Origin: an uncultured bacterium
GTDB taxonomy: Bacteria > Bacillota > Clostridia > Lachnospirales > Lachnospiraceae
NCBI GenBank assembly: GCA_947651225.1
Contig: CANSYK010000007.1
Location: forward strand, 6,784 to 70,783
Length of the DNA stretch: 64,000 nucleotides
Reading direction: 5' to 3'
Every line of letters begins with the position of its first letter. Position 1 is the first letter of the stretch. A program made the position numbers and the translations under genes. The notes beneath the pieces are model-generated. The model was given only the letters and a program-made list of their open reading frames with translations, was not told the DNA's origin and ran no database searches. Positions 1-64,000 of this stretch are shown here, one piece after another.

Positions 1-698
1 CGGTAACCCGTCATTGCCTTTTTCATTTTTTTCATACTGCTGCCCTTCCGCCAACCCGGTATATCATGGTCTGCAAAAACACATGACTGAACCTTGGAAG
101 AACTTTCTGTAAAAGCCTTTTCATTATTGATAAAATACATATTTCCATTTAACGCATAAGCCAGCACATCCACCTCCCCATCCTCTGACACATTCTTGTT
201 AAAGTCCCAAATCGGCTCATAGGCAGGCAGATATCCAACCACCTTATATTTCTCACCATTCAAAGAAACCATATCCCCCATTTTATAACGCTGACGCAGC
301 ATCTCGCCATATAAAATCACTTCATTTTCCCCATCTTCAAAAGACAATTCCCTTCCTCTTACATGAAAAAGAAAATGCCTGCCAATAAAAGAATCCACGG
401 CAAAACAAGCATTGCTATTCCTGGTATCATCATTGTTGACAATAGCCATACGCGTATATCCCGCATGCTCTCCCCGTCTACTATCCTTACAATCCCATCC
501 ACTGCCTTCTCCCACAGCATTCGGAGTATAAAGCATCAAAGAATCCTCTAAGGTATGGATATAAGAAAGCTCTGTCCCGATGATAATATATTCATCCAGA
601 TACATTCCTGTAAAGAAAAAAAGAAACAAAAACAAAACTGCTGTTATAATATAACAGACTATATTTTCTTTTACAAAAAAATACATTATCTTTAACAT
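1..698 (-). CDS. FtsX/MacB-type ABC permease piece (N-terminal TM helix plus extracytoplasmic domain); 3' end runs off the window
   Basis: Not in the ORF track because it is edge-truncated. My own translation starts at ATG 698..696, preceded by AAGGGTGG: MLKIMYFFVKENIVCYIITAVLFLFLFFFTG... A soluble domain follows, containing GDMVSLNGEKYKVVGYL, which is typical of MacB/FtsX extracytoplasmic domains. Confidence 0.45.
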   Translation of the reverse strand, partial: MLKIMYFFVKENIVCYIITAVLFLFLFFFTGMYLDEYIIIGTELSYIHTLEDSLMLYTPNAVGEGSGWDCKDSRRGEHAGYTRMAIVNNDDTRNSNACFAVDSFIGRHFLFHVRGRELSFEDGENEVILYGEMLRQRYKMGDMVSLNGEKYKVVGYLPAYEPIWDFNKNVSEDGEVDVLAYALNGNMYFINNEKAFTESSSKVQSCVFADHDIPGWRKGSSMKKMKKAMTGY

Positions 699-746
699 AA
701 AAGCCTACCACCCTTTCAGCCTGCAATTTTAACAATATTAGTTTTT

Positions 747-1247
747 CTAAGGAACTGAATTTCTTAATAAAAAACGAAAATACCGCCTGATTACTGTGTA
801 CATAAAAACCAGCTGCAAGAGCAGCAGTATGGCAAATCCGCTTCCCACACTGCAAACCGTCCATAAAACCTGCGCTGAACAGATATAGAAAATCGTGCTC
901 CCAACAACATACATCAACAAATACCACAAAATAAACATCTTAGAAAACATATAATACAATTCCTGTGCTGTCTGCCCACATAAAATAAGCACGCAAAACT
1001 CTTTTGCACAGTTTTTTAACCATTCCCAGATCAACAGATACAAAATAGTCAGCAGCATAACCAGAAAAGACAGGTACAATAATATAACCGTTAACTGCCT
1101 TGCCATACCAGACACCTTTCCCGAAAATATCCGATATAGGCTTATCTCTGTATATAAGACACTTAAAAGCATCCCAAAAATTGTCAACAGAAAACAGGAA
1201 CACTTTGAACATAGTATTTTTTTAACGATTTTATAAATATTATGCAT
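747..1247 (-). CDS. FtsX-domain membrane protein (4 TM), possibly the first half of a split BceB-like permease
   Basis: 166-aa ORF with four hydrophobic helices. It has a KEFCVLILCGQTAQELYYMF loop resembling the FtsX K/R-E-[IV]-G-[IV]-L-[KR]-x-x-G motif. It is in the same frame as the next ORF but separated from it by three stop codons. Confidence 0.45.
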   Translation of the reverse strand: MHNIYKIVKKILCSKCSCFLLTIFGMLLSVLYTEISLYRIFSGKVSGMARQLTVILLYLSFLVMLLTILYLLIWEWLKNCAKEFCVLILCGQTAQELYYMFSKMFILWYLLMYVVGSTIFYICSAQVLWTVCSVGSGFAILLLLQLVFMYTVIRRYFRFLLRNSVP

Positions 1248-1252
1248 AACTT

Positions 1253-1885
1253 TTATTCTCTTTCTGTAGCAATTTCTTTGTTATTGCCTTTTTTATACAC
1301 TAAACTATAATATAATTTGTGAAATTTTTCTACCTTTCGAAGCACACAAATTGCCCCTGTTGCAACAATTACACCAACTGAATTTAAAATAAAATCATCA
1401 ATGTCACATACTCTATTTGCATAACCTGTCAACAAATCAATACAAAACTGTGCTAGTTCAATCCCAAGCGATATCATACTCCCATAAAGGGCTATCTTCT
1501 TCATTGATATCCTGTCTATCAGTAAATAAAGAAAACATGGCATAGGCATTAACATAATTATATTTCCTGCCATCTGATAAATATTACCTTCTGTCAAATA
1601 TTTACATATTGAACGAAACGGAATCAGCTGAGAATATATTTTCCATGATTGTCTGGCAGATGAACCATAAAATTCAATTAATTCCTTTTTGCCATAAATA
1701 AATATCGGTAACATTGTATAATCTATCAAAGCAAGCAAATAAAACACAAATACCGGATAAATCCAGTATCTTCTTCTTTGCCTTTCCCCAAAAATAAAAT
1801 ATTTAACAATATAAATCATCATAGACACTATAAAAAATAACAATAAAAAATCATGATTATCTAAAGCGATAATAGTAACATCCAC
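1253..1885 (-). CDS. VanZ-like family membrane protein
   Basis: 210-aa polytopic ORF. Its C-terminal GIELAQFCIDLL...NRVCDIDDFILNSVGVIVA matches the VanZ E-x-x-Q ... R-x-x-D-x-x-D-x-x-x-N-x-x-G pattern. Confidence 0.65.
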   Translation of the reverse strand: MDVTIIALDNHDFLLLFFIVSMMIYIVKYFIFGERQRRRYWIYPVFVFYLLALIDYTMLPIFIYGKKELIEFYGSSARQSWKIYSQLIPFRSICKYLTEGNIYQMAGNIIMLMPMPCFLYLLIDRISMKKIALYGSMISLGIELAQFCIDLLTGYANRVCDIDDFILNSVGVIVATGAICVLRKVEKFHKLYYSLVYKKGNNKEIATERE

Positions 1886-2087
1886 TATAATTATCCTCCT
1901 ATATAAAAACTAAAACAACTCTGATACCTCAATGTTACGATATATCAGAGTCATTAAAAATCTGCGCCAAAAAAGCTAATTGAGATAACAAAATCACCAC
2001 TAACACGTGGCTACTACCAGTTTCACCTTCAACTTCTGTAAATATAGAAATTAGCCAAAACTATAATATGATAGCTATTAAAAATTT

Positions 2088-2361
2088 TTATTCCCAATAC
2101 AAATCAAAAACTCCTTCCCATGTATCTACTTCTGTCGGATTATCAAAAAACACGCCATCAATTGTTTCCTTCTCATTCCATTTTACTGAAAATTTATTTG
2201 TTGAAGGGCCTTTACCTATTAGTTCGTCGGCAGACCAAATTCCTAAAAAGTTTTTACATGCTGTATAAATATACATATTTACACCAGGTGTCCCATGATA
2301 ACATGATGTTGGCCATACAAGCCAACAAACCTACAAATTTTTTAACTATATATTTTTTCAT
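2088..2361 (-). pseudogene. Small lipoprotein-like gene broken by a frameshift
   Basis: ATG 2361..2359 follows GTGAGG and gives MKKYIVKKFVGLLAC... (lipobox-like), then stops after 35 aa. The 62-aa track ORF 2088..2276 continues in another frame and is open upstream to 2331 with no start codon. Confidence 0.3.
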
Positions 2362-2530
2362 TTTATGCCTCACTTTCAACATGTTGAATTCTCCGGTTTC
2401 TTATATAATTTATCCCCCAAAAAACATTTTAGCTGAACTGTGTCATATGCCTTTTGAAAATATATTTTAGTAATTCTGTCTAATGCTCTTTTGTAATATT
2501 TGTGTTATAATAACTTTGGCTTTTATTTAC

Positions 2531-2578
2531 AGCGTTCTTTTCACAAATAATATCTCTTATTTGAAAAGAACGCTTTTT
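2531..2578 (+). terminator. Conserved hairpin, copy A (13-bp stem AGCGTTCTTTTCA/TGAAAAGAACGCT) with a T-run on the + strand
   Basis: Perfect inverted repeat 2531..2543 / 2562..2574, followed by TTTTT. Its minus-strand 5' arm is the 3' end of the 22-aa uORF. Confidence 0.5.
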
Positions 2579-2625
2579 ACAATTTTTTCTCTGTAAATAT
2601 TTCCAATACTATCCCTATAATACAT
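2557..2625 (-). CDS. 22-aa upstream ORF (candidate leader peptide), copy A: MYYRDSIGNIYREKIVKSVLFK
   Basis: The ATG is preceded by GGGAGGTGAGAGA (strong SD). It lies about 45 nt downstream of a TTGACA-17-TATTAT promoter. The ORF is conserved in all three cassette copies. Confidence 0.45.
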   Translation of the reverse strand: MYYRDSIGNIYREKIVKSVLFK

Positions 2626-2669
2626 TCTCTCACCTCCCTCCCCATATAAACATTTCATCATTTTGCAAC

Positions 2670-2698
2670 ATAATATGACCATAAAGCTAATTTGTCAA
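2670..2698 (-). promoter_or_regulatory. SigmaA-type promoter (TTGACA-17 nt-TATTAT) driving uORF copy A
   Basis: Read on the minus strand: -35 at 2693..2698, -10 at 2670..2675. Confidence 0.55.
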
Positions 2699-2763
2699 TA
2701 CAAAAATATCAATGTTTTTTTTTTTAACATTATCAACTTATATTAAAATATATAATTTTAATC

Positions 2764-2791
2764 TTGCATTTTAATTACTTTGTGTTATAAT
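2764..2791 (+). promoter_or_regulatory. Promoter of blaI-like copy 1 (TTGCAT-16 nt-TGtTATAAT)
   Basis: -35 at 2764..2769 and -10 at 2786..2791, with TG two nt upstream. An ACTATAGT palindrome lies in the 5' UTR at 2812..2819. Confidence 0.55.
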
Positions 2792-2870
2792 ACTTAATAA
2801 AAAATTATACCACTATAGTATAATGCACTTTCCTAATAAGTAAAAATATTTAATAGAAATGGAGCAATGA

Positions 2871-3257
2871 ATGAAAACAAAAAAATTGACAAAGAACCAG
2901 TTAGATATTATGAAGGTTTTATGGAAAAGCGAAAAAGCATTATCTGCATCTGATATTGCGAAAAACAACCCTTCCCTGAACCTCAACACCATCCGTTCCT
3001 GTTTACAGACAATGTTAAAAAACGGTGTAATTGTCGTGGATGATGTTGTATACAGCGGAACTGTTTTATCACGCAGCTATAAACCCGTACTTACTGCCGA
3101 AAAATATATTGCAGACAATTTTTCAGGAGTGACAAAAACCTTTTCTGCTCCTGCAATCATTGCAAATCTGATTGAAGAGGAAGACAATCTGGAAATCATT
3201 GATGAAATAGAAACTTTATTACAAAAGCGTAAAAGGGAAATCAGGGAGGGAAACTAA
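2871..3257 (+). CDS. BlaI/MecI/CopY-family winged-helix repressor, copy 1
   Basis: 128 aa. The N-terminal LTKNQLDIMKVLW...SASDI...LNTIRSCLQTMLKNG winged-helix region and C-terminal dimerisation helix fit the Penicillinase_R family. The stop overlaps the start of the M56 gene (TAAATG). Confidence 0.85.
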   Translation: MKTKKLTKNQLDIMKVLWKSEKALSASDIAKNNPSLNLNTIRSCLQTMLKNGVIVVDDVVYSGTVLSRSYKPVLTAEKYIADNFSGVTKTFSAPAIIANLIEEEDNLEIIDEIETLLQKRKREIREGN

Positions 3258-4254
3258 ATGAGCAAACCATCGTATGGCTCTGTTTCAAACTGTATTGTAG
3301 TCACAAGTTTTCTTATGGCATATTTGCTGATTCTGAATAAGAAAAAGAATTTTATACTGAAATACGGGACAGGTACTTTTCTTGCACTGGCTCTTTTTTT
3401 GATTCTGCGTACACTCCTGCCTTATAACTTTCTTTTTTCACATAATATACTTTCAAAAAAGATTCTTCCTCCATTCTTTGACGTTATTACGTACAAACTA
3501 TTTGGATTATTCTCCCTTATGGATATCTTTGTCTGTACATGGATTTCAGGATTCCTGATCCAATTGGTACAGCTTACCGTAGACCAATACCGGTCTGTTC
3601 CATCCATCCATCTTACTGCCGGATATGAACTTTTCCGAAAAGGAAGCAAAGTACATAATAAAACATGAACTGGAACACTTTTACCACCATGATTTATGGA
3701 TTCGTTTCTTTTGTGAATTCATGGTCTGTATGTACTGGTGGAATCCGCTGGCATATCAGATGAAACGCCAGGTAACAGAGGCTCTGGAATTTTCCAATGA
3801 TTTTTCTATCACAAAGGAAATAGGGGAACTTGAAAAATTAGATTATTTAGACTGTCTGTTAAAGGTTGCCAAAAACCGGCCATACTCTCCGAAAACACCT
3901 TCCCTATACTTTTCAGAGAATGATGCTTCCATGCTAAAACAGAGAACTCTTTTTGTTCTATATCATAAGCATACCAAAAAAGATAAAGCCAATTTTGTAC
4001 ATTTTGCTGCTATTGCTGCCATTATACTGTTATCATTTCTGTTTGTAGTAGAACCCAGTTCTACCCCACAGGAAATCTTAGATACCACAATGTCATTAGA
4101 TATTGACCACACATTTTTTATTGTAAATGGACAGGGCTATAATGTTTATTTCCACAATCAATATATTGCACCAATAGATACCCTAAATTCATTTCCCGGC
4201 TATACTGTATACAAAAACAAGGAGGGGGCAAAACAATATGAAGAGATTAAATAA
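3258..4254 (+). pseudogene. BlaR1/MecR1-type M56 metalloprotease sensor, disrupted copy (137-bp deletion and frameshift)
   Basis: Track ORFs 3258..3668 and 3625..4254 together match the intact 377-aa paralog at 13515..14648, minus 137 nt lost between two TACCGGT repeats. The HELEH zinc motif is retained in the second ORF. Confidence 0.8.
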
Positions 4255-4300
4255 ATTAACAATATTATTTTCTTTAAACCAAAATTTATTCTTACTATAA
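4238..4300 (+). pseudogene. Truncated remnant of the 77-aa exported-peptide gene
   Basis: It has the same ATGAAGAGATTAAATAAATTAACA start as 14632. It then jumps to sequence equivalent to 14951 onward. Relative to copy 3, 285 bp are missing between two ATTATTTT repeats. Confidence 0.5.
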
Positions 4301-4495
4301 TATTTCAAGAAGCTATCCTTTCTAAAGATAGTTCCCCTTTTCAATCCATTCTAATTTAAAGACCGACTTGGTATTCTTAAATCGTATATTTATCTCGTGT
4401 TTTAACACACAGAACTTAAGAAACTGCAAGTAATGTGACAAAAAAGCCCATTATTGACCGTTTCTAAAAAATACGAAAGAAGCGAGGTCTTTTAT

Positions 4496-4825
4496 ATGAA
4501 TTTAAAACAAGTTGGCAAAAATGTGAAAGCATGCAGAAAAGAACATCACCTTACACAGGGCCAGTTAGCAGAGCTGGCAGAAGTTTCCGTAAACCACATA
4601 TCACACATTGAAAATGGTTCAGTTGCCATGTCTTTAGAATCCCTGCTTTCGATTTGTCGTGCTTTAAATGCAACACCAAATGACATTTTATTAGGAGAAT
4701 ACTTATATCCTGATGTGGATGATATGCTTTTTAAGGAGCCTTCCAACCATCTGAATTTTGATGACAAAATCCTTCTCCAGAAAATTTTTCAATATATGGA
4801 GGAACGCCGGCAAACTGAAGAATAG
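4496..4825 (+). CDS. XRE-family helix-turn-helix regulator, copy 1
   Basis: MNLKQVGKNVKACRKEHHLTQGQLAELAEVSVNHISHIENG is a canonical HTH_3 motif. A GAGG RBS lies 9 nt upstream of this ATG. The longer TTG start in the track is unlikely. Confidence 0.8.
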   Translation: MNLKQVGKNVKACRKEHHLTQGQLAELAEVSVNHISHIENGSVAMSLESLLSICRALNATPNDILLGEYLYPDVDDMLFKEPSNHLNFDDKILLQKIFQYMEERRQTEE

Positions 4826-4833
4826 AAAGGTTA

Positions 4834-5020
4834 CTATTCACGGCTGTTTTTAGAAAATAGTCAAACTCGTTGTGCTTGCACATAAGAGGGTGATTATTTT
4901 CTAAAAACAGCGTGTAGGCTGTTCTAAACATCATAAGGAAAACAAAAGCTGCTGTTTTTGCAGCGCCAGACGGCATAGCCGGATGGTTTTTCGCATGATG
5001 TTTAGAATAGCCGTGAATAG
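4834..5020. repeat. 187-nt nested inverted-repeat element (three long helices) between convergent genes
   Basis: Outer pair: CTATTCACGGCT 4834..4845 with AGCCGTGAATAG 5009..5020. Inner perfect 13-bp pair: 4846..4858 with 4896..4908. A 17-bp pair with one G-T: 4918..4934 with 4995..5011. A solo left end occurs again at 58544..58555. Confidence 0.6.
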
Positions 5021-5073
5021 CAACATAGAAAGAACAAGCTAAACTGCCCACTGTGAAAAACAAAAAACTATAT

Positions 5074-5943
5074 CTATTCCATCAAATACAGATACACATC
5101 CTCCAGATTAGGGCGTGCCTTACACACTTCCCCACAAGGCGGATATCCATCCGATACAAGGTACAGGGCAGCCTTTTCTGGTGTCAGCATAATATTTGTA
5201 ATCTTATCCTCTGACTTTTCATAATACTGCTGTTCCTCCTGTGTCACTAACACCTCAAACACCCTGCCTTCCATGTCTTCCAGCAGCTTTTGGGGAGTCC
5301 CCTGTGCCACGACCTCACCTGACTTCATAAAAAGAAGTTCTTTAGAAATATACTCAACATCAGAAACCACATGCGTTGCCAAAATCACAATTTTATCTTT
5401 TGAAATCTCACTGATAAAATTCCGGATACGGATGCGCTCCTTCGGATCAAGTCCCGCTGTCGGCTCATCCATAATCAGTATTTTAGGATTATTAAGCAGC
5501 GCCTGCGCAATCAGGATACGCTGTTTCATCCCGCCAGAATAATGCTTTAGCTTTTTATGCTTATCCTGTTTCAGGTTCACAACATCCAAAAGCTCCCCAA
5601 CCGCCTCTTTTGCCTCTCTTTTCTTTAACCCCTTCAAAGCTGCCATATACCACAAAAACCTTTCCCTAGTAAAATCTTCGTAAACCCCCTGCTGCTGCGG
5701 CATATATCCAAGTAACCCCCTATAATCCGCTCCCAGCTTTCCAATTTCTGTCCCATCCAGTAAAATTTTCCCGCTGTCTGGTTCCAGATTCTCCGTAATC
5801 ATATTCATCAACGTGCTTTTTCCAGCCCCATTTGGTCCTAACAGTCCATAAACACCCGGCGTAAAACTGACATTAAAATCTTTTACCGCATAGGTTTTTC
5901 CTTTATTATAACTTTTCTTAATCCCCTCTAATACAAGTTCCAT
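5074..5943 (-). CDS. ABC transporter ATP-binding protein (ABC-2 exporter type)
   Basis: Walker A GPNGAGKST, signature YSGGMKQR and Walker B LIMDEPTAGLD. The start is placed at MELVLEGIKKSY. Confidence 0.85.
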   Translation of the reverse strand: MELVLEGIKKSYNKGKTYAVKDFNVSFTPGVYGLLGPNGAGKSTLMNMITENLEPDSGKILLDGTEIGKLGADYRGLLGYMPQQQGVYEDFTRERFLWYMAALKGLKKREAKEAVGELLDVVNLKQDKHKKLKHYSGGMKQRILIAQALLNNPKILIMDEPTAGLDPKERIRIRNFISEISKDKIVILATHVVSDVEYISKELLFMKSGEVVAQGTPQKLLEDMEGRVFEVLVTQEEQQYYEKSEDKITNIMLTPEKAALYLVSDGYPPCGEVCKARPNLEDVYLYLME

Positions 5944-6009
5944 ATACACACACCCTTTCTTCGCTGCCTGTGGCATAAGCCATTGCTTTCGCAGCTTTTC
6001 GCAACACTG

Positions 6010-7710
6010 CTATAACAGATAAATGAATAACATATTGATATCCCATCCAAAATGGTACAATACCATAGCAATCACACCTGCACATCCAACTCCGGCAAAT
6101 ATAGCAGGCAGTTCCCCTTTTATTGTTTTTGACAATTTTATCCCTGCAAAGCAAATTGCAAAAAAGCTCAATGCCTTTAGCAGAAATAGTAATGCAATCA
6201 TGCATCCCAGAGGCATACTGACAGAAAATGCCACGTTTGTAATATCACAAAGCTTCTGCCCGGCAGTAGAAAAACCATCAATCTTAGCATAGCGCAGAAA
6301 AAGGGGAAGTTCCATCACCAAAAACAAAATCCCTGTACATACTGACACACAACAGGCTCTGCTCCGGTTTAGCCGTTTCCTCCCATTTCGTGTTGAACGA
6401 AGCAGGTTTTGCATCTTCTTTTTTTCATCCAATGCATAGATTCCACTAATCAAGTATATAATCATTGCCGCCCCAAAAAACCACAATGTAATATCCGTTT
6501 TGGTATCCTGCCACAAATCCCCATATGCCATCTCATCCAACAGATATTTTTCTTTTATGTCCCCTTTCTTTTCCTGCAGCTTTTCAAGCTGCTCCTGAAC
6601 CAGTGAAAACGCCTCTTCATAACGCTCCAGTTCTGCCATAATCATAATCCTTCTTGTTTCATCTGCATCAGAAGTACCGTCAATCTGCGTCAGCTCATCC
6701 CATTTTTTCTGCAGGGACTCCTCTTCCTCTTCCATAAATGAAAATGTTTCCTCCGTAACAAGCCCCCGAAGCCTTCCCATATAATAATGGTAGGAGGCCT
6801 CCCTCGCCGTAGCATAATATTCCTGCCCATACACACCATGGATTTCATAGATTCCCCAGATAAATAAAAGGGCAAGTACAATCCCCTTTTTCTGCTGCAC
6901 TAATATTTTATAAAATTCATAATAAAGCAGCCCTGTATGCCTTCCCAAAAAACCTGTCCTGCCACGCAGCCACTGAAGAAAAACTTCAATCCTTCCGTCA
7001 GTCCTTATCTGGCAGGTTTTATGAAATGCAAAAATTCCCACAGCGCCAAGAACAGGCACAAGCAAACCTGCCACAAACCCGGCACAAAGATTCTTCCCCA
7101 CCGGATATCCCAGAATATTCAGGTTATAATACTCCCCCAAAAGTTGCCTTATGTCCCAGCAGTAAAATGGATTCACGCATTTTACTCCCCCAAAGGAACC
7201 ACTGATGGAAAAAAAATGGCTGATACTATATTCTGTCCCAAGCAGAATTCCTGCCAGTGCCGCCGCCGTAAACTCATTTTTAATAAGCATCCCAATACAA
7301 AACAATACGCATGCAAACAACACTGCTATCACAGCACGCACCAAAATCGATACAACAAGCATCTTGCCGACTGACAAAGAATAGATACAGTTGCGGAATA
7401 TAGAAAGGGACTGGACTGCCCTCCCCAAATTTCCATAACCATACATCCACCCCAAAAGCAAAACAGCGCTTCCTTCTATTAAAACAGTATAAAAAAATGC
7501 CCCCAAAACCATTACTGAAAGCTTTGCAGCCGCCAATGGCATGTGCCCTTTCCGGCTTCCCTTTAACAGCAAAATAAGGCTCATATCCCTTTCATAAAAA
7601 AGAACATAATAGGTAAGAACAGCAAGAAATACCAATACAAACAGCACACTGCCATTATAGTATACCAATGCATTCAGCCCAAAGCAGCTTCCTGCCTCTC
7701 CTTGTCCCAT
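6010..7710 (-). CDS. ABC exporter permease with a central coiled-coil/acidic soluble domain (probably lacks its first TM, see 7674..7928)
   Basis: 566-aa polytopic ORF immediately upstream of the ATPase gene. TM clusters lie at both ends, with an EEEEESLQKKWDEL...EQLEKLQEKK segment in the middle. Confidence 0.6.
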   Translation of the reverse strand: MGQGEAGSCFGLNALVYYNGSVLFVLVFLAVLTYYVLFYERDMSLILLLKGSRKGHMPLAAAKLSVMVLGAFFYTVLIEGSAVLLLGWMYGYGNLGRAVQSLSIFRNCIYSLSVGKMLVVSILVRAVIAVLFACVLFCIGMLIKNEFTAAALAGILLGTEYSISHFFSISGSFGGVKCVNPFYCWDIRQLLGEYYNLNILGYPVGKNLCAGFVAGLLVPVLGAVGIFAFHKTCQIRTDGRIEVFLQWLRGRTGFLGRHTGLLYYEFYKILVQQKKGIVLALLFIWGIYEIHGVYGQEYYATAREASYHYYMGRLRGLVTEETFSFMEEEEESLQKKWDELTQIDGTSDADETRRIMIMAELERYEEAFSLVQEQLEKLQEKKGDIKEKYLLDEMAYGDLWQDTKTDITLWFFGAAMIIYLISGIYALDEKKKMQNLLRSTRNGRKRLNRSRACCVSVCTGILFLVMELPLFLRYAKIDGFSTAGQKLCDITNVAFSVSMPLGCMIALLFLLKALSFFAICFAGIKLSKTIKGELPAIFAGVGCAGVIAMVLYHFGWDINMLFIYLL

Positions 7711-7928
7711 TTATAATATTCCTCTATATCTGCGGTCTCGTCCCCCTGCAAATACGCCTCATACCGTTCCCGCTGCTCATGTCCATAAAAGAAACGGTCT
7801 GTATTTTTTTCATAGGCATATAGTGTCAAAAGGTTTCCTGCCAATAGAAGAACGGAAAATACGATAAATAATTTCTTTTTCCCTAATTTAATCCATTCAT
7901 ATTTTAAAACTTCCATATCATCAACCAT
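7674..7928 (-). CDS. 84-aa single-TM protein; likely the N-terminal segment of the permease, separated by a -1 frame change
   Basis: MEVLKYEWIKLGKKKLFIVFSVLLLAGNLL resembles an ABC-2 permease N-terminus. It overlaps the 566-aa ORF by 37 nt. Its start overlaps the lipoprotein stop (TAATG). Confidence 0.5.
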   Translation of the reverse strand: MVDDMEVLKYEWIKLGKKKLFIVFSVLLLAGNLLTLYAYEKNTDRFFYGHEQRERYEAYLQGDETADIEEYYKWDKERQEAALG

Positions 7929-9223
7929 TAACCCTCATACTTAATATCTGTCATTTCAAAAGCAGAACCATGGTAGCTTCCGATTTTACTTTTATCCCAA
8001 TACGAAACCCCCCACTCTGTTTCTGACTCTTCTTCTGTCTCCTTCTCTCCCCCTGTTTCCTTCTCAGACTCTGCCTTTTCATAGATGATATACATATATT
8101 CTGCATTTCCAACAGCCGACTCCCCAAAAGATGAATCAAATGGCAATGTGACAGTATCTACTAATGTCAAATCTTTGTCATATATCTTATAAGTCCCTGT
8201 CCCTTCTACTTTTCCCGACAATACCATATTGACATTTGACAGATAAAGATATTTTCCATCACTGCAAAAATACAGCCCCTGTTCAATTCCTTCCATAAAG
8301 ACTTCTATATGAGAACCATCCAAATCTGCCGTATACCATGTCCTTAAATCCTTATCTTCTTTCTTAAAATCATATGGACTAAAAAGCAGCTTGTCCTGCC
8401 AAAAGGCTATTCTTTGAATCCTGTAGTTTTTTGGCATATCTGAAAGAGCAAGTTCCCTAATCTTCCCCTCCTTCATATCATAAATAAACATCTTTAAATA
8501 CAATTTATCCAAAAAATTATCATCCGTAGTTTCTTCTTCAGATTTTATCTGGACATGAATTTGAAAATAAAGAAAATTACCATATGCCTGCAGGTCTGCC
8601 AAAGTAAATACATCCATATCTTTATCAGCAATATACACGTTTTCTGGTTTCTTGACATTATCTGTTAAAGAAAAGAACTTAATAGCAAACTGCTCCTCTG
8701 TTCCATCCTTATCTGACAAATATGTATGCTCTGTATAATAAATCACATCTCTGTGTACAATCCACTCTTCAATATTGACAGTATCCTCCCACTTATAAAC
8801 CTCTTCCCTTTTCATCCCATCAGCAGATACACGACATAAAACAGGACCAGAAAGAATTCTGCTGTCCACATAATATAAATAACCGTTACAGTATATAATT
8901 CCTGTATTAACCGCTTTTGTTTCCATATAAGCATTGCACTCCTGCATCTTTTCTAAATCAGTTTCCTTATCATGGAGACAGTCTGCTTTCCCACAGAGCG
9001 GAAGAAGCGTATCGCTTCCCTCATCTAAATAATAAAGATAATGCTCCTTTGCAAAATATTGCACGCCTGCCCCCTTCTGATGAAAGGCTAAAAATTCATA
9101 TCTTTCCATATACTGGTAATCACTGCCCTCGTGATAGGTGTCTGGAAGACTTTTACTACATCCCGTCAGAAAAAAGCAAATCACAGCCAATATTGTTATC
9201 CTATACCATTTAGTCCTTTCCAT
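7928..9223 (-). CDS. Lipoprotein paralog 1, Cys-rich N-terminal module plus beta-propeller-like repeats (DUF5050-like)
   Basis: Lipobox FFLTGC after the signal peptide. CGKADCLHDKE...ECNAY, and repeated [YF]-[YL]-Y blades (GYLYYVD, VIYYTEH, NFLYFQ, KYLYLSN). AGGAGG RBS. Confidence 0.6.
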   Translation of the reverse strand: MERTKWYRITILAVICFFLTGCSKSLPDTYHEGSDYQYMERYEFLAFHQKGAGVQYFAKEHYLYYLDEGSDTLLPLCGKADCLHDKETDLEKMQECNAYMETKAVNTGIIYCNGYLYYVDSRILSGPVLCRVSADGMKREEVYKWEDTVNIEEWIVHRDVIYYTEHTYLSDKDGTEEQFAIKFFSLTDNVKKPENVYIADKDMDVFTLADLQAYGNFLYFQIHVQIKSEEETTDDNFLDKLYLKMFIYDMKEGKIRELALSDMPKNYRIQRIAFWQDKLLFSPYDFKKEDKDLRTWYTADLDGSHIEVFMEGIEQGLYFCSDGKYLYLSNVNMVLSGKVEGTGTYKIYDKDLTLVDTVTLPFDSSFGESAVGNAEYMYIIYEKAESEKETGGEKETEEESETEWGVSYWDKSKIGSYHGSAFEMTDIKYEG

Positions 9224-9451
9224 GCTCCCCTCCTAATAGCTCATATTTGTATTATTGAATTCCTACATCAATAAGGATACAGACAATTCCTCCTAAGAAA
9301 CAACGAAGCCCGAAATACATCTATATCCTTATAAAATCTCTAAGCAGCAAAATCAATATAAAAATTATCAAAAAAGGATACAACCTCAATCTATCCGATT
9401 TTTTAAAATTCTCTACTCTGAAGCCGCTTTTAAATTACTTTTTAAAATTTC

Positions 9452-9874
9452 TTACTTCAATATTGTATTTGTAAGAATCTCTCCAATATGTGTATCATCA
9501 TTCCAAGTAGTTTTCTCATATGATGCTGAATGCTCCCCTGCAGCACCGACTACATTAGCATCATCAACCTTTTTCTCTGCAAAGGCAGTAGTACCACCTA
9601 TATTATTAGTTTTTACTGCTTCAGAACGATACCTCTTCTCTCCAAGTTTATAATATGCAATAGCTTTTGCCCTTATGAAACCTGGACGAGAAAGGGTAGT
9701 AGTCGCTTTTGCTCCGCTTTGGTCTTTTGATATTCTTCCACCTGCATTTAAAGGATTTGGTGCTGTTGTCGGTTTAGGAGGCTCTAACGCATTCGCTGTC
9801 ATCCCAAAACCTGCTACAGCCAGAGAAAGGCTAAGCAAAACCCCTGTTGCTACTTTTATAATCTTTTTATACAT
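9452..9874 (-). CDS. Small secreted protein paralog 1 (Sec signal, about 110-aa mature domain), function unknown
   Basis: MYKKIIKVATGVLLSLSLAVAGFGMTANA is a signal peptide with an A-x-A site. GGAGG RBS. It is a paralog of 12293..12709. Confidence 0.6.
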   Translation of the reverse strand: MYKKIIKVATGVLLSLSLAVAGFGMTANALEPPKPTTAPNPLNAGGRISKDQSGAKATTTLSRPGFIRAKAIAYYKLGEKRYRSEAVKTNNIGGTTAFAEKKVDDANVVGAAGEHSASYEKTTWNDDTHIGEILTNTILK

Positions 9875-9954
9875 ATTTATTTCCTCCATTCACAAAATTT
9901 TTAATGATTTTTTCTAACATTTATGTTACAATAGGCTTGGTTTCTTAATTTATG

Positions 9955-10000
9955 GCGTTCTTTTCGTATGTACTATTCTTACTTGAAAAGAACGCTTTTT
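9955..10000 (+). terminator. Conserved hairpin, copy B (GCGTTCTTTTC/GAAAAGAACGC) with a T-run on the + strand
   Basis: Inverted repeat 9955..9965 / 9985..9995, then TTTTT. Confidence 0.5.
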
Positions 10001-10047
10001 ACAATTTTTTCTCTGTAAATATCTCGAATACTATCCCCATAATACAT
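9979..10047 (-). CDS. 22-aa upstream ORF, copy B: MYYGDSIRDIYREKIVKSVLFK
   Basis: The ATG is preceded by GGGAGGTGAGAGA. The stop codon sits in the hairpin loop. It lies about 100 nt upstream of secreted-protein gene 1. Confidence 0.45.
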   Translation of the reverse strand: MYYGDSIRDIYREKIVKSVLFK

Positions 10048-10091
10048 TCTCTCACCTCCCTCGCCATATCAACTTATCACCATCTTATAAC

Positions 10092-10120
10092 ATAAGACGA
10101 CCATAAAGCTAATTTGTCAA
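10092..10120 (-). promoter_or_regulatory. Promoter (TTGACA-17 nt-TCTTAT) driving uORF copy B and secreted protein 1
   Basis: -35 at 10115..10120, -10 at 10092..10097 (minus strand). Confidence 0.5.
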
Positions 10121-10185
10121 CACAAAAATAGTAATGCAATATTTTTAAACTCTATCAATTTGCATTTAATAATATGCTTCCAATA

Positions 10186-10213
10186 TTGTATTTTAATTTT
10201 TTTGTGCTATAAT
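10186..10213 (+). promoter_or_regulatory. Promoter of blaI-like copy 2 (TTGTAT-16 nt-TGcTATAAT)
   Basis: -35 at 10186..10191, -10 at 10208..10213. ACTATAGT palindrome at 10234..10241. Confidence 0.55.
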
Positions 10214-10293
10214 ATTTAATAAAAGAGCGTACCACTATAGTGACGATACCCCTTTCTAACAATTAAAAATATATAGCAGAAATGGAGCAATGA

Positions 10294-10680
10294 ATGAAAA
10301 CAAAAAAATTAACAAAGAACCAGTTAGATATTATGAAGGTTTTATGGAAAAGTGAAAAAGCATTATCAGCATCCGATATTACGAAAAACAACCCTTCCTT
10401 GAACCTCAACACCGTCCGTTCCTGTCTCCAGGCAATGCTAAAAAACGGCGTAATTGTTGTGGATGATGTCGTATACAGCAGGACTGTTTTATCACGCAGC
10501 TATAAACCTGTACTTACAGCTGAAAAATATATTGCAGACAATTTTTCAGGAGTGACAAAAACCTTTTCTATTCCTGCAATGATTGCAGATCTGATTGAAA
10601 AGGAAGACAATCTGGAAATCATTGATGAAATAGAAACTTTATTACAAAAGCGCAGAAGAGAAATCATGGAAGGAAACTAA
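10294..10680 (+). CDS. BlaI/MecI/CopY-family repressor, copy 2 (no cognate sensor)
   Basis: 128 aa. It is near-identical to copies 1 and 3, with a handful of substitutions that are mostly C-terminal. Confidence 0.85.
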   Translation: MKTKKLTKNQLDIMKVLWKSEKALSASDITKNNPSLNLNTVRSCLQAMLKNGVIVVDDVVYSRTVLSRSYKPVLTAEKYIADNFSGVTKTFSIPAMIADLIEKEDNLEIIDEIETLLQKRRREIMEGN

Positions 10681-10733
10681 AAAACTAAACCATCATATGG
10701 CTCCGCTTCAAACTGCATGATAATCACAGTTCC
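10681..10733 (+). pseudogene. About 50-nt stub of the M56 sensor gene 5' end
   Basis: AAAACTAAACCATCATATGGCTCCGCTTCAAACTGCAT aligns to ATGAGCAAACCATCGTATGGCTCTGTTTCAAACTGTAT at 13515. The start codon is lost. The stub abuts the 3' end of lipoprotein gene 2. Confidence 0.5.
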
Positions 10734-10739
10734 TAACCA

Positions 10740-12020
10740 CTACCCCTCATACTTAATATCTGTTATTTCAAAAGCAGAGCCATCATAACTTCCGATTTTG
10801 CTTTTATCCCAATAGAAAATACCCCATTCTCTTTCTTCCTCTTCTTCCGTTTCCTCCCCATCGGGTTCCGCTTTTTCATAAAGAATATACATCATTTCGG
10901 GCGTCCCAATCCCCACATCACCATAAGGCGCTTTAAACGGCAGCTTAACGGTATCTACCAGCTTAAGATTCTTATCATATATTTTATAGTTTGCATCTCC
11001 CTTATCATATCCCCTGCATACCATATTGAGGTTTGACAGGTACAGATACTCCCCATCACTAAGAAACATCAGGCCTTGTCCAATATCTTCCATAAATATC
11101 TCTGCATTAGAACCATCTAAATCCGCAATATACTGGGACACTGGTTCTAAAAATTCTATATGCGGATTATACGGACCAAAGACTATCTTCCCCTGCCAGA
11201 ATGTTACTCCCTGTATCACCTCATCCTTTCCCAAATCCGGAAGGGTAAGTTCACTGACTTCATCCTTTTTCATATCGTAAATAAAGGTTTTCATATACTG
11301 ATATTTTAAATAATTATCATCCGTAACTTCTTCTTCCGTTTTTTTCTGGGCATGGACCTGAAAATACAAATAATTGCCGTATGCCTGTGGATGGGCTACT
11401 GTAAATACGGTCAGGTTCTTATCCACCTCATGTACCACCTTTGGCTTTTTCACATTTTCTGATAAGGCAAGGGATTTTAACGCATACCGTTCTTCCGTCT
11501 CACTTTTTCCTGCCAGATACTTATGTTCTGCATAATAAAAAACATCCCTGTGGATGATCCACTGTTCAATGCCAATATTGTCCTCCCACTCATAAACCTG
11601 TTCTTTTTTCATGCCATCTGCGGACAAACGGTATAACGCAGGAACATCTGAAATATGGTTCTCCACATAATACAGATATCCATTACAAAATGCAATCCCC
11701 GTATCTCTCGCCTCTGTTTTCGTATAAGCATTGCAGTTTTGCAGTTTCTCTGTATCCGTTTCCCTGTCATGCAGACAATCAGCTTTCCCACACAAAGGAA
11801 GAAGCTGGCTGCCTTCTTTATCCATGTAATAGATATAATGGCCATGCAAAAAATAATGTACTTTCTCTCCCTCTTGATGATAAGCATTAAAAGACTGTTT
11901 TTCCATATACTGGTAATCACTACCCTTCTGATAGGTGTCTGGCAAATCACCACCACAACCTGTCAAAAAAAAGGAAACTAACATTGTCATAATAACCTTA
12001 TACCATTTTATATTTTCCAT
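10740..12020 (-). CDS. Lipoprotein paralog 2 (DUF5050-like beta-propeller)
   Basis: Start placed at MENIKWYKVIMTMLVSFFLTGC (GGAGAGGGAG RBS). It is collinear with 7928..9223 and shares the conserved C-terminus YWDKSKIGSY-GSAFE-TDIKYEG. Confidence 0.6.
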   Translation of the reverse strand: MENIKWYKVIMTMLVSFFLTGCGGDLPDTYQKGSDYQYMEKQSFNAYHQEGEKVHYFLHGHYIYYMDKEGSQLLPLCGKADCLHDRETDTEKLQNCNAYTKTEARDTGIAFCNGYLYYVENHISDVPALYRLSADGMKKEQVYEWEDNIGIEQWIIHRDVFYYAEHKYLAGKSETEERYALKSLALSENVKKPKVVHEVDKNLTVFTVAHPQAYGNYLYFQVHAQKKTEEEVTDDNYLKYQYMKTFIYDMKKDEVSELTLPDLGKDEVIQGVTFWQGKIVFGPYNPHIEFLEPVSQYIADLDGSNAEIFMEDIGQGLMFLSDGEYLYLSNLNMVCRGYDKGDANYKIYDKNLKLVDTVKLPFKAPYGDVGIGTPEMMYILYEKAEPDGEETEEEEEREWGIFYWDKSKIGSYDGSAFEITDIKYEG

Positions 12021-12292
12021 ACTCCCTCTCCTTTTATAATTTATACAATAAAAAGGCGCAGTGCCCACGCTGGTACTATTTCCTATAACATAATAAAATC
12101 CCGCAGCAAGCTAAACGTAATATCCAGTTTTCTTATGTAACAAACTGCGGGATATCCTATATACACCAATTTTAGAACATGCTAAATATTCACCTATAGT
12201 GCGCAGTATAATACTTAAAAGCTATGGATTTCTTGTCTCCATAAAAGGAAAAATAGCTATTATATTTCCTACTTTCTTCACCAATGCTTTTC

Positions 12293-12709
12293 CTATTGTG
12301 GTATTGCATCATCATATATCGTACCAACATTTGTTGTATCATCCCATCTTGTTGCACCATATGTTACATGATGTTTTCCCATACCACCTTCCACATCAGC
12401 ACCACCAACTTTTTTCTCTGCTGTAGCAGATGTTCCACCTATATTATTGGAATTAGTCGCTTGGGAAGAGTACCTGAATTTCCCACTCCAATAATACACT
12501 ATCGCTGTTGCTTTTATAGTCCCAGGCCGTGAAAAGGTAGTAGTAGCCGTTGCGCTCTTACTATCAATCGATATCCTTCCGCTTGCATTTAAAGGATTTG
12601 ACGGCGTAGTCGGTTTACCCTTTGCATCCGCTGTCATCCCAAAACCTGCTACAGCCAGAGAAAGGCTAAGCAAACTCCCCATTGCTGCTTTTATAATCTT
12701 TTTATACAT
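12293..12709 (-). CDS. Small secreted protein paralog 2
   Basis: The signal peptide MYKKIIKAAMGSLLSLSLAVAGFGMTADA is nearly identical to paralog 1. The mature part is diverged. Confidence 0.6.
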   Translation of the reverse strand: MYKKIIKAAMGSLLSLSLAVAGFGMTADAKGKPTTPSNPLNASGRISIDSKSATATTTFSRPGTIKATAIVYYWSGKFRYSSQATNSNNIGGTSATAEKKVGGADVEGGMGKHHVTYGATRWDDTTNVGTIYDDAIPQ

Positions 12710-12789
12710 AGTTATTTCCTCCATTCTCAAAATTTTTAATGATTTTTTCTAATATTTATGTTACAATAACCTCGGTCTCTTAATTTATG

Positions 12790-12835
12790 GCGTTCTTTTC
12801 GTATGTACTATTCTTACTTGAAAAGAACGCTTTTT
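12790..12835 (+). terminator. Conserved hairpin, copy C
   Basis: Inverted repeat 12790..12800 / 12820..12830, then TTTTT. Confidence 0.5.
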
Positions 12836-12882
12836 ACAATTTTTTCTCTGTAAATATCTCGAATACTATCCCTATAATACAT
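12814..12882 (-). CDS. 22-aa upstream ORF, copy C: MYYRDSIRDIYREKIVKSVLFK
   Basis: Same SD, frame and stop position as copies A and B. Confidence 0.45.
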   Translation of the reverse strand: MYYRDSIRDIYREKIVKSVLFK

Positions 12883-12926
12883 TCTCTCACCTCCCTCCCC
12901 ATATAAACCTTTCGTCATTTTACAAC

Positions 12927-12955
12927 ATAATATACCCATAAAATTAATTTGTCAA
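12927..12955 (-). promoter_or_regulatory. Promoter (TTGACA-17 nt-TATTAT) driving uORF copy C and secreted protein 2
   Basis: -35 at 12950..12955, -10 at 12927..12932 (minus strand). Confidence 0.55.
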
Positions 12956-13020
12956 TCCGCAATTAATAACACAATATTTTTTAATACTTTCAACTTATAT
13001 TAAAAAATATATTTCTAATC

Positions 13021-13048
13021 TTGTATTTTAATTCTTTTGTGCTATAAT
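13021..13048 (+). promoter_or_regulatory. Promoter of blaI-like copy 3 (TTGTAT-16 nt-TGcTATAAT)
   Basis: -35 at 13021..13026, -10 at 13043..13048. ACTATAGT palindrome at 13069..13076, flanked by TGCAC repeats. Confidence 0.55.
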
Positions 13049-13127
13049 ACTCAATAAAGGAGTGCACCACTATAGTATGATGCACTTTCCTAACGATTAA
13101 AAATATATAGCAGAAATGGAGCAAAGA

Positions 13128-13514
13128 ATGAAAACAAAAAAATTAACAAAGAACCAATTAGATATTATGAAGGTTTTATGGAAAAGCGAGAAAGCATTAT
13201 CCGCATCTGATATTGCGAAAAACAACCCTTCCTTAAACCTCAACACCGTCCGTTCCTGTCTCCAGGCAATGCTAAAAAACGGCGTAATTGTTGTGGATGA
13301 TGTTGTATACAGCGGGACTGTTTTATCTCGCAGCTATAAGCCTGTACTTACTGCCGAAAAATATATTGCAGACAATTTTTCAGGAGTGACAAAAACCTTT
13401 TCTGCTCCTGCAATCATTGCAAATCTGATTGAAGAGGAAGACAATCTGGAAATCATTGATGAAATAGAAACTTTATTACAAAAGCGTAAAAGGGAAATCA
13501 GGGAGGGAAACTAA
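13128..13514 (+). CDS. BlaI/MecI/CopY-family repressor, copy 3
   Basis: Start placed at MKTKKL as in the other copies (GGAG RBS). The stop overlaps the sensor start (TAAATG). Confidence 0.85.
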   Translation: MKTKKLTKNQLDIMKVLWKSEKALSASDIAKNNPSLNLNTVRSCLQAMLKNGVIVVDDVVYSGTVLSRSYKPVLTAEKYIADNFSGVTKTFSAPAIIANLIEEEDNLEIIDEIETLLQKRKREIREGN

Positions 13515-14648
13515 ATGAGCAAACCATCGTATGGCTCTGTTTCAAACTGTATTGTAGTCACAAGTTTTCTTATGGCATATTTGCTGATTCTGAATAAGAA
13601 AAAGAATTTTATACTGAAATACGGGACAGGTACTTTTCTTGCACTGGCTCTTTTTTTGATTCTGCGTACACTCCTGCCTTATAACTTTCTTTTTTCACAT
13701 AATATACTTTCAAAAAAGATTCTTCCTCCATTCTTTGACGTTATTACGTACAAACTATTTGGATTATTCTCCCTTATGGATATCTTTGTCTGTGCATGGA
13801 TTTCAGGATTCCTGATCCAACTGGTACGGCTTACCATAAACCAATACCGGTTTTACCAATTTGTCAAAGAAAGCGAACGCACAACCTGCTATGACGATAT
13901 TCTCCAAAAGCTTATGAATAAGCACAAAAGACACAGAAAAATCCCCATCAGGAAAATGCCTTTCTTAAAAAGCCCCTGCATTACCGGTCTGTTCCATCCA
14001 TCTATCTTACTGCCGGATATGGACTTTTCAGAAAAGGAAGCAGAGTACATAATAAAACATGAACTAAAACACTTTTACCACCATGATTTGTGGATTCGTT
14101 TCTTTTGTGAATTCATGGTCTGTATGTACTGGTGGAATCCGCTGGCATATCAGATGAAACGCCAGTTAACAGAGGCTCTGGAATTTTCCAATGATTTTTC
14201 TATCACAAAGGAAATGGAGGAACTTGAAAAACTGGATTATTTAGACTGTCTGCTAAAGGTTGCCAAAAACCAGCTATACTCTCCGAAAACACCTTCCCTA
14301 TGCTTTTCAGAGAATGCGCCTTCTATGCTAAAGCAAAGAACCCTTTTTGTTCTATATCATAAGCATACCAAAAAAGACAGAGCCTATTTTGTACATTTTG
14401 CTGCTATTGCTGCCATAATATTGTTATCATTTCTGTTTGTAGTAGAACCCAGTTCTACCCCACAGGAAATCTTAGATACCACAATGTCATTAGATATTGA
14501 CCACACATTTTTTATTGTAAATGGACAGGGCTATAATGTTTATTTCCACAATCAATATATTGCACCAATAGATACCCTAAATTCATTTCCCGGCTATACT
14601 GTATACAAAAACAAGGAGGAGGCAAAACAATATGAAGAGATTAAATAA
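13515..14648 (+). CDS. BlaR1/MecR1-type M56 zinc-metalloprotease signal transducer, intact, with a short non-PBP ectodomain
   Basis: 377 aa. It has N-terminal TM helices, HELKH (HExxH) followed by WWNPLAY, a final TM FVHFAAIAAIILLSFLFVV, then only about 70 extracytoplasmic residues. Confidence 0.85.
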   Translation: MSKPSYGSVSNCIVVTSFLMAYLLILNKKKNFILKYGTGTFLALALFLILRTLLPYNFLFSHNILSKKILPPFFDVITYKLFGLFSLMDIFVCAWISGFLIQLVRLTINQYRFYQFVKESERTTCYDDILQKLMNKHKRHRKIPIRKMPFLKSPCITGLFHPSILLPDMDFSEKEAEYIIKHELKHFYHHDLWIRFFCEFMVCMYWWNPLAYQMKRQLTEALEFSNDFSITKEMEELEKLDYLDCLLKVAKNQLYSPKTPSLCFSENAPSMLKQRTLFVLYHKHTKKDRAYFVHFAAIAAIILLSFLFVVEPSSTPQEILDTTMSLDIDHTFFIVNGQGYNVYFHNQYIAPIDTLNSFPGYTVYKNKEEAKQYEEIK

Positions 14649-14865
14649 ATTAACAACATTATTTTTTACTATATCCGGCATCATTTTACTGCAAAATTGT
14701 TTTACCGCTGTTGCCGTCAGAGCAAGCAGCAATGACAACAATGACGAAATCATTACATACTCAGATGATATCGAATGGCGTTATAAACTAATAAATGGAA
14801 AATTGTATAAACGCCAATATAATCATACCACAAAAAAGTGGATTGGCAACTGGATTCCTGCCTAA
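14632..14865 (+). CDS. 77-aa exported peptide, translationally coupled to the M56 sensor gene
   Basis: The ATG overlaps the sensor 3' end by 17 nt. AAGGAGGAGG RBS. Signal peptide MKRLNKLTTLFFTISGIILLQNCFTAVAVRA. The Trp/Lys-rich mature end is DIEWRYKLINGKLYKRQYNHTTKKWIGNWIPA. Confidence 0.6.
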   Translation: MKRLNKLTTLFFTISGIILLQNCFTAVAVRASSNDNNDEIITYSDDIEWRYKLINGKLYKRQYNHTTKKWIGNWIPA

Positions 14866-14906
14866 ACTAAAATACGCTTTTATTCTACCTGTCCATTTTA
14901 TAATTC

Positions 14907-14950
14907 AGGCTGCAAAATAGTAAATCAACTATTTTGCAGCCTATTATTTT
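14907..14950 (+). terminator. Rho-independent terminator after the peptide gene
   Basis: 14-bp perfect stem AGGCTGCAAAATAG / CTATTTTGCAGCCT, then ATTATTTT. Confidence 0.7.
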
Positions 14951-15223
14951 CTTTAAACCAAAATTTATTCTTCCTATAATATTTCCAAAAACCATCCTTT
15001 ACAAGGATAGTTTATCTTTTCAATCCATTCTATTTTAAAGACCGACTTGGTATGCTTAATTTATATATTTATCTCGTGTTATGACACACAGAACGTAAGA
15101 AACTGCAAGTCAAATGTACATACAGGCATATCCACCTGGCTCGTTGTTTTGCGGAAGTACTGTAACAAAAGAAGCCGATTACTGACAGTTTCTATAAAAT
15201 ACGAAAGAAGCGAGGTCTTTTAT

Positions 15224-15553
15224 ATGAATTTAAAACAAGTTGGTAAAAATGTGAAAGCATGCAGAAAAGAACATCACCTTACACAGGGACAGTTAGCAGA
15301 GTTGGCAGAAGTTTCCGTAAACCACATATCACATATTGAAAATGGTTCGGTTGCCATGTCTTTAGAATCCCTGCTTTCGATTTGCCGTGCTTTAAATGTT
15401 ACGCCAAATGACATTTTATTAGGAGAATACTTATATCCTGGTGTGGATGATATGCTTTTCAAGGAGCCTTCCAACCACCTGAATTTTGATGACAAAATCC
15501 TTCTCCAGAAAATTTTTCAATATATGGAGGAACGCCGACAAAACGAAAAATAG
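15224..15553 (+). CDS. XRE-family helix-turn-helix regulator, copy 3
   Basis: Near-identical to 4496..4825, with the same RBS context. The long track ORF starting at 15047 is not supported. Confidence 0.8.
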   Translation: MNLKQVGKNVKACRKEHHLTQGQLAELAEVSVNHISHIENGSVAMSLESLLSICRALNVTPNDILLGEYLYPGVDDMLFKEPSNHLNFDDKILLQKIFQYMEERRQNEK

Positions 15554-15567
15554 AAGGAAAAATCCTT

Positions 15568-16467
15568 CTATTCTTCGTTTAAATACTCCACTGCGGCAAT
15601 GGCTGCATTCGCTCCATCTGAGGCTGCTGTTATTACCTGCCGCAGAAATTTTGCCCGGACATCTCCTGCTACAAAAAATCCATGCGCAGAAGTCTTTCCT
15701 GTTTCATCAGCAACAACATAACCTGCATGATCCAGTTCTACCTGCTCTTTGATTGAATCTGTCTGTGGTGTCATTCCAACTGCTACAAATACACCATCTA
15801 CTTCCAGAATTTTTCCATCTTTTAGCTCAACTGAAGAAACCTTATCTTCTCCTGCTATTTTTACAATCTCTGCTGGTGTTACCAGTTCAATATTTTCTTT
15901 CTGGCGTATTCGCTCTAACGTCTTTTTTGAACCACGAAATTCATTTCTACGATGAATCAGATATACTTTGTTACAAAGTTCTGACAGGTACAACGCATCA
16001 TCCATTGCCGTATTGCCGCCACCAATTACGGCCGTATCCTTATTTCGGAAAAAAGCGCCGTCACAGGTTGCACAATAAGAAACTCCTTTTCCGGCATATT
16101 CTTCCTCTCCCGGCACACCCAAATGACGGTGCGCAGCTCCCGTCGCATAGATTACCGTTTTTGCCTCTATCGTTTCGCCATTGCTGCAGTGTACTTTCCA
16201 GATCTTTCCTTCCACTTCAAACCCCACCGCCTCTTTTGGCATAATTTCCACCCCAAGGCTGATTGCATGTTCCCGAAATTTTTCACCGAGATCATACCCA
16301 TTGATGCCACAATATCCCAGATAATTATCTACCTGGCTGCTTTCGGCAATCTGTCCGGTTCCACAATAAACCTTTTCCAAAACAAGAAGCTCCAGATTGG
16401 CTCTTTTTGCATAAATAGCAGCCGAAAGCCCTGCCGGTCCGCTTCCTATAATTAATAAATCTAACAT
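15568..16467 (-). CDS. trxB: Thioredoxin-disulfide reductase
   Basis: GSGPAG FAD motif, redox-active CATCDG and GGGNTA NADPH motif. 299 aa. Confidence 0.9.
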   Translation of the reverse strand: MLDLLIIGSGPAGLSAAIYAKRANLELLVLEKVYCGTGQIAESSQVDNYLGYCGINGYDLGEKFREHAISLGVEIMPKEAVGFEVEGKIWKVHCSNGETIEAKTVIYATGAAHRHLGVPGEEEYAGKGVSYCATCDGAFFRNKDTAVIGGGNTAMDDALYLSELCNKVYLIHRRNEFRGSKKTLERIRQKENIELVTPAEIVKIAGEDKVSSVELKDGKILEVDGVFVAVGMTPQTDSIKEQVELDHAGYVVADETGKTSAHGFFVAGDVRAKFLRQVITAASDGANAAIAAVEYLNEE

Positions 16468-16509
16468 TTTTTCTCCTTTTCCAGAGACGAACAGGCAGGT
16501 CTCAATAAA

Positions 16510-17817
16510 TTAATTTACTGCCTTAAATGCCTCTTCCAAATCTTCAATAATATCGTCAATATTTTCTGTACCAATTGATAAACGAATCGTGTTTGGCTTA
16601 ATTCCCTGGTCTGACAGCTCCTCTTCATTTAACTGGGAATGTGTCGTAGACGCCGGATGGATTACCAATGACTTCACATCTGCCACATTAGCAAGAAGTG
16701 AAAACAGCTCCAGATTGTCAATAAAATCTTTTGCCTTCTGTGCATCACCCTTGATCTCAAATGTAAAGATAGAGCCGCCGCCATTTGGAAAATATTTTTT
16801 ATAAAGCTCTTTCTGGGTTGCATCTTCTGTTACAGAAGGATGATGTACCGCTTCTACCTGTGGGTGATTTTTTAAATACTCTACTACTTTTAACGCATTT
16901 TCCACATGTCTTTCTACACGGAGTGACAGTGTTTCCAATCCCTGCAAAAAGATAAACGCATGGAACGGAGATAACGTAGCGCCTGTATCACGAAGCAGAA
17001 TTGCACGGATTTTTGTTACAAATGCTGCCGCTCCAACTGCTTTTGTAAAGCTGATACCATGATAACTTGGGTTTGGTTCTGTAAGTGATGGGAATTTTCC
17101 ACTTGCCTCCCAATCAAATTTTCCACTGTCTACAATTACACCACCAATTGTTGTTCCATGTCCGCCAATAAACTTTGTTGCAGAATGAACAACGATATCT
17201 GCACCATATTCAATTGGGCGTACCAGATAAGGTGTTGCAAATGTATTGTCAATGACAAGCGGAATCTTGTGTGCATGAGCAATTTCGGCAAACTTCGCAA
17301 TATCTGATACATCAGAATTAGGATTTCCCAAAGTCTCAATAAATATTGCCTTTGTATTCTCCTGAATAGCATTTTCTACTTCCTCAAAATTTGATGGCTC
17401 AACAAATGTCGCTGTAATACCATACTGTGGAAGTGTATGCGCTAATAAATTATATGTTCCACCATAAATATTTTTCGCAGAAACAATATGGTCTCCTGCC
17501 TGTGCCAGATTCTGGAATGTATAAGTAATTGCCGCTGCACCGGAAGCAACTGCCAGTGCGGCAACACCGCCCTCTAACGCTGCAATCCTCTGCTCAAAAA
17601 CATCTTCTGTCGGATTGGTAAGCCTTCCATAAATATTACCTGCATCACTTAACCCAAACCTTGCCGCTGCATGCTCACTGTTGTGAAATACATAAGAAGA
17701 TGTCTGGTAAATCGGCACTGCTCTTGCATCCGTGACCGGATCTGCCTGTTCTTGTCCTACATGTAACTGTAATGTTTCAAACTTCAAATTTCTTTCTGCA
17801 TATGTTTTTTTTGCCAT
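16510..17817 (-). CDS. metY: O-acetylhomoserine sulfhydrylase (PLP-dependent Cys/Met metabolism family)
   Basis: 435 aa. It has the family-typical N-terminus ...TLQLHVGQE.DP.T.A.AVPIYQTSSY.F and the SATKFIGGHG PLP-lysine motif. Confidence 0.85.
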   Translation of the reverse strand: MAKKTYAERNLKFETLQLHVGQEQADPVTDARAVPIYQTSSYVFHNSEHAAARFGLSDAGNIYGRLTNPTEDVFEQRIAALEGGVAALAVASGAAAITYTFQNLAQAGDHIVSAKNIYGGTYNLLAHTLPQYGITATFVEPSNFEEVENAIQENTKAIFIETLGNPNSDVSDIAKFAEIAHAHKIPLVIDNTFATPYLVRPIEYGADIVVHSATKFIGGHGTTIGGVIVDSGKFDWEASGKFPSLTEPNPSYHGISFTKAVGAAAFVTKIRAILLRDTGATLSPFHAFIFLQGLETLSLRVERHVENALKVVEYLKNHPQVEAVHHPSVTEDATQKELYKKYFPNGGGSIFTFEIKGDAQKAKDFIDNLELFSLLANVADVKSLVIHPASTTHSQLNEEELSDQGIKPNTIRLSIGTENIDDIIEDLEEAFKAVN

Positions 17818-17943
17818 AGTCTACCTCTTTTCCGTGCCTCTTATGTGTTATTACTTTCAATAACCCTTCGCACTGATTCATTATTTTTTGTGGGAAGCAG
17901 TCTGTTTCACTGCATTCCATATATTACCTCTTTACTGTTGCAT

Positions 17944-17972
17944 ATTATAACACCTATTTCCCTATTTGTAAA
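17944..17972 (-). promoter_or_regulatory. metY promoter (TTTACA-17 nt-TATAAT) with AATAGGGAAATAGG in the spacer
   Basis: -35 at 17967..17972, -10 at 17944..17949. The repeat motif lies at 17953..17965 on the gene strand. Confidence 0.5.
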
Positions 17973-18047
17973 GTAGGTTTATTTCCAAAATATAAACCAG
18001 GGAGGCCATTCCACCTTGTGACACACTCATTTCCATATTAAATTTCA

Positions 18048-19349
18048 CTAATCACAAAAAGATATAGACGTTTTCCTTTCACCACTACAAGCACTAGTTA
18101 TGATCTTCGCTGTCTTCTGCAAATCCTCCTTTGTATGGGCGGCAGATACAAACATTGCCTCAAACTGGGAAGGTGCAAGATAGATTCCTTTTTCCAACAT
18201 ACTGTTAAAATAAGCAGCATACTGTCTGGTATCGGAACTGACAGCCGTTGCATAATCTATTACCTTTTTCTCTGTAAAGAACACACTCATCAAAGAACCA
18301 ATTTGATTAACACATACTTTATCTCCAAAGGCATTCCGAATAGCATCTGCCAGTTTGTTTGTATTTTTCTCTAACTGTTCATAAAGTTCTGGCTGCTCCC
18401 GTAATATTTTCAAGGTTTCAATTCCTGCAGTTGTTGCAATTGGATTACCAGACAAAGTTCCCGCCTGATAAACACCCCCTAATGGAGCGACTGTTTCCAT
18501 AATTTCTTTTCTTCCGCCATATGCCGCCATTGGCATACCACCGCCAATAATTTTTCCCAAGGTAGTAAGATCCGGTTTTATCTGAAAATATTCCTGCGCT
18601 CCCCCTAACGCCAGCCGAAACCCTGTAATTACTTCATCAAAAATCAAAAGCGCCTGATACTGGTCTGCGATATTGCGAAGCGCCTGCAAAAATCCAGCTT
18701 CCGGAAGTACTACTCCCATATTGGCAGCTACTGGCTCTACAATGATTGCAGCAATTTCTTTCCCTTCTTTTTCAAATAGTCCTTCTACCGAGCCAATATC
18801 GTTATATTCTGCAATCAGGGTATTCCTTGTATAATCTTCTGGCACGCCAAGGCTGTCAGGGACAGACTGTGTTAAAGCGCCAGAGCCTGCCTTTACAAGT
18901 AATCCGTCCGAATGGCCATGGTAACAGCCACGGAATTTTACAACCTTATCCCGCCCGGTAAACCCTCTTGCTGCCCGTATTGCACTCATAACCGCCTCTG
19001 TACCAGAATTTACCAGACGAAGCATTTCTATGGAAGGTATCATTTCCTGCACCATTTCCGCAAGAATATATTCTTTTTCTGTCGGCGCCCCAAAGGTAAG
19101 CCCTTTTTCACACGACTCCTGCACCGCCCTGACTACCTGCTCTTTTGCATGCCCTAAAATCCCCGGTCCCCAGGAACAGACATAATCAATATATTCATTC
19201 CCATCTACATCATAGATTTTAGAACCTTTTGCATGATCAATAAATACCGGATTACGGGACACTGCCTGAAACGCCCGTACAGGACTGTTAACTCCGCCCG
19301 GCATTAATTTTTTTGATTTTTCAAATAAATCATCTGATGTCTTGTACAT
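18048..19349 (-). CDS. hemL: Glutamate-1-semialdehyde 2,1-aminomutase
   Basis: MPGGVNSPVRAF plus class-III aminotransferase motifs. The start is placed at MYKTSDDLF, preceded by GGAGG. Confidence 0.9.
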   Translation of the reverse strand: MYKTSDDLFEKSKKLMPGGVNSPVRAFQAVSRNPVFIDHAKGSKIYDVDGNEYIDYVCSWGPGILGHAKEQVVRAVQESCEKGLTFGAPTEKEYILAEMVQEMIPSIEMLRLVNSGTEAVMSAIRAARGFTGRDKVVKFRGCYHGHSDGLLVKAGSGALTQSVPDSLGVPEDYTRNTLIAEYNDIGSVEGLFEKEGKEIAAIIVEPVAANMGVVLPEAGFLQALRNIADQYQALLIFDEVITGFRLALGGAQEYFQIKPDLTTLGKIIGGGMPMAAYGGRKEIMETVAPLGGVYQAGTLSGNPIATTAGIETLKILREQPELYEQLEKNTNKLADAIRNAFGDKVCVNQIGSLMSVFFTEKKVIDYATAVSSDTRQYAAYFNSMLEKGIYLAPSQFEAMFVSAAHTKEDLQKTAKIITSACSGERKTSISFCD

Positions 19350-19399
19350 ATGATCCTCCAATAAAAATATGTTTTTCTATTTTCTTTCTTCCCTCTATC

Positions 19400-19577
19400 T
19401 ATTATAATATAATTGTTCTCTTCGATATCAATAACAACACGTATTGTAGAACCGGATATCAGCGTAATCTGCAATCCAGACAAGCTCACAGACAAAGGCT
19501 GTAACGGCGCACCAGACTGGATTATTGAAATCATTTCTCCTGGCAATCCCAGCCATGACTATATTGAAAAACTCCCA
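19400..19577 (+). pseudogene. Uma2-family (DUF820) endonuclease remnant, frameshifted and truncated at both ends
   Basis: VLFDINNNTY reads in one frame and VEPDISVICNPDKLTDKGCNGAPDWIIEIISPGNPSHDYIEKL in the next. Both align to FAVFLNADDKNYVEPDISVICDREKLTDQGCKGAPDWVVEIVSP...DYLLKL of 39465..40019. Confidence 0.6.
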
Positions 19578-20534
19578 TTACAACCAGCCTGCCACATCCA
19601 GGGCATGGTATGTGATAATAATCTTTGCCCCGGCTCTTTTCATGGCAATCATATTTTCCATTACAATCCGCTTTTCATCAATCCAGCCATTTTGTGCGGC
19701 CGCTTTTACCATAGAATATTCCCCACTGACATTGTAAACGGCAATTGGACACGCTGTCTGCTGCGATACCTCTTTCACGATATCCAGATAGGCAAGTGCA
19801 GGCTTTACCATAATAATATCAGCCCCCTCTTCGATATCATTTTTACACTCCCTGACTGCTTCTTTCCCATTTGCCGAATCCATCTGATAGGTCTTGCGGT
19901 CGCCAAAAGCCGGAGCAGAATGTGCGGCATCCCGGAACGGTGAATAATAACCAGAAGCAAATTTTGCACTATATGACATAATCGGCGTATGATAAAATCC
20001 CTCTTGATCCAACGCCTTTCTTATATACTCCACTCTCCCATCCATCATATCAGATGGTGCAATGATATCTGCTCCCGCTTTCGCCAGGCTGACGGACATC
20101 TTTCCTAAAAGAACCAACGTTTCATCATTTAAAATCTCGCCATCACGAATCAATCCACAATGGCCATGGGAAGTATATTCACACAGACAAACATCGGCAA
20201 TCACCAAAAGATTGGGCACTCTTTCCTTTATATAGCGAACCGCCCTCTGTGTTATTCCCTTATCGCAGTATGCTTCGCTTCCTGTTTCATCCTTATGTGC
20301 AGGAATTCCAAAAATCAGAACTGCTAAAATTCCAGCGTCCCTGACCCTGTCTAACTCTTCTCCAAGTCTGTCAATAGAATACTGATAAATCCCTGGCATG
20401 GAATCCACCGGATTCTTTATATTTTCTCCTTCTATCACAAAAATCGGGTAAACGAAATCCGATTTTTCCAGGGAAGTTTCCCTGACAAGACTTCTCATTT
20501 CCTCATTTACCCGTAAACGTCTCATCCGTATCAT
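19578..20534 (-). CDS. hemB: Porphobilinogen synthase (delta-aminolevulinic acid dehydratase)
   Basis: MRRLRVNE.MR.LVRET and the Cys-rich zinc site DVCLCEYTSHGHCG. The active-site Lys context is IMVKPA. Confidence 0.9.
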   Translation of the reverse strand: MIRMRRLRVNEEMRSLVRETSLEKSDFVYPIFVIEGENIKNPVDSMPGIYQYSIDRLGEELDRVRDAGILAVLIFGIPAHKDETGSEAYCDKGITQRAVRYIKERVPNLLVIADVCLCEYTSHGHCGLIRDGEILNDETLVLLGKMSVSLAKAGADIIAPSDMMDGRVEYIRKALDQEGFYHTPIMSYSAKFASGYYSPFRDAAHSAPAFGDRKTYQMDSANGKEAVRECKNDIEEGADIIMVKPALAYLDIVKEVSQQTACPIAVYNVSGEYSMVKAAAQNGWIDEKRIVMENMIAMKRAGAKIIITYHALDVAGWL

Positions 20535-20551
20535 CTTTTTTCCCTCACCTC

Positions 20552-22066
20552 TTACCATTTTTCGGTCATTTTTTCAAACGATATGATGGCATCCATCAAT
20601 CCATTCACATCACTGACATCTGCCACAACATCTGCCTCTCCATATAGCTGCTTTACTTTCTGGCAGGTAACAGTTCCAATACATGCTATTTTTATTCCCT
20701 CTGGCAAAACAATCCCTTCCCTTTTGATTTCTGCAAAAAAGGACTGTACGCCGGAAGCGCTGACAAATACGAGATAATCCACCTCTTCCAAAGCTGCTTT
20801 GTGGCAGGCAATTTTTCCTGTTACATCATAAACAGGAAGGTTGCAAAACACAATACCACATTCTTTTAGAACGTTTTCCAGTTCTACACTCCCCTGAACA
20901 GCCCGTGGAATCAGAACCTTCTCCCCTTTTTCTGCCACCCTGGAAAATTCCTGTGCCATCACAGAAACCTGGTAAGCAGAAGGGATAAAGTCTGCTAAAA
21001 TCCCATATTCTTTCAGTTTCGCTGATGTGCCACTCCCTAAAACACCAAATTTTATCCTGCCAAGCCTTCTGATATCAATTTCTAAATCTTGCATTTCCTC
21101 AAAAAAGATAGCGACTGCATTCTGGCTGGTAAATAAAATCCACTGATATTCTTCTATGCGGCTAAGCTCCTGACGTAATTTTTCAATCTGTTCTGTCTTT
21201 TTAATTTCCATATTACAGACAGGAACAACATCCATATTCTCTTTTTCTAATCCTGTTTTCAGCTTTTTTAGTAAAGCCTCTGTTGCTGTTACCCCAATAC
21301 GCTTTTTTCTTATATTATCTTTATATTGATATGCCGCCGTTTCCCCGATTACAATCACCGCCGGAGAAGAAATTTTGCTTTTCTTTACTTCTTCCTCAAT
21401 GGACGCCAAGGTTCCTCTGACAACGCACTGATAGTCTGTTGTCCCATTTGCAATTACGGCTGCTGGTGTTGTTTCTGCCTTCCCTGATGCGATCAGCTTT
21501 TCTGCAATTTTCCCCAACCTGGAAAGCCCCATCAAAAAAACAAGCGTCCCTTCCATTTCTGCCAGCGCCTTATAATGATATGATTCCTCATCCAAAGGCT
21601 CTTCTGTATGTCCTGTGATTACATGAAAGCTTCTGCTGACCCTTCGGTGTGTAACAGGAATCCCTGCACACTCTGGTACGGCAATCGCAGAGCTGATTCC
21701 CGGAATCACCTCAAAAGGAATACCATGTTTTTGCAGAATCTCCACCTCCTCGCCGCCTCTTCCAAAAACGAATGGATCTCCTCCTTTCAAGCGCACTACC
21801 AATTTATGCCTTTTTGCACAATCGACCAGAATTTCATTAATCTCATCCTGCTTCCGGTAGTGCTTCCCTGGCTGTTTTCCAACATAAATCCTCTCACAGC
21901 CCTTTGGGACATAATCAAGCAGCCTTTCCGAAGCCAGCCGATCATAAACTACAGCATCGCACTCTTTTAGCCTCTCCATTCCCTTTATCGTAAGAAGCCC
22001 TTCATCACCGGAACCTGCCCCCACCAGATAAACCTTTCCCACAAGTTTCATCTCCTTTTCTGTCAT
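20552..22066 (-). CDS. cobA: Bifunctional uroporphyrinogen-III C-methyltransferase / uroporphyrinogen-III synthase
   Basis: The N-terminal half has VYLVGAGSGDEGLLT...RLKGGDPFVFGRGGEE (SUMT). The C-terminal half is HemD-like (ILFTSQNAV...). Confidence 0.85.
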   Translation of the reverse strand: MTEKEMKLVGKVYLVGAGSGDEGLLTIKGMERLKECDAVVYDRLASERLLDYVPKGCERIYVGKQPGKHYRKQDEINEILVDCAKRHKLVVRLKGGDPFVFGRGGEEVEILQKHGIPFEVIPGISSAIAVPECAGIPVTHRRVSRSFHVITGHTEEPLDEESYHYKALAEMEGTLVFLMGLSRLGKIAEKLIASGKAETTPAAVIANGTTDYQCVVRGTLASIEEEVKKSKISSPAVIVIGETAAYQYKDNIRKKRIGVTATEALLKKLKTGLEKENMDVVPVCNMEIKKTEQIEKLRQELSRIEEYQWILFTSQNAVAIFFEEMQDLEIDIRRLGRIKFGVLGSGTSAKLKEYGILADFIPSAYQVSVMAQEFSRVAEKGEKVLIPRAVQGSVELENVLKECGIVFCNLPVYDVTGKIACHKAALEEVDYLVFVSASGVQSFFAEIKREGIVLPEGIKIACIGTVTCQKVKQLYGEADVVADVSDVNGLMDAIISFEKMTEKW

Positions 22067-22069
22067 CTA

Positions 22070-22999
22070 TCACTGAAGCATTTTATAATAGCGAAAAATC
22101 TTTCCTTTTTCTTCACGAACAATAGAAATCTGCATTCCCTTCCCAATATGTTGTGCAAATACGCCAACCGCTTCATGGCATCCTGCATTGAGCTGCCGCA
22201 AAATCTCTCTTTCTGCTTCCAATGCTGCAAACGTTTTTTCATCCGAAATCTCCTGCACCATTTTTGATGCAATATCCCCTTTTCTTCCCTCCATCGCAAT
22301 AATTCCCTGGCCGCCCGCCGGAAGCATTTCCTCATAAGAGAAAAACTGATATTCCAAATCCTCTTCTTCCAAAAGCCTAAGCCGCTTTAAACCTGCTGCT
22401 GCCAGAATAATCCCATCATACTCTCTGTCCCGGAGCTTTTGCAGCCTTGTCGTAATATTGCCCCGCACCCCTTTACAAACCATCTCAGGATAAAGCGCTT
22501 TTATCTGGAGCTGCCTTCTTGGACTTCCTGTTCCAATAACAAAGCCTGCAGTATCAAGCTTTAGGTTTCTTTCCTGCAAGCCCGCTCCCTTTCTTGTCAC
22601 CAGCACATCTCTTGCATCCTCCCTTGAAAGTGCTCCGGCAATCACAAGCTTTTTATCAAGCTCTGTCGGCATATCCTTTGCGCTGTGCACTGCCAGGTCA
22701 ATCTTTTCATGCAGCAACGCCCCCTCCAGTTCTGTAATAAAAACGCCCTTCCCGCCAAACTCCTGCAGTGGTTTATTCAAATTTTTATCTCCCTCTGTAC
22801 AAATCAGGACTTTTTCTGTCTCAAGTCCAGGAAACTGCTTCTGCAAAGCAGCTATCACAAGGTTTGCCTGTTCCACAGCAAGTTTGCTTCCTCTTGTCCC
22901 GACCCTTACTTTTTTTCCAGCCCTCACTCTGTTTTCCTTTCGTTTCAGACCTACAGTTCCTAAATATCCCACAGCAATCTGACTAGTCTTCTTAACCAT
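22070..22999 (-). CDS. hemC: Hydroxymethylbilane synthase (porphobilinogen deaminase)
   Basis: VRVGTRGSKLAVEQA, GNITTRLQKL and the C-terminal cofactor Cys context LNAGCHEAVG. It has an N-terminal extension of about 30 aa if ATG 22999 is used. Confidence 0.9.
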   Translation of the reverse strand: MVKKTSQIAVGYLGTVGLKRKENRVRAGKKVRVGTRGSKLAVEQANLVIAALQKQFPGLETEKVLICTEGDKNLNKPLQEFGGKGVFITELEGALLHEKIDLAVHSAKDMPTELDKKLVIAGALSREDARDVLVTRKGAGLQERNLKLDTAGFVIGTGSPRRQLQIKALYPEMVCKGVRGNITTRLQKLRDREYDGIILAAAGLKRLRLLEEEDLEYQFFSYEEMLPAGGQGIIAMEGRKGDIASKMVQEISDEKTFAALEAEREILRQLNAGCHEAVGVFAQHIGKGMQISIVREEKGKIFRYYKMLQ

Positions 23000-23002
23000 T
23001 CC

Positions 23003-24139
23003 TTATTCTACTGCATACAGATACCCATCGGTGTCCCTTTTATATAAACCGGAATCTACTAAATCCTGAAGATTATCTTTCGTAATCACCTTTGGAATGA
23101 GAAGGAACGAAGAACATCTCTTTCCATCAGAAGTCTTGTAAGATTTTGTATCATATCTGCACTCAATCTCTAAATCCTTTGTTAAGGAAGCATCAATTTC
23201 TCTGCCTTCCAGAATACTTTGCGCAAGAGAAAGCGTAACAACAGCTTCATCACTTGCATTCTTATAAACTGTCATGGTCTGAATACCATCCACGATATTC
23301 TTTAAGTTTGCTTCATCGCCATCCTGACCTGTAATTAATATCGTATTAGAACCTGTGTAACCGGATGTAATCGCATATTCAACCCCCAATGCAACAGTGT
23401 CGCTTGAGCAGAGCCATGCATCAAGCTGCGTTCCGTCTGTATAATAAGAGGAAAGTATGTTCTGTGCTCTTTGATAGGCAGTACCCAGATCCCACTGTTC
23501 GGTCGCAGTCGAAAGAAAATCAGTCTGTCCAGATACCACTTTTAAGGTACCTGCTTTAATGTAAGGTTTTAAAACATCCATAGCGCCATTATAGAAATAC
23601 TTTGCATTATTATCAGCAGTGTCACCTGATGTAATTTCCATATTGTACACTTTGCCAGCCGCATTTTTAAGCTCAAGATTATCAGCGATAAATTCCCCCT
23701 GTAACTTTCCTATCATATAATTATCAAACGATACATAATAGGAAACCGCATCATTCAGAATCAGACGGTCATAAGAAATAACAGGAACCTTTGCCTCTGT
23801 CGCTTCCTCCATCGCCTCATCTAACGCAGTGCCGTCAATTGCATTAACAATTAATAAATCAACACCATCCGCAATCATATCCTGAATATCCTTTACCTGC
23901 TTTTTCGCATCATTATCGGAAAAAGTAAGAATTGTTTCATAACCCACTTCCTCAAAGTGTTCTGTCAGATATGCACTGTCACGATTCCAGCGTTCCTGCG
24001 AATGTGTTGGCATAGAAATACCAACTTTGCCAATTATCAGTTTATCTGTATTCTCTGAACCATCATCGGAACTACAACCAATTAATAAGATAGCTGCTAT
24101 TGCAACGCCTAATAACATACCTAATACTTTTCTTCTCAT
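23003..24139 (-). CDS. Sugar ABC substrate-binding lipoprotein (ChvE/xylose-type), orphan paralog embedded in the hem operon
   Basis: Start placed at MRRKVLGMLLGVAIAAILLIGCSS (GGGAGG RBS). It aligns collinearly with 28253..29431 with high identity. Its stop is 3 nt from the hemC ATG. Confidence 0.8.
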   Translation of the reverse strand: MRRKVLGMLLGVAIAAILLIGCSSDDGSENTDKLIIGKVGISMPTHSQERWNRDSAYLTEHFEEVGYETILTFSDNDAKKQVKDIQDMIADGVDLLIVNAIDGTALDEAMEEATEAKVPVISYDRLILNDAVSYYVSFDNYMIGKLQGEFIADNLELKNAAGKVYNMEITSGDTADNNAKYFYNGAMDVLKPYIKAGTLKVVSGQTDFLSTATEQWDLGTAYQRAQNILSSYYTDGTQLDAWLCSSDTVALGVEYAITSGYTGSNTILITGQDGDEANLKNIVDGIQTMTVYKNASDEAVVTLSLAQSILEGREIDASLTKDLEIECRYDTKSYKTSDGKRCSSFLLIPKVITKDNLQDLVDSGLYKRDTDGYLYAVE

Positions 24140-24285
24140 ACAAAAACCTCCCTGTCCTTTCATATTGTAATATAGCAAAAATTGAAACATTTCATCATTT
24201 TACTTATATATTGTTATTTTATCACATATCTGGCTCTTATGCGACCATTTGTTATTACTTCCGGCCAGTCCTGAAAGCGCTGTTG

Positions 24286-24924
24286 TTACTGAGGACGGTG
24301 CGAACGGTAACGATCTATAAACTCTTTCACTACCTCCTCCGGAATTTCGCCTTCATGGCTTTCCCCATAAGATAGAAGTTGATAAAAAATTTTTTTCCGC
24401 TTTGCTGCCGCTGGAACTTCCTCTAAAATATATTGGCGGTATGCTCCCATTTTCTCTGCCATTTCTCCGTAATATTCCGGTATGGATGATACAAGCTTTT
24501 TCTTTAAATAAGACACTGCTGCCGGGCTCTGTCCTCCCGAAGAAATCGCCACTAACATATCATGGTCCTGTATCATCGCCGGAAAATAAAAAGAACATGC
24601 CTCTTTCTGGTCCACAGCATTCACAGGCAGCCCCTTTTTTCTGCACAAACCAGAAATATACTGATTTAACTCCCTGCTGTCTGTCGCTGCAACAACAAAA
24701 TCCATTCCCTCTAAATCTTTATCCAAAAACTTTTGCTCCCTTAACTGAATACGGCCCTGCTCTCTTTCCAGTAAATAAAATTTTTCTTCCAATACAGGTG
24801 AAACAACAACAATATTTACTTCGAATCCTAAAAGAATCTCTGCCTTGTGAAGGGCAACCGTTCCACCCCCAACAATCAGACAGTTTTTATCACAAATATC
24901 AATCATAAAAGGAAAATATGCCAT
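24286..24924 (-). CDS. sirC: Precorrin-2 dehydrogenase / sirohydrochlorin ferrochelatase (siroheme synthase N-terminal type)
   Basis: FPFMIDICDKNCLIVGGGTVALHKAEILL Rossmann motif. 212 aa, typical of SirC/CysG-N. Confidence 0.8.
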   Translation of the reverse strand: MAYFPFMIDICDKNCLIVGGGTVALHKAEILLGFEVNIVVVSPVLEEKFYLLEREQGRIQLREQKFLDKDLEGMDFVVAATDSRELNQYISGLCRKKGLPVNAVDQKEACSFYFPAMIQDHDMLVAISSGGQSPAAVSYLKKKLVSSIPEYYGEMAEKMGAYRQYILEEVPAAAKRKKIFYQLLSYGESHEGEIPEEVVKEFIDRYRSHRPQ

Positions 24925-24975
24925 TTTTCCGCACCTCCTGTTATGCCGCTATGCCTGGCATAATTTCTCATAACG

Positions 24976-25021
24976 AAAAAAAAATGAACTGCCAGCCACT
25001 CAAAAACTGCCAACAGTTCAT
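24976..25021 (-). terminator. Intrinsic terminator-like hairpin with a T9 tract about 50 nt upstream of sirC
   Basis: On the minus strand: ATGAACTG...CAGTTCAT stem (25014..25021 / 24984..24991), then TTTTTTTTT. Confidence 0.55.
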
Positions 25022-25130
25022 GTAAAATATTATAGTAAACAAAAAAAACGCTTGCGTTTTGCTTCGTTTACAGCGCCGGATACACGCTGCAAAGCAGCAT
25101 AACTTCCTATGTGTATCCGTGCGCATCCAT

Positions 25131-25165
25131 TATAGTTAACGCATGTATTTTATGCGTTTACTATA
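25131..25165. repeat. REP-like hairpin, copy 1 (14-bp stem, 7-nt loop)
   Basis: TATAGTTAACGCAT-GTATTTT-ATGCGTTTACTATA, with one stem mismatch. Confidence 0.7.
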
Positions 25166-25274
25166 ACTTTTCGAACCTTATCCTGACTTCTTTTAATATT
25201 ATACATCAAACCAGCCAAATTAGATATAGAAATTTTGTAATCATAAAAAATTTTTTAATGTTGTTAGGAACGGT

Positions 25275-25323
25275 AAAAATACCGTCTGCATTTGATACTA
25301 TCCAATATCAAATACAGACGGTA
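25275..25323 (-). terminator. Terminator of the sugar ABC operon
   Basis: 18-bp stem (one mismatch) 25280..25297 / 25306..25323, followed on the minus strand by TTTTT. Confidence 0.7.
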
Positions 25324-25379
25324 TTCTCTACTTTATAACATCCTCAATTACAACTATTTTCCTGATAATATAACATATA

Positions 25380-26573
25380 TTATTTCCCGCTCTTACGATG
25401 AGAAACTACATCAAAGATAACTGCGACTAACAAAACACCGCCTTTTACAACATACTGCCATGAATCACCGATACCCATAATAGACATACCCATATTAATG
25501 ACTCCAAGCAAAAGCGCACCAATGATAACGCCAGAAACCTTACCACTTCCACCATATGCAGAAGCGCCGCCGATGAAGCAGGAACCAATCGCATCCATCT
25601 CGAAAGAAGTACCTGTAGAACCGTTTACAGAACCTACACGGGCCAGGCAGAGCAGGCCACACAGACCAGCAAGCAGTCCCATATTTGCATAAGCAATAAA
25701 GTAAACCTTATTGGTATTAATACCGGAAAGCTGAGTCGCTTTTTCATTACCACCTACTGCGTAGAAATAACGCCCAAATGCAGTCTTGGAAGTAATAAAA
25801 TGATAAATCAGGCAAATTGCCACAACCCATACCAACATAACCGAAATTCCTTTATACTGGCAGAGCAGATAACAATAGAACAAAAGTACAGCAGATATAA
25901 TTGTGCTTCGCCCAAAATCAGAAATAGCGCTGTTCTGGCGATATCCCTTTTTCGCCTTATTTGCCCGGGAAGAAATGGTACTATAGAAAATAAGGACAAC
26001 TACCAGAATGCCGATTACTAATGGGGAAAGAATACGTGTATCCGTATCAAGCCCCGGAACTTTAATATAAGCAGTAAAAATATTTAAAAACGCAGCATCC
26101 TGAACAGATACCGTCTTACTGTCAAGTATCAGCCGTCCGATTCCCCGGAAGATGAACATACCGCCTAATGTTGTGATGAATGGTGGAATCCTGACATAAC
26201 CAATCCAATAACCCTGCCATATACCTGCTAAAACACCAACAAGTATACAAACTGGAATTGTTACAAAAACACTCATTCCGTGATTTGTAATCATAACTGC
26301 TGCCATACCGCCTACCATACAGATAACAGAACCTACAGAAAGGTCAATGTTACCGCCAGTCAGGATACAGAGCAGCATACCACATGCCATTACCAGTACG
26401 TAACCGTTCTGGAGAAGCAGATTGGACATATTCTGTGCAAACAAGAGACGTCCATCGGTTAAGAAATAAAATAATACAAATACAATAACAAGGGCGATTG
26501 TCATACTGTTCTTTGTTAAAAACTCGCCTACATTAAACTGATTTTCACCCGAAGATTCTTTTTTCGTTGACAT
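25380..26573 (-). CDS. Sugar ABC transporter permease (CUT2 family, GguB/XylH-like)
   Basis: 397-aa polytopic ORF of the BPD_transp_2 type, located downstream of the CUT2 ATPase. Confidence 0.85.
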   Translation of the reverse strand: MSTKKESSGENQFNVGEFLTKNSMTIALVIVFVLFYFLTDGRLLFAQNMSNLLLQNGYVLVMACGMLLCILTGGNIDLSVGSVICMVGGMAAVMITNHGMSVFVTIPVCILVGVLAGIWQGYWIGYVRIPPFITTLGGMFIFRGIGRLILDSKTVSVQDAAFLNIFTAYIKVPGLDTDTRILSPLVIGILVVVLIFYSTISSRANKAKKGYRQNSAISDFGRSTIISAVLLFYCYLLCQYKGISVMLVWVVAICLIYHFITSKTAFGRYFYAVGGNEKATQLSGINTNKVYFIAYANMGLLAGLCGLLCLARVGSVNGSTGTSFEMDAIGSCFIGGASAYGGSGKVSGVIIGALLLGVINMGMSIMGIGDSWQYVVKGGVLLVAVIFDVVSHRKSGK

Positions 26574-26593
26574 GATTATAACACTCCCTTCTT

Positions 26594-28129
26594 TTAATCT
26601 GTGGCACTGATAATATAGCTCATAATCTTCTCTTGTGTAGCGTCTTTTGCATCCAGTTCCCCACGAAGTTCCCCTTCGTTCATAACGTAAATGCGGTCAC
26701 ACATTCCGATTAACTCTGGCATTTCAGAGGAAATCATAATAATGGATTTACCATCTGCTACCATTTGATTTACCAGACAATAAATATCGTATTTCGCACC
26801 AACATCAATACCACGTGTCGGCTCATCTAAAATCAGGATTTCCGGTTCTGTAAACATCCACTTGCCAAGCAATGCCTTTTGCTGATTGCCACCAGAAAGG
26901 TTCCCTGTTTTCTGTTCGATTGACGGCGTCTTTGTTCCCATGGCTTTTGTCATGTCCTCTGCCACTTTCTTCTCTGCTGTCATATCAATCACACCCTTCG
27001 AACAGACTTTATCCAGTCGTGCCAGTGTCGTATTGAACCGAATCGATTCCCCTAGAATCAGGCCATTCACTTTTCTATCTTCTGTTACATAGGCAAGACC
27101 ATGCTTAATTGCCTGCTCTGCATTTTTCAAATCCACTTTCTTTCCATCCAGGTATAAATCTCCGGTAATATTCGTACCATAGCTCCTGCCAAAAATAGAC
27201 ATTGCAAGCTCTGTACGTCCCGCACCCTGAAGTCCGGAAAATCCGATCACCTCACCTTTATGTACCTTAAAGGAAACATTATTATCTACGACCTTCTCCT
27301 GATAAAGTGGATGATGAACCGTCCAGTTCTTTACCTCCAAAGCCACATCTTTCTGAACATTGTGTTCACGAACCGGATAACGGTCATCCATTGGACGTCC
27401 TACCATACCTTTAATAATTCGGTCTTCACTGAACTCATCAACCCCTTTGACAAGCGTTTCAATCGTAGAACCATCGCGGACAATCGTTGCTTTATCCGCA
27501 CAATAGATAATCTCATTTAATTTGTGCGTTATAATAATCGATGTCAGGCCATTTTTCTTAAATTCCATCAAAAGATCCAAAAGCATCTTTGCATCTTCAT
27601 CATTCAAAGAAGACGTTGGCTCATCCAGAATCAGCAGTTTTACATTTTTAGAAAACGCTTTAGCAATTTCTACAAGCTGCTGTTTTCCTGTTCCAATATC
27701 TTTAATCAGCGTCTGCGCAGATTCATACAGGCCGACCTGTCTCATATGTTTTTCCGCTTCATTGTAGGTCAGATCCCAGTCAATATGCCCAAATCTGTTC
27801 TTTTTCTCATTCCCAAGAAACATATTCTCACCAATGGTAAGAAGCGGAATCAATGCCAGTTCCTGATGAATAATTACAATCCCTTTTGATTCACTGTCTT
27901 TTAAAGTCTTGAACTCGCAAAGCTCCCCGTTATAATAAATTTCACCTGTATAGGTGCCCACTGGATATGTTCCCGAAAGTACATTCATCAAAGTAGATTT
28001 ACCTGCACCGTTCTCTCCAATCAGCGCATGGATTTCTCCACGTTCAACCTCCAGATTTACATTATCCAACGCTTTGACTCCCGGGAACTCTTTGGTAATC
28101 GATTTCATTTTCAATATAATATCGGCCAA
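26594..28129 (-). CDS. Sugar ABC transporter ATP-binding protein (CUT2, duplicated ABC domains)
   Basis: 511 aa. The first domain has GENGAGKST/LSGGNQQK-type motifs. The second domain is degenerate, as in MglA/XylG/GguA. Confidence 0.9.
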   Translation of the reverse strand: MADIILKMKSITKEFPGVKALDNVNLEVERGEIHALIGENGAGKSTLMNVLSGTYPVGTYTGEIYYNGELCEFKTLKDSESKGIVIIHQELALIPLLTIGENMFLGNEKKNRFGHIDWDLTYNEAEKHMRQVGLYESAQTLIKDIGTGKQQLVEIAKAFSKNVKLLILDEPTSSLNDEDAKMLLDLLMEFKKNGLTSIIITHKLNEIIYCADKATIVRDGSTIETLVKGVDEFSEDRIIKGMVGRPMDDRYPVREHNVQKDVALEVKNWTVHHPLYQEKVVDNNVSFKVHKGEVIGFSGLQGAGRTELAMSIFGRSYGTNITGDLYLDGKKVDLKNAEQAIKHGLAYVTEDRKVNGLILGESIRFNTTLARLDKVCSKGVIDMTAEKKVAEDMTKAMGTKTPSIEQKTGNLSGGNQQKALLGKWMFTEPEILILDEPTRGIDVGAKYDIYCLVNQMVADGKSIIMISSEMPELIGMCDRIYVMNEGELRGELDAKDATQEKIMSYIISATD

Positions 28130-28252
28130 AAGAAATCTCCTCCTTTCCCTTTTTTCCTTGAAAAAACATACTATACAATTTCTGTCTTGCGAAAAAGAAG
28201 GACGGAGCAGACGCCCCGCCCTTTCTCTCAGGTCACTATGTTATTACTACAA

Positions 28253-29431
28253 TTAGTTATTTGCTGACAGATATCCGTCATCACCCATTTTATATAAACC
28301 GGTATCTACCAAATCCTGCAGATTATCTTTCGTGATTACATTTGGTACAAGCAGGAAAGAAGGACACTTGTTTCCATCAGAAGTCTCATATGACTCTGTA
28401 TCATATGCACACTCAATGTCTACTGAATCAACGAAAGAAGCATCCACTGTCTTACCAGCTATAATATCCTGTGCAAGAGCAAGTGTAACAACGGCCTCGT
28501 TACTTACATTTTTGTAAACAGTCATCGTCTGAATACCATCTACAATATTCTTTAAATTTGCTTCATCACCATCCTGTCCTGTAATCAATACAGAATTAGA
28601 ACCTGCATAGTCAGAAGTAATTGCCTGTGCAACACCAAGTGCAGTAGAATCGTTAGAGCAAAGCCATACATCAAGCTGGGTTCCATCTGCATAATAAGAA
28701 GAAAGAACGTTCTGTGCCCTCTCAAGAGCAGTATCTGTATTCCACTGATCCGTAGCAACAGCATCAAAATCTTTCTGACCAGATACAATCTTTAAAGTAC
28801 CTGCATCAATGTATTCCTGCAAAACATCAATCGCCCCCTGGTAGAAATAAGGCGCATTGTTATCAGCCGGGTCACCTGCAGTGATTTCCATATTATATTT
28901 CTTATCGCCTGCATTCTTAAGATCAAGCTTATCCACAATAAACTCTCCCTGTAACTTACCTACTGTATAATTATCAAAGGATACATAGTAGGAAACCGCA
29001 TCATTCTTAATCAAACGGTCATAAGAAATAACCGGAACCTTCGCATCGGCCGCCTCATTCATTGCTGTGTTCAATGCCTCACCATCAATTGCCGCAACAA
29101 TCAGCAAGTCAACACCATCTGCAAGCATGTTCTGGATATCATTTACCTGTTTTCCTGAGTCATTATCAGAGAAGGTAAGAACCGTCTCATAACCCGCTTT
29201 CTTGAACTGATCATCCAGATATGCCCCATCGCGGTTCCAACGCTCCAAAGACTGAGTTGGCATGGAAATACCGATTTTACCACTTCCATCTGAACTGTTA
29301 CCCTTCTTTTCGCTGCCGCTGGTTGCAGTCTTGCTGGAAGAATCCTTAGAAGCATTATCACTACCACATCCAACCAATACTGTAGCTGCCATTGCAGCGC
29401 CTAATAAAGTGCCCAATACTCTTTTTTTCAT
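28253..29431 (-). CDS. Sugar ABC substrate-binding lipoprotein (ChvE/multiple-sugar type)
   Basis: Start placed at MKKRVLGTLLGAAMAATVLVGCGS (GGGAGG RBS). Peripla_BP-type fold motifs are present. Confidence 0.85.
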   Translation of the reverse strand: MKKRVLGTLLGAAMAATVLVGCGSDNASKDSSSKTATSGSEKKGNSSDGSGKIGISMPTQSLERWNRDGAYLDDQFKKAGYETVLTFSDNDSGKQVNDIQNMLADGVDLLIVAAIDGEALNTAMNEAADAKVPVISYDRLIKNDAVSYYVSFDNYTVGKLQGEFIVDKLDLKNAGDKKYNMEITAGDPADNNAPYFYQGAIDVLQEYIDAGTLKIVSGQKDFDAVATDQWNTDTALERAQNVLSSYYADGTQLDVWLCSNDSTALGVAQAITSDYAGSNSVLITGQDGDEANLKNIVDGIQTMTVYKNVSNEAVVTLALAQDIIAGKTVDASFVDSVDIECAYDTESYETSDGNKCPSFLLVPNVITKDNLQDLVDTGLYKMGDDGYLSANN

Positions 29432-29542
29432 ATTACATTCCTCCCTTACTTTTGATATTGTTAATATATCACAAATCAAACTGGATTTACTTGCTTTTTT
29501 CTGTATATTTTTATATTATGTTTCTGCCTTTCACACTCTAAA

Positions 29543-29576
29543 ACAGGACAAAATTGTCATAGCAATTTTGTCCTGT
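29543..29576 (-). terminator. Hairpin terminator between the sensor operon and the transporter operon
   Basis: 14-bp perfect stem ACAGGACAAAATTG / CAATTTTGTCCTGT. Confidence 0.5.
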
Positions 29577-29622
29577 ACAAAAAAATCCTATTCTATCCTT
29601 TCGAAACCCTTTAAATCCCCTG

Positions 29623-30678
29623 TCAAGGCATCTTCTCCGGCATATTCAAATAGACTTCCTCTTTTAAATGGAATCCACTGTTAATAATTATTTCATTAAT
29701 ATTTTCTTTCGTTACACAGACAGGTTCCAGCGCCACATAAGAAATCCGATATTCCCCATTATTCAGCCCCTTGACATCCTTTCCTGTAATTTTTTCTTCC
29801 TTTGCCAGTGCAACCGCACATTCTGCTGCACGCTGTGCCAGCTTTTCCACAGGCTTATAAACCGTCATAAGCTGTGTTCCTTCTACGATTCTCTGACATG
29901 CCTCAAGGTCAGCATCCTGCCCTGTCACCAATACTCTGCCGGCCATCCTCTTTTCAGCAAGCGCCCGTACTACCCGACTGGCAATATCATCGTTTCCGCA
30001 CATAATCGCATCCGCTTTGGAAACAACTGACATATGGGAATAAATATAATCTGCAGCAAGCTCCGCAAGCCAATTGCCAGCATGAAAAGACTCCAGAACC
30101 TTAACATCATTTTCTTTCATAATTTTCTTAAATTCCCCTTCTACCAGCGAAACATTATTGTCGCTTAAAGATCCCCCAAGCATCAGCACATTGCCGTCGG
30201 CAAGACCATTCTCCAGCAATGTATTTGCCATCATACCGCCAACCTTTGCATTGTCGAAGGAGATATATAAATCAATCTCTGCATCGTTTATCAGCCGATC
30301 ATAGGCGATTACTTTAATTCCGGCAGCTTTGGCCTTTTCTACCGAATCCCTAAGCCCGTTGGAATCATTACATATGATTACAATGACATCCATATCTTTT
30401 TCGATAAAATAGTCAATTTGTCTTTTTTGTTCTGCAATTTCCCCATTCGCATTTTGAACATTAACTTCTGCGCCAAGTTCTTTCGCCGCAGATACAAAAA
30501 CATCTTTATCCCTCTGCCACCTCTCTATCACGAAAGAATCAAAACTCATGCCAATTTTAATTTTTTCTTCTGTCTCTGTTCCAGAAATATTCTTTTTGCT
30601 GCCTGGAACGCTGCAAGAAGTAAATACAAGCGCCAGACATATAACCGCAATCCATTTTATTTTTCTAACTCTTTTCAT
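29623..30678 (-). CDS. Periplasmic sugar-binding lipoprotein (XylF-like) in the sensor operon
   Basis: MKRVRKIKWIAVICLALVFTSCS lipobox. Peripla_BP_4-like. It overlaps the regulator stop. Confidence 0.75.
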   Translation of the reverse strand: MKRVRKIKWIAVICLALVFTSCSVPGSKKNISGTETEEKIKIGMSFDSFVIERWQRDKDVFVSAAKELGAEVNVQNANGEIAEQKRQIDYFIEKDMDVIVIICNDSNGLRDSVEKAKAAGIKVIAYDRLINDAEIDLYISFDNAKVGGMMANTLLENGLADGNVLMLGGSLSDNNVSLVEGEFKKIMKENDVKVLESFHAGNWLAELAADYIYSHMSVVSKADAIMCGNDDIASRVVRALAEKRMAGRVLVTGQDADLEACQRIVEGTQLMTVYKPVEKLAQRAAECAVALAKEEKITGKDVKGLNNGEYRISYVALEPVCVTKENINEIIINSGFHLKEEVYLNMPEKMP

Positions 30679-32285
30679 TTTTTTCGATAATGCTCCTGTA
30701 CATTTTTATATTCTGTCGGAGTAACACCGACGTTTTTCTTGAAAGAGCGGCTAAAATAATTAGGATCCGAATATCCGCACATAGAACAGATTTCTTTCAT
30801 GGAATACTCTGTTGTACTAAGTAACTCCCTTGCCCTCTCCATACGGATATTGGTCAGATATTCTATAAAATTCTTTCCTGTTCCTTCTTTAAATATTTTG
30901 CTAAAATAATAGGGACTGATATTGACTGTCCTAGATACCTCATCCAGGCAAATATCTTTCTGGAAATTATTCTTGATATATTCCTCTGCCATTTCTATAA
31001 TACTGTTGGATTTCTCTTCCCGTTTTCCCAAAACATTTTGACAGGCATTCATAAGCTTCTCTAAAAACCATTCCCGCAAAGCCACAACATTGTCTGTATT
31101 CATAATAGTAGGCAGATATTCTTGCCTGGCTGAAAATTGATACGTCATTCCACCCTTATTATAAGCAATGTACTCTGCATACAAAATAAACTCCAATATT
31201 TTAAGACGAATTGACATAATATTATTCCGATTACTCTCCACCATCCAGTTAAAGAAGCTTCTTGCAGTAGAAAGCACATTATTGATTCCTCCCTTTTCCA
31301 GTTCGCTAAACAGCTTTTTTTCCAAATGAACCGGATAGTCCTCTGTATAATCACAGCCAATTGGTAAATCATCTGCATGTGCAACGCTGCTTGTAGTCAT
31401 AACCAAAGCATTTAACGCCTCATTATAAGAACCTGCCATCTCCTTAAGCATACCTACCCTGCCAATCCCGATTCGGAATCGAATGCTTGTTTTCTGGTGC
31501 ATGCGGCGGACAAGTTCTCTTGTTTTTTCAATCAACTCAATTCTCTCATTATATTCCATTCTGTCTTTATCGTATGGAACTAAAATCGCAAGCTTATTTG
31601 ACATAACTGTCCCTACAATACACTCAAAATACTCTTTGATGCATTCTCTCACTTCCTGATAATGCCGCTGCATTTTCACACTGCTGCCAACAGCATTTGT
31701 CATGTGGTTTCCAATCTGGTCGTCCCCACAGACAACAGACATCATATATGCATAGCTTTTATCAAATCCCAGCAGCGCTTTATAATTATCAATATCTTCT
31801 GCAAATTGCTCCTGTAGTAAAATATCATAAATTAATCCACTCTCGATAATCGGAATGACCGTTTCAAGCCTCTCCTTTATCAAAAGCTCGTTGCTTCTTT
31901 TCTCACGCTCCTCTTTAATGATTTCCATTCCCTTTTTTAAAACAGAAACAATCTTTGTCCGCTCCATTGGTTTTGTAATATATTCCAAAACCCCCAGTTT
32001 AATCGCTTCCTTGGCATAATCAAATTTGTCATAAGCAGACACTATAATAAAATGAACATTCTGGTTTCCCTTACGGATTTCTTTCATCGCTTCAATCCCG
32101 TTAATTCCTGGCATCTGAATATCCATAATCGCAATATCCGGCCGGAACTTCTCAGCAAGCTCTATAACACTTCTTCCCGTTTTTGCATATTCTACTATAC
32201 ATTCCTCTCCAAACTCTTTCTCAATAATAAATTTCAGGGAATCAATTACAATCCCTTCATCATCCGCAAGCATAATTTTATACAT
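30675..32285 (-). CDS. Response regulator with CheY receiver and AraC-type HTH output (YesN-like)
   Basis: MLADDEG...DIAIMDIQMPGINGIE receiver. C-terminal AraC HTH (YFSKIFKEGTGKNFIEYL...). Confidence 0.85.
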   Translation of the reverse strand: MYKIMLADDEGIVIDSLKFIIEKEFGEECIVEYAKTGRSVIELAEKFRPDIAIMDIQMPGINGIEAMKEIRKGNQNVHFIIVSAYDKFDYAKEAIKLGVLEYITKPMERTKIVSVLKKGMEIIKEEREKRSNELLIKERLETVIPIIESGLIYDILLQEQFAEDIDNYKALLGFDKSYAYMMSVVCGDDQIGNHMTNAVGSSVKMQRHYQEVRECIKEYFECIVGTVMSNKLAILVPYDKDRMEYNERIELIEKTRELVRRMHQKTSIRFRIGIGRVGMLKEMAGSYNEALNALVMTTSSVAHADDLPIGCDYTEDYPVHLEKKLFSELEKGGINNVLSTARSFFNWMVESNRNNIMSIRLKILEFILYAEYIAYNKGGMTYQFSARQEYLPTIMNTDNVVALREWFLEKLMNACQNVLGKREEKSNSIIEMAEEYIKNNFQKDICLDEVSRTVNISPYYFSKIFKEGTGKNFIEYLTNIRMERARELLSTTEYSMKEICSMCGYSDPNYFSRSFKKNVGVTPTEYKNVQEHYRKK

Positions 32286-33780
32286 TGTCTTCCTCCCGTT
32301 CTTTCACAGGCAGATAAATAATAATTTCCGTTCCTTTATCTTCCCCTTCACTAAGAATCGACATAACATCTTCACTTTCCGTAAAAAGCTTCAGCCTTGC
32401 AATTACATTACCCATCCCGATTCCATTAGAGTCTGTGTTGAGATTTTCTTCTTTATAACTGCCATTTAGGATTTTTTCTATTACATCCTGTCTGATTCCG
32501 ACACCATTATCACGAATACTGATACAGGCTGTATCATCAATTCGGTAGACCGACAGCCAGATTTTTCCCTCTCCTGCCATTTCACGAATTCCATGGTTAA
32601 CACAGTTTTCCACAATCGGCTGTAAAATCATGCTTGGCATTTCAACGGCTAAAAGAGAATCGTCTGTCTTTTTCTCATAATGAATATCTCCGGAAAATCG
32701 AACATTTAAAATATAGATATAATTGTCCACCAGCTCAATCTCATCCCAGATAGTAACATTCTCATTTCCTTTTCTTACATTGTAACGAAAGAACTCTGCC
32801 ACATTCTGCACATACTCGTATGTCCGGTCTGCCTCCTCAAGCATAGCAAGCTGTACGCCCGCATTCAGCGTATTGAACAAAAAGTGGGGATTAATCTGTG
32901 CTTGCAGATATTTTAACTGTGCGTCCTTTAAATGTGCTTCCATCAACAATTCCTTTTCCTTCATCAGACGCTCTACTTCCATGCTGTGGCGAATCCGTTC
33001 TATATAATCTCTGATACTGATGACCATCTGGTTAAAAGCCCCCGTTACCACTCCGATTTCATCTTGGGAGTGCACATCCAGAAGTTCTATCTCAAAATTT
33101 CCTTTCGCCACCTCATTTGCAGATTTTGCCAGTGTTTTTAGCGGATAAATAATGGCGCCGACCAATTTTATAATAATGCTGACATTCATAAAAATAATGA
33201 CCATAATAATGCCAATGCAAACCATTTCAAAAATACGAAATGCCCGTGCCAGTTCATCATAATCTGCTGAATTGCTTTTGAACTGCTGATTGTTCAAGCT
33301 TTTGATATAGGTGTTTATATAATCATACATCTTCGCTGCACTCTCATACCGAACCCTGTATTTTTCAATATTACGCCCACGCTTAGCCTCAATTGCTTGG
33401 TCTGTTATCTGCAGATACTGCACAGACATATGTCTGATATTTCTTTTCATGCGGTCAAAAGCACTGCCGCTGACCGCATCGTTTAACTCCTCCGCAAGCG
33501 CCATATAATTCTGGGAGCTGCGGTAATATTCCTCCAGAGAGTCACTTGTCTTAGCATTCAGATAATTAGTCATATGATTTTGTACATCATCCAGCACACC
33601 TGATAATTCATTCAGCTTCAGGTTATCCCGATAGACTAACTCCATCTTATTAGACATCTGGTTGATTCCCAGAATCAAAAGAATATTGACCAGACAAACA
33701 AACAGATTAGTCAATATATAAATGCTGCTAATCTTGCCCTGCAAAGAAAGCCTGAAAAGACGGTATAATTTATTCTTCAT
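32278..33780 (-). CDS. Sensor histidine kinase (HAMP + His_kinase/LytS-YesM type + HATPase)
   Basis: Two TM helices, a HAMP domain, QINPHFLFNTLN H-box and GIGMGNV G-box. The start is placed at MKNKLYRLF, overlapping the upstream stop. Confidence 0.85.
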   Translation of the reverse strand: MKNKLYRLFRLSLQGKISSIYILTNLFVCLVNILLILGINQMSNKMELVYRDNLKLNELSGVLDDVQNHMTNYLNAKTSDSLEEYYRSSQNYMALAEELNDAVSGSAFDRMKRNIRHMSVQYLQITDQAIEAKRGRNIEKYRVRYESAAKMYDYINTYIKSLNNQQFKSNSADYDELARAFRIFEMVCIGIIMVIIFMNVSIIIKLVGAIIYPLKTLAKSANEVAKGNFEIELLDVHSQDEIGVVTGAFNQMVISIRDYIERIRHSMEVERLMKEKELLMEAHLKDAQLKYLQAQINPHFLFNTLNAGVQLAMLEEADRTYEYVQNVAEFFRYNVRKGNENVTIWDEIELVDNYIYILNVRFSGDIHYEKKTDDSLLAVEMPSMILQPIVENCVNHGIREMAGEGKIWLSVYRIDDTACISIRDNGVGIRQDVIEKILNGSYKEENLNTDSNGIGMGNVIARLKLFTESEDVMSILSEGEDKGTEIIIYLPVKEREEDNV

Positions 33781-34882
33781 TTTCCGCTTCACCTCCCAGA
33801 TACTGGGCAATATTTTCTTTATTAATCAGTGCAATATCCGCAATAAAATACTGGCTGGTATTTCCAACCGTATTATATTCTGTCAGCGCATCCACACAAT
33901 ATTTTCCCATCTGCATCGTATTAATCGATACCGTTGCATAGATTACATTTCTGTCAATTGCTTTCATAATTGTTTCAGAATCATAATATCCAAGAATATG
34001 AACCTGTCCGACTTTGTTGTAATCCACAACCGCCTGATAGACGCAGGTCGTGTTTAACTCATTTAAACATATGATAATATCCGGCAATTCATTTTTCATA
34101 AAAATATCCCGAATCGATTCCTCCACACAAAAGGCATTTGTATCATCAATGGAAACAATAGATAACTCAATTTTTGCGCTGTTTTGCCTCTCCTTTTCTA
34201 TCGTTTCCTGAATACCGGAATAAAGAATGTTCTGCCCGGCATCTTGTGCAGAGGCATTGACCAGAACCATTACTTTCACAGGCCTTGTTGGATCAAAGAT
34301 TACAGATAAATCGTTATCTTCTCCTGCCGCCTTTACCTGCACTTCAGAACGCTGCTTTTCCTGTACGATTTCAAGTACCTCTTTACCATATTCTTTTCCT
34401 AAATCATAACTTCCAATCCCTACAAAAGTACACCGTTCACTCTTTGTATTATCATTATATAATGTAACAACTGGTATTCCCTTTGCGGTCGCTTCATTGA
34501 TAAGCTCTGCCATTTTGGCGCTTTCATCTGCCACAACAATAATGCCGTCTACTTCAGAAGCAATCGCTATACACATCAGGTCTTCTTTTGAATAATTGTT
34601 ATCAAACGAACCATTTAAAAAATCAACATAGCTGTTTTCTGCAATGGCAACTTCATAGGCTCCTTCATAAATAGACTGCCAGAGTGAAGTATTCGTATCT
34701 TCCGCAATCATGACATAATATTTATCATATCGATTGGCTGCCGCTTCTGCCGAAAAATTTTTAATATAATACCGAAAAATTAGAATGCCTGTAATTGTTG
34801 TTGCCACAACCAGAAGAACCATCGTAACCAAATACCCTGCATAGTTATTTTTCTTCATTTTGATCCGCTTCATCATTTCCAC
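33770..34882 (-). CDS. Membrane-anchored periplasmic-binding-protein-like sensor component
   Basis: N-terminal TM YLVTMVLLVVATTITGILIF followed by a Peripla_BP-like domain. It is the first gene of the sensor operon. Confidence 0.7.
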   Translation of the reverse strand: MEMMKRIKMKKNNYAGYLVTMVLLVVATTITGILIFRYYIKNFSAEAAANRYDKYYVMIAEDTNTSLWQSIYEGAYEVAIAENSYVDFLNGSFDNNYSKEDLMCIAIASEVDGIIVVADESAKMAELINEATAKGIPVVTLYNDNTKSERCTFVGIGSYDLGKEYGKEVLEIVQEKQRSEVQVKAAGEDNDLSVIFDPTRPVKVMVLVNASAQDAGQNILYSGIQETIEKERQNSAKIELSIVSIDDTNAFCVEESIRDIFMKNELPDIIICLNELNTTCVYQAVVDYNKVGQVHILGYYDSETIMKAIDRNVIYATVSINTMQMGKYCVDALTEYNTVGNTSQYFIADIALINKENIAQYLGGEAENEE

Positions 34883-34994
34883 CTCCGCATCACATAGAGA
34901 GAACGGATAACTACGTGTTTAAGCTTCACAACATTTTGCCAGGCACCTGTTCAAACAGATCACTGTCAAGTGTTTTTTCAACCTGTCACCATCG

Positions 34995-36128
34995 TTATAA
35001 AGCAACCTTCATGAACAGTTCCTTATCCTGCATAAACTGAATTGTATTATAAAGCACCAATACATCAGTCGGTTTATATTTCCGCAAAAGCATATCCACT
35101 CCTATATTTAAATGGCGCATATCTGCTACCACGATGTTTTCATAATCCTCTGCAAGAAATGGTATAAAACAGTTTGCAAAAGAATCTTTTATCATAAGGA
35201 GAGTTTCCTTATTTTTCACGCCGCCAGAGATTTCCAGGACTGCCTGGTTTCCGCCAAAAAATACGCTGTATTTATCCTTTTTCTTTAAATATTTTTTCTG
35301 GTAAAAGGTATGCTCCGTCTTTTCCCCAAGATTATATACAACCGTCATTTCCTCTTCCGGTTCATAAATACTGATCTCATCTTTTTGGGAATACATATTT
35401 ACCTTTGCATGTGTTGTCCCCAGAAAGCTATCTGTAACCTTTTTCAGTTTTTTCTTTGGCTCTGCCTTTTTCATCTCCTTTCCACAGGCTTCCAGATAAG
35501 AAACATACCCATACCATGCACCAACGGTTGTCCAGTGATGGTCTGTTTTATAAAAAATAGGTTCTTTTCTGTGCTTTTGCAAGGTTTCATAGACAGGAAC
35601 CATTACATTTTCAGGAAGCTTCTTTTCTAATTTTCGATAAAAATTATTTTCATCATATGTCTTTGCAAAAGCTGGCAAAGTATTGCGAAGCGTATATGTT
35701 TTAGACGGAACCATCATCACTTTAACATTAGCTTCTTTTGATGCCTGCTTTACAAGCTTTCCAAGCGCTTTTATATTCTTATCTGCAATTTTCTCGTCAA
35801 TATCTTCTTTTGTATATTTTTCCAGAAGATATCCATCCTTCCCAAAATAGACGCCGTTTGACTCTTTTTTCCCAAATGCCCTTTCTGCTTTTGTCTGAAA
35901 CCTCACCCATAAATCCCTATTTGGGAACTGGTCACTAAGATAAGCCTCATATTTTTTCTGAAACGTCCCATTCCGCACTTTTTTTACGGAAATCTTTGGA
36001 AAACCCTGTAATATCCTGTTTTCAGCAGAAGAATAGGTCTTGTCCTTCTGAAATATGCCAACGGACATAGCACTGAAAATCATCATGAAAAATATCAATG
36101 CCGGCAGCAGCCGAAAGAAGCGTTTCAT
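34995..36128 (-). CDS. DHHW-family protein (AlgJ/AlgX-like SGNH acyl-transfer partner)
   Basis: It contains the eponymous motif FYKTDHHWT and an N-terminal TM anchor. GGGAGG RBS lies before MKRFFRLLP. Confidence 0.75.
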   Translation of the reverse strand: MKRFFRLLPALIFFMMIFSAMSVGIFQKDKTYSSAENRILQGFPKISVKKVRNGTFQKKYEAYLSDQFPNRDLWVRFQTKAERAFGKKESNGVYFGKDGYLLEKYTKEDIDEKIADKNIKALGKLVKQASKEANVKVMMVPSKTYTLRNTLPAFAKTYDENNFYRKLEKKLPENVMVPVYETLQKHRKEPIFYKTDHHWTTVGAWYGYVSYLEACGKEMKKAEPKKKLKKVTDSFLGTTHAKVNMYSQKDEISIYEPEEEMTVVYNLGEKTEHTFYQKKYLKKKDKYSVFFGGNQAVLEISGGVKNKETLLMIKDSFANCFIPFLAEDYENIVVADMRHLNIGVDMLLRKYKPTDVLVLYNTIQFMQDKELFMKVAL

Positions 36129-36178
36129 ACTTATTTCCTCCCATAAAAAGGATTGAAATTCCTTCATTCAAATTCATT

Positions 36179-37603
36179 TTAAAATCTGAAATATAAAAAT
36201 GGATTATATGTACCATTTACCAGATATGCAACCGATATCAGAAATACTACGATCACAAATACTGTTTTTAACAGATTTGAAAGGATTTCATTTTTATTGC
36301 AAATCCATGTGCCGGCTTTCACTGGTAACCTGGTGCTGCCAATCACTAAAAAAATAAAAAGCACAACATTACTGACAATCAGATACATGGTATCTGTATT
36401 GACAAACCCAGCGCCTGCCCTGCCAGCCATCGCACTTACAAAGTTCCTGTGATGCGCAATATCTTCCCACGCAAAAAGAAGCCAGCCAAAATATATGATA
36501 ATAAGCGCATAGATATGCCTAAGAAAAGCCGGAAGTTTATTGAGGATTTTTAATAAACCAAGCTTTTCTGCTACCAGGAAAAAGCAGAAATACATACCCC
36601 ATGCGATAAAATTCCAGCTTGCTCCATGCCATAGCCCGGTTAGGAACCACACAATAAAAATATTGGAAAAAGTCCTTACCATCCCTTCTTTGCTTCCCCC
36701 AAGCGGAATATATACATATTCCTTGAACCATGTACCTAGTGATATATGCCATCTGCGCCAGAATTCCGTAATACTTTTAGCCAGATATGGATAATTGAAA
36801 TTTTCAGGGATTGTAAACCCAAAAACAGACATCAGTCCGATTGCCATATCGGAATATCCCGAAAAATCAAAATAAATCTGCAGTGCAAACATAAGAATCC
36901 CAAACCATGCAGATACCGTCGTAAGTTCTTTTTCGGAATAAGCTGTAACGGTCTTAAAAATTTCACCTGCCTGATTTGCTAAGATCACTTTTTTCCCAAG
37001 CCCGGCCACAAACCGAAGAGTACCATAGGACAGCTTTTCTATGGTACTCTTCCTTTCCCTTAGCAAAACAGAAATATCTTTAAACCTTACAATCGGCCCT
37101 GCGATAAGCTGGGGAAACATCGCAACATAGGCACCAAAATTAATGATATTTTTTTCAGCTCTGGCATCTTTCCTGTACACATCAATCGTATAGGACATTG
37201 TCTGGAATGTATAAAAGGAAATGCCTATCGGCAGCGCAAGTTCTTTTACCTTGATATCCATTCCTGTCACATCATTCCATACACCAGTGATAAACCCTGT
37301 ATATTTAAATACACAAAGAAGTGATAAATTTATCAGGACTGACAAAAACACAAAAATTCCTGCCGCTTTTTTCCTGTCCCTGTTTATAAAAAAACCTGCC
37401 AGCCCTCCATTAATATAATCTACAACTGTCGAAAACAACATAAGGACGATATAAACAGGCTCTCCCCATGCATAAAACACAAGACTAGCAAAAAACAGCA
37501 CCAGATTTTTCCATGTATTTTTCATACAGGAGGGCGTTATAAAGTAAAGAATCATAACACATGGCAGAAAGCGGAATAAAAACAGCAGACTGCTAAAAAC
37601 CAT
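36179..37603 (-). CDS. MBOAT-family membrane-bound O-acyltransferase (AlgI/DltB-like)
   Basis: FYTFQTMSYTIDVYR and WRRWHISLGTWFKEYVYIPLGG, with the conserved His. Confidence 0.85.
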   Translation of the reverse strand: MVFSSLLFLFRFLPCVMILYFITPSCMKNTWKNLVLFFASLVFYAWGEPVYIVLMLFSTVVDYINGGLAGFFINRDRKKAAGIFVFLSVLINLSLLCVFKYTGFITGVWNDVTGMDIKVKELALPIGISFYTFQTMSYTIDVYRKDARAEKNIINFGAYVAMFPQLIAGPIVRFKDISVLLRERKSTIEKLSYGTLRFVAGLGKKVILANQAGEIFKTVTAYSEKELTTVSAWFGILMFALQIYFDFSGYSDMAIGLMSVFGFTIPENFNYPYLAKSITEFWRRWHISLGTWFKEYVYIPLGGSKEGMVRTFSNIFIVWFLTGLWHGASWNFIAWGMYFCFFLVAEKLGLLKILNKLPAFLRHIYALIIIYFGWLLFAWEDIAHHRNFVSAMAGRAGAGFVNTDTMYLIVSNVVLFIFLVIGSTRLPVKAGTWICNKNEILSNLLKTVFVIVVFLISVAYLVNGTYNPFLYFRF

Positions 37604-37615
37604 AAAAATCCTCCA

Positions 37616-38182
37616 TTATTTAAATAATGCTTTAATGGCAGAAACAGCTTTCTGGTTTTGTGCCTGATATGCCTTTATGATCTGTTCTTCTGTTCCTGTC
37701 TCTTCCAACTTACTGTCAATAGTACCAAGCATAATAAAAAATACATAATTCCCTTTTACGTAAACCCTGGATGCCTGTATTTTTAATACATTCATTGGAT
37801 ACTGATTCGTATCCTCAATTAATCCCTGCCTGTAAGCTGTAAGCTTCTTTTTAATCTTTGCTTTTGTTGTCTTATTTTTTGCCTTTGCAATAACAAGCGT
37901 ATCAACATGTACGCTCATCATTGGTATCTCTGCCCGGATATCCGTATACCAGGAAGAAGAAATCCCATAACGCTGCTTAATCTCTTTTTCTGATAACGTA
38001 ATATCTGCCAGATAACCATCGCCATATTTTTTAACAATCGCATTGTATATCTTCTTAACCGATGGCTCTTTTTTCTTAGCCGCCTCTGCAACAACGGCCG
38101 TATTGTCCAACAATGAAACAGGTGCAATGCTCCCTGCTGTTAATGAAACCGCCAGTAAGGCAGCCAGTAGTTTTTTTCTCAT
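37616..38182 (-). CDS. DUF4358-like secreted lipoprotein
   Basis: Signal peptide MRKKLLAALLAVSLTAG. MMSVHVDTLVIAKAKN is typical of DUF4358. It is conserved as a partner of the MBOAT/DHHW pair. Confidence 0.6.
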   Translation of the reverse strand: MRKKLLAALLAVSLTAGSIAPVSLLDNTAVVAEAAKKKEPSVKKIYNAIVKKYGDGYLADITLSEKEIKQRYGISSSWYTDIRAEIPMMSVHVDTLVIAKAKNKTTKAKIKKKLTAYRQGLIEDTNQYPMNVLKIQASRVYVKGNYVFFIMLGTIDSKLEETGTEEQIIKAYQAQNQKAVSAIKALFK

Positions 38183-38259
38183 ACATCAACCTCCTATTTA
38201 TATAACTTAATATTTACTTTACATTATTGTGCCACTGAAAGTATTATACCCCACTTCGG

Positions 38260-39399
38260 TCAATAAGGCAACTGGCTATCAAGCACCTGATAAAATATAT
38301 CACTATCAAGCGTTTCTTTCATAAAAAAAATCATTTTTCTATACCACTCTTCCATCTCTTTTCCCGATCTTTTCCATTTGATGAAAAACTCCCTGATATA
38401 AATTTTTTTCATTACTTCCTCTACACATTCTCCCAAAATCACTTCTGCCCGTTCTGCTTCTTTCATTTTGATAGTTCCATTTTTTTCTGACAATGTAGAA
38501 AAATAATCAATATCCAGCAGAGTGACCTGTTTGCTTTCTTTTAATTCCCTGTCAATGTCATATGGCACCGCAAGGTCAATCAAAAGCCTTTCCTTCCCTT
38601 CTGCCCATTTTTCATACTCTCTTCTTGTCAATGTATAATGCGGGCTTAAAGTCGCACTGACAATTGCATCTGCTTTGGAAACGCACTGGTATCGCCTGTC
38701 AAAATCTTCTAATACAATGTTATCTTTCTGTGCTGGAAATATCTCTTCGCCCTGATGTTTTTTCCTCTGGGTTCCAATCACAGAAATCCCCTTTGCCATT
38801 AAATCCTTTGCCACAATCGAACCAATTTTTCCTGTTGCTCCAATTACAAGAACCGTCCCATTCTCTCTTTCTGATAACTTGAAATACTCCTCGATTGCAT
38901 TTGCTGTCAATGTTCCGATTGACACTGGCGTAGCAGACAGACGTGTTCCTGTTTTAGATCGTCTTGCACAATGAATCGCCTCCTGAAAAACAATATGTAT
39001 TTCCCCATCCGCCATATTTTCCAGTACAGTATCCTGATAAGCTTCCCTGACCTGATGCAGGATTTCATCCTCGCCAAGAACCATGGAATCCAGGCCACAA
39101 ATCACCCGAAATAAATGGCGCACTGCCTTTTTTCCACTATAATAAAAACATTCTGTTTTAATACATTCCCTGTCAATCCCTTTTTGAAGAAATAAGCCTT
39201 CCTCTACAGCTTCCAACGCCTTCTTTCCCCCTGTTACGTAAATCTCACTACGGTTACAGGTACATAATACCACCCCGCCACAAACCTCTTTCTGCCCCCG
39301 CAAAAAAGACAGAAACTGCTTTTGCTCTTCAGGCAAAAATGCAAATTTCTGTCGTATGGAAAGTAGCGATTTTTTAAAACTAACACTAATACAAAACAT
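38260..39399 (-). CDS. hemA: Glutamyl-tRNA reductase
   Basis: Catalytic CTCNRSEIY, GEDEILHQV and NADPH motif VIGATGKIG. Confidence 0.85.
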   Translation of the reverse strand: MFCISVSFKKSLLSIRQKFAFLPEEQKQFLSFLRGQKEVCGGVVLCTCNRSEIYVTGGKKALEAVEEGLFLQKGIDRECIKTECFYYSGKKAVRHLFRVICGLDSMVLGEDEILHQVREAYQDTVLENMADGEIHIVFQEAIHCARRSKTGTRLSATPVSIGTLTANAIEEYFKLSERENGTVLVIGATGKIGSIVAKDLMAKGISVIGTQRKKHQGEEIFPAQKDNIVLEDFDRRYQCVSKADAIVSATLSPHYTLTRREYEKWAEGKERLLIDLAVPYDIDRELKESKQVTLLDIDYFSTLSEKNGTIKMKEAERAEVILGECVEEVMKKIYIREFFIKWKRSGKEMEEWYRKMIFFMKETLDSDIFYQVLDSQLPY

Positions 39400-39464
39400 T
39401 TTATTTCCATGCCTCCCACAGGCTGTAATTTCTTAGAATTTATTACCTTGTTACGATTCACAGC

Positions 39465-40019
39465 TTATTTCAAGGAAAGCAGAATTTTGGAAAAATCAAT
39501 TTCCAAATCTTCATATATTCCGGCTTTCACAATATCATTCAATGAATACTCTTCCATAGAACCATTTTCAAAGTTATATACCGTTATCCTGTTTTTCAAA
39601 ACATCTACAATCCAGTATTCCCGCATACCAGAACTCTGGTATTTTGACAATTTTAATAAATAGTCCATATATCGGCTTAATGGTGAAACAATCTCAACAA
39701 CCCAATCTGGAGCACCTTTACACCCCTGATCCGTAAGTTTTTCTCTATCACAGATTACACTGATGTCCGGTTCAACATAGTTTTTATCGTCTGCATTTAG
39801 AAATACAGCAAACGGTGCTGGATATATTTTACATATGCCATTTTTATATTCTATATAATCTGCAATTCTTCTATATAAGATGCCAAGCACCTCCTGATGC
39901 TGCCTGCCTGGCGCTGCCTGCATATACATTTGCCCGTCCAGTAATTCTGCCCTTTCCCCATCTGACAATGCATAAATGTCTTCCACAGTAGAATTTTCAA
40001 CGTTCTGTGCAAATGCCAT
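39465..40019 (-). CDS. Uma2-family (DUF820) PD-(D/E)xK endonuclease
   Basis: 184 aa. Motifs AELLDG, EPDISV, APDWVVEIVSP and EYWIVD. Confidence 0.75.
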   Translation of the reverse strand: MAFAQNVENSTVEDIYALSDGERAELLDGQMYMQAAPGRQHQEVLGILYRRIADYIEYKNGICKIYPAPFAVFLNADDKNYVEPDISVICDREKLTDQGCKGAPDWVVEIVSPLSRYMDYLLKLSKYQSSGMREYWIVDVLKNRITVYNFENGSMEEYSLNDIVKAGIYEDLEIDFSKILLSLK

Positions 40020-40084
40020 AATCCTACACCCTTCTCATCTGGCTATTAAAATGATTCTACCATCATAATGGGCAAAAAGCAATG

Positions 40085-40112
40085 AAAAACCCCGCACTCG
40101 TGCAGGTTTTTT
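40085..40112 (-). terminator. Bidirectional hairpin terminator after cysN
   Basis: CCCCGCAC-tc-GTGCAGG stem flanked by an A5 tract and a T6 tract. Confidence 0.6.
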
Positions 40113-40146
40113 CATTGCTTGGTTACTGTTCATGGCTATCTAAACA

Positions 40147-41787
40147 TCAGATATAATTTCCATCTGTAACGGCAGTTCCCTCGTATTCCGACTGCTCCTG
40201 AATATATTTCGCCACATCTTCTACAGAAGGACCGTATTTTTCCCAGTCTGTAACAGGCTTTTCCATCTTTTCTAAGAAAAGCCTTTTCTGCCTGCTGTCT
40301 GTCAAAAGCAAGACAACAATTCCTGCCCTGTGCAGATGTTTTATCACCTGTTCTACATTTTCTCCTTTTGATGGAGCATAAAGATAGGTATGTCTTCCAT
40401 TCAAATGAAGCTGTTTTTCGATATCCTCCACAAATTCCCTGCCTACACCCTTTCTACTGCTGTCAAATACTACCGTAACAGCCTTCTGCCCTTTTAATGC
40501 CGCTCGTGACTGGCGGTCTACCCTTCCTTCGTATACACTGTTTTCTTCTTCCTCTACATTTTCTACCACCCCACAGGCAGAAGTCATATTACTGATACGG
40601 TCTATCAGTATGAATTCTCCTAATGCTTTATGGTTCCTAAAAGTATCTGCTACGATTTTATCTGCAAGAGATATCTTACATACCGCAATTTCATTTTTCC
40701 CAAGTGACGTGGCTTTTTTATGTTCTCCTGAATTGACATCTACCGCATACAAAATCTCTGTTACAATTCCCGGAATTGTCTTTGTCCCCAGTTTAAAAAA
40801 GAAATTCTTTCCGGTATACAATTCTTCATCATCCATCCAAAGAAGTGTTGCTTTAAGGGCAGACACTGTCTTTGCCTCGGAACCAGCAGACAATACGCTT
40901 CCCCTTGACACATCAACCTCCCTGTCAAGCTGTATCGTTACCGGCTGCCCCTTTTTTGCTGTTTTCCCTTCTTTATTCCCAACATATATACTCTTTATGT
41001 TCGCTGTTTCATTTCCTGGAAGAACTGTAACCTCATTTCCGACAGAAATTTCCCCTGCCTCAATCTGCCCCTGAAATCCACGAAATGTATGGTCAGGACG
41101 GCATACTCTCTGTACTGGCATATAAAATCCCTGCTCACTATTATCCTCAGAAATATCTAACTCCTCCAGATAAGGAAGCAGTGCCTTTTTCTGATACCAT
41201 GTGATATTTTCCGAAAGCTTTGTCACATTATCCCCTTCTGTAGCAGAAACCGGAATAATCTGTACTTCTGGAAGTGACAGCTCTTTTGCAAGCTCTTCTA
41301 TCTGTTTTTCAATCTCACGAAATCTTGCCTCCTGATAGCCAACCAAATCCATTTTGTTAACAGCAAATACAAAATAGCGAATTCCCATCAGCGCACAGAT
41401 TCTTGCATGCCTTCTTGTCTGCACCAATACTCCCTGTTTTGCATCAATGAGAATCACTGCAAGGTCAGCAAAAGACGCACCAACCGCCATGTTTCTGGTA
41501 TATTCCTCATGTCCTGGGGTGTCTGCCACGATAAAACTTCTCTTATCCGTTGTAAAATAACGGTACGCCACATCAATCGTGATTCCCTGCTCTCTTTCTG
41601 CCATTAATCCATCTAACAGCAGAGAATAATCAATCGCTCCATTTCTGCTCCCTACTTTACTGTCAAGTTCCAAGGCTTTTTCCTGGTCAGCATAAAGCAA
41701 TTTGGAATCATATAAAATATGGCCAATTAAGGTTGACTTTCCATCATCAACACTTCCACAAGTAATAAATTTTAATAATCCACTCAT
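40147..41787 (-). CDS. cysN: Sulfate adenylyltransferase subunit 1 (GTPase) with a degenerate APS-kinase-like C-terminal extension
   Basis: GSVDDGKST G1, DTPGHEEY G3 and NKMD G4. The C-terminal 130 aa or so resemble an APS kinase but read FDSSRKGVGRE where the P-loop should be. Confidence 0.85.
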   Translation of the reverse strand: MSGLLKFITCGSVDDGKSTLIGHILYDSKLLYADQEKALELDSKVGSRNGAIDYSLLLDGLMAEREQGITIDVAYRYFTTDKRSFIVADTPGHEEYTRNMAVGASFADLAVILIDAKQGVLVQTRRHARICALMGIRYFVFAVNKMDLVGYQEARFREIEKQIEELAKELSLPEVQIIPVSATEGDNVTKLSENITWYQKKALLPYLEELDISEDNSEQGFYMPVQRVCRPDHTFRGFQGQIEAGEISVGNEVTVLPGNETANIKSIYVGNKEGKTAKKGQPVTIQLDREVDVSRGSVLSAGSEAKTVSALKATLLWMDDEELYTGKNFFFKLGTKTIPGIVTEILYAVDVNSGEHKKATSLGKNEIAVCKISLADKIVADTFRNHKALGEFILIDRISNMTSACGVVENVEEEENSVYEGRVDRQSRAALKGQKAVTVVFDSSRKGVGREFVEDIEKQLHLNGRHTYLYAPSKGENVEQVIKHLHRAGIVVLLLTDSRQKRLFLEKMEKPVTDWEKYGPSVEDVAKYIQEQSEYEGTAVTDGNYI

Positions 41788-41789
41788 AA

Positions 41790-42689
41790 TTAGAAATAGC
41801 CCTCTCTCTTTCTCCGTTCCATGCTTCCTGCCTCTTCTGTATCAATTACTCTTGTTGTCCTCTCAGAAGAAACAGCGCTCAACGTTTCCTCAATAATCTC
41901 ATCTAATGTCGATGCTGTCGATTCGCATCCGCCAGTCAAAGGATAGCATCCTAAAGTACGAAAGCGCACACTCTTTGTTACAGCCTCTTCCCCTGGCAAT
42001 AGCCGCATACGCTCATCATCGACCATAATAATATTCCCATCACGAAATACGACAGGACGCTCTTTTGCAAAATAAAGCGATGGAATTTCTATCTCTTCTC
42101 TTTTTATATATTGCCAGATATCTTTCTCCGTCCAATTGGATAGGGGAAATACTCTGACTTCTTCTTTTTTGCGGACCTTTGGATTATACAATTTCCACAT
42201 TTCCGGTCTCTGGTTTTTCGGGTCCCATGCATGATTCTCATTTCGGAAAGAAAAAATACGCTCCTTTGCCCTTGATTTTTCCTCATCTCTCCGTCCGCCT
42301 CCAAATGCAGCCGTAAACCCATAAAAATCTAAAGCTGCCTTTAATGCCTGCGTCTTCATAATATCTGTATAGGCAGAACCATGGTCAAATGGATTAATCC
42401 CCTGACGGACGCCTTCTTCATTGATATATTCCAACATCTCAATACCAAGTTTTTTTGCTATCCTGTCACGAAACGCAATCATTTCCTTAAATTTCCAGGT
42501 TGTATTTACATGTAAAAATGGAAATGGCGGTTTTTCTGGATAAAATGCCTTCATTGCCAGATGAAGCATAACGGAACTGTCCTTTCCTATCGAATATAAC
42601 ATTACCGGCTTCTCACAGTCTGCTGCGACTTCCCGGATAATATAAATGGCTTCTGCTTCCAGTTCATCAAGATGTGAATTTTCGCTCAT
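41790..42689 (-). CDS. cysD: Sulfate adenylyltransferase subunit 2
   Basis: PAPS_reduct/ATP-PPase fold: [15 protein letters not shown] and the C-terminus RKREGYF. Confidence 0.9.
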
Positions 42690-42749
42690 TTTTTCCCTTC
42701 TTTCTATAATTAAAATTACTTACTTGTTTCATTTGAGATGCACTGTTGC

Positions 42750-43064
42750 CTAATACTGATTCGATTCCCTTTTATCAACAGCAATCTCTTCTATTGTCCC
42801 ATCTGTTTTTTTCACCCTCCAAATCAAAAAACTCCCTTTTTCTGATACGGTCATCTTTCCACCTCTTCCGCCAAGCTCTGTACCAAGATAAAGTGCGATG
42901 GCACCAAATTTGCATTCCTTGATGCAGGAAGCACACCCCCAGCAATCCTTTGGATATTTCATAACCGCAGTACCATCTTTCTCTTGTTTCATCAAACCTC
43001 CCGGGCAGACTAAAACACACTTTCCACATCCGGTACACCGCTTCCGGTCAATTACAATGCTCAT
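42750..43064 (-). CDS. 2x[4Fe-4S] ferredoxin (AprB-like small subunit)
   Basis: CTGCGKCVLVCP and CWGCASCIKECK motifs. It overlaps the flavoprotein gene by 17 nt. Confidence 0.6.
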   Translation of the reverse strand: MSIVIDRKRCTGCGKCVLVCPGGLMKQEKDGTAVMKYPKDCWGCASCIKECKFGAIALYLGTELGGRGGKMTVSEKGSFLIWRVKKTDGTIEEIAVDKRESNQY

Positions 43065-44817
43065 ACTGCCCTTCCTTTCCTACCAGATCCCTGTAAAAAA
43101 TTTTGAGTGTTCCATTCTCATATCGTGAATTGACATACTTCATCCACTCCTGGCTCTTTTGAGGATAATCTGTATTTTCTGCAAAACTGTGCCACCTGGT
43201 TTCTTTTCTGCCTTCCAGATGGGCAATCACAGCAAGGCAGACCAACAGACGTTCCTTTAATTCATATACAAACATCAGCTCATGCATATCTCCTGCCGCC
43301 ACATTGTCTGACAGAAGCATTAACTGCTTAATCTTTTCCCTTGCAATTCCAAGCTGCCTTTCATTATATTTGTAATGGGATGTAATACCGCCCGCATAGC
43401 AATCCATCACCTTTTGCATTGCTTCTTCCAGTTCCTCTATTGAATATATCGTTTCTGTATTTCCAAGAAAACGGTTATATTCTTTTACTTGATCCCGCAT
43501 TCTGTCAGATGCTGTATCCTGCTTTCCACTTCTGTCCGCTTTTTTATCAAATTGCGTATTGTGGGTATCATTTCTTTTTAATGCTTCTATCATATGTTCT
43601 GCTGCGATCTCTGCTTCTGCCATAGCGCCTGTTACATATTTCTGTGGACATCCCCCTGCTACATCTCCGGCGGCATACAATCCATGAATAGTTGTCTGGC
43701 GGTTCGTATCCACCCAATAGCCGCTTGCCGTATGTCCTCCCACAATATAAGGCTCTGTCCCCTCAATTTCTACATTTTGTTCCGATGCCCCTTTCCCGGA
43801 TTCCATCCACTTTAAAGTCTGAGACGGAGCCATATTCAGATACGCTTTTTTTAATGATTCTTCCTCTTTCTTAGAAATTCCTTCTGTTTTCAGATAGCAT
43901 GGCCCTCTTCCCTCCAGATTTTCCATTACGGTCCCATAAACACGTTCTGAAGTAGTCAGCCCATATTTCGTTTCATAAACCTCTCCCTTTTCATTCACCT
44001 GTTTTGCACCAACGCCCTGTGCCAGTGTCCCCGTTGGAGCAATTGTGTCCTTACAGCGAAGGGCAATAAACCGCATTTCAAACGTTGTCATCTCTGCACC
44101 ACATTTCATGCCCATCGCATAACCTGCGCCTGTGTTAAACGGCGGATACCACATTTTATGCCGGGAAAAACCTGGATTATTAGGCCGATATAGTCCAGCC
44201 GCACCACCTGTCGCACACAAGACCTTTTTTGCCCTTATCTCATAGGCGCTGCTGTCTTCTATCGAAAATCCTATGGCGCCTATGATTTCATTATTTTCTA
44301 CAATATAATCTGTTATGTTTACCCGGTTTAACACAGTAACAGCTTCCAGTTTTTTTACGGCATCTGCTAACAAAGGCTTTATATTTTCCCCATTTATCTT
44401 GATATTTCTGCTCCCTCTTGCAACATATCTGCCGCCTTCATCTTTCAGAAATACAAGCCCAAGCTCTTCTAATCTTTCTGCCACCTGGTTTAACCGTTCT
44501 GACATCGTAAACAATAAATCTTCCCGTACAATACCATCTGCATCCTTTTTGGCATATTCTACATAATCCTGTGGTGTATTTCCTTCTACAATATACGCAT
44601 TCAGGGCATTAACACCTGCCGCCAGACAACCACTTCTCTTTATATTTGCCTTTTCCGCAATAATCACCGAATAGCCAGACCGCTCACGAATTGTAAGCGC
44701 TGCATAGCAGCCTGCCGCACCGCCTCCAATAATCAAAATGTCCGTATTCAAAACTTTTGTTATATCAATCTGCATCATTTTCCTCATTTCCTCAGCCGAA
44801 ACCAGTTCACTTAGCAA
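43048..44817 (-). CDS. FAD-dependent oxidoreductase of the fumarate-reductase/AprA family (putative assimilatory adenylylsulfate reductase alpha)
   Basis: ILIIGGGAAGCYAA dinucleotide motif. About 575-589 aa (alternative start MQIDITK at 44775). Its location between cysDN and cysK supports the call. Confidence 0.55.
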   Translation of the reverse strand: MLSELVSAEEMRKMMQIDITKVLNTDILIIGGGAAGCYAALTIRERSGYSVIIAEKANIKRSGCLAAGVNALNAYIVEGNTPQDYVEYAKKDADGIVREDLLFTMSERLNQVAERLEELGLVFLKDEGGRYVARGSRNIKINGENIKPLLADAVKKLEAVTVLNRVNITDYIVENNEIIGAIGFSIEDSSAYEIRAKKVLCATGGAAGLYRPNNPGFSRHKMWYPPFNTGAGYAMGMKCGAEMTTFEMRFIALRCKDTIAPTGTLAQGVGAKQVNEKGEVYETKYGLTTSERVYGTVMENLEGRGPCYLKTEGISKKEEESLKKAYLNMAPSQTLKWMESGKGASEQNVEIEGTEPYIVGGHTASGYWVDTNRQTTIHGLYAAGDVAGGCPQKYVTGAMAEAEIAAEHMIEALKRNDTHNTQFDKKADRSGKQDTASDRMRDQVKEYNRFLGNTETIYSIEELEEAMQKVMDCYAGGITSHYKYNERQLGIAREKIKQLMLLSDNVAAGDMHELMFVYELKERLLVCLAVIAHLEGRKETRWHSFAENTDYPQKSQEWMKYVNSRYENGTLKIFYRDLVGKEGQYEHCN

Positions 44818-44867
44818 ACAGGGTTCATTTTACTTTACGCTCCTTTTACCAACTTACATATAGATTT

Positions 44868-44880
44868 AATAGGTTTATAG
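44868..44880. promoter_or_regulatory. AATAGGTTTATAG operator candidate upstream of the apr-cysDN operon
   Basis: It is the same 13-mer as in the cysK leader, here in the opposite orientation. Confidence 0.4.
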
Positions 44881-44970
44881 ACAATAATTTCTGGGCAGCA
44901 ATGGAAAGGAGCCATATGCTTTCTTACATATACCTATATCCCCTTTCCATACTACCTCTGTCGTCTTACT

Positions 44971-45402
44971 TTAAATTACATAATTATCTGCACCGGTTTC
45001 GTTTTCCATTAAATCAGCAAGTGTAATTCCCTCAAAATATTCTTCTGTTATTTTTTCCAGTCCCGCCCACATTTTCAGTGTTTCACACTCTGCAGCCCTT
45101 TCACAGCGATTGGGCTTTTTCTCTAAACAGGCAACAGGGGCAAAAGAGCCTTCCATTAATTTCAAAATACTTCCTATGGTATATTCTTCTGGTCTTTTTA
45201 CAAGCTTATAACCCCCTCCTTTTCCACGGAGAGATTTTAAAAAATCATTTTTGCTTAGCACTGCCACAATGGATTCCAAATATTTTTCAGAAATTCCCTG
45301 TCTTTTTGCAATATCCAGCAAAGGAATGTATTCCTCTGAGCTTTGCTTTGCCAGGTCTAACATCACCCTGACTGCATAACGTCCTTTCGTTGATATTTTC
45401 AT
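44971..45402 (-). CDS. Rrf2-family transcriptional regulator (CymR/IscR-like, three-Cys cluster motif)
   Basis: MKISTKGRYAVRVMLDLA HTH and C-x8-C-x5-C (CLEKKPNRCERAAEC). It lies 20 nt downstream of cysK. Confidence 0.85.
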   Translation of the reverse strand: MKISTKGRYAVRVMLDLAKQSSEEYIPLLDIAKRQGISEKYLESIVAVLSKNDFLKSLRGKGGGYKLVKRPEEYTIGSILKLMEGSFAPVACLEKKPNRCERAAECETLKMWAGLEKITEEYFEGITLADLMENETGADNYVI

Positions 45403-45422
45403 CCGTCTCCCTCATTCTTATG

Positions 45423-46358
45423 CTATGCATTAAACAATGCTGTTGACAAATACCTGTCTCCTGAATCTGGAAGCAGCACGACAATTGTCTTCCCCTTGTT
45501 CTCCGGCCTTTTTGCCAGAATTGACGCTGCTTTTAAAGCAGCCCCGGAAGAGATACCAACTAAGATTCCCTCACTGGTAGCGAATGCCCTTCCCTCTGCA
45601 AAAGCATCATCATTTTCTATAGTAATTACTTCATCATATATTTTTGTATTTAATACTTCTGGCACAAATCCAGCTCCAATTCCCTGAATTTTATGCGGGC
45701 CGCCAACTCCTTTTGACAATACCGGGCTTGCAGCAGGCTCCACTGCCACCACTTTAATATCTGGATTTTTAGACTTTAAGTATTCTCCTACACCAGTAAC
45801 CGTACCTCCCGTACCAACACCTGCCACAAAAATATCAACTGCTCCATCTGTCTGTTCCCAGATTTCTGGCCCAGTCGTGGTTTTATGGACTTCTGGATTT
45901 GCTGGATTTTCAAACTGTCCCAAAATAATAGCGCCTGGTGTAGACTTCTCTAACTCTTTTGCCTTTTCAATCGCACCTTTCATCCCCTTGGCGCCCTCTG
46001 TCAATACTAACTCCGCTCCATAAGCCTTTAATAAATTTCTTCTTTCCACGCTCATCGTATCTGGCAATGTGAGGACTGCCTTATACCCCTTTGCGGCAGC
46101 AACGGCTGCCAGGCCAATTCCGGTATTTCCTGATGTTGGCTCAATAATTGTTGCGCCTGGCTGCAAAGTTCCTTTTTTCTCTGCATCTTCAATCATCGCA
46201 AGGGCAATTCTGTCCTTTACAGATCCCGCCGGATTCAGATACTCTAACTTAGCCAAGAGAACGGCATCTGTCACACCCGCCTTTGGTGCATAATGGTTTA
46301 ATTTTAAAATCGGAGTTCCCCCGATTAACTCCGTTGCATTTTCCTTAATCTGACTCAT
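45423..46358 (-). CDS. cysK: Cysteine synthase A (O-acetylserine sulfhydrylase)
   Basis: [12 protein letters not shown]-lysine motif, TSGNTG and GTGGT. Confidence 0.9.
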
Positions 46359-46395
46359 TGTTCATCCTCCTTTATTTCAAGCAATCAACCTATTC

Positions 46396-46455
46396 CTATA
46401 AACCTATTTTATTTGTAGGTATATTGATTATAGAATTAATTCAAATATTTGTCAA
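46396..46455 (-). promoter_or_regulatory. cysK promoter (TTGACA-17 nt-TATAAT) plus AATAGGTTTATAGGAATAGG operator candidate in the leader
   Basis: -35 at 46450..46455, -10 at 46427..46432, motif at 46396..46408 (gene strand). Confidence 0.6.
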
Positions 46456-46555
46456 GATAAAAATACAGGATCTCTTTCGTCCCGTTACTATTCATGGCAC
46501 ACAATTTTTGTAAAATGTCTTATTTTGGCTAACTAATAGAACAGTGTAGACATAT

Positions 46556-46590
46556 AGAAAAAGCAGGATACCTTTTCAGATTTCCTGCTT
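46556..46590 (-). terminator. Hairpin terminator (minus strand) about 340 nt downstream of the AraC-family gene
   Basis: AAGCAGGA / TCCTGCTT stem, followed on the minus strand by TTTTT. Confidence 0.45.
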
Positions 46591-46686
46591 GGGTATACCA
46601 CTGGCGGGCGGCAAATTATTTAGTCTTTGATAGGCTGTCAGTTCGACAAACTGGATATTTCAAGTGTCTTAGAACCTGTAAATAAT

Positions 46687-46721
46687 TATAGTAAACGCAT
46701 AAAATACATGCGTTTACTATA
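46687..46721. repeat. REP-like hairpin, copy 2 (perfect 14-bp stem), inverted relative to copy 1
   Basis: TATAGTAAACGCAT-AAAATAC-ATGCGTTTACTATA. The loop is the reverse complement of the loop at 25145..25151. Confidence 0.7.
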
Positions 46722-46928
46722 AATTAAACAACTTGCTTGCCTGTTTTTTCGATTGCACCATCAAAAAGCCTCGCCGTAGCCCGCTACGTTGCTAAGCGCC
46801 AGTGGCGCTTGTTTAGCAAGGACCGAAGCGGAGCGTAGAACTACGTTTTTTTTCTTTGCACTCGGAAAAACATTCTTCGCAACTTGTTCCTTTAATTTAT
46901 TTACAGTTCCTTAACATTACAAATTTTT

Positions 46929-47663
46929 CTATTTCTTTCTTACCGGAATCCATAGTTCACAGAATAGGCCACTTCTTCCGTTTTCAAAATATATTTCATA
47001 GTCTGTTCCTGCTTCCGATTCATACCCCATTTGTGGCAAAAATTCCTTATAGAACTTTGACCAAGTATCACCGATGCAATCACCATCTTCACCAATACAA
47101 TCAAATACAACATAAGTTCCCGGTCTCAGATTGCGAATCGCTTCTACTAAATTTTTATCATGGCACTCTCCCCAAAAATCAGGAATATCATGATTTTCCT
47201 CATCATTAATGATTTCATTTCTAAAACTTCTTACTAATGCAATAAATTTCTGTTCCTTTGTTTGTACGATTCTGTAATCCATACTTTTACCACCTTCCAC
47301 AATTATTTTAATAACAAGTGGATTGAAAAGTAAGAGCTTCGCAGATTCTTCTCTCACAAATTTAGGTGCGATTCCATGAAACCTTGTAAATGCCTTTGTA
47401 AAACCCTCTGGTGTTTCATAACCATACTTTAGAGCAATGTCTGTTATTTTTGCATTTGTTTCTACAATTTCTCTCCCAGCTAATGACAGCCTGCGGTTGC
47501 GAATATAGGCATTGGCAGTCATCCCTGTAAGAAAACTAAATGCCCTATGAAACTCATAGCTTGAAGTGTGCACCTGCTTCGCTACATCTTCATAGTTGAT
47601 TTCCTCCATAATATGCTCTTCCATATAAGTAATTGCCTGTTGCATTGCTACTATCCACTCCAT
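46929..47663 (-). CDS. AraC-family regulator with a GyrI-like effector-binding domain
   Basis: N-terminal double HTH (YEDVAKQVHTSSYEFHRAF...ITDIALKYGYETPEGFTKAF). The C-terminal end of the GyrI-like fold is CELWIPV. Confidence 0.8.
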   Translation of the reverse strand: MEWIVAMQQAITYMEEHIMEEINYEDVAKQVHTSSYEFHRAFSFLTGMTANAYIRNRRLSLAGREIVETNAKITDIALKYGYETPEGFTKAFTRFHGIAPKFVREESAKLLLFNPLVIKIIVEGGKSMDYRIVQTKEQKFIALVRSFRNEIINDEENHDIPDFWGECHDKNLVEAIRNLRPGTYVVFDCIGEDGDCIGDTWSKFYKEFLPQMGYESEAGTDYEIYFENGRSGLFCELWIPVRKK

Positions 47664-47882
47664 ACTTTTTTCCTCCTGTTGAAGTCTATTGTAGAAGCAA
47701 TTTTAAATGATTACATTTCCTGGCTTGCGAAAAGTTGTCAGGTGAAAATTCCGATTGTCACTGGCTCCATTATACGTTATACCCTTGAAAAAGTATAGCC
47801 ATATTTCGAAAAACTTGCCGTATGGGAACGGCTTGCAACACCACACAAGCCCGAATAGGCGGGAATTTATGAAAGCAAGTAA

Positions 47883-48040
47883 TTATTTTCCCGGTTTGCA
47901 ATCTGTAAACCGACTAAAGAGCTTGACCGCCTGTTCCGTAAAATCTACGAGGATAATGTCAATGGAAAGCTGTATCAGGAAGCCTACACTGGCACAAAAA
48001 CTGAAGGCAGGAAAGAATTTAATAAGATGCTGTCTGCTGT
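47883..48040 (+). pseudogene. Serine recombinase remnant (two non-contiguous fragments fused)
   Basis: The frame reads ...KELDRLFRKIYEDNVNGKL (C-terminal coiled-coil type), joined directly to YQEAYTGTKTEGRKEFNKMLSAV (N-terminal resolvase-domain type). There is no start codon and no catalytic Ser region. Confidence 0.45.
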
Positions 48041-48108
48041 AAATGAAAGTTGCTGTTTTTTAGATACAATTCAACAAATGCTTCCTCTGATACAGGCGCT
48101 TTTTGTTG

Positions 48109-48393
48109 TCAACATGTGGTTGCTTCTTTTAAAATCTCATGTAATGCATTTCCGCTGCTTGTATGGCATCTTACAATATCCGTCTTTTTCCTGCTTGCCT
48201 CCATAACAGCGCAATGCGCCATTTTATGGGAGATTGTATTGGTAAACAGAATCAACAAATCCGGACTGCCAATCTGCTCTCCCATTCTTGCGCTCATCTG
48301 CGTAAAAACCTTTGCCTTACAATGATATTCTTTACAAATTTTTTTATACTGCTGTACCATACGGTCGTGGCCGCCTACAATCACTACACTCAT
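48109..48393 (-). CDS. DUF2325 domain protein
   Basis: 94 aa. VVIVGGHDRM...YK...DLLILFTNTISHKM...SSGNALHEIL matches the DUF2325 pattern. Confidence 0.7.
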   Translation of the reverse strand: MSVVIVGGHDRMVQQYKKICKEYHCKAKVFTQMSARMGEQIGSPDLLILFTNTISHKMAHCAVMEASRKKTDIVRCHTSSGNALHEILKEATTC

Positions 48394-48679
48394 ATTTCCC
48401 TCACTTCCAGGGCACCTCTAATAACCAGTCCTATTTTCAGCCTAAAACACTTCACCTGCTGAGCCATAAAACAAAGAAACAAAAATTAAAAAAATGCCCT
48501 ACTCTTAATACTATATTACAATTTGCTTATACAGACCACCATTAGGTTATACTAACCAGCATTAATAATACCTAATTTACATCAGACTGTCAATACATAA
48601 TCTGGCAAACTTTCTCCTTGACGAATACAGAAAAATAGGAAATACTATTTAAAAACCTATTAATATATGGAGGGCATGT

Positions 48680-50071
48680 ATGAAAATTACACATATTAAA
48701 ACACTATACCGACAAACAGAACAATACCTTAACAAAAAGATTACCGTCTGCGGCTGGATACGAAGCCTGCGTGACTCAAAAACTTTTGGCTTTATTTCTC
48801 TGCACGACGGAACTTTTTTTTCACCACTACAGGTGGTTTTTGATGATACTCTGCCAAACTTTCGTGAAATCTGCAAATTGAATATCAGTTCTGCCCTGAC
48901 CGTTACTGGAACTTTAGTAGCGACACCACAGGCAAAGCAGCCATTCGAAATACAAGCAGAAGCTATCTGCATTGAGGGAGAGTCCACCCCTGATTATCCA
49001 CTGCAAAAGAAACGTCACACTATGGAATATCTGCGGACAATCCCACATCTTCGCCCACGCACAAACACCTTTCAGGCAGTTTTTCGTGTTCGTTCCCTGA
49101 TTGCCTATGCAATTCACAAATTTTTTCAGGAACGGGATTTTGTCTATGTGCACACTCCGATTATTACTGGAAGTGACTGCGAAGGTGCCGGAGAAATGTT
49201 CCAGATTACTACAATGGATCTGGAACATCTGGCAAGAACACCAGACGGAGCCATTGACTATTCCCATGATTTTTTTGAAAAACCAGTCAGCCTTACGGTC
49301 AGCGGCCAGCTCAACGGGGAAGCCTATGCCATGGCATTTCAGAACATTTATACTTTTGGACCAACCTTCCGTGCGGAAAACTCCAATACGGCAAGGCATG
49401 CGGCAGAATTCTGGATGATTGAACCAGAAATCGCTTTTGCCGACTTACAAGATGATATGGATTTGGCAGAACAAATGCTAAAATTCATTATTTCTTATGT
49501 GATGGAAAACGCCCCAGAAGAACTTCAATTTTTTAATCAGTTTGTAGACAAAGGACTTTTAGAACGACTGAACCATGTCCTTCATTCTGAATTCGGACAT
49601 ATCACCTATACCGAAGCAATTGAACTATTAAAACCACACAACGATACATTCCAGTATAAAGCAGAATGGGGCTGTGATTTGCAGACAGAACATGAACGTT
49701 ATCTGACGGAACAGATTTTTAAAAAGCCAGTATTTGTAACAGACTATCCGAAAGAAATCAAGGCATTTTATATGAAACTGAATGAGGATAAAAAGACGGT
49801 TGCTGCCATGGACTGCCTTGTACCTGGCATAGGAGAAATCATTGGAGGAAGCCAGCGCGAAGACAATTACACTTTATTATTACAGCGAATCGAAGAAAAC
49901 AATATGAATCCTGAGGACTACGCTTTTTATACTGATTTAAGAAAATATGGTACCGCACAGCATGCCGGTTTTGGCCTTGGTTTTGAACGCTGCGTCATGT
50001 ATCTGACTGGCATTACGAATATACGTGATGTCCTGCCATTTCCACGTACTGTAGGAAACTGCCAGCTTTAG
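48680..50071 (+). CDS. asnS: Asparagine--tRNA ligase
   Basis: 463 aa. Class II motifs: [21 protein letters not shown] and GGSQRE...GFGLGFER. Confidence 0.9.
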
Positions 50072-50167
50072 AGCTGTTTGAAAAATCATTCCCACAATCT
50101 TCACCCAATGCTTTACGTTCTTATCAGGTGCGGCACAGCCTTTCCTAGAGCGTGTTTTGGAGCGGCA

Positions 50168-50845
50168 CTACTGCCGCTCCAAATAATAACCTGATTTATA
50201 AATCGACCGGATTGCATACTGTGTTTCCCTCATTTTATACCGTAGCTGCTTAACAACTGTATCAACTACCCGTCTGCATTTTGGCATTTGATTTTCCCAG
50301 GCAGCAGATAAAATATCTTCCCTGCTTAAAATTTTATCTTTACTATGTACAAAACAATGAAACACCAACATCTCTTTTGGTGTCAGCAGAATCTTTCTTG
50401 TTCCTATTTTTATCTGATGCGCAGGAACATTTTCATAGATGTCTGGATAATCTGTATTGGAATATTCAGAATCTTTCTTTTTGGAAAAACTGTTTTTTAG
50501 CCTTGCCGCAAAAATGCGTATATCCTTTCCTTTCATAATATAATCATCTGCACCGGCACAAAGAACAACAAGTTCACGTTCCTCCCGGCTGCAGTCGCTT
50601 AAGAACAGAACAGGAGCCCTGCTTTTTTTACAAAGTTCTGATAACTTCATTTCCCAATTTTGTTCCAAAAATTCTTCTATCAACTGTTCCAAAGAAAGTA
50701 CCACCGCACAATATTCCTCTTTTTGTACTTCCTCCAGCAACATTCCCCAGTGATCCACCTCCTGCATTGCAATCCCTTCTTTTGCAAGCTCTTTTTTTGC
50801 CCTTTCACACCATTCGATATCATCCTCCCATACCAATACGCTCAT
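50168..50845 (-). CDS. Atypical OmpR-type response regulator with a pseudo-receiver (phospho-acceptor Asp replaced by Ser)
   Basis: The EDD acidic pair, S/T (LFLSD) and Lys (ADDYIMKG) are retained. The D-site reads AVVLSLEQL. The C-terminal winged helix ends in ...RSIYKSGYYLE. Confidence 0.7.
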   Translation of the reverse strand: MSVLVWEDDIEWCERAKKELAKEGIAMQEVDHWGMLLEEVQKEEYCAVVLSLEQLIEEFLEQNWEMKLSELCKKSRAPVLFLSDCSREERELVVLCAGADDYIMKGKDIRIFAARLKNSFSKKKDSEYSNTDYPDIYENVPAHQIKIGTRKILLTPKEMLVFHCFVHSKDKILSREDILSAAWENQMPKCRRVVDTVVKQLRYKMRETQYAIRSIYKSGYYLERQ

Positions 50846-50865
50846 TACTTAGTGCTCCTCCCTTC

Positions 50866-51903
50866 TCACCAGACAGACAGCCCCATACTTTCAATCTGTG
50901 TTATCATCTCTTCTAAATTGTCTAACGGCAGAGCAAATCTTCCATTTTTCCTCTCATATACATTATAGCTTTCCATAACCGCCGCTTCTGCCAGATCCAC
51001 AACAACCACATCTGCCCCTGCCAAAAAAGCTTTGGTCCGCCCCTCTTTTAAAACACAATCTAAGGTAGGGCTGGCAATAATTTCTGCCTGTGGAAGCATT
51101 AACCGAAAAACCGCCATCAAATATAAAGCCATATCACCATTTCCACTGCGTTCCCGTTCAAACTCAGTATGCCGTGCCGGAACAAATGCCCCCACATCAA
51201 CAATGGACGCTTCAAAAGACTTCATAAACTGCATATCCTCCAAAACATTATCAATTGACTGGTATGGAATACCAACTAAAAAACCAGTCCCAGCTTTATA
51301 ACCAATCTCTTTTAACTGCCATAGACATTGTTTCCGCAAAAGAAGTGACATATTCGAAGGGAAAAGCCTGCGAAAGTGAATTTCATTCGCACTACCATGA
51401 CGCAGAATATAGCTGGAAACACCTGCATCAAACCAACTCTTGTATGCCTCTGCCGTCTTTTCCCCTAAAGACAGGATAATTCTGCTGTCGGGATATTCTT
51501 CCTGAATCGTCTTAACGATTTCTTCCACTCTCTGTTGTGTATAATAAGCGTCATCACCGCTTTCCAGCAAAAAACTTCTGACGCCCTTTCCTGCAAACTC
51601 CCGGCAGCATTCCATAATTAAACCCATTTCCATTCGATACCGTTTTGCAAATCGGTTGTCCCTCCGGATTCCGCACATTTTACAGTCATATTTACAAAAA
51701 CTGCTGATAGGAATTCTCCCCCAGACCTGTATCCGGTCTTTCTTTACCCGGCGGCGTATTTCACACGCCTTCTCGTATAAATATTCCGTTGTTTCGATAT
51801 TCCGAAATCTTAAAAATTCTGCAAATTCCTCCCGTTCCAGATTGCCAACTGCCATCAGCTTCTGGACAGAGCCTTCCATACATTTTCCCATAAAATCCCC
51901 CAC
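50866..51903 (-). CDS. HydE-like radical SAM protein (BioB/HydE subfamily)
   Basis: CKYDCKMCG (CxxxCxxC), RRDNRFAKRYRM, LESGDD, YILRHGSAN and LKEIGYKAGTGFLVGIP are collinear with HydE hallmarks. Confidence 0.65.
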   Translation of the reverse strand: MGDFMGKCMEGSVQKLMAVGNLEREEFAEFLRFRNIETTEYLYEKACEIRRRVKKDRIQVWGRIPISSFCKYDCKMCGIRRDNRFAKRYRMEMGLIMECCREFAGKGVRSFLLESGDDAYYTQQRVEEIVKTIQEEYPDSRIILSLGEKTAEAYKSWFDAGVSSYILRHGSANEIHFRRLFPSNMSLLLRKQCLWQLKEIGYKAGTGFLVGIPYQSIDNVLEDMQFMKSFEASIVDVGAFVPARHTEFERERSGNGDMALYLMAVFRLMLPQAEIIASPTLDCVLKEGRTKAFLAGADVVVVDLAEAAVMESYNVYERKNGRFALPLDNLEEMITQIESMGLSVW

Positions 51904-52034
51904 ATAGATCTATGTAAACTACCCATTGTCTAAAGCCAATGGATTTCCATGTTCCCATAAACCAAGTATAGCACAAGACGCCATTTTTGGCTACCTTAAC
52001 CCACCATCTACAGCGTTGGGGAATAAAAATATTA

Positions 52035-52063
52035 TTGTAGAGCGTCAAAAGATGTGTTATGAT
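52035..52063 (+). promoter_or_regulatory. Candidate promoter of the toxin mRNA (TTGTAG-17 nt-TATGAT)
   Basis: -35 at 52035..52040, -10 at 52058..52063. Confidence 0.4.
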
Positions 52064-52132
52064 GTCAATAGAGTAATCGTGTTATAAGGTGGTGAACCTC
52101 CCTAAACTTGAAAAAGAGGGGAGGTGGTGCAG

Positions 52133-52228
52133 ATGGATACATACCAGATTTTAAGCCTGTTATTTTTAGGTGGTAACTTCCTGATTGCGCTGCTTGCCTA
52201 TATAGATAGGAACAGCAAGCGAAAATAA
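52133..52228 (+). CDS. 31-aa Hol-Tox-like type I toxin (single TM, basic C-terminus): MDTYQILSLLFLGGNFLIALLAYIDRNSKRK
   Basis: It is below the ORF-track size cut-off. The SD GGGGAGG lies 8 nt upstream and is complementary to CCTCCC at 52097..52102. The sequence pattern matches 'putative holin-like toxin' peptides of Firmicutes. Confidence 0.65.
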   Translation: MDTYQILSLLFLGGNFLIALLAYIDRNSKRK

Positions 52229-52314
52229 ATAAGCCTACCTTGTACTTTGCCGAGTCAGGTAGGCTTTAGCCATTCTGGGAGGTAAACCACTTTGTGGGCG
52301 GTTGCTCCTTATAT
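52225..52314 (-). ncRNA. Candidate antitoxin sRNA convergent to the toxin gene
   Basis: Minus-strand promoter TTGCAA (52344..52349)-17 nt-TATATT (52321..52326). The transcript would contain GTGGTTTACCTCCC (complement of 52277..52290), a near copy of the toxin's own anti-SD element. It would end at the shared terminator. Confidence 0.35.
52231..52266. terminator. Bidirectional terminator shared by the toxin mRNA, the convergent sRNA candidate and the response regulator gene
   Basis: AAGCCTACCT / AGGTAGGCTT 10-bp stem. On the minus strand it is followed by ATTTATTTT. Confidence 0.6.
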
Positions 52315-52367
52315 GTTTACAATATAGCATATCTAAGCATTGATTGCAATAGTTTTCTGGCATCGCA

Positions 52368-52397
52368 TGGTAAACGCATGATTTTGATGGTTACTAT
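52368..52397. repeat. REP-like hairpin, copy 3 (degenerate)
   Basis: TGGTAAACGCATGATTTTGATGGTTACTAT aligns to TAGTAAACGCATGTATTTTATGCGTTTACTAT. Confidence 0.45.
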
Positions 52398-52411
52398 TGC
52401 GTAATTCTATG

Positions 52412-53101
52412 CTAGGAATCTTCCACATTCCACTTATATCCCATCCGGCGAACGGTTATAATTCTTTCAGGTTTTGCCGGATTGTCCTCAATCTTTGTGC
52501 GCAGTCTCCGTATATATACAGTCAATGTATTACTGTCCACATAATTTTCATTACAATCCCATAATTTATTTAAAATCTGTTCCGACGAAAGCACAATACC
52601 TGGATTTTCCATAAACAGGCACAAAAGCTTATATTCACTTGCCGTTAATTCCAAAGGCTCACCATTTTTATATACCAGATTTTTTAATAATTCCACCCGG
52701 ATTCCATTGGAGGAAAGTTCTGTATCTGACTGTCCAAAATTACTGCTCCGGCGAAGCAGGGCATTGATTCTGGAAAGCAGCACTGCTAACTTAAAAGGTT
52801 TTGTAATATAGTCGTCTCCCCCAATATCAAGCCCCATAATAATATCTGTCTCTTCATCTGCGGCCGTCAAAAAAATAATCGGCACCCTGGAAGAAGTACG
52901 CATTTTTCTGCACAGTTCAAACCCAGAACCATCTGGAAGCGATACATCAAGAATCACCAAATCATATTTTCCATCTGCCCAAAGCCTGTCTGCCTCCAGA
53001 CTGGTACGGGCAACCTCAATTCCATAGCCCTGTTTTTCTATGGCAAAGGATAATCCGGTAATTAAACTTAAATCATCCTCCACTAAAAAAATCTGTTTCA
53101 T
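52412..53101 (-). CDS. OmpR-family response regulator (canonical receiver), no kinase gene adjacent
   Basis: VEDD, DLVILDVSLPDGSG, GGDDYITKPF and a winged-helix C-terminus ending in RRMGYKW. Confidence 0.85.
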   Translation of the reverse strand: MKQIFLVEDDLSLITGLSFAIEKQGYGIEVARTSLEADRLWADGKYDLVILDVSLPDGSGFELCRKMRTSSRVPIIFLTAADEETDIIMGLDIGGDDYITKPFKLAVLLSRINALLRRSSNFGQSDTELSSNGIRVELLKNLVYKNGEPLELTASEYKLLCLFMENPGIVLSSEQILNKLWDCNENYVDSNTLTVYIRRLRTKIEDNPAKPERIITVRRMGYKWNVEDS

Positions 53102-53205
53102 TTACTTTTACCATCCTCTATTCCATTCTTTCACATTTTCTACACTACAATACAGTTTTAGGAACTGTAAACCATCTTACCCCAAAATGCGGAAAAAAGC
53201 CACCC

Positions 53206-53832
53206 CTATATAACAGGGGCAGCTTCCTTGACTTCAAACTGGTGCAAAATATTCCGTATCGAATTATACAAATCCGGTTTCAATTCATCAAGCTCTACCG
53301 GAACATGGTTTAAAATAACATTATAACAAGTCGCATTGACCAGTTCTACAATCATAAAAATCATCAACTCTTTCTGCCTGTATTTTTTATTTGATTCACT
53401 GAGAAGCGCATCAAATATATCCATACAGTTGCGGTTATCCAAATCCGCAATCTGCAGCTTGGAAAATACTCCCCAGCTCAGATTTTTAGAAATAAAGCGC
53501 AGCAGGTTTGGACTATCGTTTAACTGGTCAACTACCGTATCAATCAGATAAATAATACTATCTTCCACCGAATCCGGTTCTTTTTCTTGCAATACATAAT
53601 CCATCTGACGGCTGGCACGTTCAAACAACAAATTTGCCTGAGAAGCAATCAGGCTGTCCCTTACCTCGTATTTATCTTTAAAATACAGGTAAAAGGTCCC
53701 TTTTGCCAGCTTTGCTCCCTGAACTATCTCAGAAACAGATGTGTTGTCAATTCCTTTTACCGCAAAGAGCTGATATGCCGCACTTAACAGAGCTGCCTTT
53801 TTCTGTTTCTTTTTATCATCTATCTTACCCAA
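53206..53832 (-). CDS. TetR/AcrR-family transcriptional regulator
   Basis: N-terminal HTH: LLSAAYQLFAVKGIDNTSVSEIVQGAKLAKGTFYLYFKDK. Confidence 0.85.
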   Translation of the reverse strand: MGKIDDKKKQKKAALLSAAYQLFAVKGIDNTSVSEIVQGAKLAKGTFYLYFKDKYEVRDSLIASQANLLFERASRQMDYVLQEKEPDSVEDSIIYLIDTVVDQLNDSPNLLRFISKNLSWGVFSKLQIADLDNRNCMDIFDALLSESNKKYRQKELMIFMIVELVNATCYNVILNHVPVELDELKPDLYNSIRNILHQFEVKEAAPVI

Positions 53833-53845
53833 ACATACCGCCCCT

Positions 53846-56197
53846 TTAATCTTCTGTTTTGATTGACTTAGTTGTCATTACAAATTTTACTTTGCCATCC
53901 ATTTCTGATGAAATGCCAGAGAAGCATTTATAATTTTTCGCTGCTTTATCCACAGCCTTTACTCCATTTTCTAAATCACTGCCTCCATCAAGAATTCCAC
54001 TGACTGTATCCACAAGTTTATCTGTTCCATCTTTCTGGAATGTCTTCATTCCGTCATAAAGCTCCACCGCACCATCTGCAAGCTTGCCGATTCCGTCTGA
54101 TACATCTCCTGTAGAGCTTACCAATTTCTGTACACCATCTACCAATTTTCCTGTACCATCGGCAAGTGTCTTTGTGGCATCACGAAATGTACCACTGGTA
54201 TCTGTAAGCTTTTTGCTGTTCTTCTTAATCAAAGTTGCATTGGAAGAAATAGAATCTGCTGCGCTTTCTAACTTCTTATTGTTTGCTGTAATCAACTTAC
54301 CATTTTTATAAACTTCATCCAATGTGGAAACAATCGTTGAAATACTTCCATCAATGGTAGTACTGGCTGTCATCAGAGGCGTTTTGTAGCCACGCAATGT
54401 CTCTGCATTTTCCGCAATTGTATTTGCACTCTGGCTTAACTGAGTCAATCCGGTATAAAGGTTCTGCTCCTTTGAATCTTTATCGGTTGCTGCTTCAATC
54501 TGTGCAAGCGCTGCTGCCAGGTCCTGTGAACCATTGCCATCCAGCTCGCCATCTGATTTTCCATTTGTGCTGGCTGCTAGAGAAGCTGCAAGCTTTTCTG
54601 CCCCCTGCATATACTGTACAGAACCGGCTGCTGCCTGTGCAAGCTGCTGATACTGCGCCTTCTTTGCTTCATCTGTCTCAGAAGCTGCCATTGCTTCATA
54701 TTGTTTCTGCATTACCTGTAATGCCTGAATGCAGCTATCTGCATTTGCTTTTTGGTCATTTAACGCATTAGCCCCCTGATTCAACGCAGCTACACCAGAC
54801 TGTACCTTTTTCAATCCATTATCGACCGTCTCTACACCGCTTTTTAAAGAAGCTACGGCGCCAGAAAGGCTATCCATATTATCTTTGGAAAGAAGGGTAT
54901 TGACACCTGTTGTATATGCATCTAACTGCTGGTGGAATTCCTCATAGGATTTTGGAAAAGCAGAAGACGCCGAGAAAAGCTTGCCAACACCATCCACCAA
55001 CTTCTTTGTGCTCTGGCTGTAGGTCTTTGTGCTCTTTGCAAATGTCTTTGCGCCATCCGTATAAGTATCGACAGCACCTAACAGCTTATCTGTAGAATTC
55101 GTATATTTCTTTGTTACTTCATTAATTTTACGGCTGCCATCATCAAGTGTTGCAACACTTCCATCCAATGTATCAATCGCATCAGAATAATCACCAAACT
55201 TATCATTTAACTCGTTTAAATTTTCCTGAATCTGATCAGAACCATCTACAAGTTCTACGGTAGCATCCTGCAATTCATCCATCTTATCATCCAGTTCATC
55301 ACTTCCGGAAATATCCCCAAAATCTAACTCTTTGAAAATACTTGCTGTCGCAACCGTATAAGTCTGCCCCAGTTCAAACTCTGTCACGTCCGCTGTAATC
55401 GTAACTGTATCCGTCATTTTGTCTGTTATTTTATTTAAATCTGCATCTAAATCGTCACCAAAATCAATATCTTCAAGCTTTAAACTTTCCTTTAACCCAG
55501 GCATACCATATGCTACAAGAATATCATTGTCGCCCTCTGACAATACCTCGCCATTGTCAATTGTTACATTTTTAAACTTTTCTACCGGAAGAATCATTCC
55601 CGTTGCCATTAAGAACGGAGTATAGACCTCTTTTGTCTCCCCTCCAACTTTTACACTCTCTTTGGAAGTATTGATATAATGAATTACCATTTCTAACTTA
55701 CCGCTTTTTCCTGCAATCTCTTCTGGAGAGATTTCTTTTCCATCCAGCTTATACGTAATTTGTATTCCCACAGGAAGCTCTTCATCGGTTGTTCCCTGAT
55801 AATAAATATCCTGATCCTCTGCTTCCCAGGAAATTTCATTCCCATTTTGTGTAAACTTTTCATCTCCCTTGGTGTTCTGGATATCTTTCAAATTAGACAC
55901 ATCTTTTAAAGTACCATTTACACCAGAATTTTTTAACCAATCAGAAACAATCACATTCTGTTTCTTTCCTGAAGCATCCAGTGTAACATAAACAGACTCT
56001 TCCTTAGATACGCCAGAAGCTGCTTTCTTTTCTTTTGCGTTTTCCACAACATGTTCTGTTACAACTTTAACACCTGCTGCCGCTGCTTTTGTCACCGCAA
56101 ATGTATGAGATGCATATTCCAGGCTTCCTAAAAGCAAACCGGATGTTAATAAACAGGTAACGCCAACTGCTGCCATTTTCTTTTTACTTTTTCTCAT
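53846..56197 (-). CDS. YhgE/Pip-domain secreted protein with X-X-X-Leu-X-X-Gly heptad repeats, lacking the usual C-terminal TM bundle
   Basis: Signal peptide MRKSKKKMAAVGVTCLLTSGLLLGS. Repeats include LADGTGKLVDGVQKLVSSTGDVSDGIGKLADGAVELYDG. There is no C-terminal hydrophobic block. Confidence 0.65.
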   Translation of the reverse strand: MRKSKKKMAAVGVTCLLTSGLLLGSLEYASHTFAVTKAAAAGVKVVTEHVVENAKEKKAASGVSKEESVYVTLDASGKKQNVIVSDWLKNSGVNGTLKDVSNLKDIQNTKGDEKFTQNGNEISWEAEDQDIYYQGTTDEELPVGIQITYKLDGKEISPEEIAGKSGKLEMVIHYINTSKESVKVGGETKEVYTPFLMATGMILPVEKFKNVTIDNGEVLSEGDNDILVAYGMPGLKESLKLEDIDFGDDLDADLNKITDKMTDTVTITADVTEFELGQTYTVATASIFKELDFGDISGSDELDDKMDELQDATVELVDGSDQIQENLNELNDKFGDYSDAIDTLDGSVATLDDGSRKINEVTKKYTNSTDKLLGAVDTYTDGAKTFAKSTKTYSQSTKKLVDGVGKLFSASSAFPKSYEEFHQQLDAYTTGVNTLLSKDNMDSLSGAVASLKSGVETVDNGLKKVQSGVAALNQGANALNDQKANADSCIQALQVMQKQYEAMAASETDEAKKAQYQQLAQAAAGSVQYMQGAEKLAASLAASTNGKSDGELDGNGSQDLAAALAQIEAATDKDSKEQNLYTGLTQLSQSANTIAENAETLRGYKTPLMTASTTIDGSISTIVSTLDEVYKNGKLITANNKKLESAADSISSNATLIKKNSKKLTDTSGTFRDATKTLADGTGKLVDGVQKLVSSTGDVSDGIGKLADGAVELYDGMKTFQKDGTDKLVDTVSGILDGGSDLENGVKAVDKAAKNYKCFSGISSEMDGKVKFVMTTKSIKTED

Positions 56198-56292
56198 AAT
56201 ATTATCCCTCTTTTCTGCGCACTCCTTATGAAACAATACACAATACGTTTATGCCGGGTGCGCTCAGACACAAACAATTGTGATACGAATTC

Positions 56293-58413
56293 TCAACTCT
56301 CTTCTATCGGTACATTACCATGTTCCTTATCTCTGTTTCCTACCTTTTCTTTGATCATATCCCAGGAAGTATGGATAATCAAACCATCAAAAATCCAGAG
56401 CATTGCCGGCAAAATGCCGATTACAACAACCATACTGATAATGGAACCTCGCGATAACAAAGTACAGATCGAACCAATCATATCAATCCTAGAATAAAGG
56501 GATACCCCAAACGTTGCCGCAAAGAAACAGAAACCACTTGTTAAGATTGACTTAATGGAAGTCTGGTGTGCAATGCGGATAGCATCTTTCTTGCTTCTTT
56601 TCTGTACGACCCTTTCCTTCTGATAACGGCTCGTCATCAAAATAGCATAATCGACCGTTGCACCTAACTGAATGGTACCAATTACAATACTTGCCACAAA
56701 CGGTAAAGATGTATTGGTATAAAATGGAACTGCCATATTACATGCAATTGCAAACTCAATAATCGCTACCAGAATCACTGGTATAGTAATTGACTTAAAA
56801 GTAATCAGTATAATCAGAAAAATCGCTGCCATTGATATAATGTTGACATTTTCCAGATCCACGTTTGTAACATCTGCCAAATCCTTCATCAAAGGCGCTT
56901 CCCCAATGACCATGCCTGTTTTCTGATATCCCTTTACAATCTTGTCAATCGCATGTATCTGCTCATTCGACTCATCTGTTGCCGAAGCGTAATCAGAGCA
57001 GACAAACTGTAATTCATAGTGATCTGTTTTTAACATACTCTTTATACGGTCCGGAATCAGCGTATCCGGAAGATTCGGGCCAAAAAGAGAATCTAAGCCA
57101 ATTACCCATTTTACTCCGTCTACCTCTTTTATCTCCTGCAGCATCCCATTCTTCTCTTTTGCTGTCAGTCCATCTTCCAAAAGAACCATGTGAAGGGAAC
57201 TCATATCAAAGTTTTCCTTTAACTTGTCATTTGCTATGGCACTCGGAATATCCTTTGGAAGGGAGGTATCCAGATTATAATAAATCTCGTAGTTGCTATT
57301 TCCATGAATTGCCGGAACCAGAATAATGGCAAATAAGACAAGCGCCACATACCGGAACCGGATAATGAAATCGGATGCCTTATTAAGCGATGGAATCAAA
57401 GGTTTATGTGTTGTCTTTTCAATTGCCTTGTCAAAAGTAAGAATCATTGCAGGCAATACCGTTACACACATAAGTACGCCGATTACAACACCTTTTGACA
57501 TAACAATACCAATATCCATACCCAGCTTAAATGTCATAAAACACAATGCAATGAAACCGGCAATCGTTGTAACCGAACTGCTCGAAACCGATTTAAATGT
57601 ATTGGAAACCGCATGAGCCATCGCACGCTGCCTGTCACCCGGAAATCTTTCTTTATTAGCTTCGTAGCTTTCCAAAAGGAAAATGGAATAATCCATCGTA
57701 ACCGCCAACTGTAATACCGCTGCCAAAGCCTGTGTGATGTAAGAAATCTCTCCTAAGAATATGTTACTTCCTAAGTTAAAGACTATGGAAAGTCCAATTG
57801 TAAGAAGGAAAATCAATGGCGCTACCAATGAATCCATCGTAATCAACAAAACAACCAGGCAAAGAACTGCTGCGACCAGAACATAAATCGGCATTTCCTG
57901 AAGCGCCAGATTTTTAATATCAGTAACAACCCCTGACATACCACTTGCATATGCGTTCTTTGCAACCGTAGAACGAATCTCTTCAATCGCATCCATCGTG
58001 GAATCCGCTGAAGTTGTTGCATCAAAAAACGCAATCATCATTGTCGCATCCCCGTTAAAAAAAGCGTCCCGGATATCTGTCGGAAGCATTTCTGTCGGTA
58101 CATTGGTATCTAATACGTCATCATACCAAAGTACATCTGTTACGTGGTCAATTGCTTCTACCTGCTCCTCCAACTCTGTGGCTTCCTTCATCGTCATATC
58201 TTCCACTATGATCATGGAGAAAGCGCCCATTCCAAACTCATCTACCATAATGTCCTGGCCCTCTACTGTTTCCAGTGTTTTTGGCAGATAGCTCAATACA
58301 TCATAATTTACCCGGGTAGAAATATACCCGATTCCTGCTGGTATCAGAAGAAGTACCATAAGCAGCAATATGATGTTCTTATGCTTCGTAATCCATTTTC
58401 CAACGTTTATCAT
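56293..58413 (-). CDS. MMPL-family (RND superfamily) transporter
   Basis: 706 aa with a duplicated 6-TM plus extracytoplasmic-loop architecture. Confidence 0.85.
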   Translation of the reverse strand: MINVGKWITKHKNIILLLMVLLLIPAGIGYISTRVNYDVLSYLPKTLETVEGQDIMVDEFGMGAFSMIIVEDMTMKEATELEEQVEAIDHVTDVLWYDDVLDTNVPTEMLPTDIRDAFFNGDATMMIAFFDATTSADSTMDAIEEIRSTVAKNAYASGMSGVVTDIKNLALQEMPIYVLVAAVLCLVVLLITMDSLVAPLIFLLTIGLSIVFNLGSNIFLGEISYITQALAAVLQLAVTMDYSIFLLESYEANKERFPGDRQRAMAHAVSNTFKSVSSSSVTTIAGFIALCFMTFKLGMDIGIVMSKGVVIGVLMCVTVLPAMILTFDKAIEKTTHKPLIPSLNKASDFIIRFRYVALVLFAIILVPAIHGNSNYEIYYNLDTSLPKDIPSAIANDKLKENFDMSSLHMVLLEDGLTAKEKNGMLQEIKEVDGVKWVIGLDSLFGPNLPDTLIPDRIKSMLKTDHYELQFVCSDYASATDESNEQIHAIDKIVKGYQKTGMVIGEAPLMKDLADVTNVDLENVNIISMAAIFLIILITFKSITIPVILVAIIEFAIACNMAVPFYTNTSLPFVASIVIGTIQLGATVDYAILMTSRYQKERVVQKRSKKDAIRIAHQTSIKSILTSGFCFFAATFGVSLYSRIDMIGSICTLLSRGSIISMVVVIGILPAMLWIFDGLIIHTSWDMIKEKVGNRDKEHGNVPIEES

Positions 58414-58434
58414 TGCTCCTCAATCCTTTCTAAC

Positions 58435-58496
58435 AAATGACCTTTGGTCATTTTCTTTACATTGCATAGTGTATTCCAAAAATGACCATTAGTCAA
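58435..58496 (-). promoter_or_regulatory. MMPL operon promoter (TTGACT-17 nt-TACACT) with a TetR-type palindromic operator
   Basis: Perfect inverted repeat AAATGACC-ttt-GGTCATTT at 58435..58453, downstream of the -10 (58468..58473). A half-site AAATGACCATT at 58479..58489 lies in the spacer. The -35 is at 58491..58496. Confidence 0.55.
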
Positions 58497-58572
58497 CATC
58501 TTTTTTAAGATTTAATATTTTGTTAAGAATTTGTCAGAAAGTACTATTCACGGCTAATTTCAGAAAATACAA

Positions 58573-58621
58573 AAAGATGTACAAATTTATCAAACTTACC
58601 TGAAAAAATTTGTACATCTTT
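58573..58621 (-). terminator. htpG terminator
   Basis: 16-bp perfect stem AAAGATGTACAAATTT / AAATTTGTACATCTTT with a T-run on the minus strand. Confidence 0.75.
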
Positions 58622-58691
58622 CTCGAAAAAAGGCACACTGCCTATTGCCAGAGCATGTTTCACTTAATTTATAGAAACCTTTTATACTATC

Positions 58692-60836
58692 CTATTTCGC
58701 CAACAACATCATAATTTCATTACTTCTTGCAACAAAATCTGTCATTTCTTCTGCTGGAAGTGGTTTATGTGCAATCATTGCCAAATCATACAACTGCTTA
58801 CAGAACAGCTCTACATGCTCTCCCTCTTTATGGTCAAGAATATACTGAACCAGTTTGTTACCAGAATTTAACACAAGCGTTTCTCCACCGCCAAACATAC
58901 CCATATCCATGCCATTTCCACCCATACTGTACATCTTCATCATATCCTGCATACGACGGGTTTCCTCAGAAAGTGTCATCATAGAAGAAATGTTCTCATT
59001 CTTGAATTTTTCAACCTTGACTTCAAGCTGCTCTTTTCCCAACGCCTTTTTGAAAATCTCAGACAGAGACTCGGTCTGTGCCTTGATTGTCTCTTCGTCA
59101 ACTTCTTCTGTCATTGTGTCATTTAAATCTGCATCAATGCGTTGGAACCTTACCTTCAGCTCACCCTGCTCCAACTGGGAAATAAACGGCTGGTCAATGG
59201 AATGGCTTAAAATAACAGCGTTAATTCCCTGCTCTTTAAACAGGTTGATATACTGGCTCTGCTGCTGCAGATCTGTAACATAATAAACAATGGTTGGTTT
59301 CTCTTCCTCTTCTTCAACAGGCTCACCATTTTCATCCAGAACCTCTGCCTCAGTATTTTCTTCTGATGCCTTATCCTCTTCCTCTGCTGCTTTTGCATCT
59401 GTTTCATCTACTGTTACTTCATCATCAACAGCTTCCCCTTCTGCCTTCTTCCGTTCCTCAACATATTCCGGCAGTGTAATAAACTTATCATTTAAATCTT
59501 TAAAGATAATAAATTCTTCTATCTTTTCACGGAATTTTTCATCCTTTAAGCAGCCATACTTAATAAATGGACTGATATCATCCCAATATTTCTCATATTC
59601 CTCACGTTCTACTTTATACATACCAGATAACTTATCCGCTACCTTTTTCGTAATATAATCTGAAATCTTCTTCACAAAGCCATCATTCTGCAAAGCGCTT
59701 CTTGATACATTCAAAGGCAGGTCAGGACAATCTATCACTCCCTTTAGGAGCATTAAGAACTCTGGAATTACTTCTTTAATATTATCCGCAATAAATACCT
59801 GATTATTGTAAAGCTTAATCACGCCTTCCAGATTGTCATATTCTGTATTTACTTTCGGGAAATACAGAATTCCCTTTAAGTTAAACGGATAATCCATATT
59901 CAAGTGAATCCAGAAAAGCGGTTCCTTGTAATCGTTGAACACTTTCCGATAGAAATCTTTGTATTCCTCTTCCGTACAATCATTTGGATGCTTCATCCAA
60001 AGAGGATTTGTATCACTAATTGACACAGGACGCTTGTTAATTTTTGCCTTTTCTTTCTTAGGAGAAATTTCCACAACCTCTTTTTCTCCATTCTCATTTT
60101 CCCGCTCCTCTGTCTTTGCTTCCTCTGTAAATTTTTCTACAACAACATCATCCTCACGGATATCCGCTGCATCAATTGTCTCATATTCCTGCTCCGCATT
60201 TGCCTTAGATAAGAAAATCTCAACCGGCATAAAGGAACAATACTTATTTAAAATCTCACGAATACGATATTCATTCGCAAATTCCAGACTGTCCTCTGAT
60301 AAATATAAAGTAATCGTTGTACCGACCTTATCTCGTGTACTGTCTGACATCTCATAGTTAATGCCGCCTTCTGACTCCCAGTGAACTGCCTGCGCACCCT
60401 CCTGCCATGACAGAGTGTCAATGGTTACTGTATCAGCTACCATAAATGCAGAATAAAATCCAAGTCCAAAGTGACCGATAATCTGCTCTTCATTTGTCTT
60501 GTCCTTATATTTCTCCAGAAAATCTGTTGCACCGGAAAAAGCAACCTGATTAATGTATTCGCTCACTTCCTCCTCTGTCATACCAATACCGGTATCCGTA
60601 AAGGAAATTGTCTTTTCCTCTGGATTTACAACAACCTGAATCTCCGCCTTGAAATCATCGGGAAGTGTATATTCTCCCATTACATCCAACTTTTTTAACT
60701 TCGTAATCGCATCACAGCCATTAGAAATCAACTCGCGCACAAAAATATCATGGTCAGAATAAAGCCACTTCTTAATTATCGGAAACATATTTTCAGATTC
60801 AATTGATAAACTACCTGTCCTGTTCTGCATCATCAT
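58692..60836 (-). CDS. htpG: Molecular chaperone HtpG (Hsp90) with a long acidic linker
   Basis: ELISNGCDA, GHFGLGFYSAFMVA and the C-terminal domain. The Glu/Asp-rich insertions make it 714 aa. Confidence 0.9.
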   Translation of the reverse strand: MMMQNRTGSLSIESENMFPIIKKWLYSDHDIFVRELISNGCDAITKLKKLDVMGEYTLPDDFKAEIQVVVNPEEKTISFTDTGIGMTEEEVSEYINQVAFSGATDFLEKYKDKTNEEQIIGHFGLGFYSAFMVADTVTIDTLSWQEGAQAVHWESEGGINYEMSDSTRDKVGTTITLYLSEDSLEFANEYRIREILNKYCSFMPVEIFLSKANAEQEYETIDAADIREDDVVVEKFTEEAKTEERENENGEKEVVEISPKKEKAKINKRPVSISDTNPLWMKHPNDCTEEEYKDFYRKVFNDYKEPLFWIHLNMDYPFNLKGILYFPKVNTEYDNLEGVIKLYNNQVFIADNIKEVIPEFLMLLKGVIDCPDLPLNVSRSALQNDGFVKKISDYITKKVADKLSGMYKVEREEYEKYWDDISPFIKYGCLKDEKFREKIEEFIIFKDLNDKFITLPEYVEERKKAEGEAVDDEVTVDETDAKAAEEEDKASEENTEAEVLDENGEPVEEEEEKPTIVYYVTDLQQQSQYINLFKEQGINAVILSHSIDQPFISQLEQGELKVRFQRIDADLNDTMTEEVDEETIKAQTESLSEIFKKALGKEQLEVKVEKFKNENISSMMTLSEETRRMQDMMKMYSMGGNGMDMGMFGGGETLVLNSGNKLVQYILDHKEGEHVELFCKQLYDLAMIAHKPLPAEEMTDFVARSNEIMMLLAK

Positions 60837-60930
60837 CTCTCCAATCTTTCTCGTTATTTTTCACAGTTCTCTGTACCAGAGCATGTATCCATCTGCAGAC
60901 ATACTCCATAACAAAAGGTTCCTTTTTGCT

Positions 60931-60957
60931 CTGGCACTCGTTTCAATCGAGTGCTAG
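60931..60957. promoter_or_regulatory. CIRCE-like HrcA operator (proximal, two deviations)
   Basis: CTGGCACTC-N9-GAGTGCTAG, compared with the consensus TTAGCACTC-N9-GAGTGCTAA. Confidence 0.55.
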
Positions 60958-60973
60958 CAATCTTTTAGAACAT

Positions 60974-61002
60974 AGTTTAATACGCTTTTCCAAAAAAGTC
61001 AA
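60974..61002 (-). promoter_or_regulatory. htpG promoter (TTGACT-17 nt-TAAACT) between the two CIRCE elements
   Basis: -35 at 60997..61002, -10 at 60974..60979 (minus strand). Confidence 0.5.
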
Positions 61003-61010
61003 GAGAAAAT

Positions 61011-61037
61011 TTAGCACTCATTCAAAATGAGTGCTAA
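61011..61037. promoter_or_regulatory. CIRCE HrcA operator (distal, perfect consensus)
   Basis: TTAGCACTC-ATTCAAAAT-GAGTGCTAA. Confidence 0.8.
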
Positions 61038-61060
61038 TTTTCTTAAAAGTTACTATTCTA

Positions 61061-61993
61061 TCAACGATTAATAATATATCCCAAATATACGGCATACCCA
61101 AGAAGCATCACTGCTCCCTCCCACCAGACAATCTTTTTTTTGCTCCACGCAAATGCCCAGACTAAAAGGCTCATCACCACCAAAACAAAAATGTCCGTCA
61201 TATTTTCCTGAACAAAATCAATCGGAGAAATTGCTGTTGCAATCCCCAGCACAAACAGAATATTGAAAATATTAGAACCAATAACATTTCCCAGTGCCAT
61301 ATCCACTTCATTCTTTCTCGCTGCAACAACCGATGTCACAAGTTCCGGCAGACTAGTCCCTACTGCTACAACTGTAAGGCCGATCAGATTGTCAGACATC
61401 CCAAAATTAGAAGCAATCTGCGAGGCCGAATCTACCACCAGATTGCCGCCAATCACAATCGCAATCACTCCACATACAATAAAAAGAATACATTTCCACA
61501 TCGGAAGAATCTCATATTCTTCTCCAGCAACCACATTTTCTTTCCTCGCTTTTAATGCTGACTGCACCATCCAGAAAATAAAGACTGCAAAAAGGATCAG
61601 TAAACTAATCCCTTCCAAATGCCCTACTATCATTCCTGTACTTCCAAATGCCAAAAGCAGCAGGGCAATTCCCACCGAAAACGGAAATTCCTTCTTTAAA
61701 GTAGAAGCCTGTACTGCCAGAGGACAAAACAGCGCACAGAACCCACAGACTACCATTAAATTAAAAATATTAGAACCAATTGCGTTACTGATTGCCAAAC
61801 CATTTTTCCCGGCTATCGACGCACTTACACTTACGGAACATTCCGGCAGACTTGTTCCCATGGCAACAATGGTCATGCCAATAATCATAGAAGGCACCCG
61901 CAGCATTTTAGCCACACTGGAACTTCCCTCTACAAAAAAGTCCGCTCCTTTAATCAATAACACAAAGCCAACTACCAATAATACATACTCCAT
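61061..61993 (-). CDS. CaCA-family cation/Ca2+ antiporter (YrbG-like, two alpha-repeats)
   Basis: 310 aa with duplicated GTSLPE motifs (MGTSLPECS and VGTSLPELV) and GSNIFN repeats. Confidence 0.8.
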   Translation of the reverse strand: MEYVLLVVGFVLLIKGADFFVEGSSSVAKMLRVPSMIIGMTIVAMGTSLPECSVSVSASIAGKNGLAISNAIGSNIFNLMVVCGFCALFCPLAVQASTLKKEFPFSVGIALLLLAFGSTGMIVGHLEGISLLILFAVFIFWMVQSALKARKENVVAGEEYEILPMWKCILFIVCGVIAIVIGGNLVVDSASQIASNFGMSDNLIGLTVVAVGTSLPELVTSVVAARKNEVDMALGNVIGSNIFNILFVLGIATAISPIDFVQENMTDIFVLVVMSLLVWAFAWSKKKIVWWEGAVMLLGYAVYLGYIINR

Positions 61994-62141
61994 ACATCTT
62001 CCTCCATTTCTTTACTGTAATCTTTCCACTCATTCTTACACCCACTTTTTCTTTTAATAAAAACTATGCCATATTTGAGTAATTTCATTCCTCAATTTGC
62101 AAGAAAGGTATATTGCGTGTGCTGACAAAATTTTGTATCAC

Positions 62142-62168
62142 AAAAAACAGGTGCATCGCTGCACCTGT
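62142..62168 (-). terminator. Intrinsic terminator, the expression platform of the riboswitch leader
   Basis: ACAGGTGCA-N4-TGCACCTGT stem, followed on the minus strand by TTTTTT. It lies about 150 nt upstream of the CaCA start codon. Confidence 0.7.
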
Positions 62169-62197
62169 TTTAAATCCTCAAGCACAGCAAACACTGT

Positions 62198-62323
62198 GCA
62201 TGAGTCTTGTTATTTAAGAATAAGCCAGACTTTTCAGTCGGGTATGTTGACTTAGTCACACCTTAGAAACTGTTCAAAAATAACTTTTTACAGTCCCTCC
62301 TGCGCTAACTACTCCCTCAATGC
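62198..62323 (-). promoter_or_regulatory. yybP-ykoY (Mn2+) riboswitch-like aptamer
   Basis: On the minus strand, P1 GCATTGAG...CTCATGC encloses GGAGTAG. Then GTCAACATACC-(GACT-GAAA-AGTC hairpin)-...AACAAGAC. These match the hallmark GGGGAGUAG / UUGACAUA / CAAGAC blocks of the family. Confidence 0.55.
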
Positions 62324-62332
62324 TATGGAAAG

Positions 62333-62361
62333 AGTATAGCAAGTCTGGGAAAAAATGTCAA
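62333..62361 (-). promoter_or_regulatory. Promoter of the riboswitch leader (TTGACA-17 nt-TATACT)
   Basis: -35 at 62356..62361, starting 5 nt after the leuS stop. -10 at 62333..62338. Confidence 0.6.
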
Positions 62362-62365
62362 ATCT

Positions 62366-64000
62366 CTATTTCATTACTATATTTACAATTCGTCCTGGCA
62401 CATAGATTTCTTTTACCACATTGCCAGACAATCTATCTCCCAGCGCTTCTTTTGCCTTTGTAAGAACCTGATCCTTTGGATCTTCTTTGCCAATCGCAAT
62501 CGTTGTTTTCGTCTTTCCATTAATCTGGACAGCAATCTCTACCGTAGCTTCCACTGTTTTGGCCTCATCAAATACCGGCCATGACTGCTGGTACACCCTT
62601 CCTTCCAGACCAAGAATACTCCAGATTTCCTCTGTAATATGCGGTGCCACTGGGTTAAGCAAGGTAACCAGTGTTTTATATTCTCCCTTTGTCACAGCAT
62701 CTTTCTTATAGAAATCATTAATCAGCGCCATCATAGCAGCAATTGCTGTATTAAACTTCAGATTTTCAAAATCACTGCTCACCTTTTTAATCGTCTGATG
62801 CATCTTGGTTTCCATATCTTTGGAATATCCATCCCCATCTGTCAGAATTGTCTGCAACTTCCAAACTCTGTCAAGAAAACGACGACAACCCTTTACCCCG
62901 TCATCTGACCAGGAAGCACTTAAATCAAATGCGCCAATAAACATTTCGTAAGTACGAAGCGTATCTGCACCATAGTCACGGACAATATCATCTGGATTTA
63001 CAACATTTCCACGCGACTTACTCATTTTTTCACCGTTCTCCCCCAGAATCATACCATGAGAAGTACGCTTTTGATATGGCTCTGGCGTAGGTACCACCTT
63101 CTGGTCATACAAAAACTTATGCCAGAAACGGGAATACAAAAGATGAAGTGTTGTATGCTCCATACCACCATTATACCAGTCAACCGGCATCCAGTAATCC
63201 AATGCCTCTTTTCCCGCAAGCGCCTCTTTATTTGTCGGGTCAGTATAGCGCAGAAAATACCAGGAAGACCCTGCCCACTGTGGCATAGTATCTGTTTCTC
63301 TTTTTGCGGAGCCGCCACAACATGGACATGTTGTATTTACCCAGTCTGTCATAGCCGCAAGCGGTGATTCCCCATTGTCTGTTGGCATATAACTATCAAC
63401 CTCTGGAAGCAGCAATGGGAGCTCCGACTCGTCTAAAGGCACATAACCACATTTTTCACAATGGACAATCGGAATTGGCTCTCCCCAATAACGTTGTCTG
63501 GAAAAGACCCAGTCACGCAGTTTATAATTAATTTTACGGCAACCAATTCCCTTTTCTGTAAGAAAATCTTTTACCTTTTCCTTTGCTTCCTCTACGCTAA
63601 GTCCTGTTAAGAAACCAGAATTGACCATCTGGCCGGTTGCTACATCAGTAAATGCCGCTTCGTCAATATTTACCACTCCATCTTTTCCTTCCACAACCTG
63701 AATCATTGGAAGGCTAAACTTCTTTGCAAATTCCCAGTCACGTTCATCATGTGCTGGAACTGCCATAATCGCTCCTGTACCATATGTCATCAATACATAG
63801 TCAGAAATCCAGATTGGAATCTTTGTATCATTAATTGGATTGACAGCCATCAATCCTTCTAATACAACGCCAGTCTTATCCTTTGCAAGTTCTGTACGTT
63901 CAAAATCAGACTTTTTCGCTGCCATTTCACGGTACTCTGTAATTGCGTTCCAATTTGTAATCTCATCTTTATATTTATCAATAATTGGATGTTCTGGTGA
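62366..64000 (-). CDS. leuS: Leucine--tRNA ligase, C-terminal ~545 codons (5' end outside the window)
   Basis: KMSKSRGN (KMSKS) and the editing and anticodon-binding regions. The frame stays open upstream of the track's Met (…[27 protein letters not shown]) to the window edge. Confidence 0.9.

Follow-up and report, generated by a model that had tools for sequence, protein, structure and literature searches.

The window analysed here, a stretch of 64,000 nucleotides from a gut Lachnospiraceae chromosome, holds a locus in which BlaI-family repressor genes, an M56 metalloprotease and a small exported protein stand divergent from genes for secreted proteins, lipoproteins and an ABC transporter. 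This raises the question of what kind of switch these genes may form, and which of the neighbouring genes belong to it.

Control block and leader

The preliminary description reported an intergenic block of ~400 bp occurring three times. Alignment and promoter hexamers, along with the repeat families for copy 1, confirmed the block at 2470..2870 (copy 1), 9890..10293 (copy 2) and 12731..13127 (copy 3, situated 5' of the sole intact cassette), with 83% mean column identity; repeat families within the locus were 77-94% identical. A near-identical blaI gene lies directly rightward of all three copies, and block and blaI share 85-94% identity among them. The two back-to-back promoters described for each block are present as consensus matches only. 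The leftward promoter-like site is TTGACA-17-TATTAT in copies 1 and 3 (11/12 consensus match) and TTGACA-17-TCTTAT in copy 2, where the -10 hexamer is, to judge by its letters, degraded and hence weaker. In all three blocks, the rightward site reads TTG(T/C)AT-16-TATAAT with an upstream TG. In the alignment of the three copies, the best-kept stretch of the block is the transcribed leader rather than the promoters.

The complete layout, including the broken genes described below, was also seen in the independent assembly L062, and an assembly artefact as the source of the architecture was ruled out by the same layout and broken genes in independent assemblies. A small gene at 2088-2382 carries a frameshift. 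The triplication had been taken as a sign of active diversification; with a pseudo-cassette in copy 1 and a split permease gene, lineage-specific duplication of blaI and its control block, accompanied by decay, is the better description.

In each block, a leftward 22-codon uORF is present. In copy 3 it lies at 12814..12882 (minus strand; MYYRDSIRDIYREKIVKSVLFK) behind a strong Shine-Dalgarno sequence GGGAGGTGAGAGA, and the ORF list places its equivalents at 2557-2625 and 9979-10047. A hairpin with an 11-bp stem (12790..12830, minus strand) spans the uORF stop codon, which falls within the loop. This uORF and hairpin pair, already described earlier, was confirmed; pattern search located the other hairpins at 2532-2573 and 9955-9995, exactly three occurrences in 64 kb against 0 expected. 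The stems are invariant among the three copies and the loops vary. The uORF also contains a TTTACA-N10-TGTAAA inverted repeat (12833..12854; further copies at 2576-2597 and 9998-10019 by palindrome search), a candidate operator or RNA hairpin. Bacterium D16-51 keeps this repeat along with the Shine-Dalgarno sequence and the N-terminal half of the uORF, and the same hairpin is found 5' of the sec145 orthologue in L001. No U-tract was seen 3' of the hairpin on the mRNA strand, and in the predicted fold, with a z-score of only -1.8, the hairpin does not sequester the ribosome-binding site of sec145. Together, uORF and hairpin hint at a further, or alternative, level of control outside the BlaI/M56 model. 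A second palindrome, the ACCACTATAGT core, is positioned just 3' of the blaI -10 hexamer (13066..13076; further copies at 2809-2819 and 10231-10241 by palindrome search) and is a candidate BlaI autoregulatory operator. The canonical TACA-NN-TGTA box was not found at the locus; the candidate operators are palindrome matches only.

Repressors, protease and exported peptide

All three repressor copies match Penicillinase_R/BlaI (PF03965) in Pfam. The first gene of the intact operon, blaI-3 (13128..13514, plus strand), scores 30.7 bits against a cutoff of 22.6 and belongs to the BlaI/MecI/CopY family; a start at 13116 was replaced by 13128 as the probable one. The paralogue blaI-1 (2871..3257, plus strand) differs from it by two substitutions and the solitary blaI-2 (10294..10680, plus strand) by eight, five of which cluster at residues 93-103, including N99D. 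By alignment, the putative scissile site is A-N-L (A-D-L in BlaI-2), not N-F.

The pairing of BlaI with a short-ectodomain M56 protease holds, and the protease is intact only in copy 3, one sensor protease for three repressors as had been noted. Here the order is blaI, M56, pep77, terminator and XRE. The M56 protein (13515..14648, plus strand; PF05569, 112 bits) has four TM segments predicted by hydropathy, an HELKH motif and a C-terminal ectodomain of 67 aa, in which Pfam and NCBIfam detected no transpeptidase domain. Because the ectodomain is this short and lacks such a domain, a beta-lactam is unlikely as the cue, in agreement with the preliminary description. Across M56 proteins linked to pep77, this short ectodomain is conserved. 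The gene of pep77 (14632..14865, plus strand) overlaps the M56 stop and encodes a 77-aa exported protein with a signal peptide. Its family of 533 representative clusters shares a C-terminal motif, W-R-Y-K..NGKLYKR.YN....WIG.WIP, and this conserved 30-residue stretch is extracytoplasmic. Pfam and NCBIfam contain no family for pep77, sec145, the lipoproteins or the permease.

A strong intrinsic terminator with a 15-bp stem and a T-run (14907..14942, plus strand) ends the blaI-M56-pep77 operon. Behind it lies an XRE-family regulator (15227..15553, plus strand; HTH_3), which has its own promoter-like site at 14952-14980 and is 94% identical to its D16-51 orthologue. The cassette had been described as including XRE. 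Its M56-peptide part stands, pep77 being a conserved partner that goes with this M56 subfamily at every site examined, but XRE was absent from 80 pep77 loci. Since it occurs only in the window and a close relative, behind a strong terminator and with its own promoter, XRE is by its sequence context a neighbour and no conserved member of the cassette. In copy 1, a 137-bp frameshifting deletion has broken M56 into two ORFs (3258..4254, plus strand), a deletion of ~276 bp took out pep77 and its terminator, and XRE (4499..4825, plus strand) was duplicated along with the cassette. On this evidence, copy 1 is a decayed duplicate, a pseudo-cassette.

Leftward genes

Leftward of copy 2 lies sec145-1 (9452..9889, minus strand), for which the MYKK methionine at 9874 is the likely start. 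AF2 modelled the secreted protein as a seven-strand, plain Ig-like beta-sandwich with pLDDT above 92 for residues 48-144; the model gave no specific fold match and no PDB match at E<1e-3. Its paralogue sec145-2 (12293..12730, minus strand) is 61% identical in amino acids. Each is followed by a lipoprotein gene. Lipoprotein 1 (7928..9223, minus strand) has a lipobox and invariant C77/C82/H84/C96, and the beta-propeller-like nature claimed for it was borne out by AF2 (pLDDT 87.5) and Foldseek. Lipoprotein 2 (10740..12020, minus strand) is 58% identical to it by tblastn and is followed by no transporter genes. The lipoprotein paralogues share 69% nucleotide and 58-61% protein identity, versus 85-94% for block and blaI.

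The permease and ABC ATPase said to be translationally coupled to lipoprotein 1 are only partly as described. The TAATG overlap at 7928 is present at the junction of lipoprotein 1 and the permease, but the permease is a gene split by deletion (6010..7928, minus strand) into an 84-aa ORF (7674-7928) and a 566-aa ORF (6010-7710). Counting these as two genes was rejected, as the orthologues are single ORFs of 685-691 aa. The full permease would be a 12-TM-class single protein of ~686 aa with two large loops. The window gene is short by ~166-169 bp and shifted in frame, with 56 codons gone, including invariant Y82 and N112, and the split is shared by six of six independent assemblies (L062-L067). 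Because the permease lacks these codons and is frameshifted, at least one output is probably non-functional in this organism. The DrrA/ABC-2-type ATPase (5074..5976, minus strand) matches ABC_tran and TIGR01188 (1.3e-56, below its cutoff), and sub-threshold the lantibiotic-protection ABC family TIGR03740 of NCBIfam. Further left, a VanZ-like protein (by Pfam) and a 166-aa membrane protein (747..1885, minus strand) adjoin genes for a MacB-type permease and ATPase, which extend beyond the edge of the window; tentatively, all of these probably form the leftward unit of block copy 1.

Distribution of cassette and module

Permease and ATPase follow the lipoprotein in 42 of 42 loci, and lipoprotein, permease and ABC ATPase are an obligate module. 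At 28 of 56 loci, the gene directly 5' of the lipoprotein encodes a sec145-family protein. Lipoprotein paralogues often stand in tandem, four in D16-51 and two or three at other loci. In D16-51, leader and sec145 lie 3.8 kb away from blaI with their own promoter.

The association of BlaI/M56 with secreted-protein, lipoprotein and ABC genes recurs outside the locus: the pair adjoins sec145-lipoprotein-ABC-permease in four lineages (the window, L001, L055 and L057), which include distant Oscillospiraceae. A fusion protein, P0064, joins M56 to a propeller right after the last TM, in the exact position of the BlaR1 sensor domain. It is 35% identical to lipoprotein 1 over the full length (E 1e-81), its gene is preceded by a BlaI fragment, and its M56 is of another subfamily, just 23% identical to that of the window. 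As other regulators (an ECF sigma with a DUF4367 protein, OmpR-type regulators, agr-like genes) are usually near the module and BlaI/M56 is found at only ~4 of ~45 module loci, the coupling is facultative.

The order blaI-M56-pep77 is collinear in eight lineages (the window, D16-51, Oscillibacter valericigenes and five metagenome pep77 clusters). M56 is directly 5' of pep77 at 69 of 80 metagenome loci; of the 11 exceptions, eight break off at a contig end, and in the other three no M56 was detectable in the upstream sequence. None of the 80 has the lipoprotein module beside the cassette.

Proposed mechanism and alternatives

With slightly better than even confidence, we read the locus as an atypical regulated-proteolysis switch of BlaI/BlaR1 type that, like CenIR, lacks a sensor domain, and that borders on an uncharacterised envelope module. 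In each block, both promoters would be repressed by BlaI dimers. The M56 ectodomain would perceive an extracytoplasmic cue from the envelope, other than a beta-lactam, with pep77 as the probable co-receptor and a possible share of the propeller lipoproteins, and the cytoplasmic M56 domain would then cleave BlaI. With BlaI cleaved, blaI-M56-pep77 and as many as three leftward units would be derepressed: sec145-1 with lipoprotein 1 and the transporter, sec145-2 with lipoprotein 2, and probably VanZ with the MacB-type ABC genes. Most likely, the output would maintain envelope homeostasis or protect against a compound that acts on the membrane or the wall. The pseudo-cassette, the split permease and the weak copy-2 leftward -10 indicate that the system is partly decayed in this organism.

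The ligand-binding part may instead be supplied in trans, the propeller lipoprotein and/or pep77 docking on the M56 ectodomain in place of the absent BlaR1 sensor domain; the lipoprotein would then serve as sensor and at the same time belong to the regulated output, in positive feedback, with the ABC transporter as the effector. The P0064 propeller at exactly the sensor-domain site, the strict collinearity of pep77 with the M56 subfamily, its conserved extracytoplasmic 30-residue motif, and the conservation of the M56 ectodomain alongside pep77 all point this way. We still consider it rather unlikely, given that P0064 M56 is of another subfamily, a propeller is missing near most pep77 cassettes, as is M56 near most propeller modules, and the obligate link of the propeller is with the transporter. 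Adjacency without regulation is improbable: a recent segmental duplication of blaI and promoter block, now decaying, with leftward genes silent or run mainly by their own leader through uORF and hairpin attenuation. Four independent disruptions (M56-1, pep77-1, the permease and the frameshifted small gene at 2088-2382), the weakened copy-2 hexamer, the distant sec145 of D16-51 and a leader better conserved than the promoters are consistent with it. However, the disrupted state is found in independent metagenome assemblies with the other ORFs intact, blaI and block are held at high identity at three sites, the adjacency to the module recurs in distant lineages along with the fusion protein, and the hairpin lacks a U-tract and leaves the sec145 ribosome-binding site free.

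Still less probable is the bacteriocin or effector-immunity role raised in the preliminary description, with sec145 as a secreted antibacterial, lipoproteins and ABC transporter as self-immunity comparable to LanI and LanFEG, and arrays of paralogues in the role of orphan immunity genes. The locus does pair a small Sec-exported protein with a lipoprotein and an ABC-2-type ATPase, lipoprotein genes often come as tandem paralogues, divergence among the paralogues of sec145 and of the lipoprotein is much faster than in the regulator, and the ATPase has its sub-threshold match to TIGR03740. Neither the family searches nor the sec145 fold search gave positive evidence, however: sec145 has no match among the bacteriocin and toxin families of Pfam and NCBIfam, and its model is the unmatched sandwich described above. 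Moreover, half of the modules are without sec145 while lipoprotein and transporter are invariant, a dedicated processing or export gene is absent, and neither the permease nor the lipoprotein is similar to LanFEG or LanI.

Comparison with known systems

The predicted beta-propeller fold is shared with DUF5050 (PF16472) proteins. The DUF5050 profile suggested earlier did not match the window lipoproteins at E<=0.1, and two of 30 family members gave weak matches (best E 6e-5); what sets the family apart from DUF5050 is an invariant motif of its own, C-x4-C-x-H-x11-C, together with its obligate ABC-transporter context. With LanI and LanFEG or Bce-type modules the locus shares a lipoprotein, an ABC-2-type ATPase and a multi-TM permease under an envelope-stress regulator, along with the adjoining VanZ and MacB-type ABC set. 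In contrast to them, one ~686-aa protein with two large loops makes up the permease, and a protease/repressor pair takes the place of a two-component system as regulator; by sequence and by profile, neither permease nor lipoprotein is similar to LanFEG, LanI or FtsX.

The locus shares several features with the canonical BlaI/BlaR1 and MecI/MecR1 of Staphylococcus aureus and Bacillus licheniformis: a Penicillinase_R repressor acts together with a 4-TM M56 HExxH protease, the operon of the repressor runs divergently from the gene under control, and the repressor is presumably inactivated by proteolysis. The extracellular penicillin-binding domain and the beta-lactamase and PBP2a targets are absent here, and NCBIfam equivalog scores are far under cutoff (BlaR1 75 vs 400; BlaI 19.8 vs 180). 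The third gene is an exported mini-protein, whereas MecR2 acts as an anti-repressor in the cytoplasm. Similar to the locus, the sensor-less BlaIR of Mycobacterium tuberculosis and M. abscessus and PvmSR of Pseudomonas aeruginosa have M56 without a sensor domain and an output other than beta-lactam resistance; they belong to other phyla with regulons in energy metabolism and virulence, and none is described with a co-encoded exported mini-protein or lipoprotein/ABC module (bioRxiv 10.64898/2026.08.03.742534).

A BlaI-like gene is present within five genes of about 96% of M56 proteins, and only ~6% of these proteins have a beta-lactam-binding domain (PMC13492132). CenIR of Clostridioides difficile is a BlaIR-family cell-envelope regulator without sensor domain, and an adjacent 136-aa exported protein is repressed about 500-fold (Kurtz et al., J Bacteriol 2026, PMC13492132). 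It shares with the present locus the operon order from blaI-like gene to M56, an M56 with a short C-terminal tail and no transpeptidase sensor, and the cell-envelope theme. The CenR tail (residues 334-460) is longer and mostly unstructured, compared with the subfamily-conserved 67-aa ectodomain here, and no pep77-like third gene is reported for CenIR (PMC13492132). Unlike in CenIR, the targets here are divergent and occur in three copies, with a propeller lipoprotein and an ABC transporter among them, and three repressor paralogues face one protease. The earlier statement that no characterised system has this gene set therefore stands for pep77 and the target module, which are uncharacterised, but not for the regulatory logic, which is of a known kind because sensor-less BlaIR controlling adjacent small exported envelope proteins has been described (PMC13492132).

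The BlaI-M56 pair and its exported partner

Pfam and NCBIfam searches identified three BlaI-family repressors (PF03965) and two XRE regulators (HTH_3) in the window. In the intact cassette beside the third copy of the control block, blaI-3 (13128-13514) directly abuts the M56 protease gene (13515-14648), which lies downstream of it in the same orientation. The protease matched Peptidase_M56 (PF05569) at 112 bits and possesses a HELKH zinc motif between its third and fourth transmembrane segments. Transmembrane segments were predicted from hydropathy at residues 8-26, 32-50, 76-94 and 292-310, and 67 residues, 311-377, extend beyond the last of them. The protein showed no match to the transpeptidase sensor domain (PF00905) and scored 75 against NCBIfam blaR1_generic, for which the cutoff is 400. 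As no transpeptidase domain was detected and the extramembrane tail is 67 residues long, a beta-lactam would be a very unlikely cue. A blaI-like gene immediately upstream of a co-oriented M56 gene lacking the transpeptidase domain is the arrangement of CenIR, the sensor-less pair of C. difficile, and of atypical sensor-less BlaIR systems as previously defined (PMC13492132).

The third gene of the cassette, pep77, encodes a 77-aa exported protein. An exhaustive HMMER search recovered 533 representative clusters of this family, nearly all members of which are 60-95 aa long with a signal peptide and share the conserved C-terminal motif D.I.WRYK.INGKLYKR.YN.T..KWIG.WIP. No Pfam or NCBIfam entry covers the family, none of its members is annotated in the collections searched, and no match was found on plasmids. 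A motif scan of metagenomes based on an 11-sequence alignment found 80 loci, 69 of which have an M56 gene directly upstream in the same orientation, in 59 cases along with blaI. Eight of the other 11 loci end at a contig edge, and three (L101, L142 and L143) have upstream sequence without a detectable M56 gene. Clustering at 85% identity divided the 80 loci into five clusters, all of which contain blaI-M56-pep77, so that together with the window, bacterium D16-51 and Oscillibacter valericigenes eight lineages possess this order. The M56 proteins associated with pep77 have the same conserved short ectodomain. The upstream M56 in 69 of 80 loci and the common order in all five clusters place pep77 within the cassette. 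Neither an XRE gene nor the lipoprotein module was found near pep77 in any of the 80 metagenome loci; XRE thus lies outside the cassette, and the coupling of the cassette to the module is facultative. The window XRE gene is situated behind a terminator with a 15-bp stem and has its own promoter-like site. The preliminary description had combined BlaI, M56, exported peptide and XRE in one cassette; the peptide keeps its place there and XRE does not. The XRE protein (15227-15553; 3256-3585 in the D16-51 locus L001) is 94% identical between the window and D16-51, against only 54-61% for BlaI, M56 and pep77, and so appears unusually conserved relative to its neighbours.

All three BlaI paralogues are 128 aa long, and Penicillinase_R (PF03965) was matched at 30.7 bits, above the cutoff of 22.6, over profile positions 1-113 of 115. 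Within the dimerisation helix at its C-terminus, S. aureus BlaI is cleaved site-specifically at an N-F dipeptide. The residues aligned with it are A-N-L in BlaI-1 and BlaI-3 and A-N-F in the orthologue of D16-51, with A-D-L in BlaI-2. BlaI-2 (10294-10680) differs from BlaI-3 at 8 residues, 5 of them clustered at residues 93-103 (FSAPAIIANLIEEE to FSIPAMIADLIEKE). One of these, N99D, falls on the putative scissile site, where the D16-51 orthologue has its N-F dipeptide; cleavage of BlaI-2 may therefore differ or fail altogether.

A shared control block with predicted divergent promoters

The three intergenic blocks of about 400 bp (2470-2870, 9890-10293 and 12731-13127) align with a mean column identity of 83%, in agreement with the triplication first noticed from the sequence alone, and a repeat search showed three-copy repeat families of 77-94% identity reaching from the blocks into the downstream blaI genes. 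The leftward promoter-like site is TTGACA-17-TATTAT in copies 1 and 3, with 11 of 12 consensus matches, and TTGACA-17-TCTTAT in copy 2 (10092-10120, minus strand). The rightward one, TTG(T/C)AT-16-TATAAT with an upstream TG, lies 66 bp away, back to back with it. The paired promoters of each block are predicted from these consensus matches. GC skew is strongly negative across the 64-kb window and nearly all long ORFs are on the minus strand; being among the few plus-strand genes, the blaI cassettes are transcribed against the dominant orientation.

Repressors of the BlaI/MecI/CopY type bind a palindromic TACA/TGTA-type operator overlapping the promoters they regulate. The canonical TACA-NN-TGTA form was not found. 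Two candidate operators are invariant in all three blocks: TTTACA-N10-TGTAAA in the leader, which is also kept in D16-51, and the palindrome ACCACTATAGT just 3' of the blaI -10 hexamer. The AT-rich palindromes of the blaI upstream regions are not the same from copy to copy, and palindrome listing together with cross-lineage comparison of these regions gave no convincing shared BlaI box. In D16-51, a promoter element of about 45 nt, AATAAAAAAATAATTC[A/G]AGATTAAAATTTTCTTGAC, occurs twice (L001 5870-5905 and 9020-9060), before the gene for a 213-aa membrane protein adjoining blaI and before the uORF-sec145 leader. It contains the inverted repeat TCAAGA-N9-TCTTGA and is a candidate for an operator common to both sites there.

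Leftward of the promoter, the leader carries a strong Shine-Dalgarno sequence (GGGAGGTGAGAGA) followed by a 22-codon uORF (MYYRDSIRDIYREKIVKSVLFK), the last codons of which form the 5' arm of a hairpin with the stop codon in its loop. This hairpin, with an 11-bp stem (GCGTTCTTTTC...GAAAAGAACGC), has exactly 3 occurrences in the 64 kb, one in each block, where 0 would be expected; the stems are invariant and the loops variable. The uORF, Shine-Dalgarno sequence and stop-spanning hairpin are conserved in D16-51, where the leader persists upstream of sec145, the gene for the 145-aa secreted protein, despite a 92-nt insertion. The uORF peptide was not found in other genera beyond the window lineage and D16-51. 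In leader attenuators of the erm/cat or intrinsic-terminator type, translation of the uORF remodels a downstream hairpin that hides the ribosome-binding site or precedes a U-tract. In the predicted fold of the window leader, the sec145 ribosome-binding site lies about 75 nt beyond the hairpin and is not paired with it. The hairpin was rejected as a canonical attenuator terminator, the T-run being on the opposite strand and the mRNA strand having no U-tract. No Rfam family was assigned to the leader by an E-value scan of 1-18 kb or a gathering-threshold scan of the whole window; sub-threshold matches to RAGATH-25 and Clostridiales-1 were confined to the inside or vicinity of XRE. A tRNA scan found none.

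A conserved lipoprotein-permease-ATPase module

Leftward of the block, the DrrA/ABC-2-type ATPase was confirmed by Pfam and NCBIfam, which also confirmed a VanZ protein in the window. The sec145 proteins, the lipoproteins of about 430 aa and the permease belong to no Pfam or NCBIfam family, and profile searches of the PDB gave no meaningful relative of lipoprotein or permease. The lipoprotein was modelled by AlphaFold2 as a confident beta-propeller (pLDDT 87.5), for which Foldseek returned generic propeller matches only. Residues 48-144 of sec145 form a confident seven-strand beta-sandwich (pLDDT >92; AlphaFold2) with no Foldseek match in the PDB below E=1e-3. The earlier guess of a DUF5050 protein is at best remotely correct: the window lipoproteins did not match PF16472 at E<=0.1, and only 2 of 30 relatives did, weakly (best 6.1e-5). 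In lipoprotein 1 (7928-9223), residues C77, C82, H84 and C96 form a C-x4-C-x-H-x11-C pattern, invariant in 30 of 30 aligned members including a fusion with M56, and may constitute a structural or ligand metal site in the extracytoplasmic propeller.

Identities with Lcn972, LanFEG/LanI and FtsX were not supported by profile searches for the target proteins. Sec145 and permease had no Pfam or NCBIfam match corresponding to the Lcn972 cluster (PF09683, large membrane protein), and permease and lipoprotein had none to LanE/LanG or LanI profiles. Against TIGR03608 (cutoff 254.85) the module ATPase scored 111 bits and a neighbouring MacB-type ATPase 212 bits; against TIGR03740 the ATPase reached 149 bits with a cutoff of 309.75. 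PADLOC anti-phage models gave generic HTH and ABC/AAA matches only, and a literature search on the lipoprotein/ABC module or DUF5050 function found nothing.

A scan with the lipoprotein profile, one genome per species, found 60 loci in Lachnospiraceae, Oscillospiraceae and relatives. Permease and ATPase follow the lipoprotein or lipoproteins in all 42 loci with enough downstream sequence, and a sec145 family member, detected by profile, is directly upstream in 28 of 56. A word-index protein search with sec145 gave only 5-12 matches; the family was recovered through a profile search of the lipoprotein-anchored loci. By these counts the core unit is a putative lipoprotein-dependent ABC system, often accompanied by a small secreted protein. 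An ECF sigma factor with DUF4367 or a membrane protein adjoins the module in 8 loci, and other neighbours are OmpR-type response regulators, XRE-domain proteins and agr-like genes. On the megaplasmid of Lachnospira eligens (L148; NC_012780, 44020-58748), a distant propeller homologue adjoins an agr-type quorum-sensing set of LytTR regulator, kinase, AgrB and AgrD, which adds another regulator class; the genes of that distant-homologue cluster are all hypothetical in RefSeq. As the envelope-stress regulators beside the module differ between lineages, it probably serves these abundant gut anaerobes in envelope defence or homeostasis.

BlaI/M56 was found beside the module in four lineages, namely the window, D16-51 (L001), a roe-deer Lachnospiraceae MAG (L055) and O. 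valericigenes (L057). In addition, an M56 protease of 755 aa (P0064) continues from its last transmembrane segment directly into a full-length propeller, 35% identical to lipoprotein 1 (E 1e-81); a BlaI-like fragment precedes its gene. The propeller thereby occupies the exact position of the BlaR1 sensor domain.

Duplication and decay

The 84-aa ORF and the 566-aa permease behind lipoprotein 1 are two pieces of one gene, which is a single ORF of 685-691 aa in D16-51 and other genomes. The window permease is short of about 166-169 bp; its first extracytoplasmic loop thereby loses about 56 codons, the family-invariant Y82 and N112 among them, and the frame is shifted. The separate permease originally read from the 566-aa ORF is therefore a fragment of a split gene; the TAATG coupling behind lipoprotein 1 is present, but the coupled ORF is the 84-aa piece. 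With the split permease in its operon, the TCTTAT hexamer of the copy-2 promoter suggests that this whole unit is decaying. Copy 1 duplicates copy 3 in a decayed state: its M56 gene has a frameshifting 137-bp deletion, and a deletion of about 276 bp takes out pep77 along with its terminator. Downstream of the copy-1 leader (2088-2382, minus strand) are two overlapping small ORFs of 42 aa, with a signal-peptide-like start, and 62 aa, which together resemble a small secreted-protein gene that has been frameshifted; the gene is called split in an independent assembly (L062) as well. The window layout including the broken copy-1 M56 ORFs recurs in that metagenome assembly, and the permease is split in six (L062-L067), so the broken genes are no assembly artefact.

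Block and blaI are 85-94% identical between copies. The lipoprotein paralogues share only 69% nucleotide identity, and lipoprotein and sec145 paralogues 58-61% protein identity. D16-51 possesses a single blaI and four lipoprotein paralogues. This uneven divergence, along with the D16-51 gene counts, points to a recent, lineage-specific triplication of blaI and block over an older lipoprotein paralogy.

A second antimicrobial-resistance-like set, possibly subject to the same control, lies leftward of copy 1 (1-1885, minus strand; 17335-20289 in L062): its genes encode a VanZ-like protein, a membrane protein of 166 aa, a permease of 354 aa that matches MacB_PCD weakly, and an ABC ATPase of MacB/Lcn972 type. 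The VanZ gene, intact in the window, is split in strain L062. Unrelated to the blaI locus, two paralogous genes of about 400 aa (23003-24190 and 28253-29479, minus strand), 5.25 kb apart and with 77-79% nucleotide identity over about 470 bp, flank ABC-ATPase-like genes at 26594-28129.

Proposed mechanism and alternative readings

Taking the knowledge of BlaI/BlaR1 and the description of CenIR as a template, we infer that BlaI dimers would keep both divergent promoters in the shared block repressed. An envelope-derived cue would act through the M56 ectodomain, with pep77 as a likely co-receptor, upon which M56 would cleave BlaI and the blaI-M56-pep77 operon would be induced together with the leftward units. 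A putative control of envelope and exported-protein genes by BlaI is read from the genomic arrangement and the shared block. All functional roles given to the locus are inferential, and part of it is decayed in the window organism.

What the M56 protein senses through may lie outside it. The reading of propeller and/or pep77 as ligand binders acting in trans is attractive in view of the M56-propeller fusion and the strict collinearity of pep77; yet the M56 proteins of the fusion and of the pep77 cassettes belong to separate subfamilies, and the main link of the propeller is with the transporter. We consider it rather unlikely that short-tail sensor-less M56 proteases sense through extracytoplasmic subunits encoded by other genes, with pep77 and the propeller lipoprotein as the candidates here; the locus would then be a 'split BlaR1', and its ligand-binding parts would also be linked to a new family of lipoprotein-dependent ABC transporters in gut Clostridia. 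The reading of the leftward genes as decaying or unregulated draws support from the four disruptions and from the weakened promoter of copy 2, but leaves unexplained both the recurrent adjacency in distant lineages and the upkeep of three near-identical copies of blaI and block. A bacteriocin and immunity locus, as first proposed, has only architectural analogy in its favour; it found no family or fold support, the profiles of Lcn972 and LanFEG/LanI included, and was not upheld.

Relation to known systems

The regulatory principle of BlaI-M56 control is already known as the atypical BlaIR system, and the initial view that no characterised system with this gene set is known is corrected to that extent by CenIR. 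It holds for pep77, the M56-propeller fusion and the obligate module with its beta-sandwich partner, for which the annotation and literature collections searched gave no family assignment, solved-structure relative or report; nor did they describe a single protease acting for three repressor paralogues and as many control blocks. As a conserved third gene, pep77 marks a coherent subfamily of sensor-less BlaIR systems and is a candidate co-sensor, and the fusion is a Rosetta-stone link of M56 proteases to propeller lipoproteins at the BlaR1 sensor position. The lipoprotein-permease-ATPase module is widespread in Lachnospiraceae and Oscillospiraceae, with a Pfam or NCBIfam family for the ATPase only. 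The arrangement has two cultured carriers, bacterium D16-51 and Oscillibacter valericigenes Sjm18-20, in which the question of what sensor-less BlaR proteins sense becomes experimentally approachable. Among BlaR-like proteases, the short-tail sensor-less M56 proteins form the biggest class and the one least understood.

In the commonest M56 architecture the tail is short and undefined; the transpeptidase domain is found on only about 6% of M56 proteins, and a BlaI-like gene lies within five genes of about 96% (PMC13492132). Sensor-less pairs are also reported in mycobacteria and Pseudomonas aeruginosa (bioRxiv 10.64898/2026.08.03.742534), and the signals of BlaR-like proteins that do not bind beta-lactams are unknown (PMC13492132; bioRxiv 10.64898/2026.08.03.742534). 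CenIR of C. difficile is a BlaIR pair without beta-lactam-binding domain and with unknown signal, the strongest target of which is an adjacent 136-aa exported protein (PMC13492132). The window locus differs from LanFEG/LanI, whose profiles its permease and lipoprotein do not match, and from BlaR1/MecR1, as its M56 protein has no penicillin-binding sensor domain; it is like CenIR in that a blaI-like gene is followed by an M56 gene without the beta-lactam-binding domain.

Follow-up and report, generated by a model that had tools for sequence, protein, structure and literature searches.

A probable TxpA/BsrG (Hol_Tox) type I toxin-antitoxin module of bsrG/SR4-like design on a Lachnospiraceae chromosome

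Introduction

In the bsrG mRNA, nucleotides 1–35 are paired with nucleotides 232–262, and the Shine-Dalgarno (SD) sequence lies in a 4-bp helix that becomes a helix of 8 bp upon binding of SR4; in this interaction the terminator loop of SR4 contacts loop 3 of bsrG (PMC3834814, Jahn and Brantl 2013). In the TxpA/RatA system, the region of overlap between antisense RNA and toxin transcript is the 3′ end of the latter (PMC8594479). A different arrangement is described for the Fst system par, where direct repeats give rise to complementary boxes; in both par and Lpt, the direct repeats produce complementary 5′ regions over the start codon (PMC5608710). For the Clostridiales, the literature searched holds matches to TxpA-like peptides only (Fozo et al. 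2010, PMC2887945; PMC6563280, in which Clostridium bolteae is named).

Here we describe a locus within a 64-kb stretch of Lachnospiraceae DNA, the whole of which was analysed and is referred to below as the window. To judge from its sequence, a 315-bp part of the window is a self-contained type I toxin-antitoxin module, in which a membrane peptide of 31 residues is combined with a convergent antisense RNA; its predicted RNA structures are compared with those of the systems above.

Results

A conserved block with a Hol_Tox peptide

Comparison of 81 loci shows that the conserved block comprises about 52035–52350 and nothing beyond, and a single copy of the module is present in the window. The elements on which the first-pass annotation had based its proposal of a toxin locus—an ORF, its SD, a CCTCCC upstream of it, a 10-bp repeat, a minus-strand promoter and a box matched at 12 of 14 positions—are all confirmed and non-random, with coordinates agreeing to within 1–2 nt. 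That annotation called the toxin unannotated, which does not apply everywhere: in public assemblies a gene has been called for the identical peptide, and it has a Pfam match to Hol_Tox; RefSeq plasmid relatives carry the name 'putative holin-like toxin'. A PADLOC search returned no match.

The toxin ORF occupies 52133..52228 of the plus strand (ATG at 52133, TAA at 52226–52228) and encodes 31 amino acids, MDTYQILSLLFLGGNFLIALLAYIDRNSKRK, a sequence in which a short polar N-terminus, a single hydrophobic helix and a basic tail can be read. The N-terminal motif M-x-x-Y-E/Q-x-L can be read there as well, and is also present in BsrG and TxpA. Membership in Hol_Tox, for which a profile HMM search had been named as the check, was found: the peptide matches Pfam PF16935 with 37.7 bits against a gathering cut-off of 23.3 (E = 1.9e-9), the alignment spans residues 1–31 and profile positions 1–34 of 34, and the same assignment is precomputed for the identical public gene. 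BsrG and TxpA match Hol_Tox too, and Fst matches PF13955, not Hol_Tox. The peptide itself has no match to Fst_toxin (PF13955) even at E ≤ 10, and its sole NCBIfam match, to NF052249 ComI, does not reach the cut-off (13.6 bits versus 55).

Pairwise BLASTP of the peptide against BsrG finds nothing, and hhalign gives a probability of 17%; the putative kinship to BsrG rests on the common Pfam model and the RNA layout described below. No solved structure was found for the Hol_Tox family. Like BsrG and TxpA, the peptide presumably acts as a toxin on the membrane.

Promoters and predicted transcripts

The toxin promoter (52035..52063, plus strand) consists of a −35 element TTGTAG at 52035–52040, a 17-nt spacer and an extended −10 element TGtTATGAT, with the −10 hexamer at 52058–52063 and a predicted transcription start at 52070/52071. 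Most of 80 related loci have a toxin promoter of the same spacing, with the end of the −10 element 66–74 nt before the ATG, and the covarying helix P1 (see below) starts exactly at the predicted toxin +1. The predicted toxin mRNA (52070..52318, plus strand) is about 240–250 nt long, its 5′ end being taken from the promoter. Its 3′ end is placed by sequence comparison at or beyond 52307, and probably lies in the U-rich tract at 52309–52318.

A convergent unit with a good minus-strand promoter, TTGCAA-17-TATATT, had also been proposed, and this promoter is confirmed: it is present at 52321..52349 (−35 TTGCAA at 52349–52344, 17-nt spacer, −10 TATATT at 52326–52321, preceded by TGn) and has a predicted start at about 52314; of the 80 related loci, 77 have this promoter, with its position unchanged. 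The predicted antisense (antitoxin) RNA (52222..52314, minus strand; about 90 nt) would be made up of a 5′ stem-loop, a linker and the terminator T1, and would be the full complement of the toxin 3′ UTR together with the last two codons and the stop codon. We infer both transcripts computationally, the antisense RNA from its promoter, the predicted fold and the alignment (A4).

Matches to Rfam models were also sought. The BsrG model (RF01412) aligns over its full length (model positions 1–259) with 52069–52338 at 19.4 bits, which is well short of its gathering score of 55; at the same place, 8 of 10 Lachnospiraceae relatives scanned give BsrG scores of 19–35 bits, with E-values down to 9e-5. 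The Rfam antitoxin families have no match in the window, where RatA (RF01776) is not matched at E ≤ 10.

Long-range helix P1

The 5′ end of the predicted toxin mRNA (P1 5′ strand, 52071..52102, plus strand) can pair with a segment near its 3′ end (P1 3′ strand, 52277..52307, plus strand) to form P1. The 5′ strand contains the anti-SD CCUCCC (52097–52102) and the box GTGGTGAACCTCCC (52089–52102); the 3′ strand opens with an SD-like GGGAGGU (52277–52283), the partner of the leader anti-SD. Structure and motif counts were made on a 74-locus alignment (73 distinct sequences in the case of the SD:ORF helix). Five loci of the same species (L001–L005) are 100% identical across the module and thus give no covariation signal.

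P1 is paired at 89.1%, compared with 41–51% in slid controls. Both sides change in 14 of its 28 pairs, and in 8 of the 10 pairs of the terminal helix, and there are 104 compensatory cells against a shuffled mean of 30, the observed value being reached in none of 500 shuffles. The number of G-U cells is 345 if the alignment is read as plus-strand RNA and 85 if it is read as minus-strand RNA. Since P1 covaries, its two arms must lie on one plus-strand RNA, and the predicted toxin mRNA must read on past the 10-bp hairpin, as far as 52307 or further. The full-length toxin RNA has a predicted fold of −89.7 kcal/mol (z = −5.0).

A DNA palindrome or the terminal repeats of a MITE were also considered as the origin of P1 and were rejected: neither of the conserved promoters is located within the arms, G-U pairs make up 17% of the cells, and the reading as plus-strand RNA gives 89% pairing, that as minus-strand RNA 76%. 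A local hairpin at 52277–52309, followed by UUAUAUGUUU and considered both as the 5′ stem-loop of the antisense RNA and as a terminator for the toxin, has a predicted −10.4 kcal/mol on the plus strand, no better than shuffled sequences, and covariation within it is not above that of shuffles; in the folding model, this weak hairpin and UUAUAUGUUU are a possible toxin terminator.

Hairpin T1

Directly after the stop codon, a perfect 10-bp inverted repeat, AAGCCTACCT (52231–52240) with AGGTAGGCTT (52257–52266), forms the stem of hairpin T1 (52231..52266, both strands), which has a 16-nt loop. T1 is paired at 91%, and compensatory change is seen in 6 of its 10 pairs. A U-run, AUUUAUUUU, is found on the minus-strand side only, and a scan for terminators gave no hit here. 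On the minus strand T1 is likely the terminator of the antisense RNA, and on the plus strand, by analogy, it is a stem-loop internal to the toxin mRNA and the counterpart of bsrG SL3. The first-pass annotation had described a bidirectional terminator shared by the two units. The 10-bp repeat of that description is present; the plus strand has no U-tract, and covariation points to read-through by the toxin mRNA, so that T1 would end the antisense RNA and would not be a terminator common to both transcripts.

Two partners for the Shine-Dalgarno sequence

The SD and its spacer occupy 52118..52130 of the plus strand, with GGGGAGG at 52118–52124, 8 nt before the ATG. The leader anti-SD, CCTCCC at 52097–52102 (plus strand), is located 15 nt upstream of it. 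That the leader CCUCCC can close the SD, as had been suggested, is borne out by a predicted local hairpin and by the conservation of both parts, CCTCCC in 66 of 74 loci and GGGAGG in 71 of 74. As an alternative to the leader CCUCCC, the SD can pair with an ORF-internal strand (52187..52199, plus strand; GCGCUGCUUGCCU, codons Ala19 to Tyr23) that emerges from the RNAalifold consensus. Over the 73 distinct sequences, this SD:ORF helix is paired at 99.4% (slid controls, 61% at most), and it contains compensatory synonymous changes.

When the target of the antisense RNA is blocked in folding, the predicted probability that the SD is unpaired falls from 0.19 to 0.03, and in 71 of the 74 loci the SD then pairs with the leader. 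Even without this constraint, the MFE structures of 34 loci have the SD paired with the leader, which makes the predicted switch one of degree rather than on/off.

Distribution of related modules

With the peptide as query, 100 representative clusters are recovered at E ≤ 1e-3. Scanning for the peptide pattern gives at least 491 relatives in species-representative genomes, the best 80 of which are all from Lachnospiraceae-type Clostridia. Cultured strains among the carriers are Roseburia inulinivorans DSM 16841, Extibacter muris DSM 28560, Eubacterium plexicaudatum ASF492, Faecalicatena fissicatena KCTC 15010 and Sporofaciens musculi WCA-9-b2, the last with two loci. By this sequence census, such modules are an ordinary kind of element and common in Lachnospiraceae gut bacteria. 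More than one copy is found in several genomes, with some copies arranged as tandem duplications, and in some copies the toxin leader has been lost and the antisense promoter retained. A relative on a Lactobacillus plasmid (L086) has the same layout by sequence inspection, and its antisense strand scores 43.1 bits with Rfam RatA, just under the threshold of 49. Lpt of Lactobacillus plasmids was examined as the closest relative and rejected; Lpt is Fst-like, and the plasmid matches are a different peptide, with the annotation 'holin-like toxin'.

Two observations concern the surroundings of the module. The neighbouring response regulator is an orphan within the window, and the earlier remark on a missing kinase is taken as context only. 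In near-identical strains, another cassette is found rightward of 52422.

Discussion

We estimate at roughly three in four the probability that this locus is a chromosomal TxpA/BsrG (Pfam Hol_Tox) type I toxin-antitoxin module built like bsrG/SR4 of Bacillus subtilis. This reading is supported by the family membership of the peptide, the conservation of both promoters, and the covariation of P1, T1 and the SD:ORF helix. The most likely mode of action is one similar to that of SR4, in which the antisense RNA would pair with the toxin 3′ UTR and open the long helix, and the leader CCUCCC would close the SD; the toxin-antisense duplex probably triggers decay as well.

In the course of events that we propose, the first ~32 nt of a plus-strand toxin mRNA of about 240 nt would be paired with 52277–52307, and P1 would enclose the ORF and T1. 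The SD would never be freely exposed, its partner being either 52187–52199 or the leader CCUCCC. The two RNAs would first make contact through their complementary T1 loops, duplex formation would then pull the 3′ strand from P1, and the leader CCUCCC, once freed, would lock the SD and block translation. The duplex of about 90 bp would be a substrate of RNase III, and the mRNA would consequently be degraded; both this order of steps and the role of RNase III are what we infer for the module.

An extension of this bsrG/SR4-like reading is that the Lachnospiraceae subfamily uses a three-way RNA switch undescribed for bsrG, and is also among the commonest type I families of mammalian gut Clostridia. 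In such a switch, the SD mimic GGGAGGU in the 3′ UTR would titrate the leader anti-SD in the free toxin mRNA, and the antisense RNA would repress translation allosterically by removing the mimic. We offer this extension tentatively, as somewhat less likely than not.

Long-range pairing of the 5′ and 3′ ends is a hallmark of the hok/sok and aapA1/IsoA1 systems; there, the antisense RNA acts on the 5′ or translation-initiation region, and the mRNA becomes active once its 3′ end is trimmed. Were the module of this type, the 5′–3′ helix would keep the full-length mRNA inert and stable, nucleolytic processing would enable translation, the antisense RNA would mainly target the processed, active mRNA, and the leader anti-SD hairpin would be a metastable structure formed co-transcriptionally. 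In keeping with this, the SD is sequestered in every predicted conformer, and the leader hairpin can form before the remaining RNA is transcribed. Loss or blocking of the 3′ strand, however, is predicted to tighten the occlusion of the SD, so that 3′ trimming would not activate the mRNA, and the overlap of the antisense RNA is with the 3′ end, away from the start of translation, which is the TxpA/BsrG layout (PMC8594479). A mechanism of the hok/sok type thus appears unlikely.

A little less probable still is a module like par/fst, the parallel drawn in the first-pass annotation, with the hairpin as a common bidirectional terminator and an ACCUCCC box in the antisense RNA that blocks the toxin SD in trans. 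The transcription units do converge, and the antisense RNA predicted for the window would include GUGGUUUACCUCCC, the 3′ seven bases of which, ACCUCCC, complement the SD GGGAGGU. The box itself is real: GTGGTGAACCTCCC (52089–52102, plus strand) matches GTGGTTTACCTCCC (52277–52290, minus strand) at 12 of 14 positions, and the pattern GTGGTNNACCTCCC occurs in the 64 kb at these two sites only, with none expected from 100 shuffles. Across the 74 loci of the alignment, however, CCUCCC would be part of the antisense RNA in just 15, and the shorter CCUCC in 37, compared with the 66 and 71 loci that keep the leader CCUCCC and the SD GGGAGG; because of this low count, the box is not a conserved trans anti-SD. 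It covaries with the toxin leader even at positions that do not face the SD. From this comparative evidence the box similarity is that of P1, a cis helix of the toxin mRNA, and the proposed pairing with the toxin RBS in trans gives way to one in cis, to which both the covariation and the plus-strand G-U bias point. In a generic duplex search, the antisense RNA and the 5′ part of the toxin RNA give long, loop-ridden duplexes that always touch the SD, with a mean z of only about −1.9, which does not discriminate. Covariation between box and leader also needs a toxin mRNA that extends past the hairpin, which, with no U-tract on the plus side, argues against a common terminator. The peptide is outside the Fst family and has no Fst_toxin match, and the repeat is inverted instead of direct; the par/fst parallel is not supported.

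It is very improbable that the peptide is a small membrane protein with another function, for example a regulator like ComI or a helper of the holin type, and the antisense RNA incidental or level-tuning. In favour of this, the Hol_Tox family is named by prediction, the peptide has the weak ComI match (13.6 bits) and lacks one in PADLOC, and the module is chromosomal, among housekeeping genes and without a tight link to mobile elements. Against it, the ComI score is far under its cut-off of 55, and both promoters, P1 and two SD-sequestering helices are conserved, a degree of silencing that is typical where a peptide is toxic. The module also exists in multiple copies, tandem duplicates among them, and copies that have the antisense promoter and no toxin leader are expected if the toxin is the dangerous partner.

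With the bsrG/SR4-like reading, what was a guess from raw sequence is placed on a firm comparative footing, as a conserved two-RNA unit whose toxin mRNA has the architecture of the biochemically worked-out bsrG/SR4. To a specialist the result is unsurprising; it would extend the bsrG/SR4-type family from Bacilli to the Lachnospiraceae, which are abundant gut commensals. The 74-locus alignment provides a covariation-supported structure model that is useful for probing and mutagenesis, and it could be the seed of an Rfam-type family. Modules of this kind may find practical use in counter-selection or as RNA-device parts, as bsrG/SR4 already has (PMC6563280; PMC12721322).

Among the known systems, par (fst/RNA I-RNA II of Enterococcus faecalis pAD1) resembles the module in its small convergent RNAs, its hydrophobic peptide and an intramolecular stem-loop that covers the RBS. 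The toxin families differ, PF13955 there and Hol_Tox here, and unlike in par and Lpt the repeat is inverted, so that both RNAs would carry the box in the same sense, and RNA-RNA complementarity lies in the 3′ UTR. With hok/sok and aapA1/IsoA1 the module shares a long 5′–3′ helix that closes the toxin mRNA and successive anti-SD elements; it differs in that the antisense RNA would cover the 3′ UTR and in that the SD is predicted to become more tightly closed when the 3′ strand is lost. With txpA/RatA of the B. subtilis skin element, the module shares a Hol_Tox toxin and an antisense RNA over the toxin 3′ end, although TxpA has 59 residues and the antisense strand of the window has no Rfam match to RatA.

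The comparison with bsrG/SR4 of the B. subtilis prophage SPbeta includes several differences. The peptide has 31 residues versus 38, with weak pairwise similarity, and the predicted antisense RNA is about 90 nt long versus 183 nt. No separate strong terminator stem-loop follows P1 here, there is a choice of two partners for the SD, the leader CCUCCC and an ORF-internal strand, and the SD-like GGGAGGU is part of the 3′ strand of P1. The host is also different, with the module on the chromosome of an anaerobic Lachnospiraceae bacterium and bsrG in a prophage. The likenesses are that the toxins belong to the same Pfam family, Hol_Tox; that the 5′ ~32 nt of the toxin mRNA are predicted to pair with a 3′ segment, as in P1 of bsrG; that the SD lies in a double-stranded region whose helix would be tightened by antitoxin binding; that an internal stem-loop, the complement of the antitoxin terminator, has the stop codon at its base; and that, as with SR4, the predicted antisense RNA is convergent and overlaps the 3′ end of the toxin.

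Sequence elements and peptide family

The module, a predicted toxin gene with a convergent predicted antisense RNA, contains all of the elements listed in the first-pass annotation. These are a 31-codon plus-strand ORF (ATG at 52133, TAA at 52226-52228; product MDTYQILSLLFLGGNFLIALLAYIDRNSKRK), its Shine-Dalgarno sequence (SD) GGGGAGG at 52118-52124 (+), an anti-SD CCTCCC in the leader at 52097-52102 (+), and two features recovered by sequence and promoter scans respectively: a perfect 10-bp inverted repeat (52231-52240 / 52257-52266) and a minus-strand antisense promoter, TTGCAA-17 nt-TATATT with an extended -10 TG (52349-52321). In the whole 64 kb, GTGGTNNACCTCCC is matched only by the boxes GTGGTGAACCTCCC (52089-52102, +) and GTGGTTTACCTCCC (52277-52290, -), and chance alone would be expected to give none. 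Reading by eye adds a toxin promoter, TTGTAG-17 nt-TGtTATGAT (-35 at 52035-52040 and -10 at 52058-52063, +), which the consensus promoter scan missed and from which we place the predicted toxin transcription start at about 52070.

The 31-residue peptide matches Pfam PF16935 (Hol_Tox) with 37.7 bits against a gathering score of 23.3, bearing out its earlier description as Hol-Tox-like. Sequences that we take to be BsrG and TxpA match the same model, and the one we take to be Fst matches PF13955. A gene for the identical peptide has already been called, with a Hol_Tox match, in public assemblies, and Lactobacillus plasmid relatives with 58-61% identity to it carry the RefSeq name 'putative holin-like toxin'. 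An exhaustive profile-free peptide search gave 100 representative clusters at E<=1e-3, with the consensus MDTYEVLSLLFLGG.FLIALLAYIDRNNKRK. Its PHROG match, to a family of unknown function, is weak, PADLOC gives no match, and the NCBIfam ComI match scores far under threshold.

Distribution and genomic neighborhood

A pattern scan in which each species was represented by a single genome confirmed at least 491 relatives; the best 80 of these are all from Lachnospiraceae-type Clostridia, several genomes having more than one locus. Among 81 loci the conserved span runs from the toxin -35 to the antisense -35 (about 52035-52350, some 315 bp), and the flanks are unalignable. Most loci have the toxin promoter at a fixed distance upstream of the ATG, and the position of a convergent promoter, TTGnnn-17 nt-TATATT/TATAAT, is conserved in 77 of 80.

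Several loci depart from this plan. L006, L007, L029 and L056 have an intact ORF and antisense promoter, but upstream of position 3001 unrelated sequence takes the place of their toxin promoter and leader, and of the SD as well in L007; these look like disarmed toxin copies that retain the antitoxin gene. Second copies in the same orientation, 0.5-2.5 kb downstream of the first (L018:5526, L057:3687 and L084:3480), are tandem duplications. A palindromic insertion of about 50 nt separates the leader CCTCCC from the SD in L046, and the leaders of L032, L034 and L074 include an additional hairpin-like segment of about 20 nt, AAGTTTAGCCAAGCTAAAGC, to which a segment in the L042 leader is related.

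Gene content in the flanks is mixed: the 149 ORFs there represent 151 Pfam families, and few mobile-element genes are among them. The commonest neighbor is a glutamate dehydrogenase gene (10 of the 149 ORFs; L006-L085), which suggests one insertion site conserved across a group of species. In the window the module lies among the chromosomal housekeeping genes for AsnRS, HtpG and LeuRS and adjoins an orphan OmpR-type response regulator. Synteny with the same-species assemblies L002, L003 and L005, which are 99.6% identical to the window, ends exactly at 52422/52423, about 70 bp past the antisense -35; the toxin module is therefore at the edge of a strain-variable block. Beyond 52423 the window and L001/L004 have the orphan regulator, a TetR regulator, a 796-aa protein and an MMPL protein, and L002, L003 and L005 have a cassette that encodes an FtsX/MacB permease with an ABC ATPase and is absent from the entire 64-kb window. 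The first-pass remark that the module sits where the regulator's kinase partner would be expected is compatible with rearrangement at this junction, and carries no tie to module function.

The 796-aa ORF (53846-56236, -) has an N-terminal hydrophobic segment and a long, repetitive Ala/Lys/Asp-rich middle, with no Pfam match at E<=1e-5. On the other side of the module, a radical SAM enzyme gene (50866-51903, -) is immediately followed by a gene (50168-50845, -) whose 225-aa product has an OmpR-type DNA-binding domain (Trans_reg_C) and no detectable receiver domain; the pair is kept in all same-species assemblies.

Predicted structure of the toxin mRNA

The full-length plus-strand RNA (52071-52320) has a predicted fold of -89.7 kcal/mol (z = -5.0), in which the leader (52071-52102) pairs with 52277-52307 in a long helix, P1. 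In an alignment of 74 loci, P1 positions are paired in 89.1% of cases, compared with 41-51% when the 3' partners are slid; both sides change in 14 of the 28 pairs and in eight of ten in the terminal 10-bp segment. RNAalifold, not given P1, arrives at this helix as well. Compensatory cells number 104 against a shuffled mean of 30, and 0 of 500 shuffles reach the observed total. These counts are drawn from related sequences, and the shuffle control does not yield a probability; more weight falls on the slid-partner controls and on the strand asymmetry. The latter is seen in 345 G-U cells when P1 is read as plus-strand RNA versus 85 as minus-strand RNA, and in pairing of 89% versus 76%; P1 is therefore a structure of the toxin mRNA, and neither of the DNA nor of the antisense RNA.

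A second helix joins the SD and spacer (52118-52130) to codons 19-23 (52187-52199) and would sequester the SD. It is 99.4% paired, with slid controls at 61% or less, and includes compensatory changes at synonymous codon positions, in seven sequences at each of two pairs. The inverted repeat just 3' of the stop codon forms hairpin T1, which is 91% paired with six of ten pairs compensatory; no covariation was found in a local hairpin at 52277-52309.

The first-pass annotation read the module as par/fst-like, with T1 as a terminator common to both transcripts and the antisense box able to pair with the toxin ribosome binding site in trans. P1 covariation indicates that the toxin mRNA runs through T1 to at least 52307, so T1 is not a shared terminator, and its U-run is on the minus side only (AUUUAUUUU, overlapping the Lys-Arg-Lys-stop codons). 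The 3' end of the toxin mRNA is predicted, as are the start sites of the two RNAs. The leader box is one arm of P1 and covaries in cis with the other arm; the antisense RNA has its match for no other reason than being the complement of that other arm. CCTCCC is present in the leader of 66 of 74 loci and GGGAGG at the SD in 71, but the 3' box has GGGAGG in only 15 (GGAGG in 37, GAGG in 62), and a trans-acting CCUCCC is thus not conserved in the antisense RNA. The par/fst label should be dropped; Lpt, being Fst-like, is likewise a different system.

Predicted antisense action

The predicted antisense RNA is about 90 nt (about 52314 to 52222, -) and would be complementary, base for base, to T1 and to the 3' strand of P1. 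With its target region blocked in folds of the 74 loci, the SD has a predicted unpaired probability of 0.03, down from 0.19, and takes the leader CCUCCC as its partner in 71. The leader is already the SD partner in the unconstrained minimum free energy structure of 34 loci, and the predicted shift is therefore one of degree, with no clean on/off switch. Most likely, the complementary T1 loops of the two RNAs would make a kissing contact, the duplex would spread and open P1, the freed leader would close the SD, and the duplex would then be cleaved.

Comparison with known systems

Among the papers listed for Lachnospiraceae together with type I toxin-antitoxin systems, none describes this two-RNA architecture in the family by title or abstract; for TxpA-like peptides in Clostridiales, a Clostridia review names Clostridium bolteae as the example (PMC6563280). 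The Rfam BsrG model aligns over its whole length at the module in the window and in eight of ten Lachnospiraceae relatives scanned, with all scores sub-threshold (19-35 bits; gathering score 55); the second copies in L057 and L018 each give a second sub-threshold match. Inspection shows this layout also in a Lactobacillus plasmid relative, L086 (Lacticaseibacillus paracasei plasmid pFAM18149.23). Its toxin gene encodes a 29-aa 'putative holin-like toxin' 61% identical to the window peptide, and the antisense strand (1634-1720, -) reaches 43.1 bits with the Rfam RatA model, close to the gathering score of 49. This score, together with leader/3' UTR pairing as in the window (GGGCGGTGGC with GCCACCGCC) and a convergent TGCTATAAT -10, makes the architecture appear family-wide.

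Probing of bsrG mRNA showed a helix P1 formed by nt 1-35 and nt 232-262, an SD within a short double-stranded region, and a stop codon at the 5' side of stem-loop SL3 (PMC3834814). SR4 overlaps the bsrG 3' end and makes first contact through its terminator loop with loop 3; once bound it makes the 4-bp SD helix 8 bp long and inhibits translation, and its promotion of RNase III-dependent degradation of bsrG RNA was already known (PMC3834814). The predicted layout of the module matches that of the probed bsrG mRNA, and the module is an added member, or clade, of an already known kind of toxin-antitoxin system.
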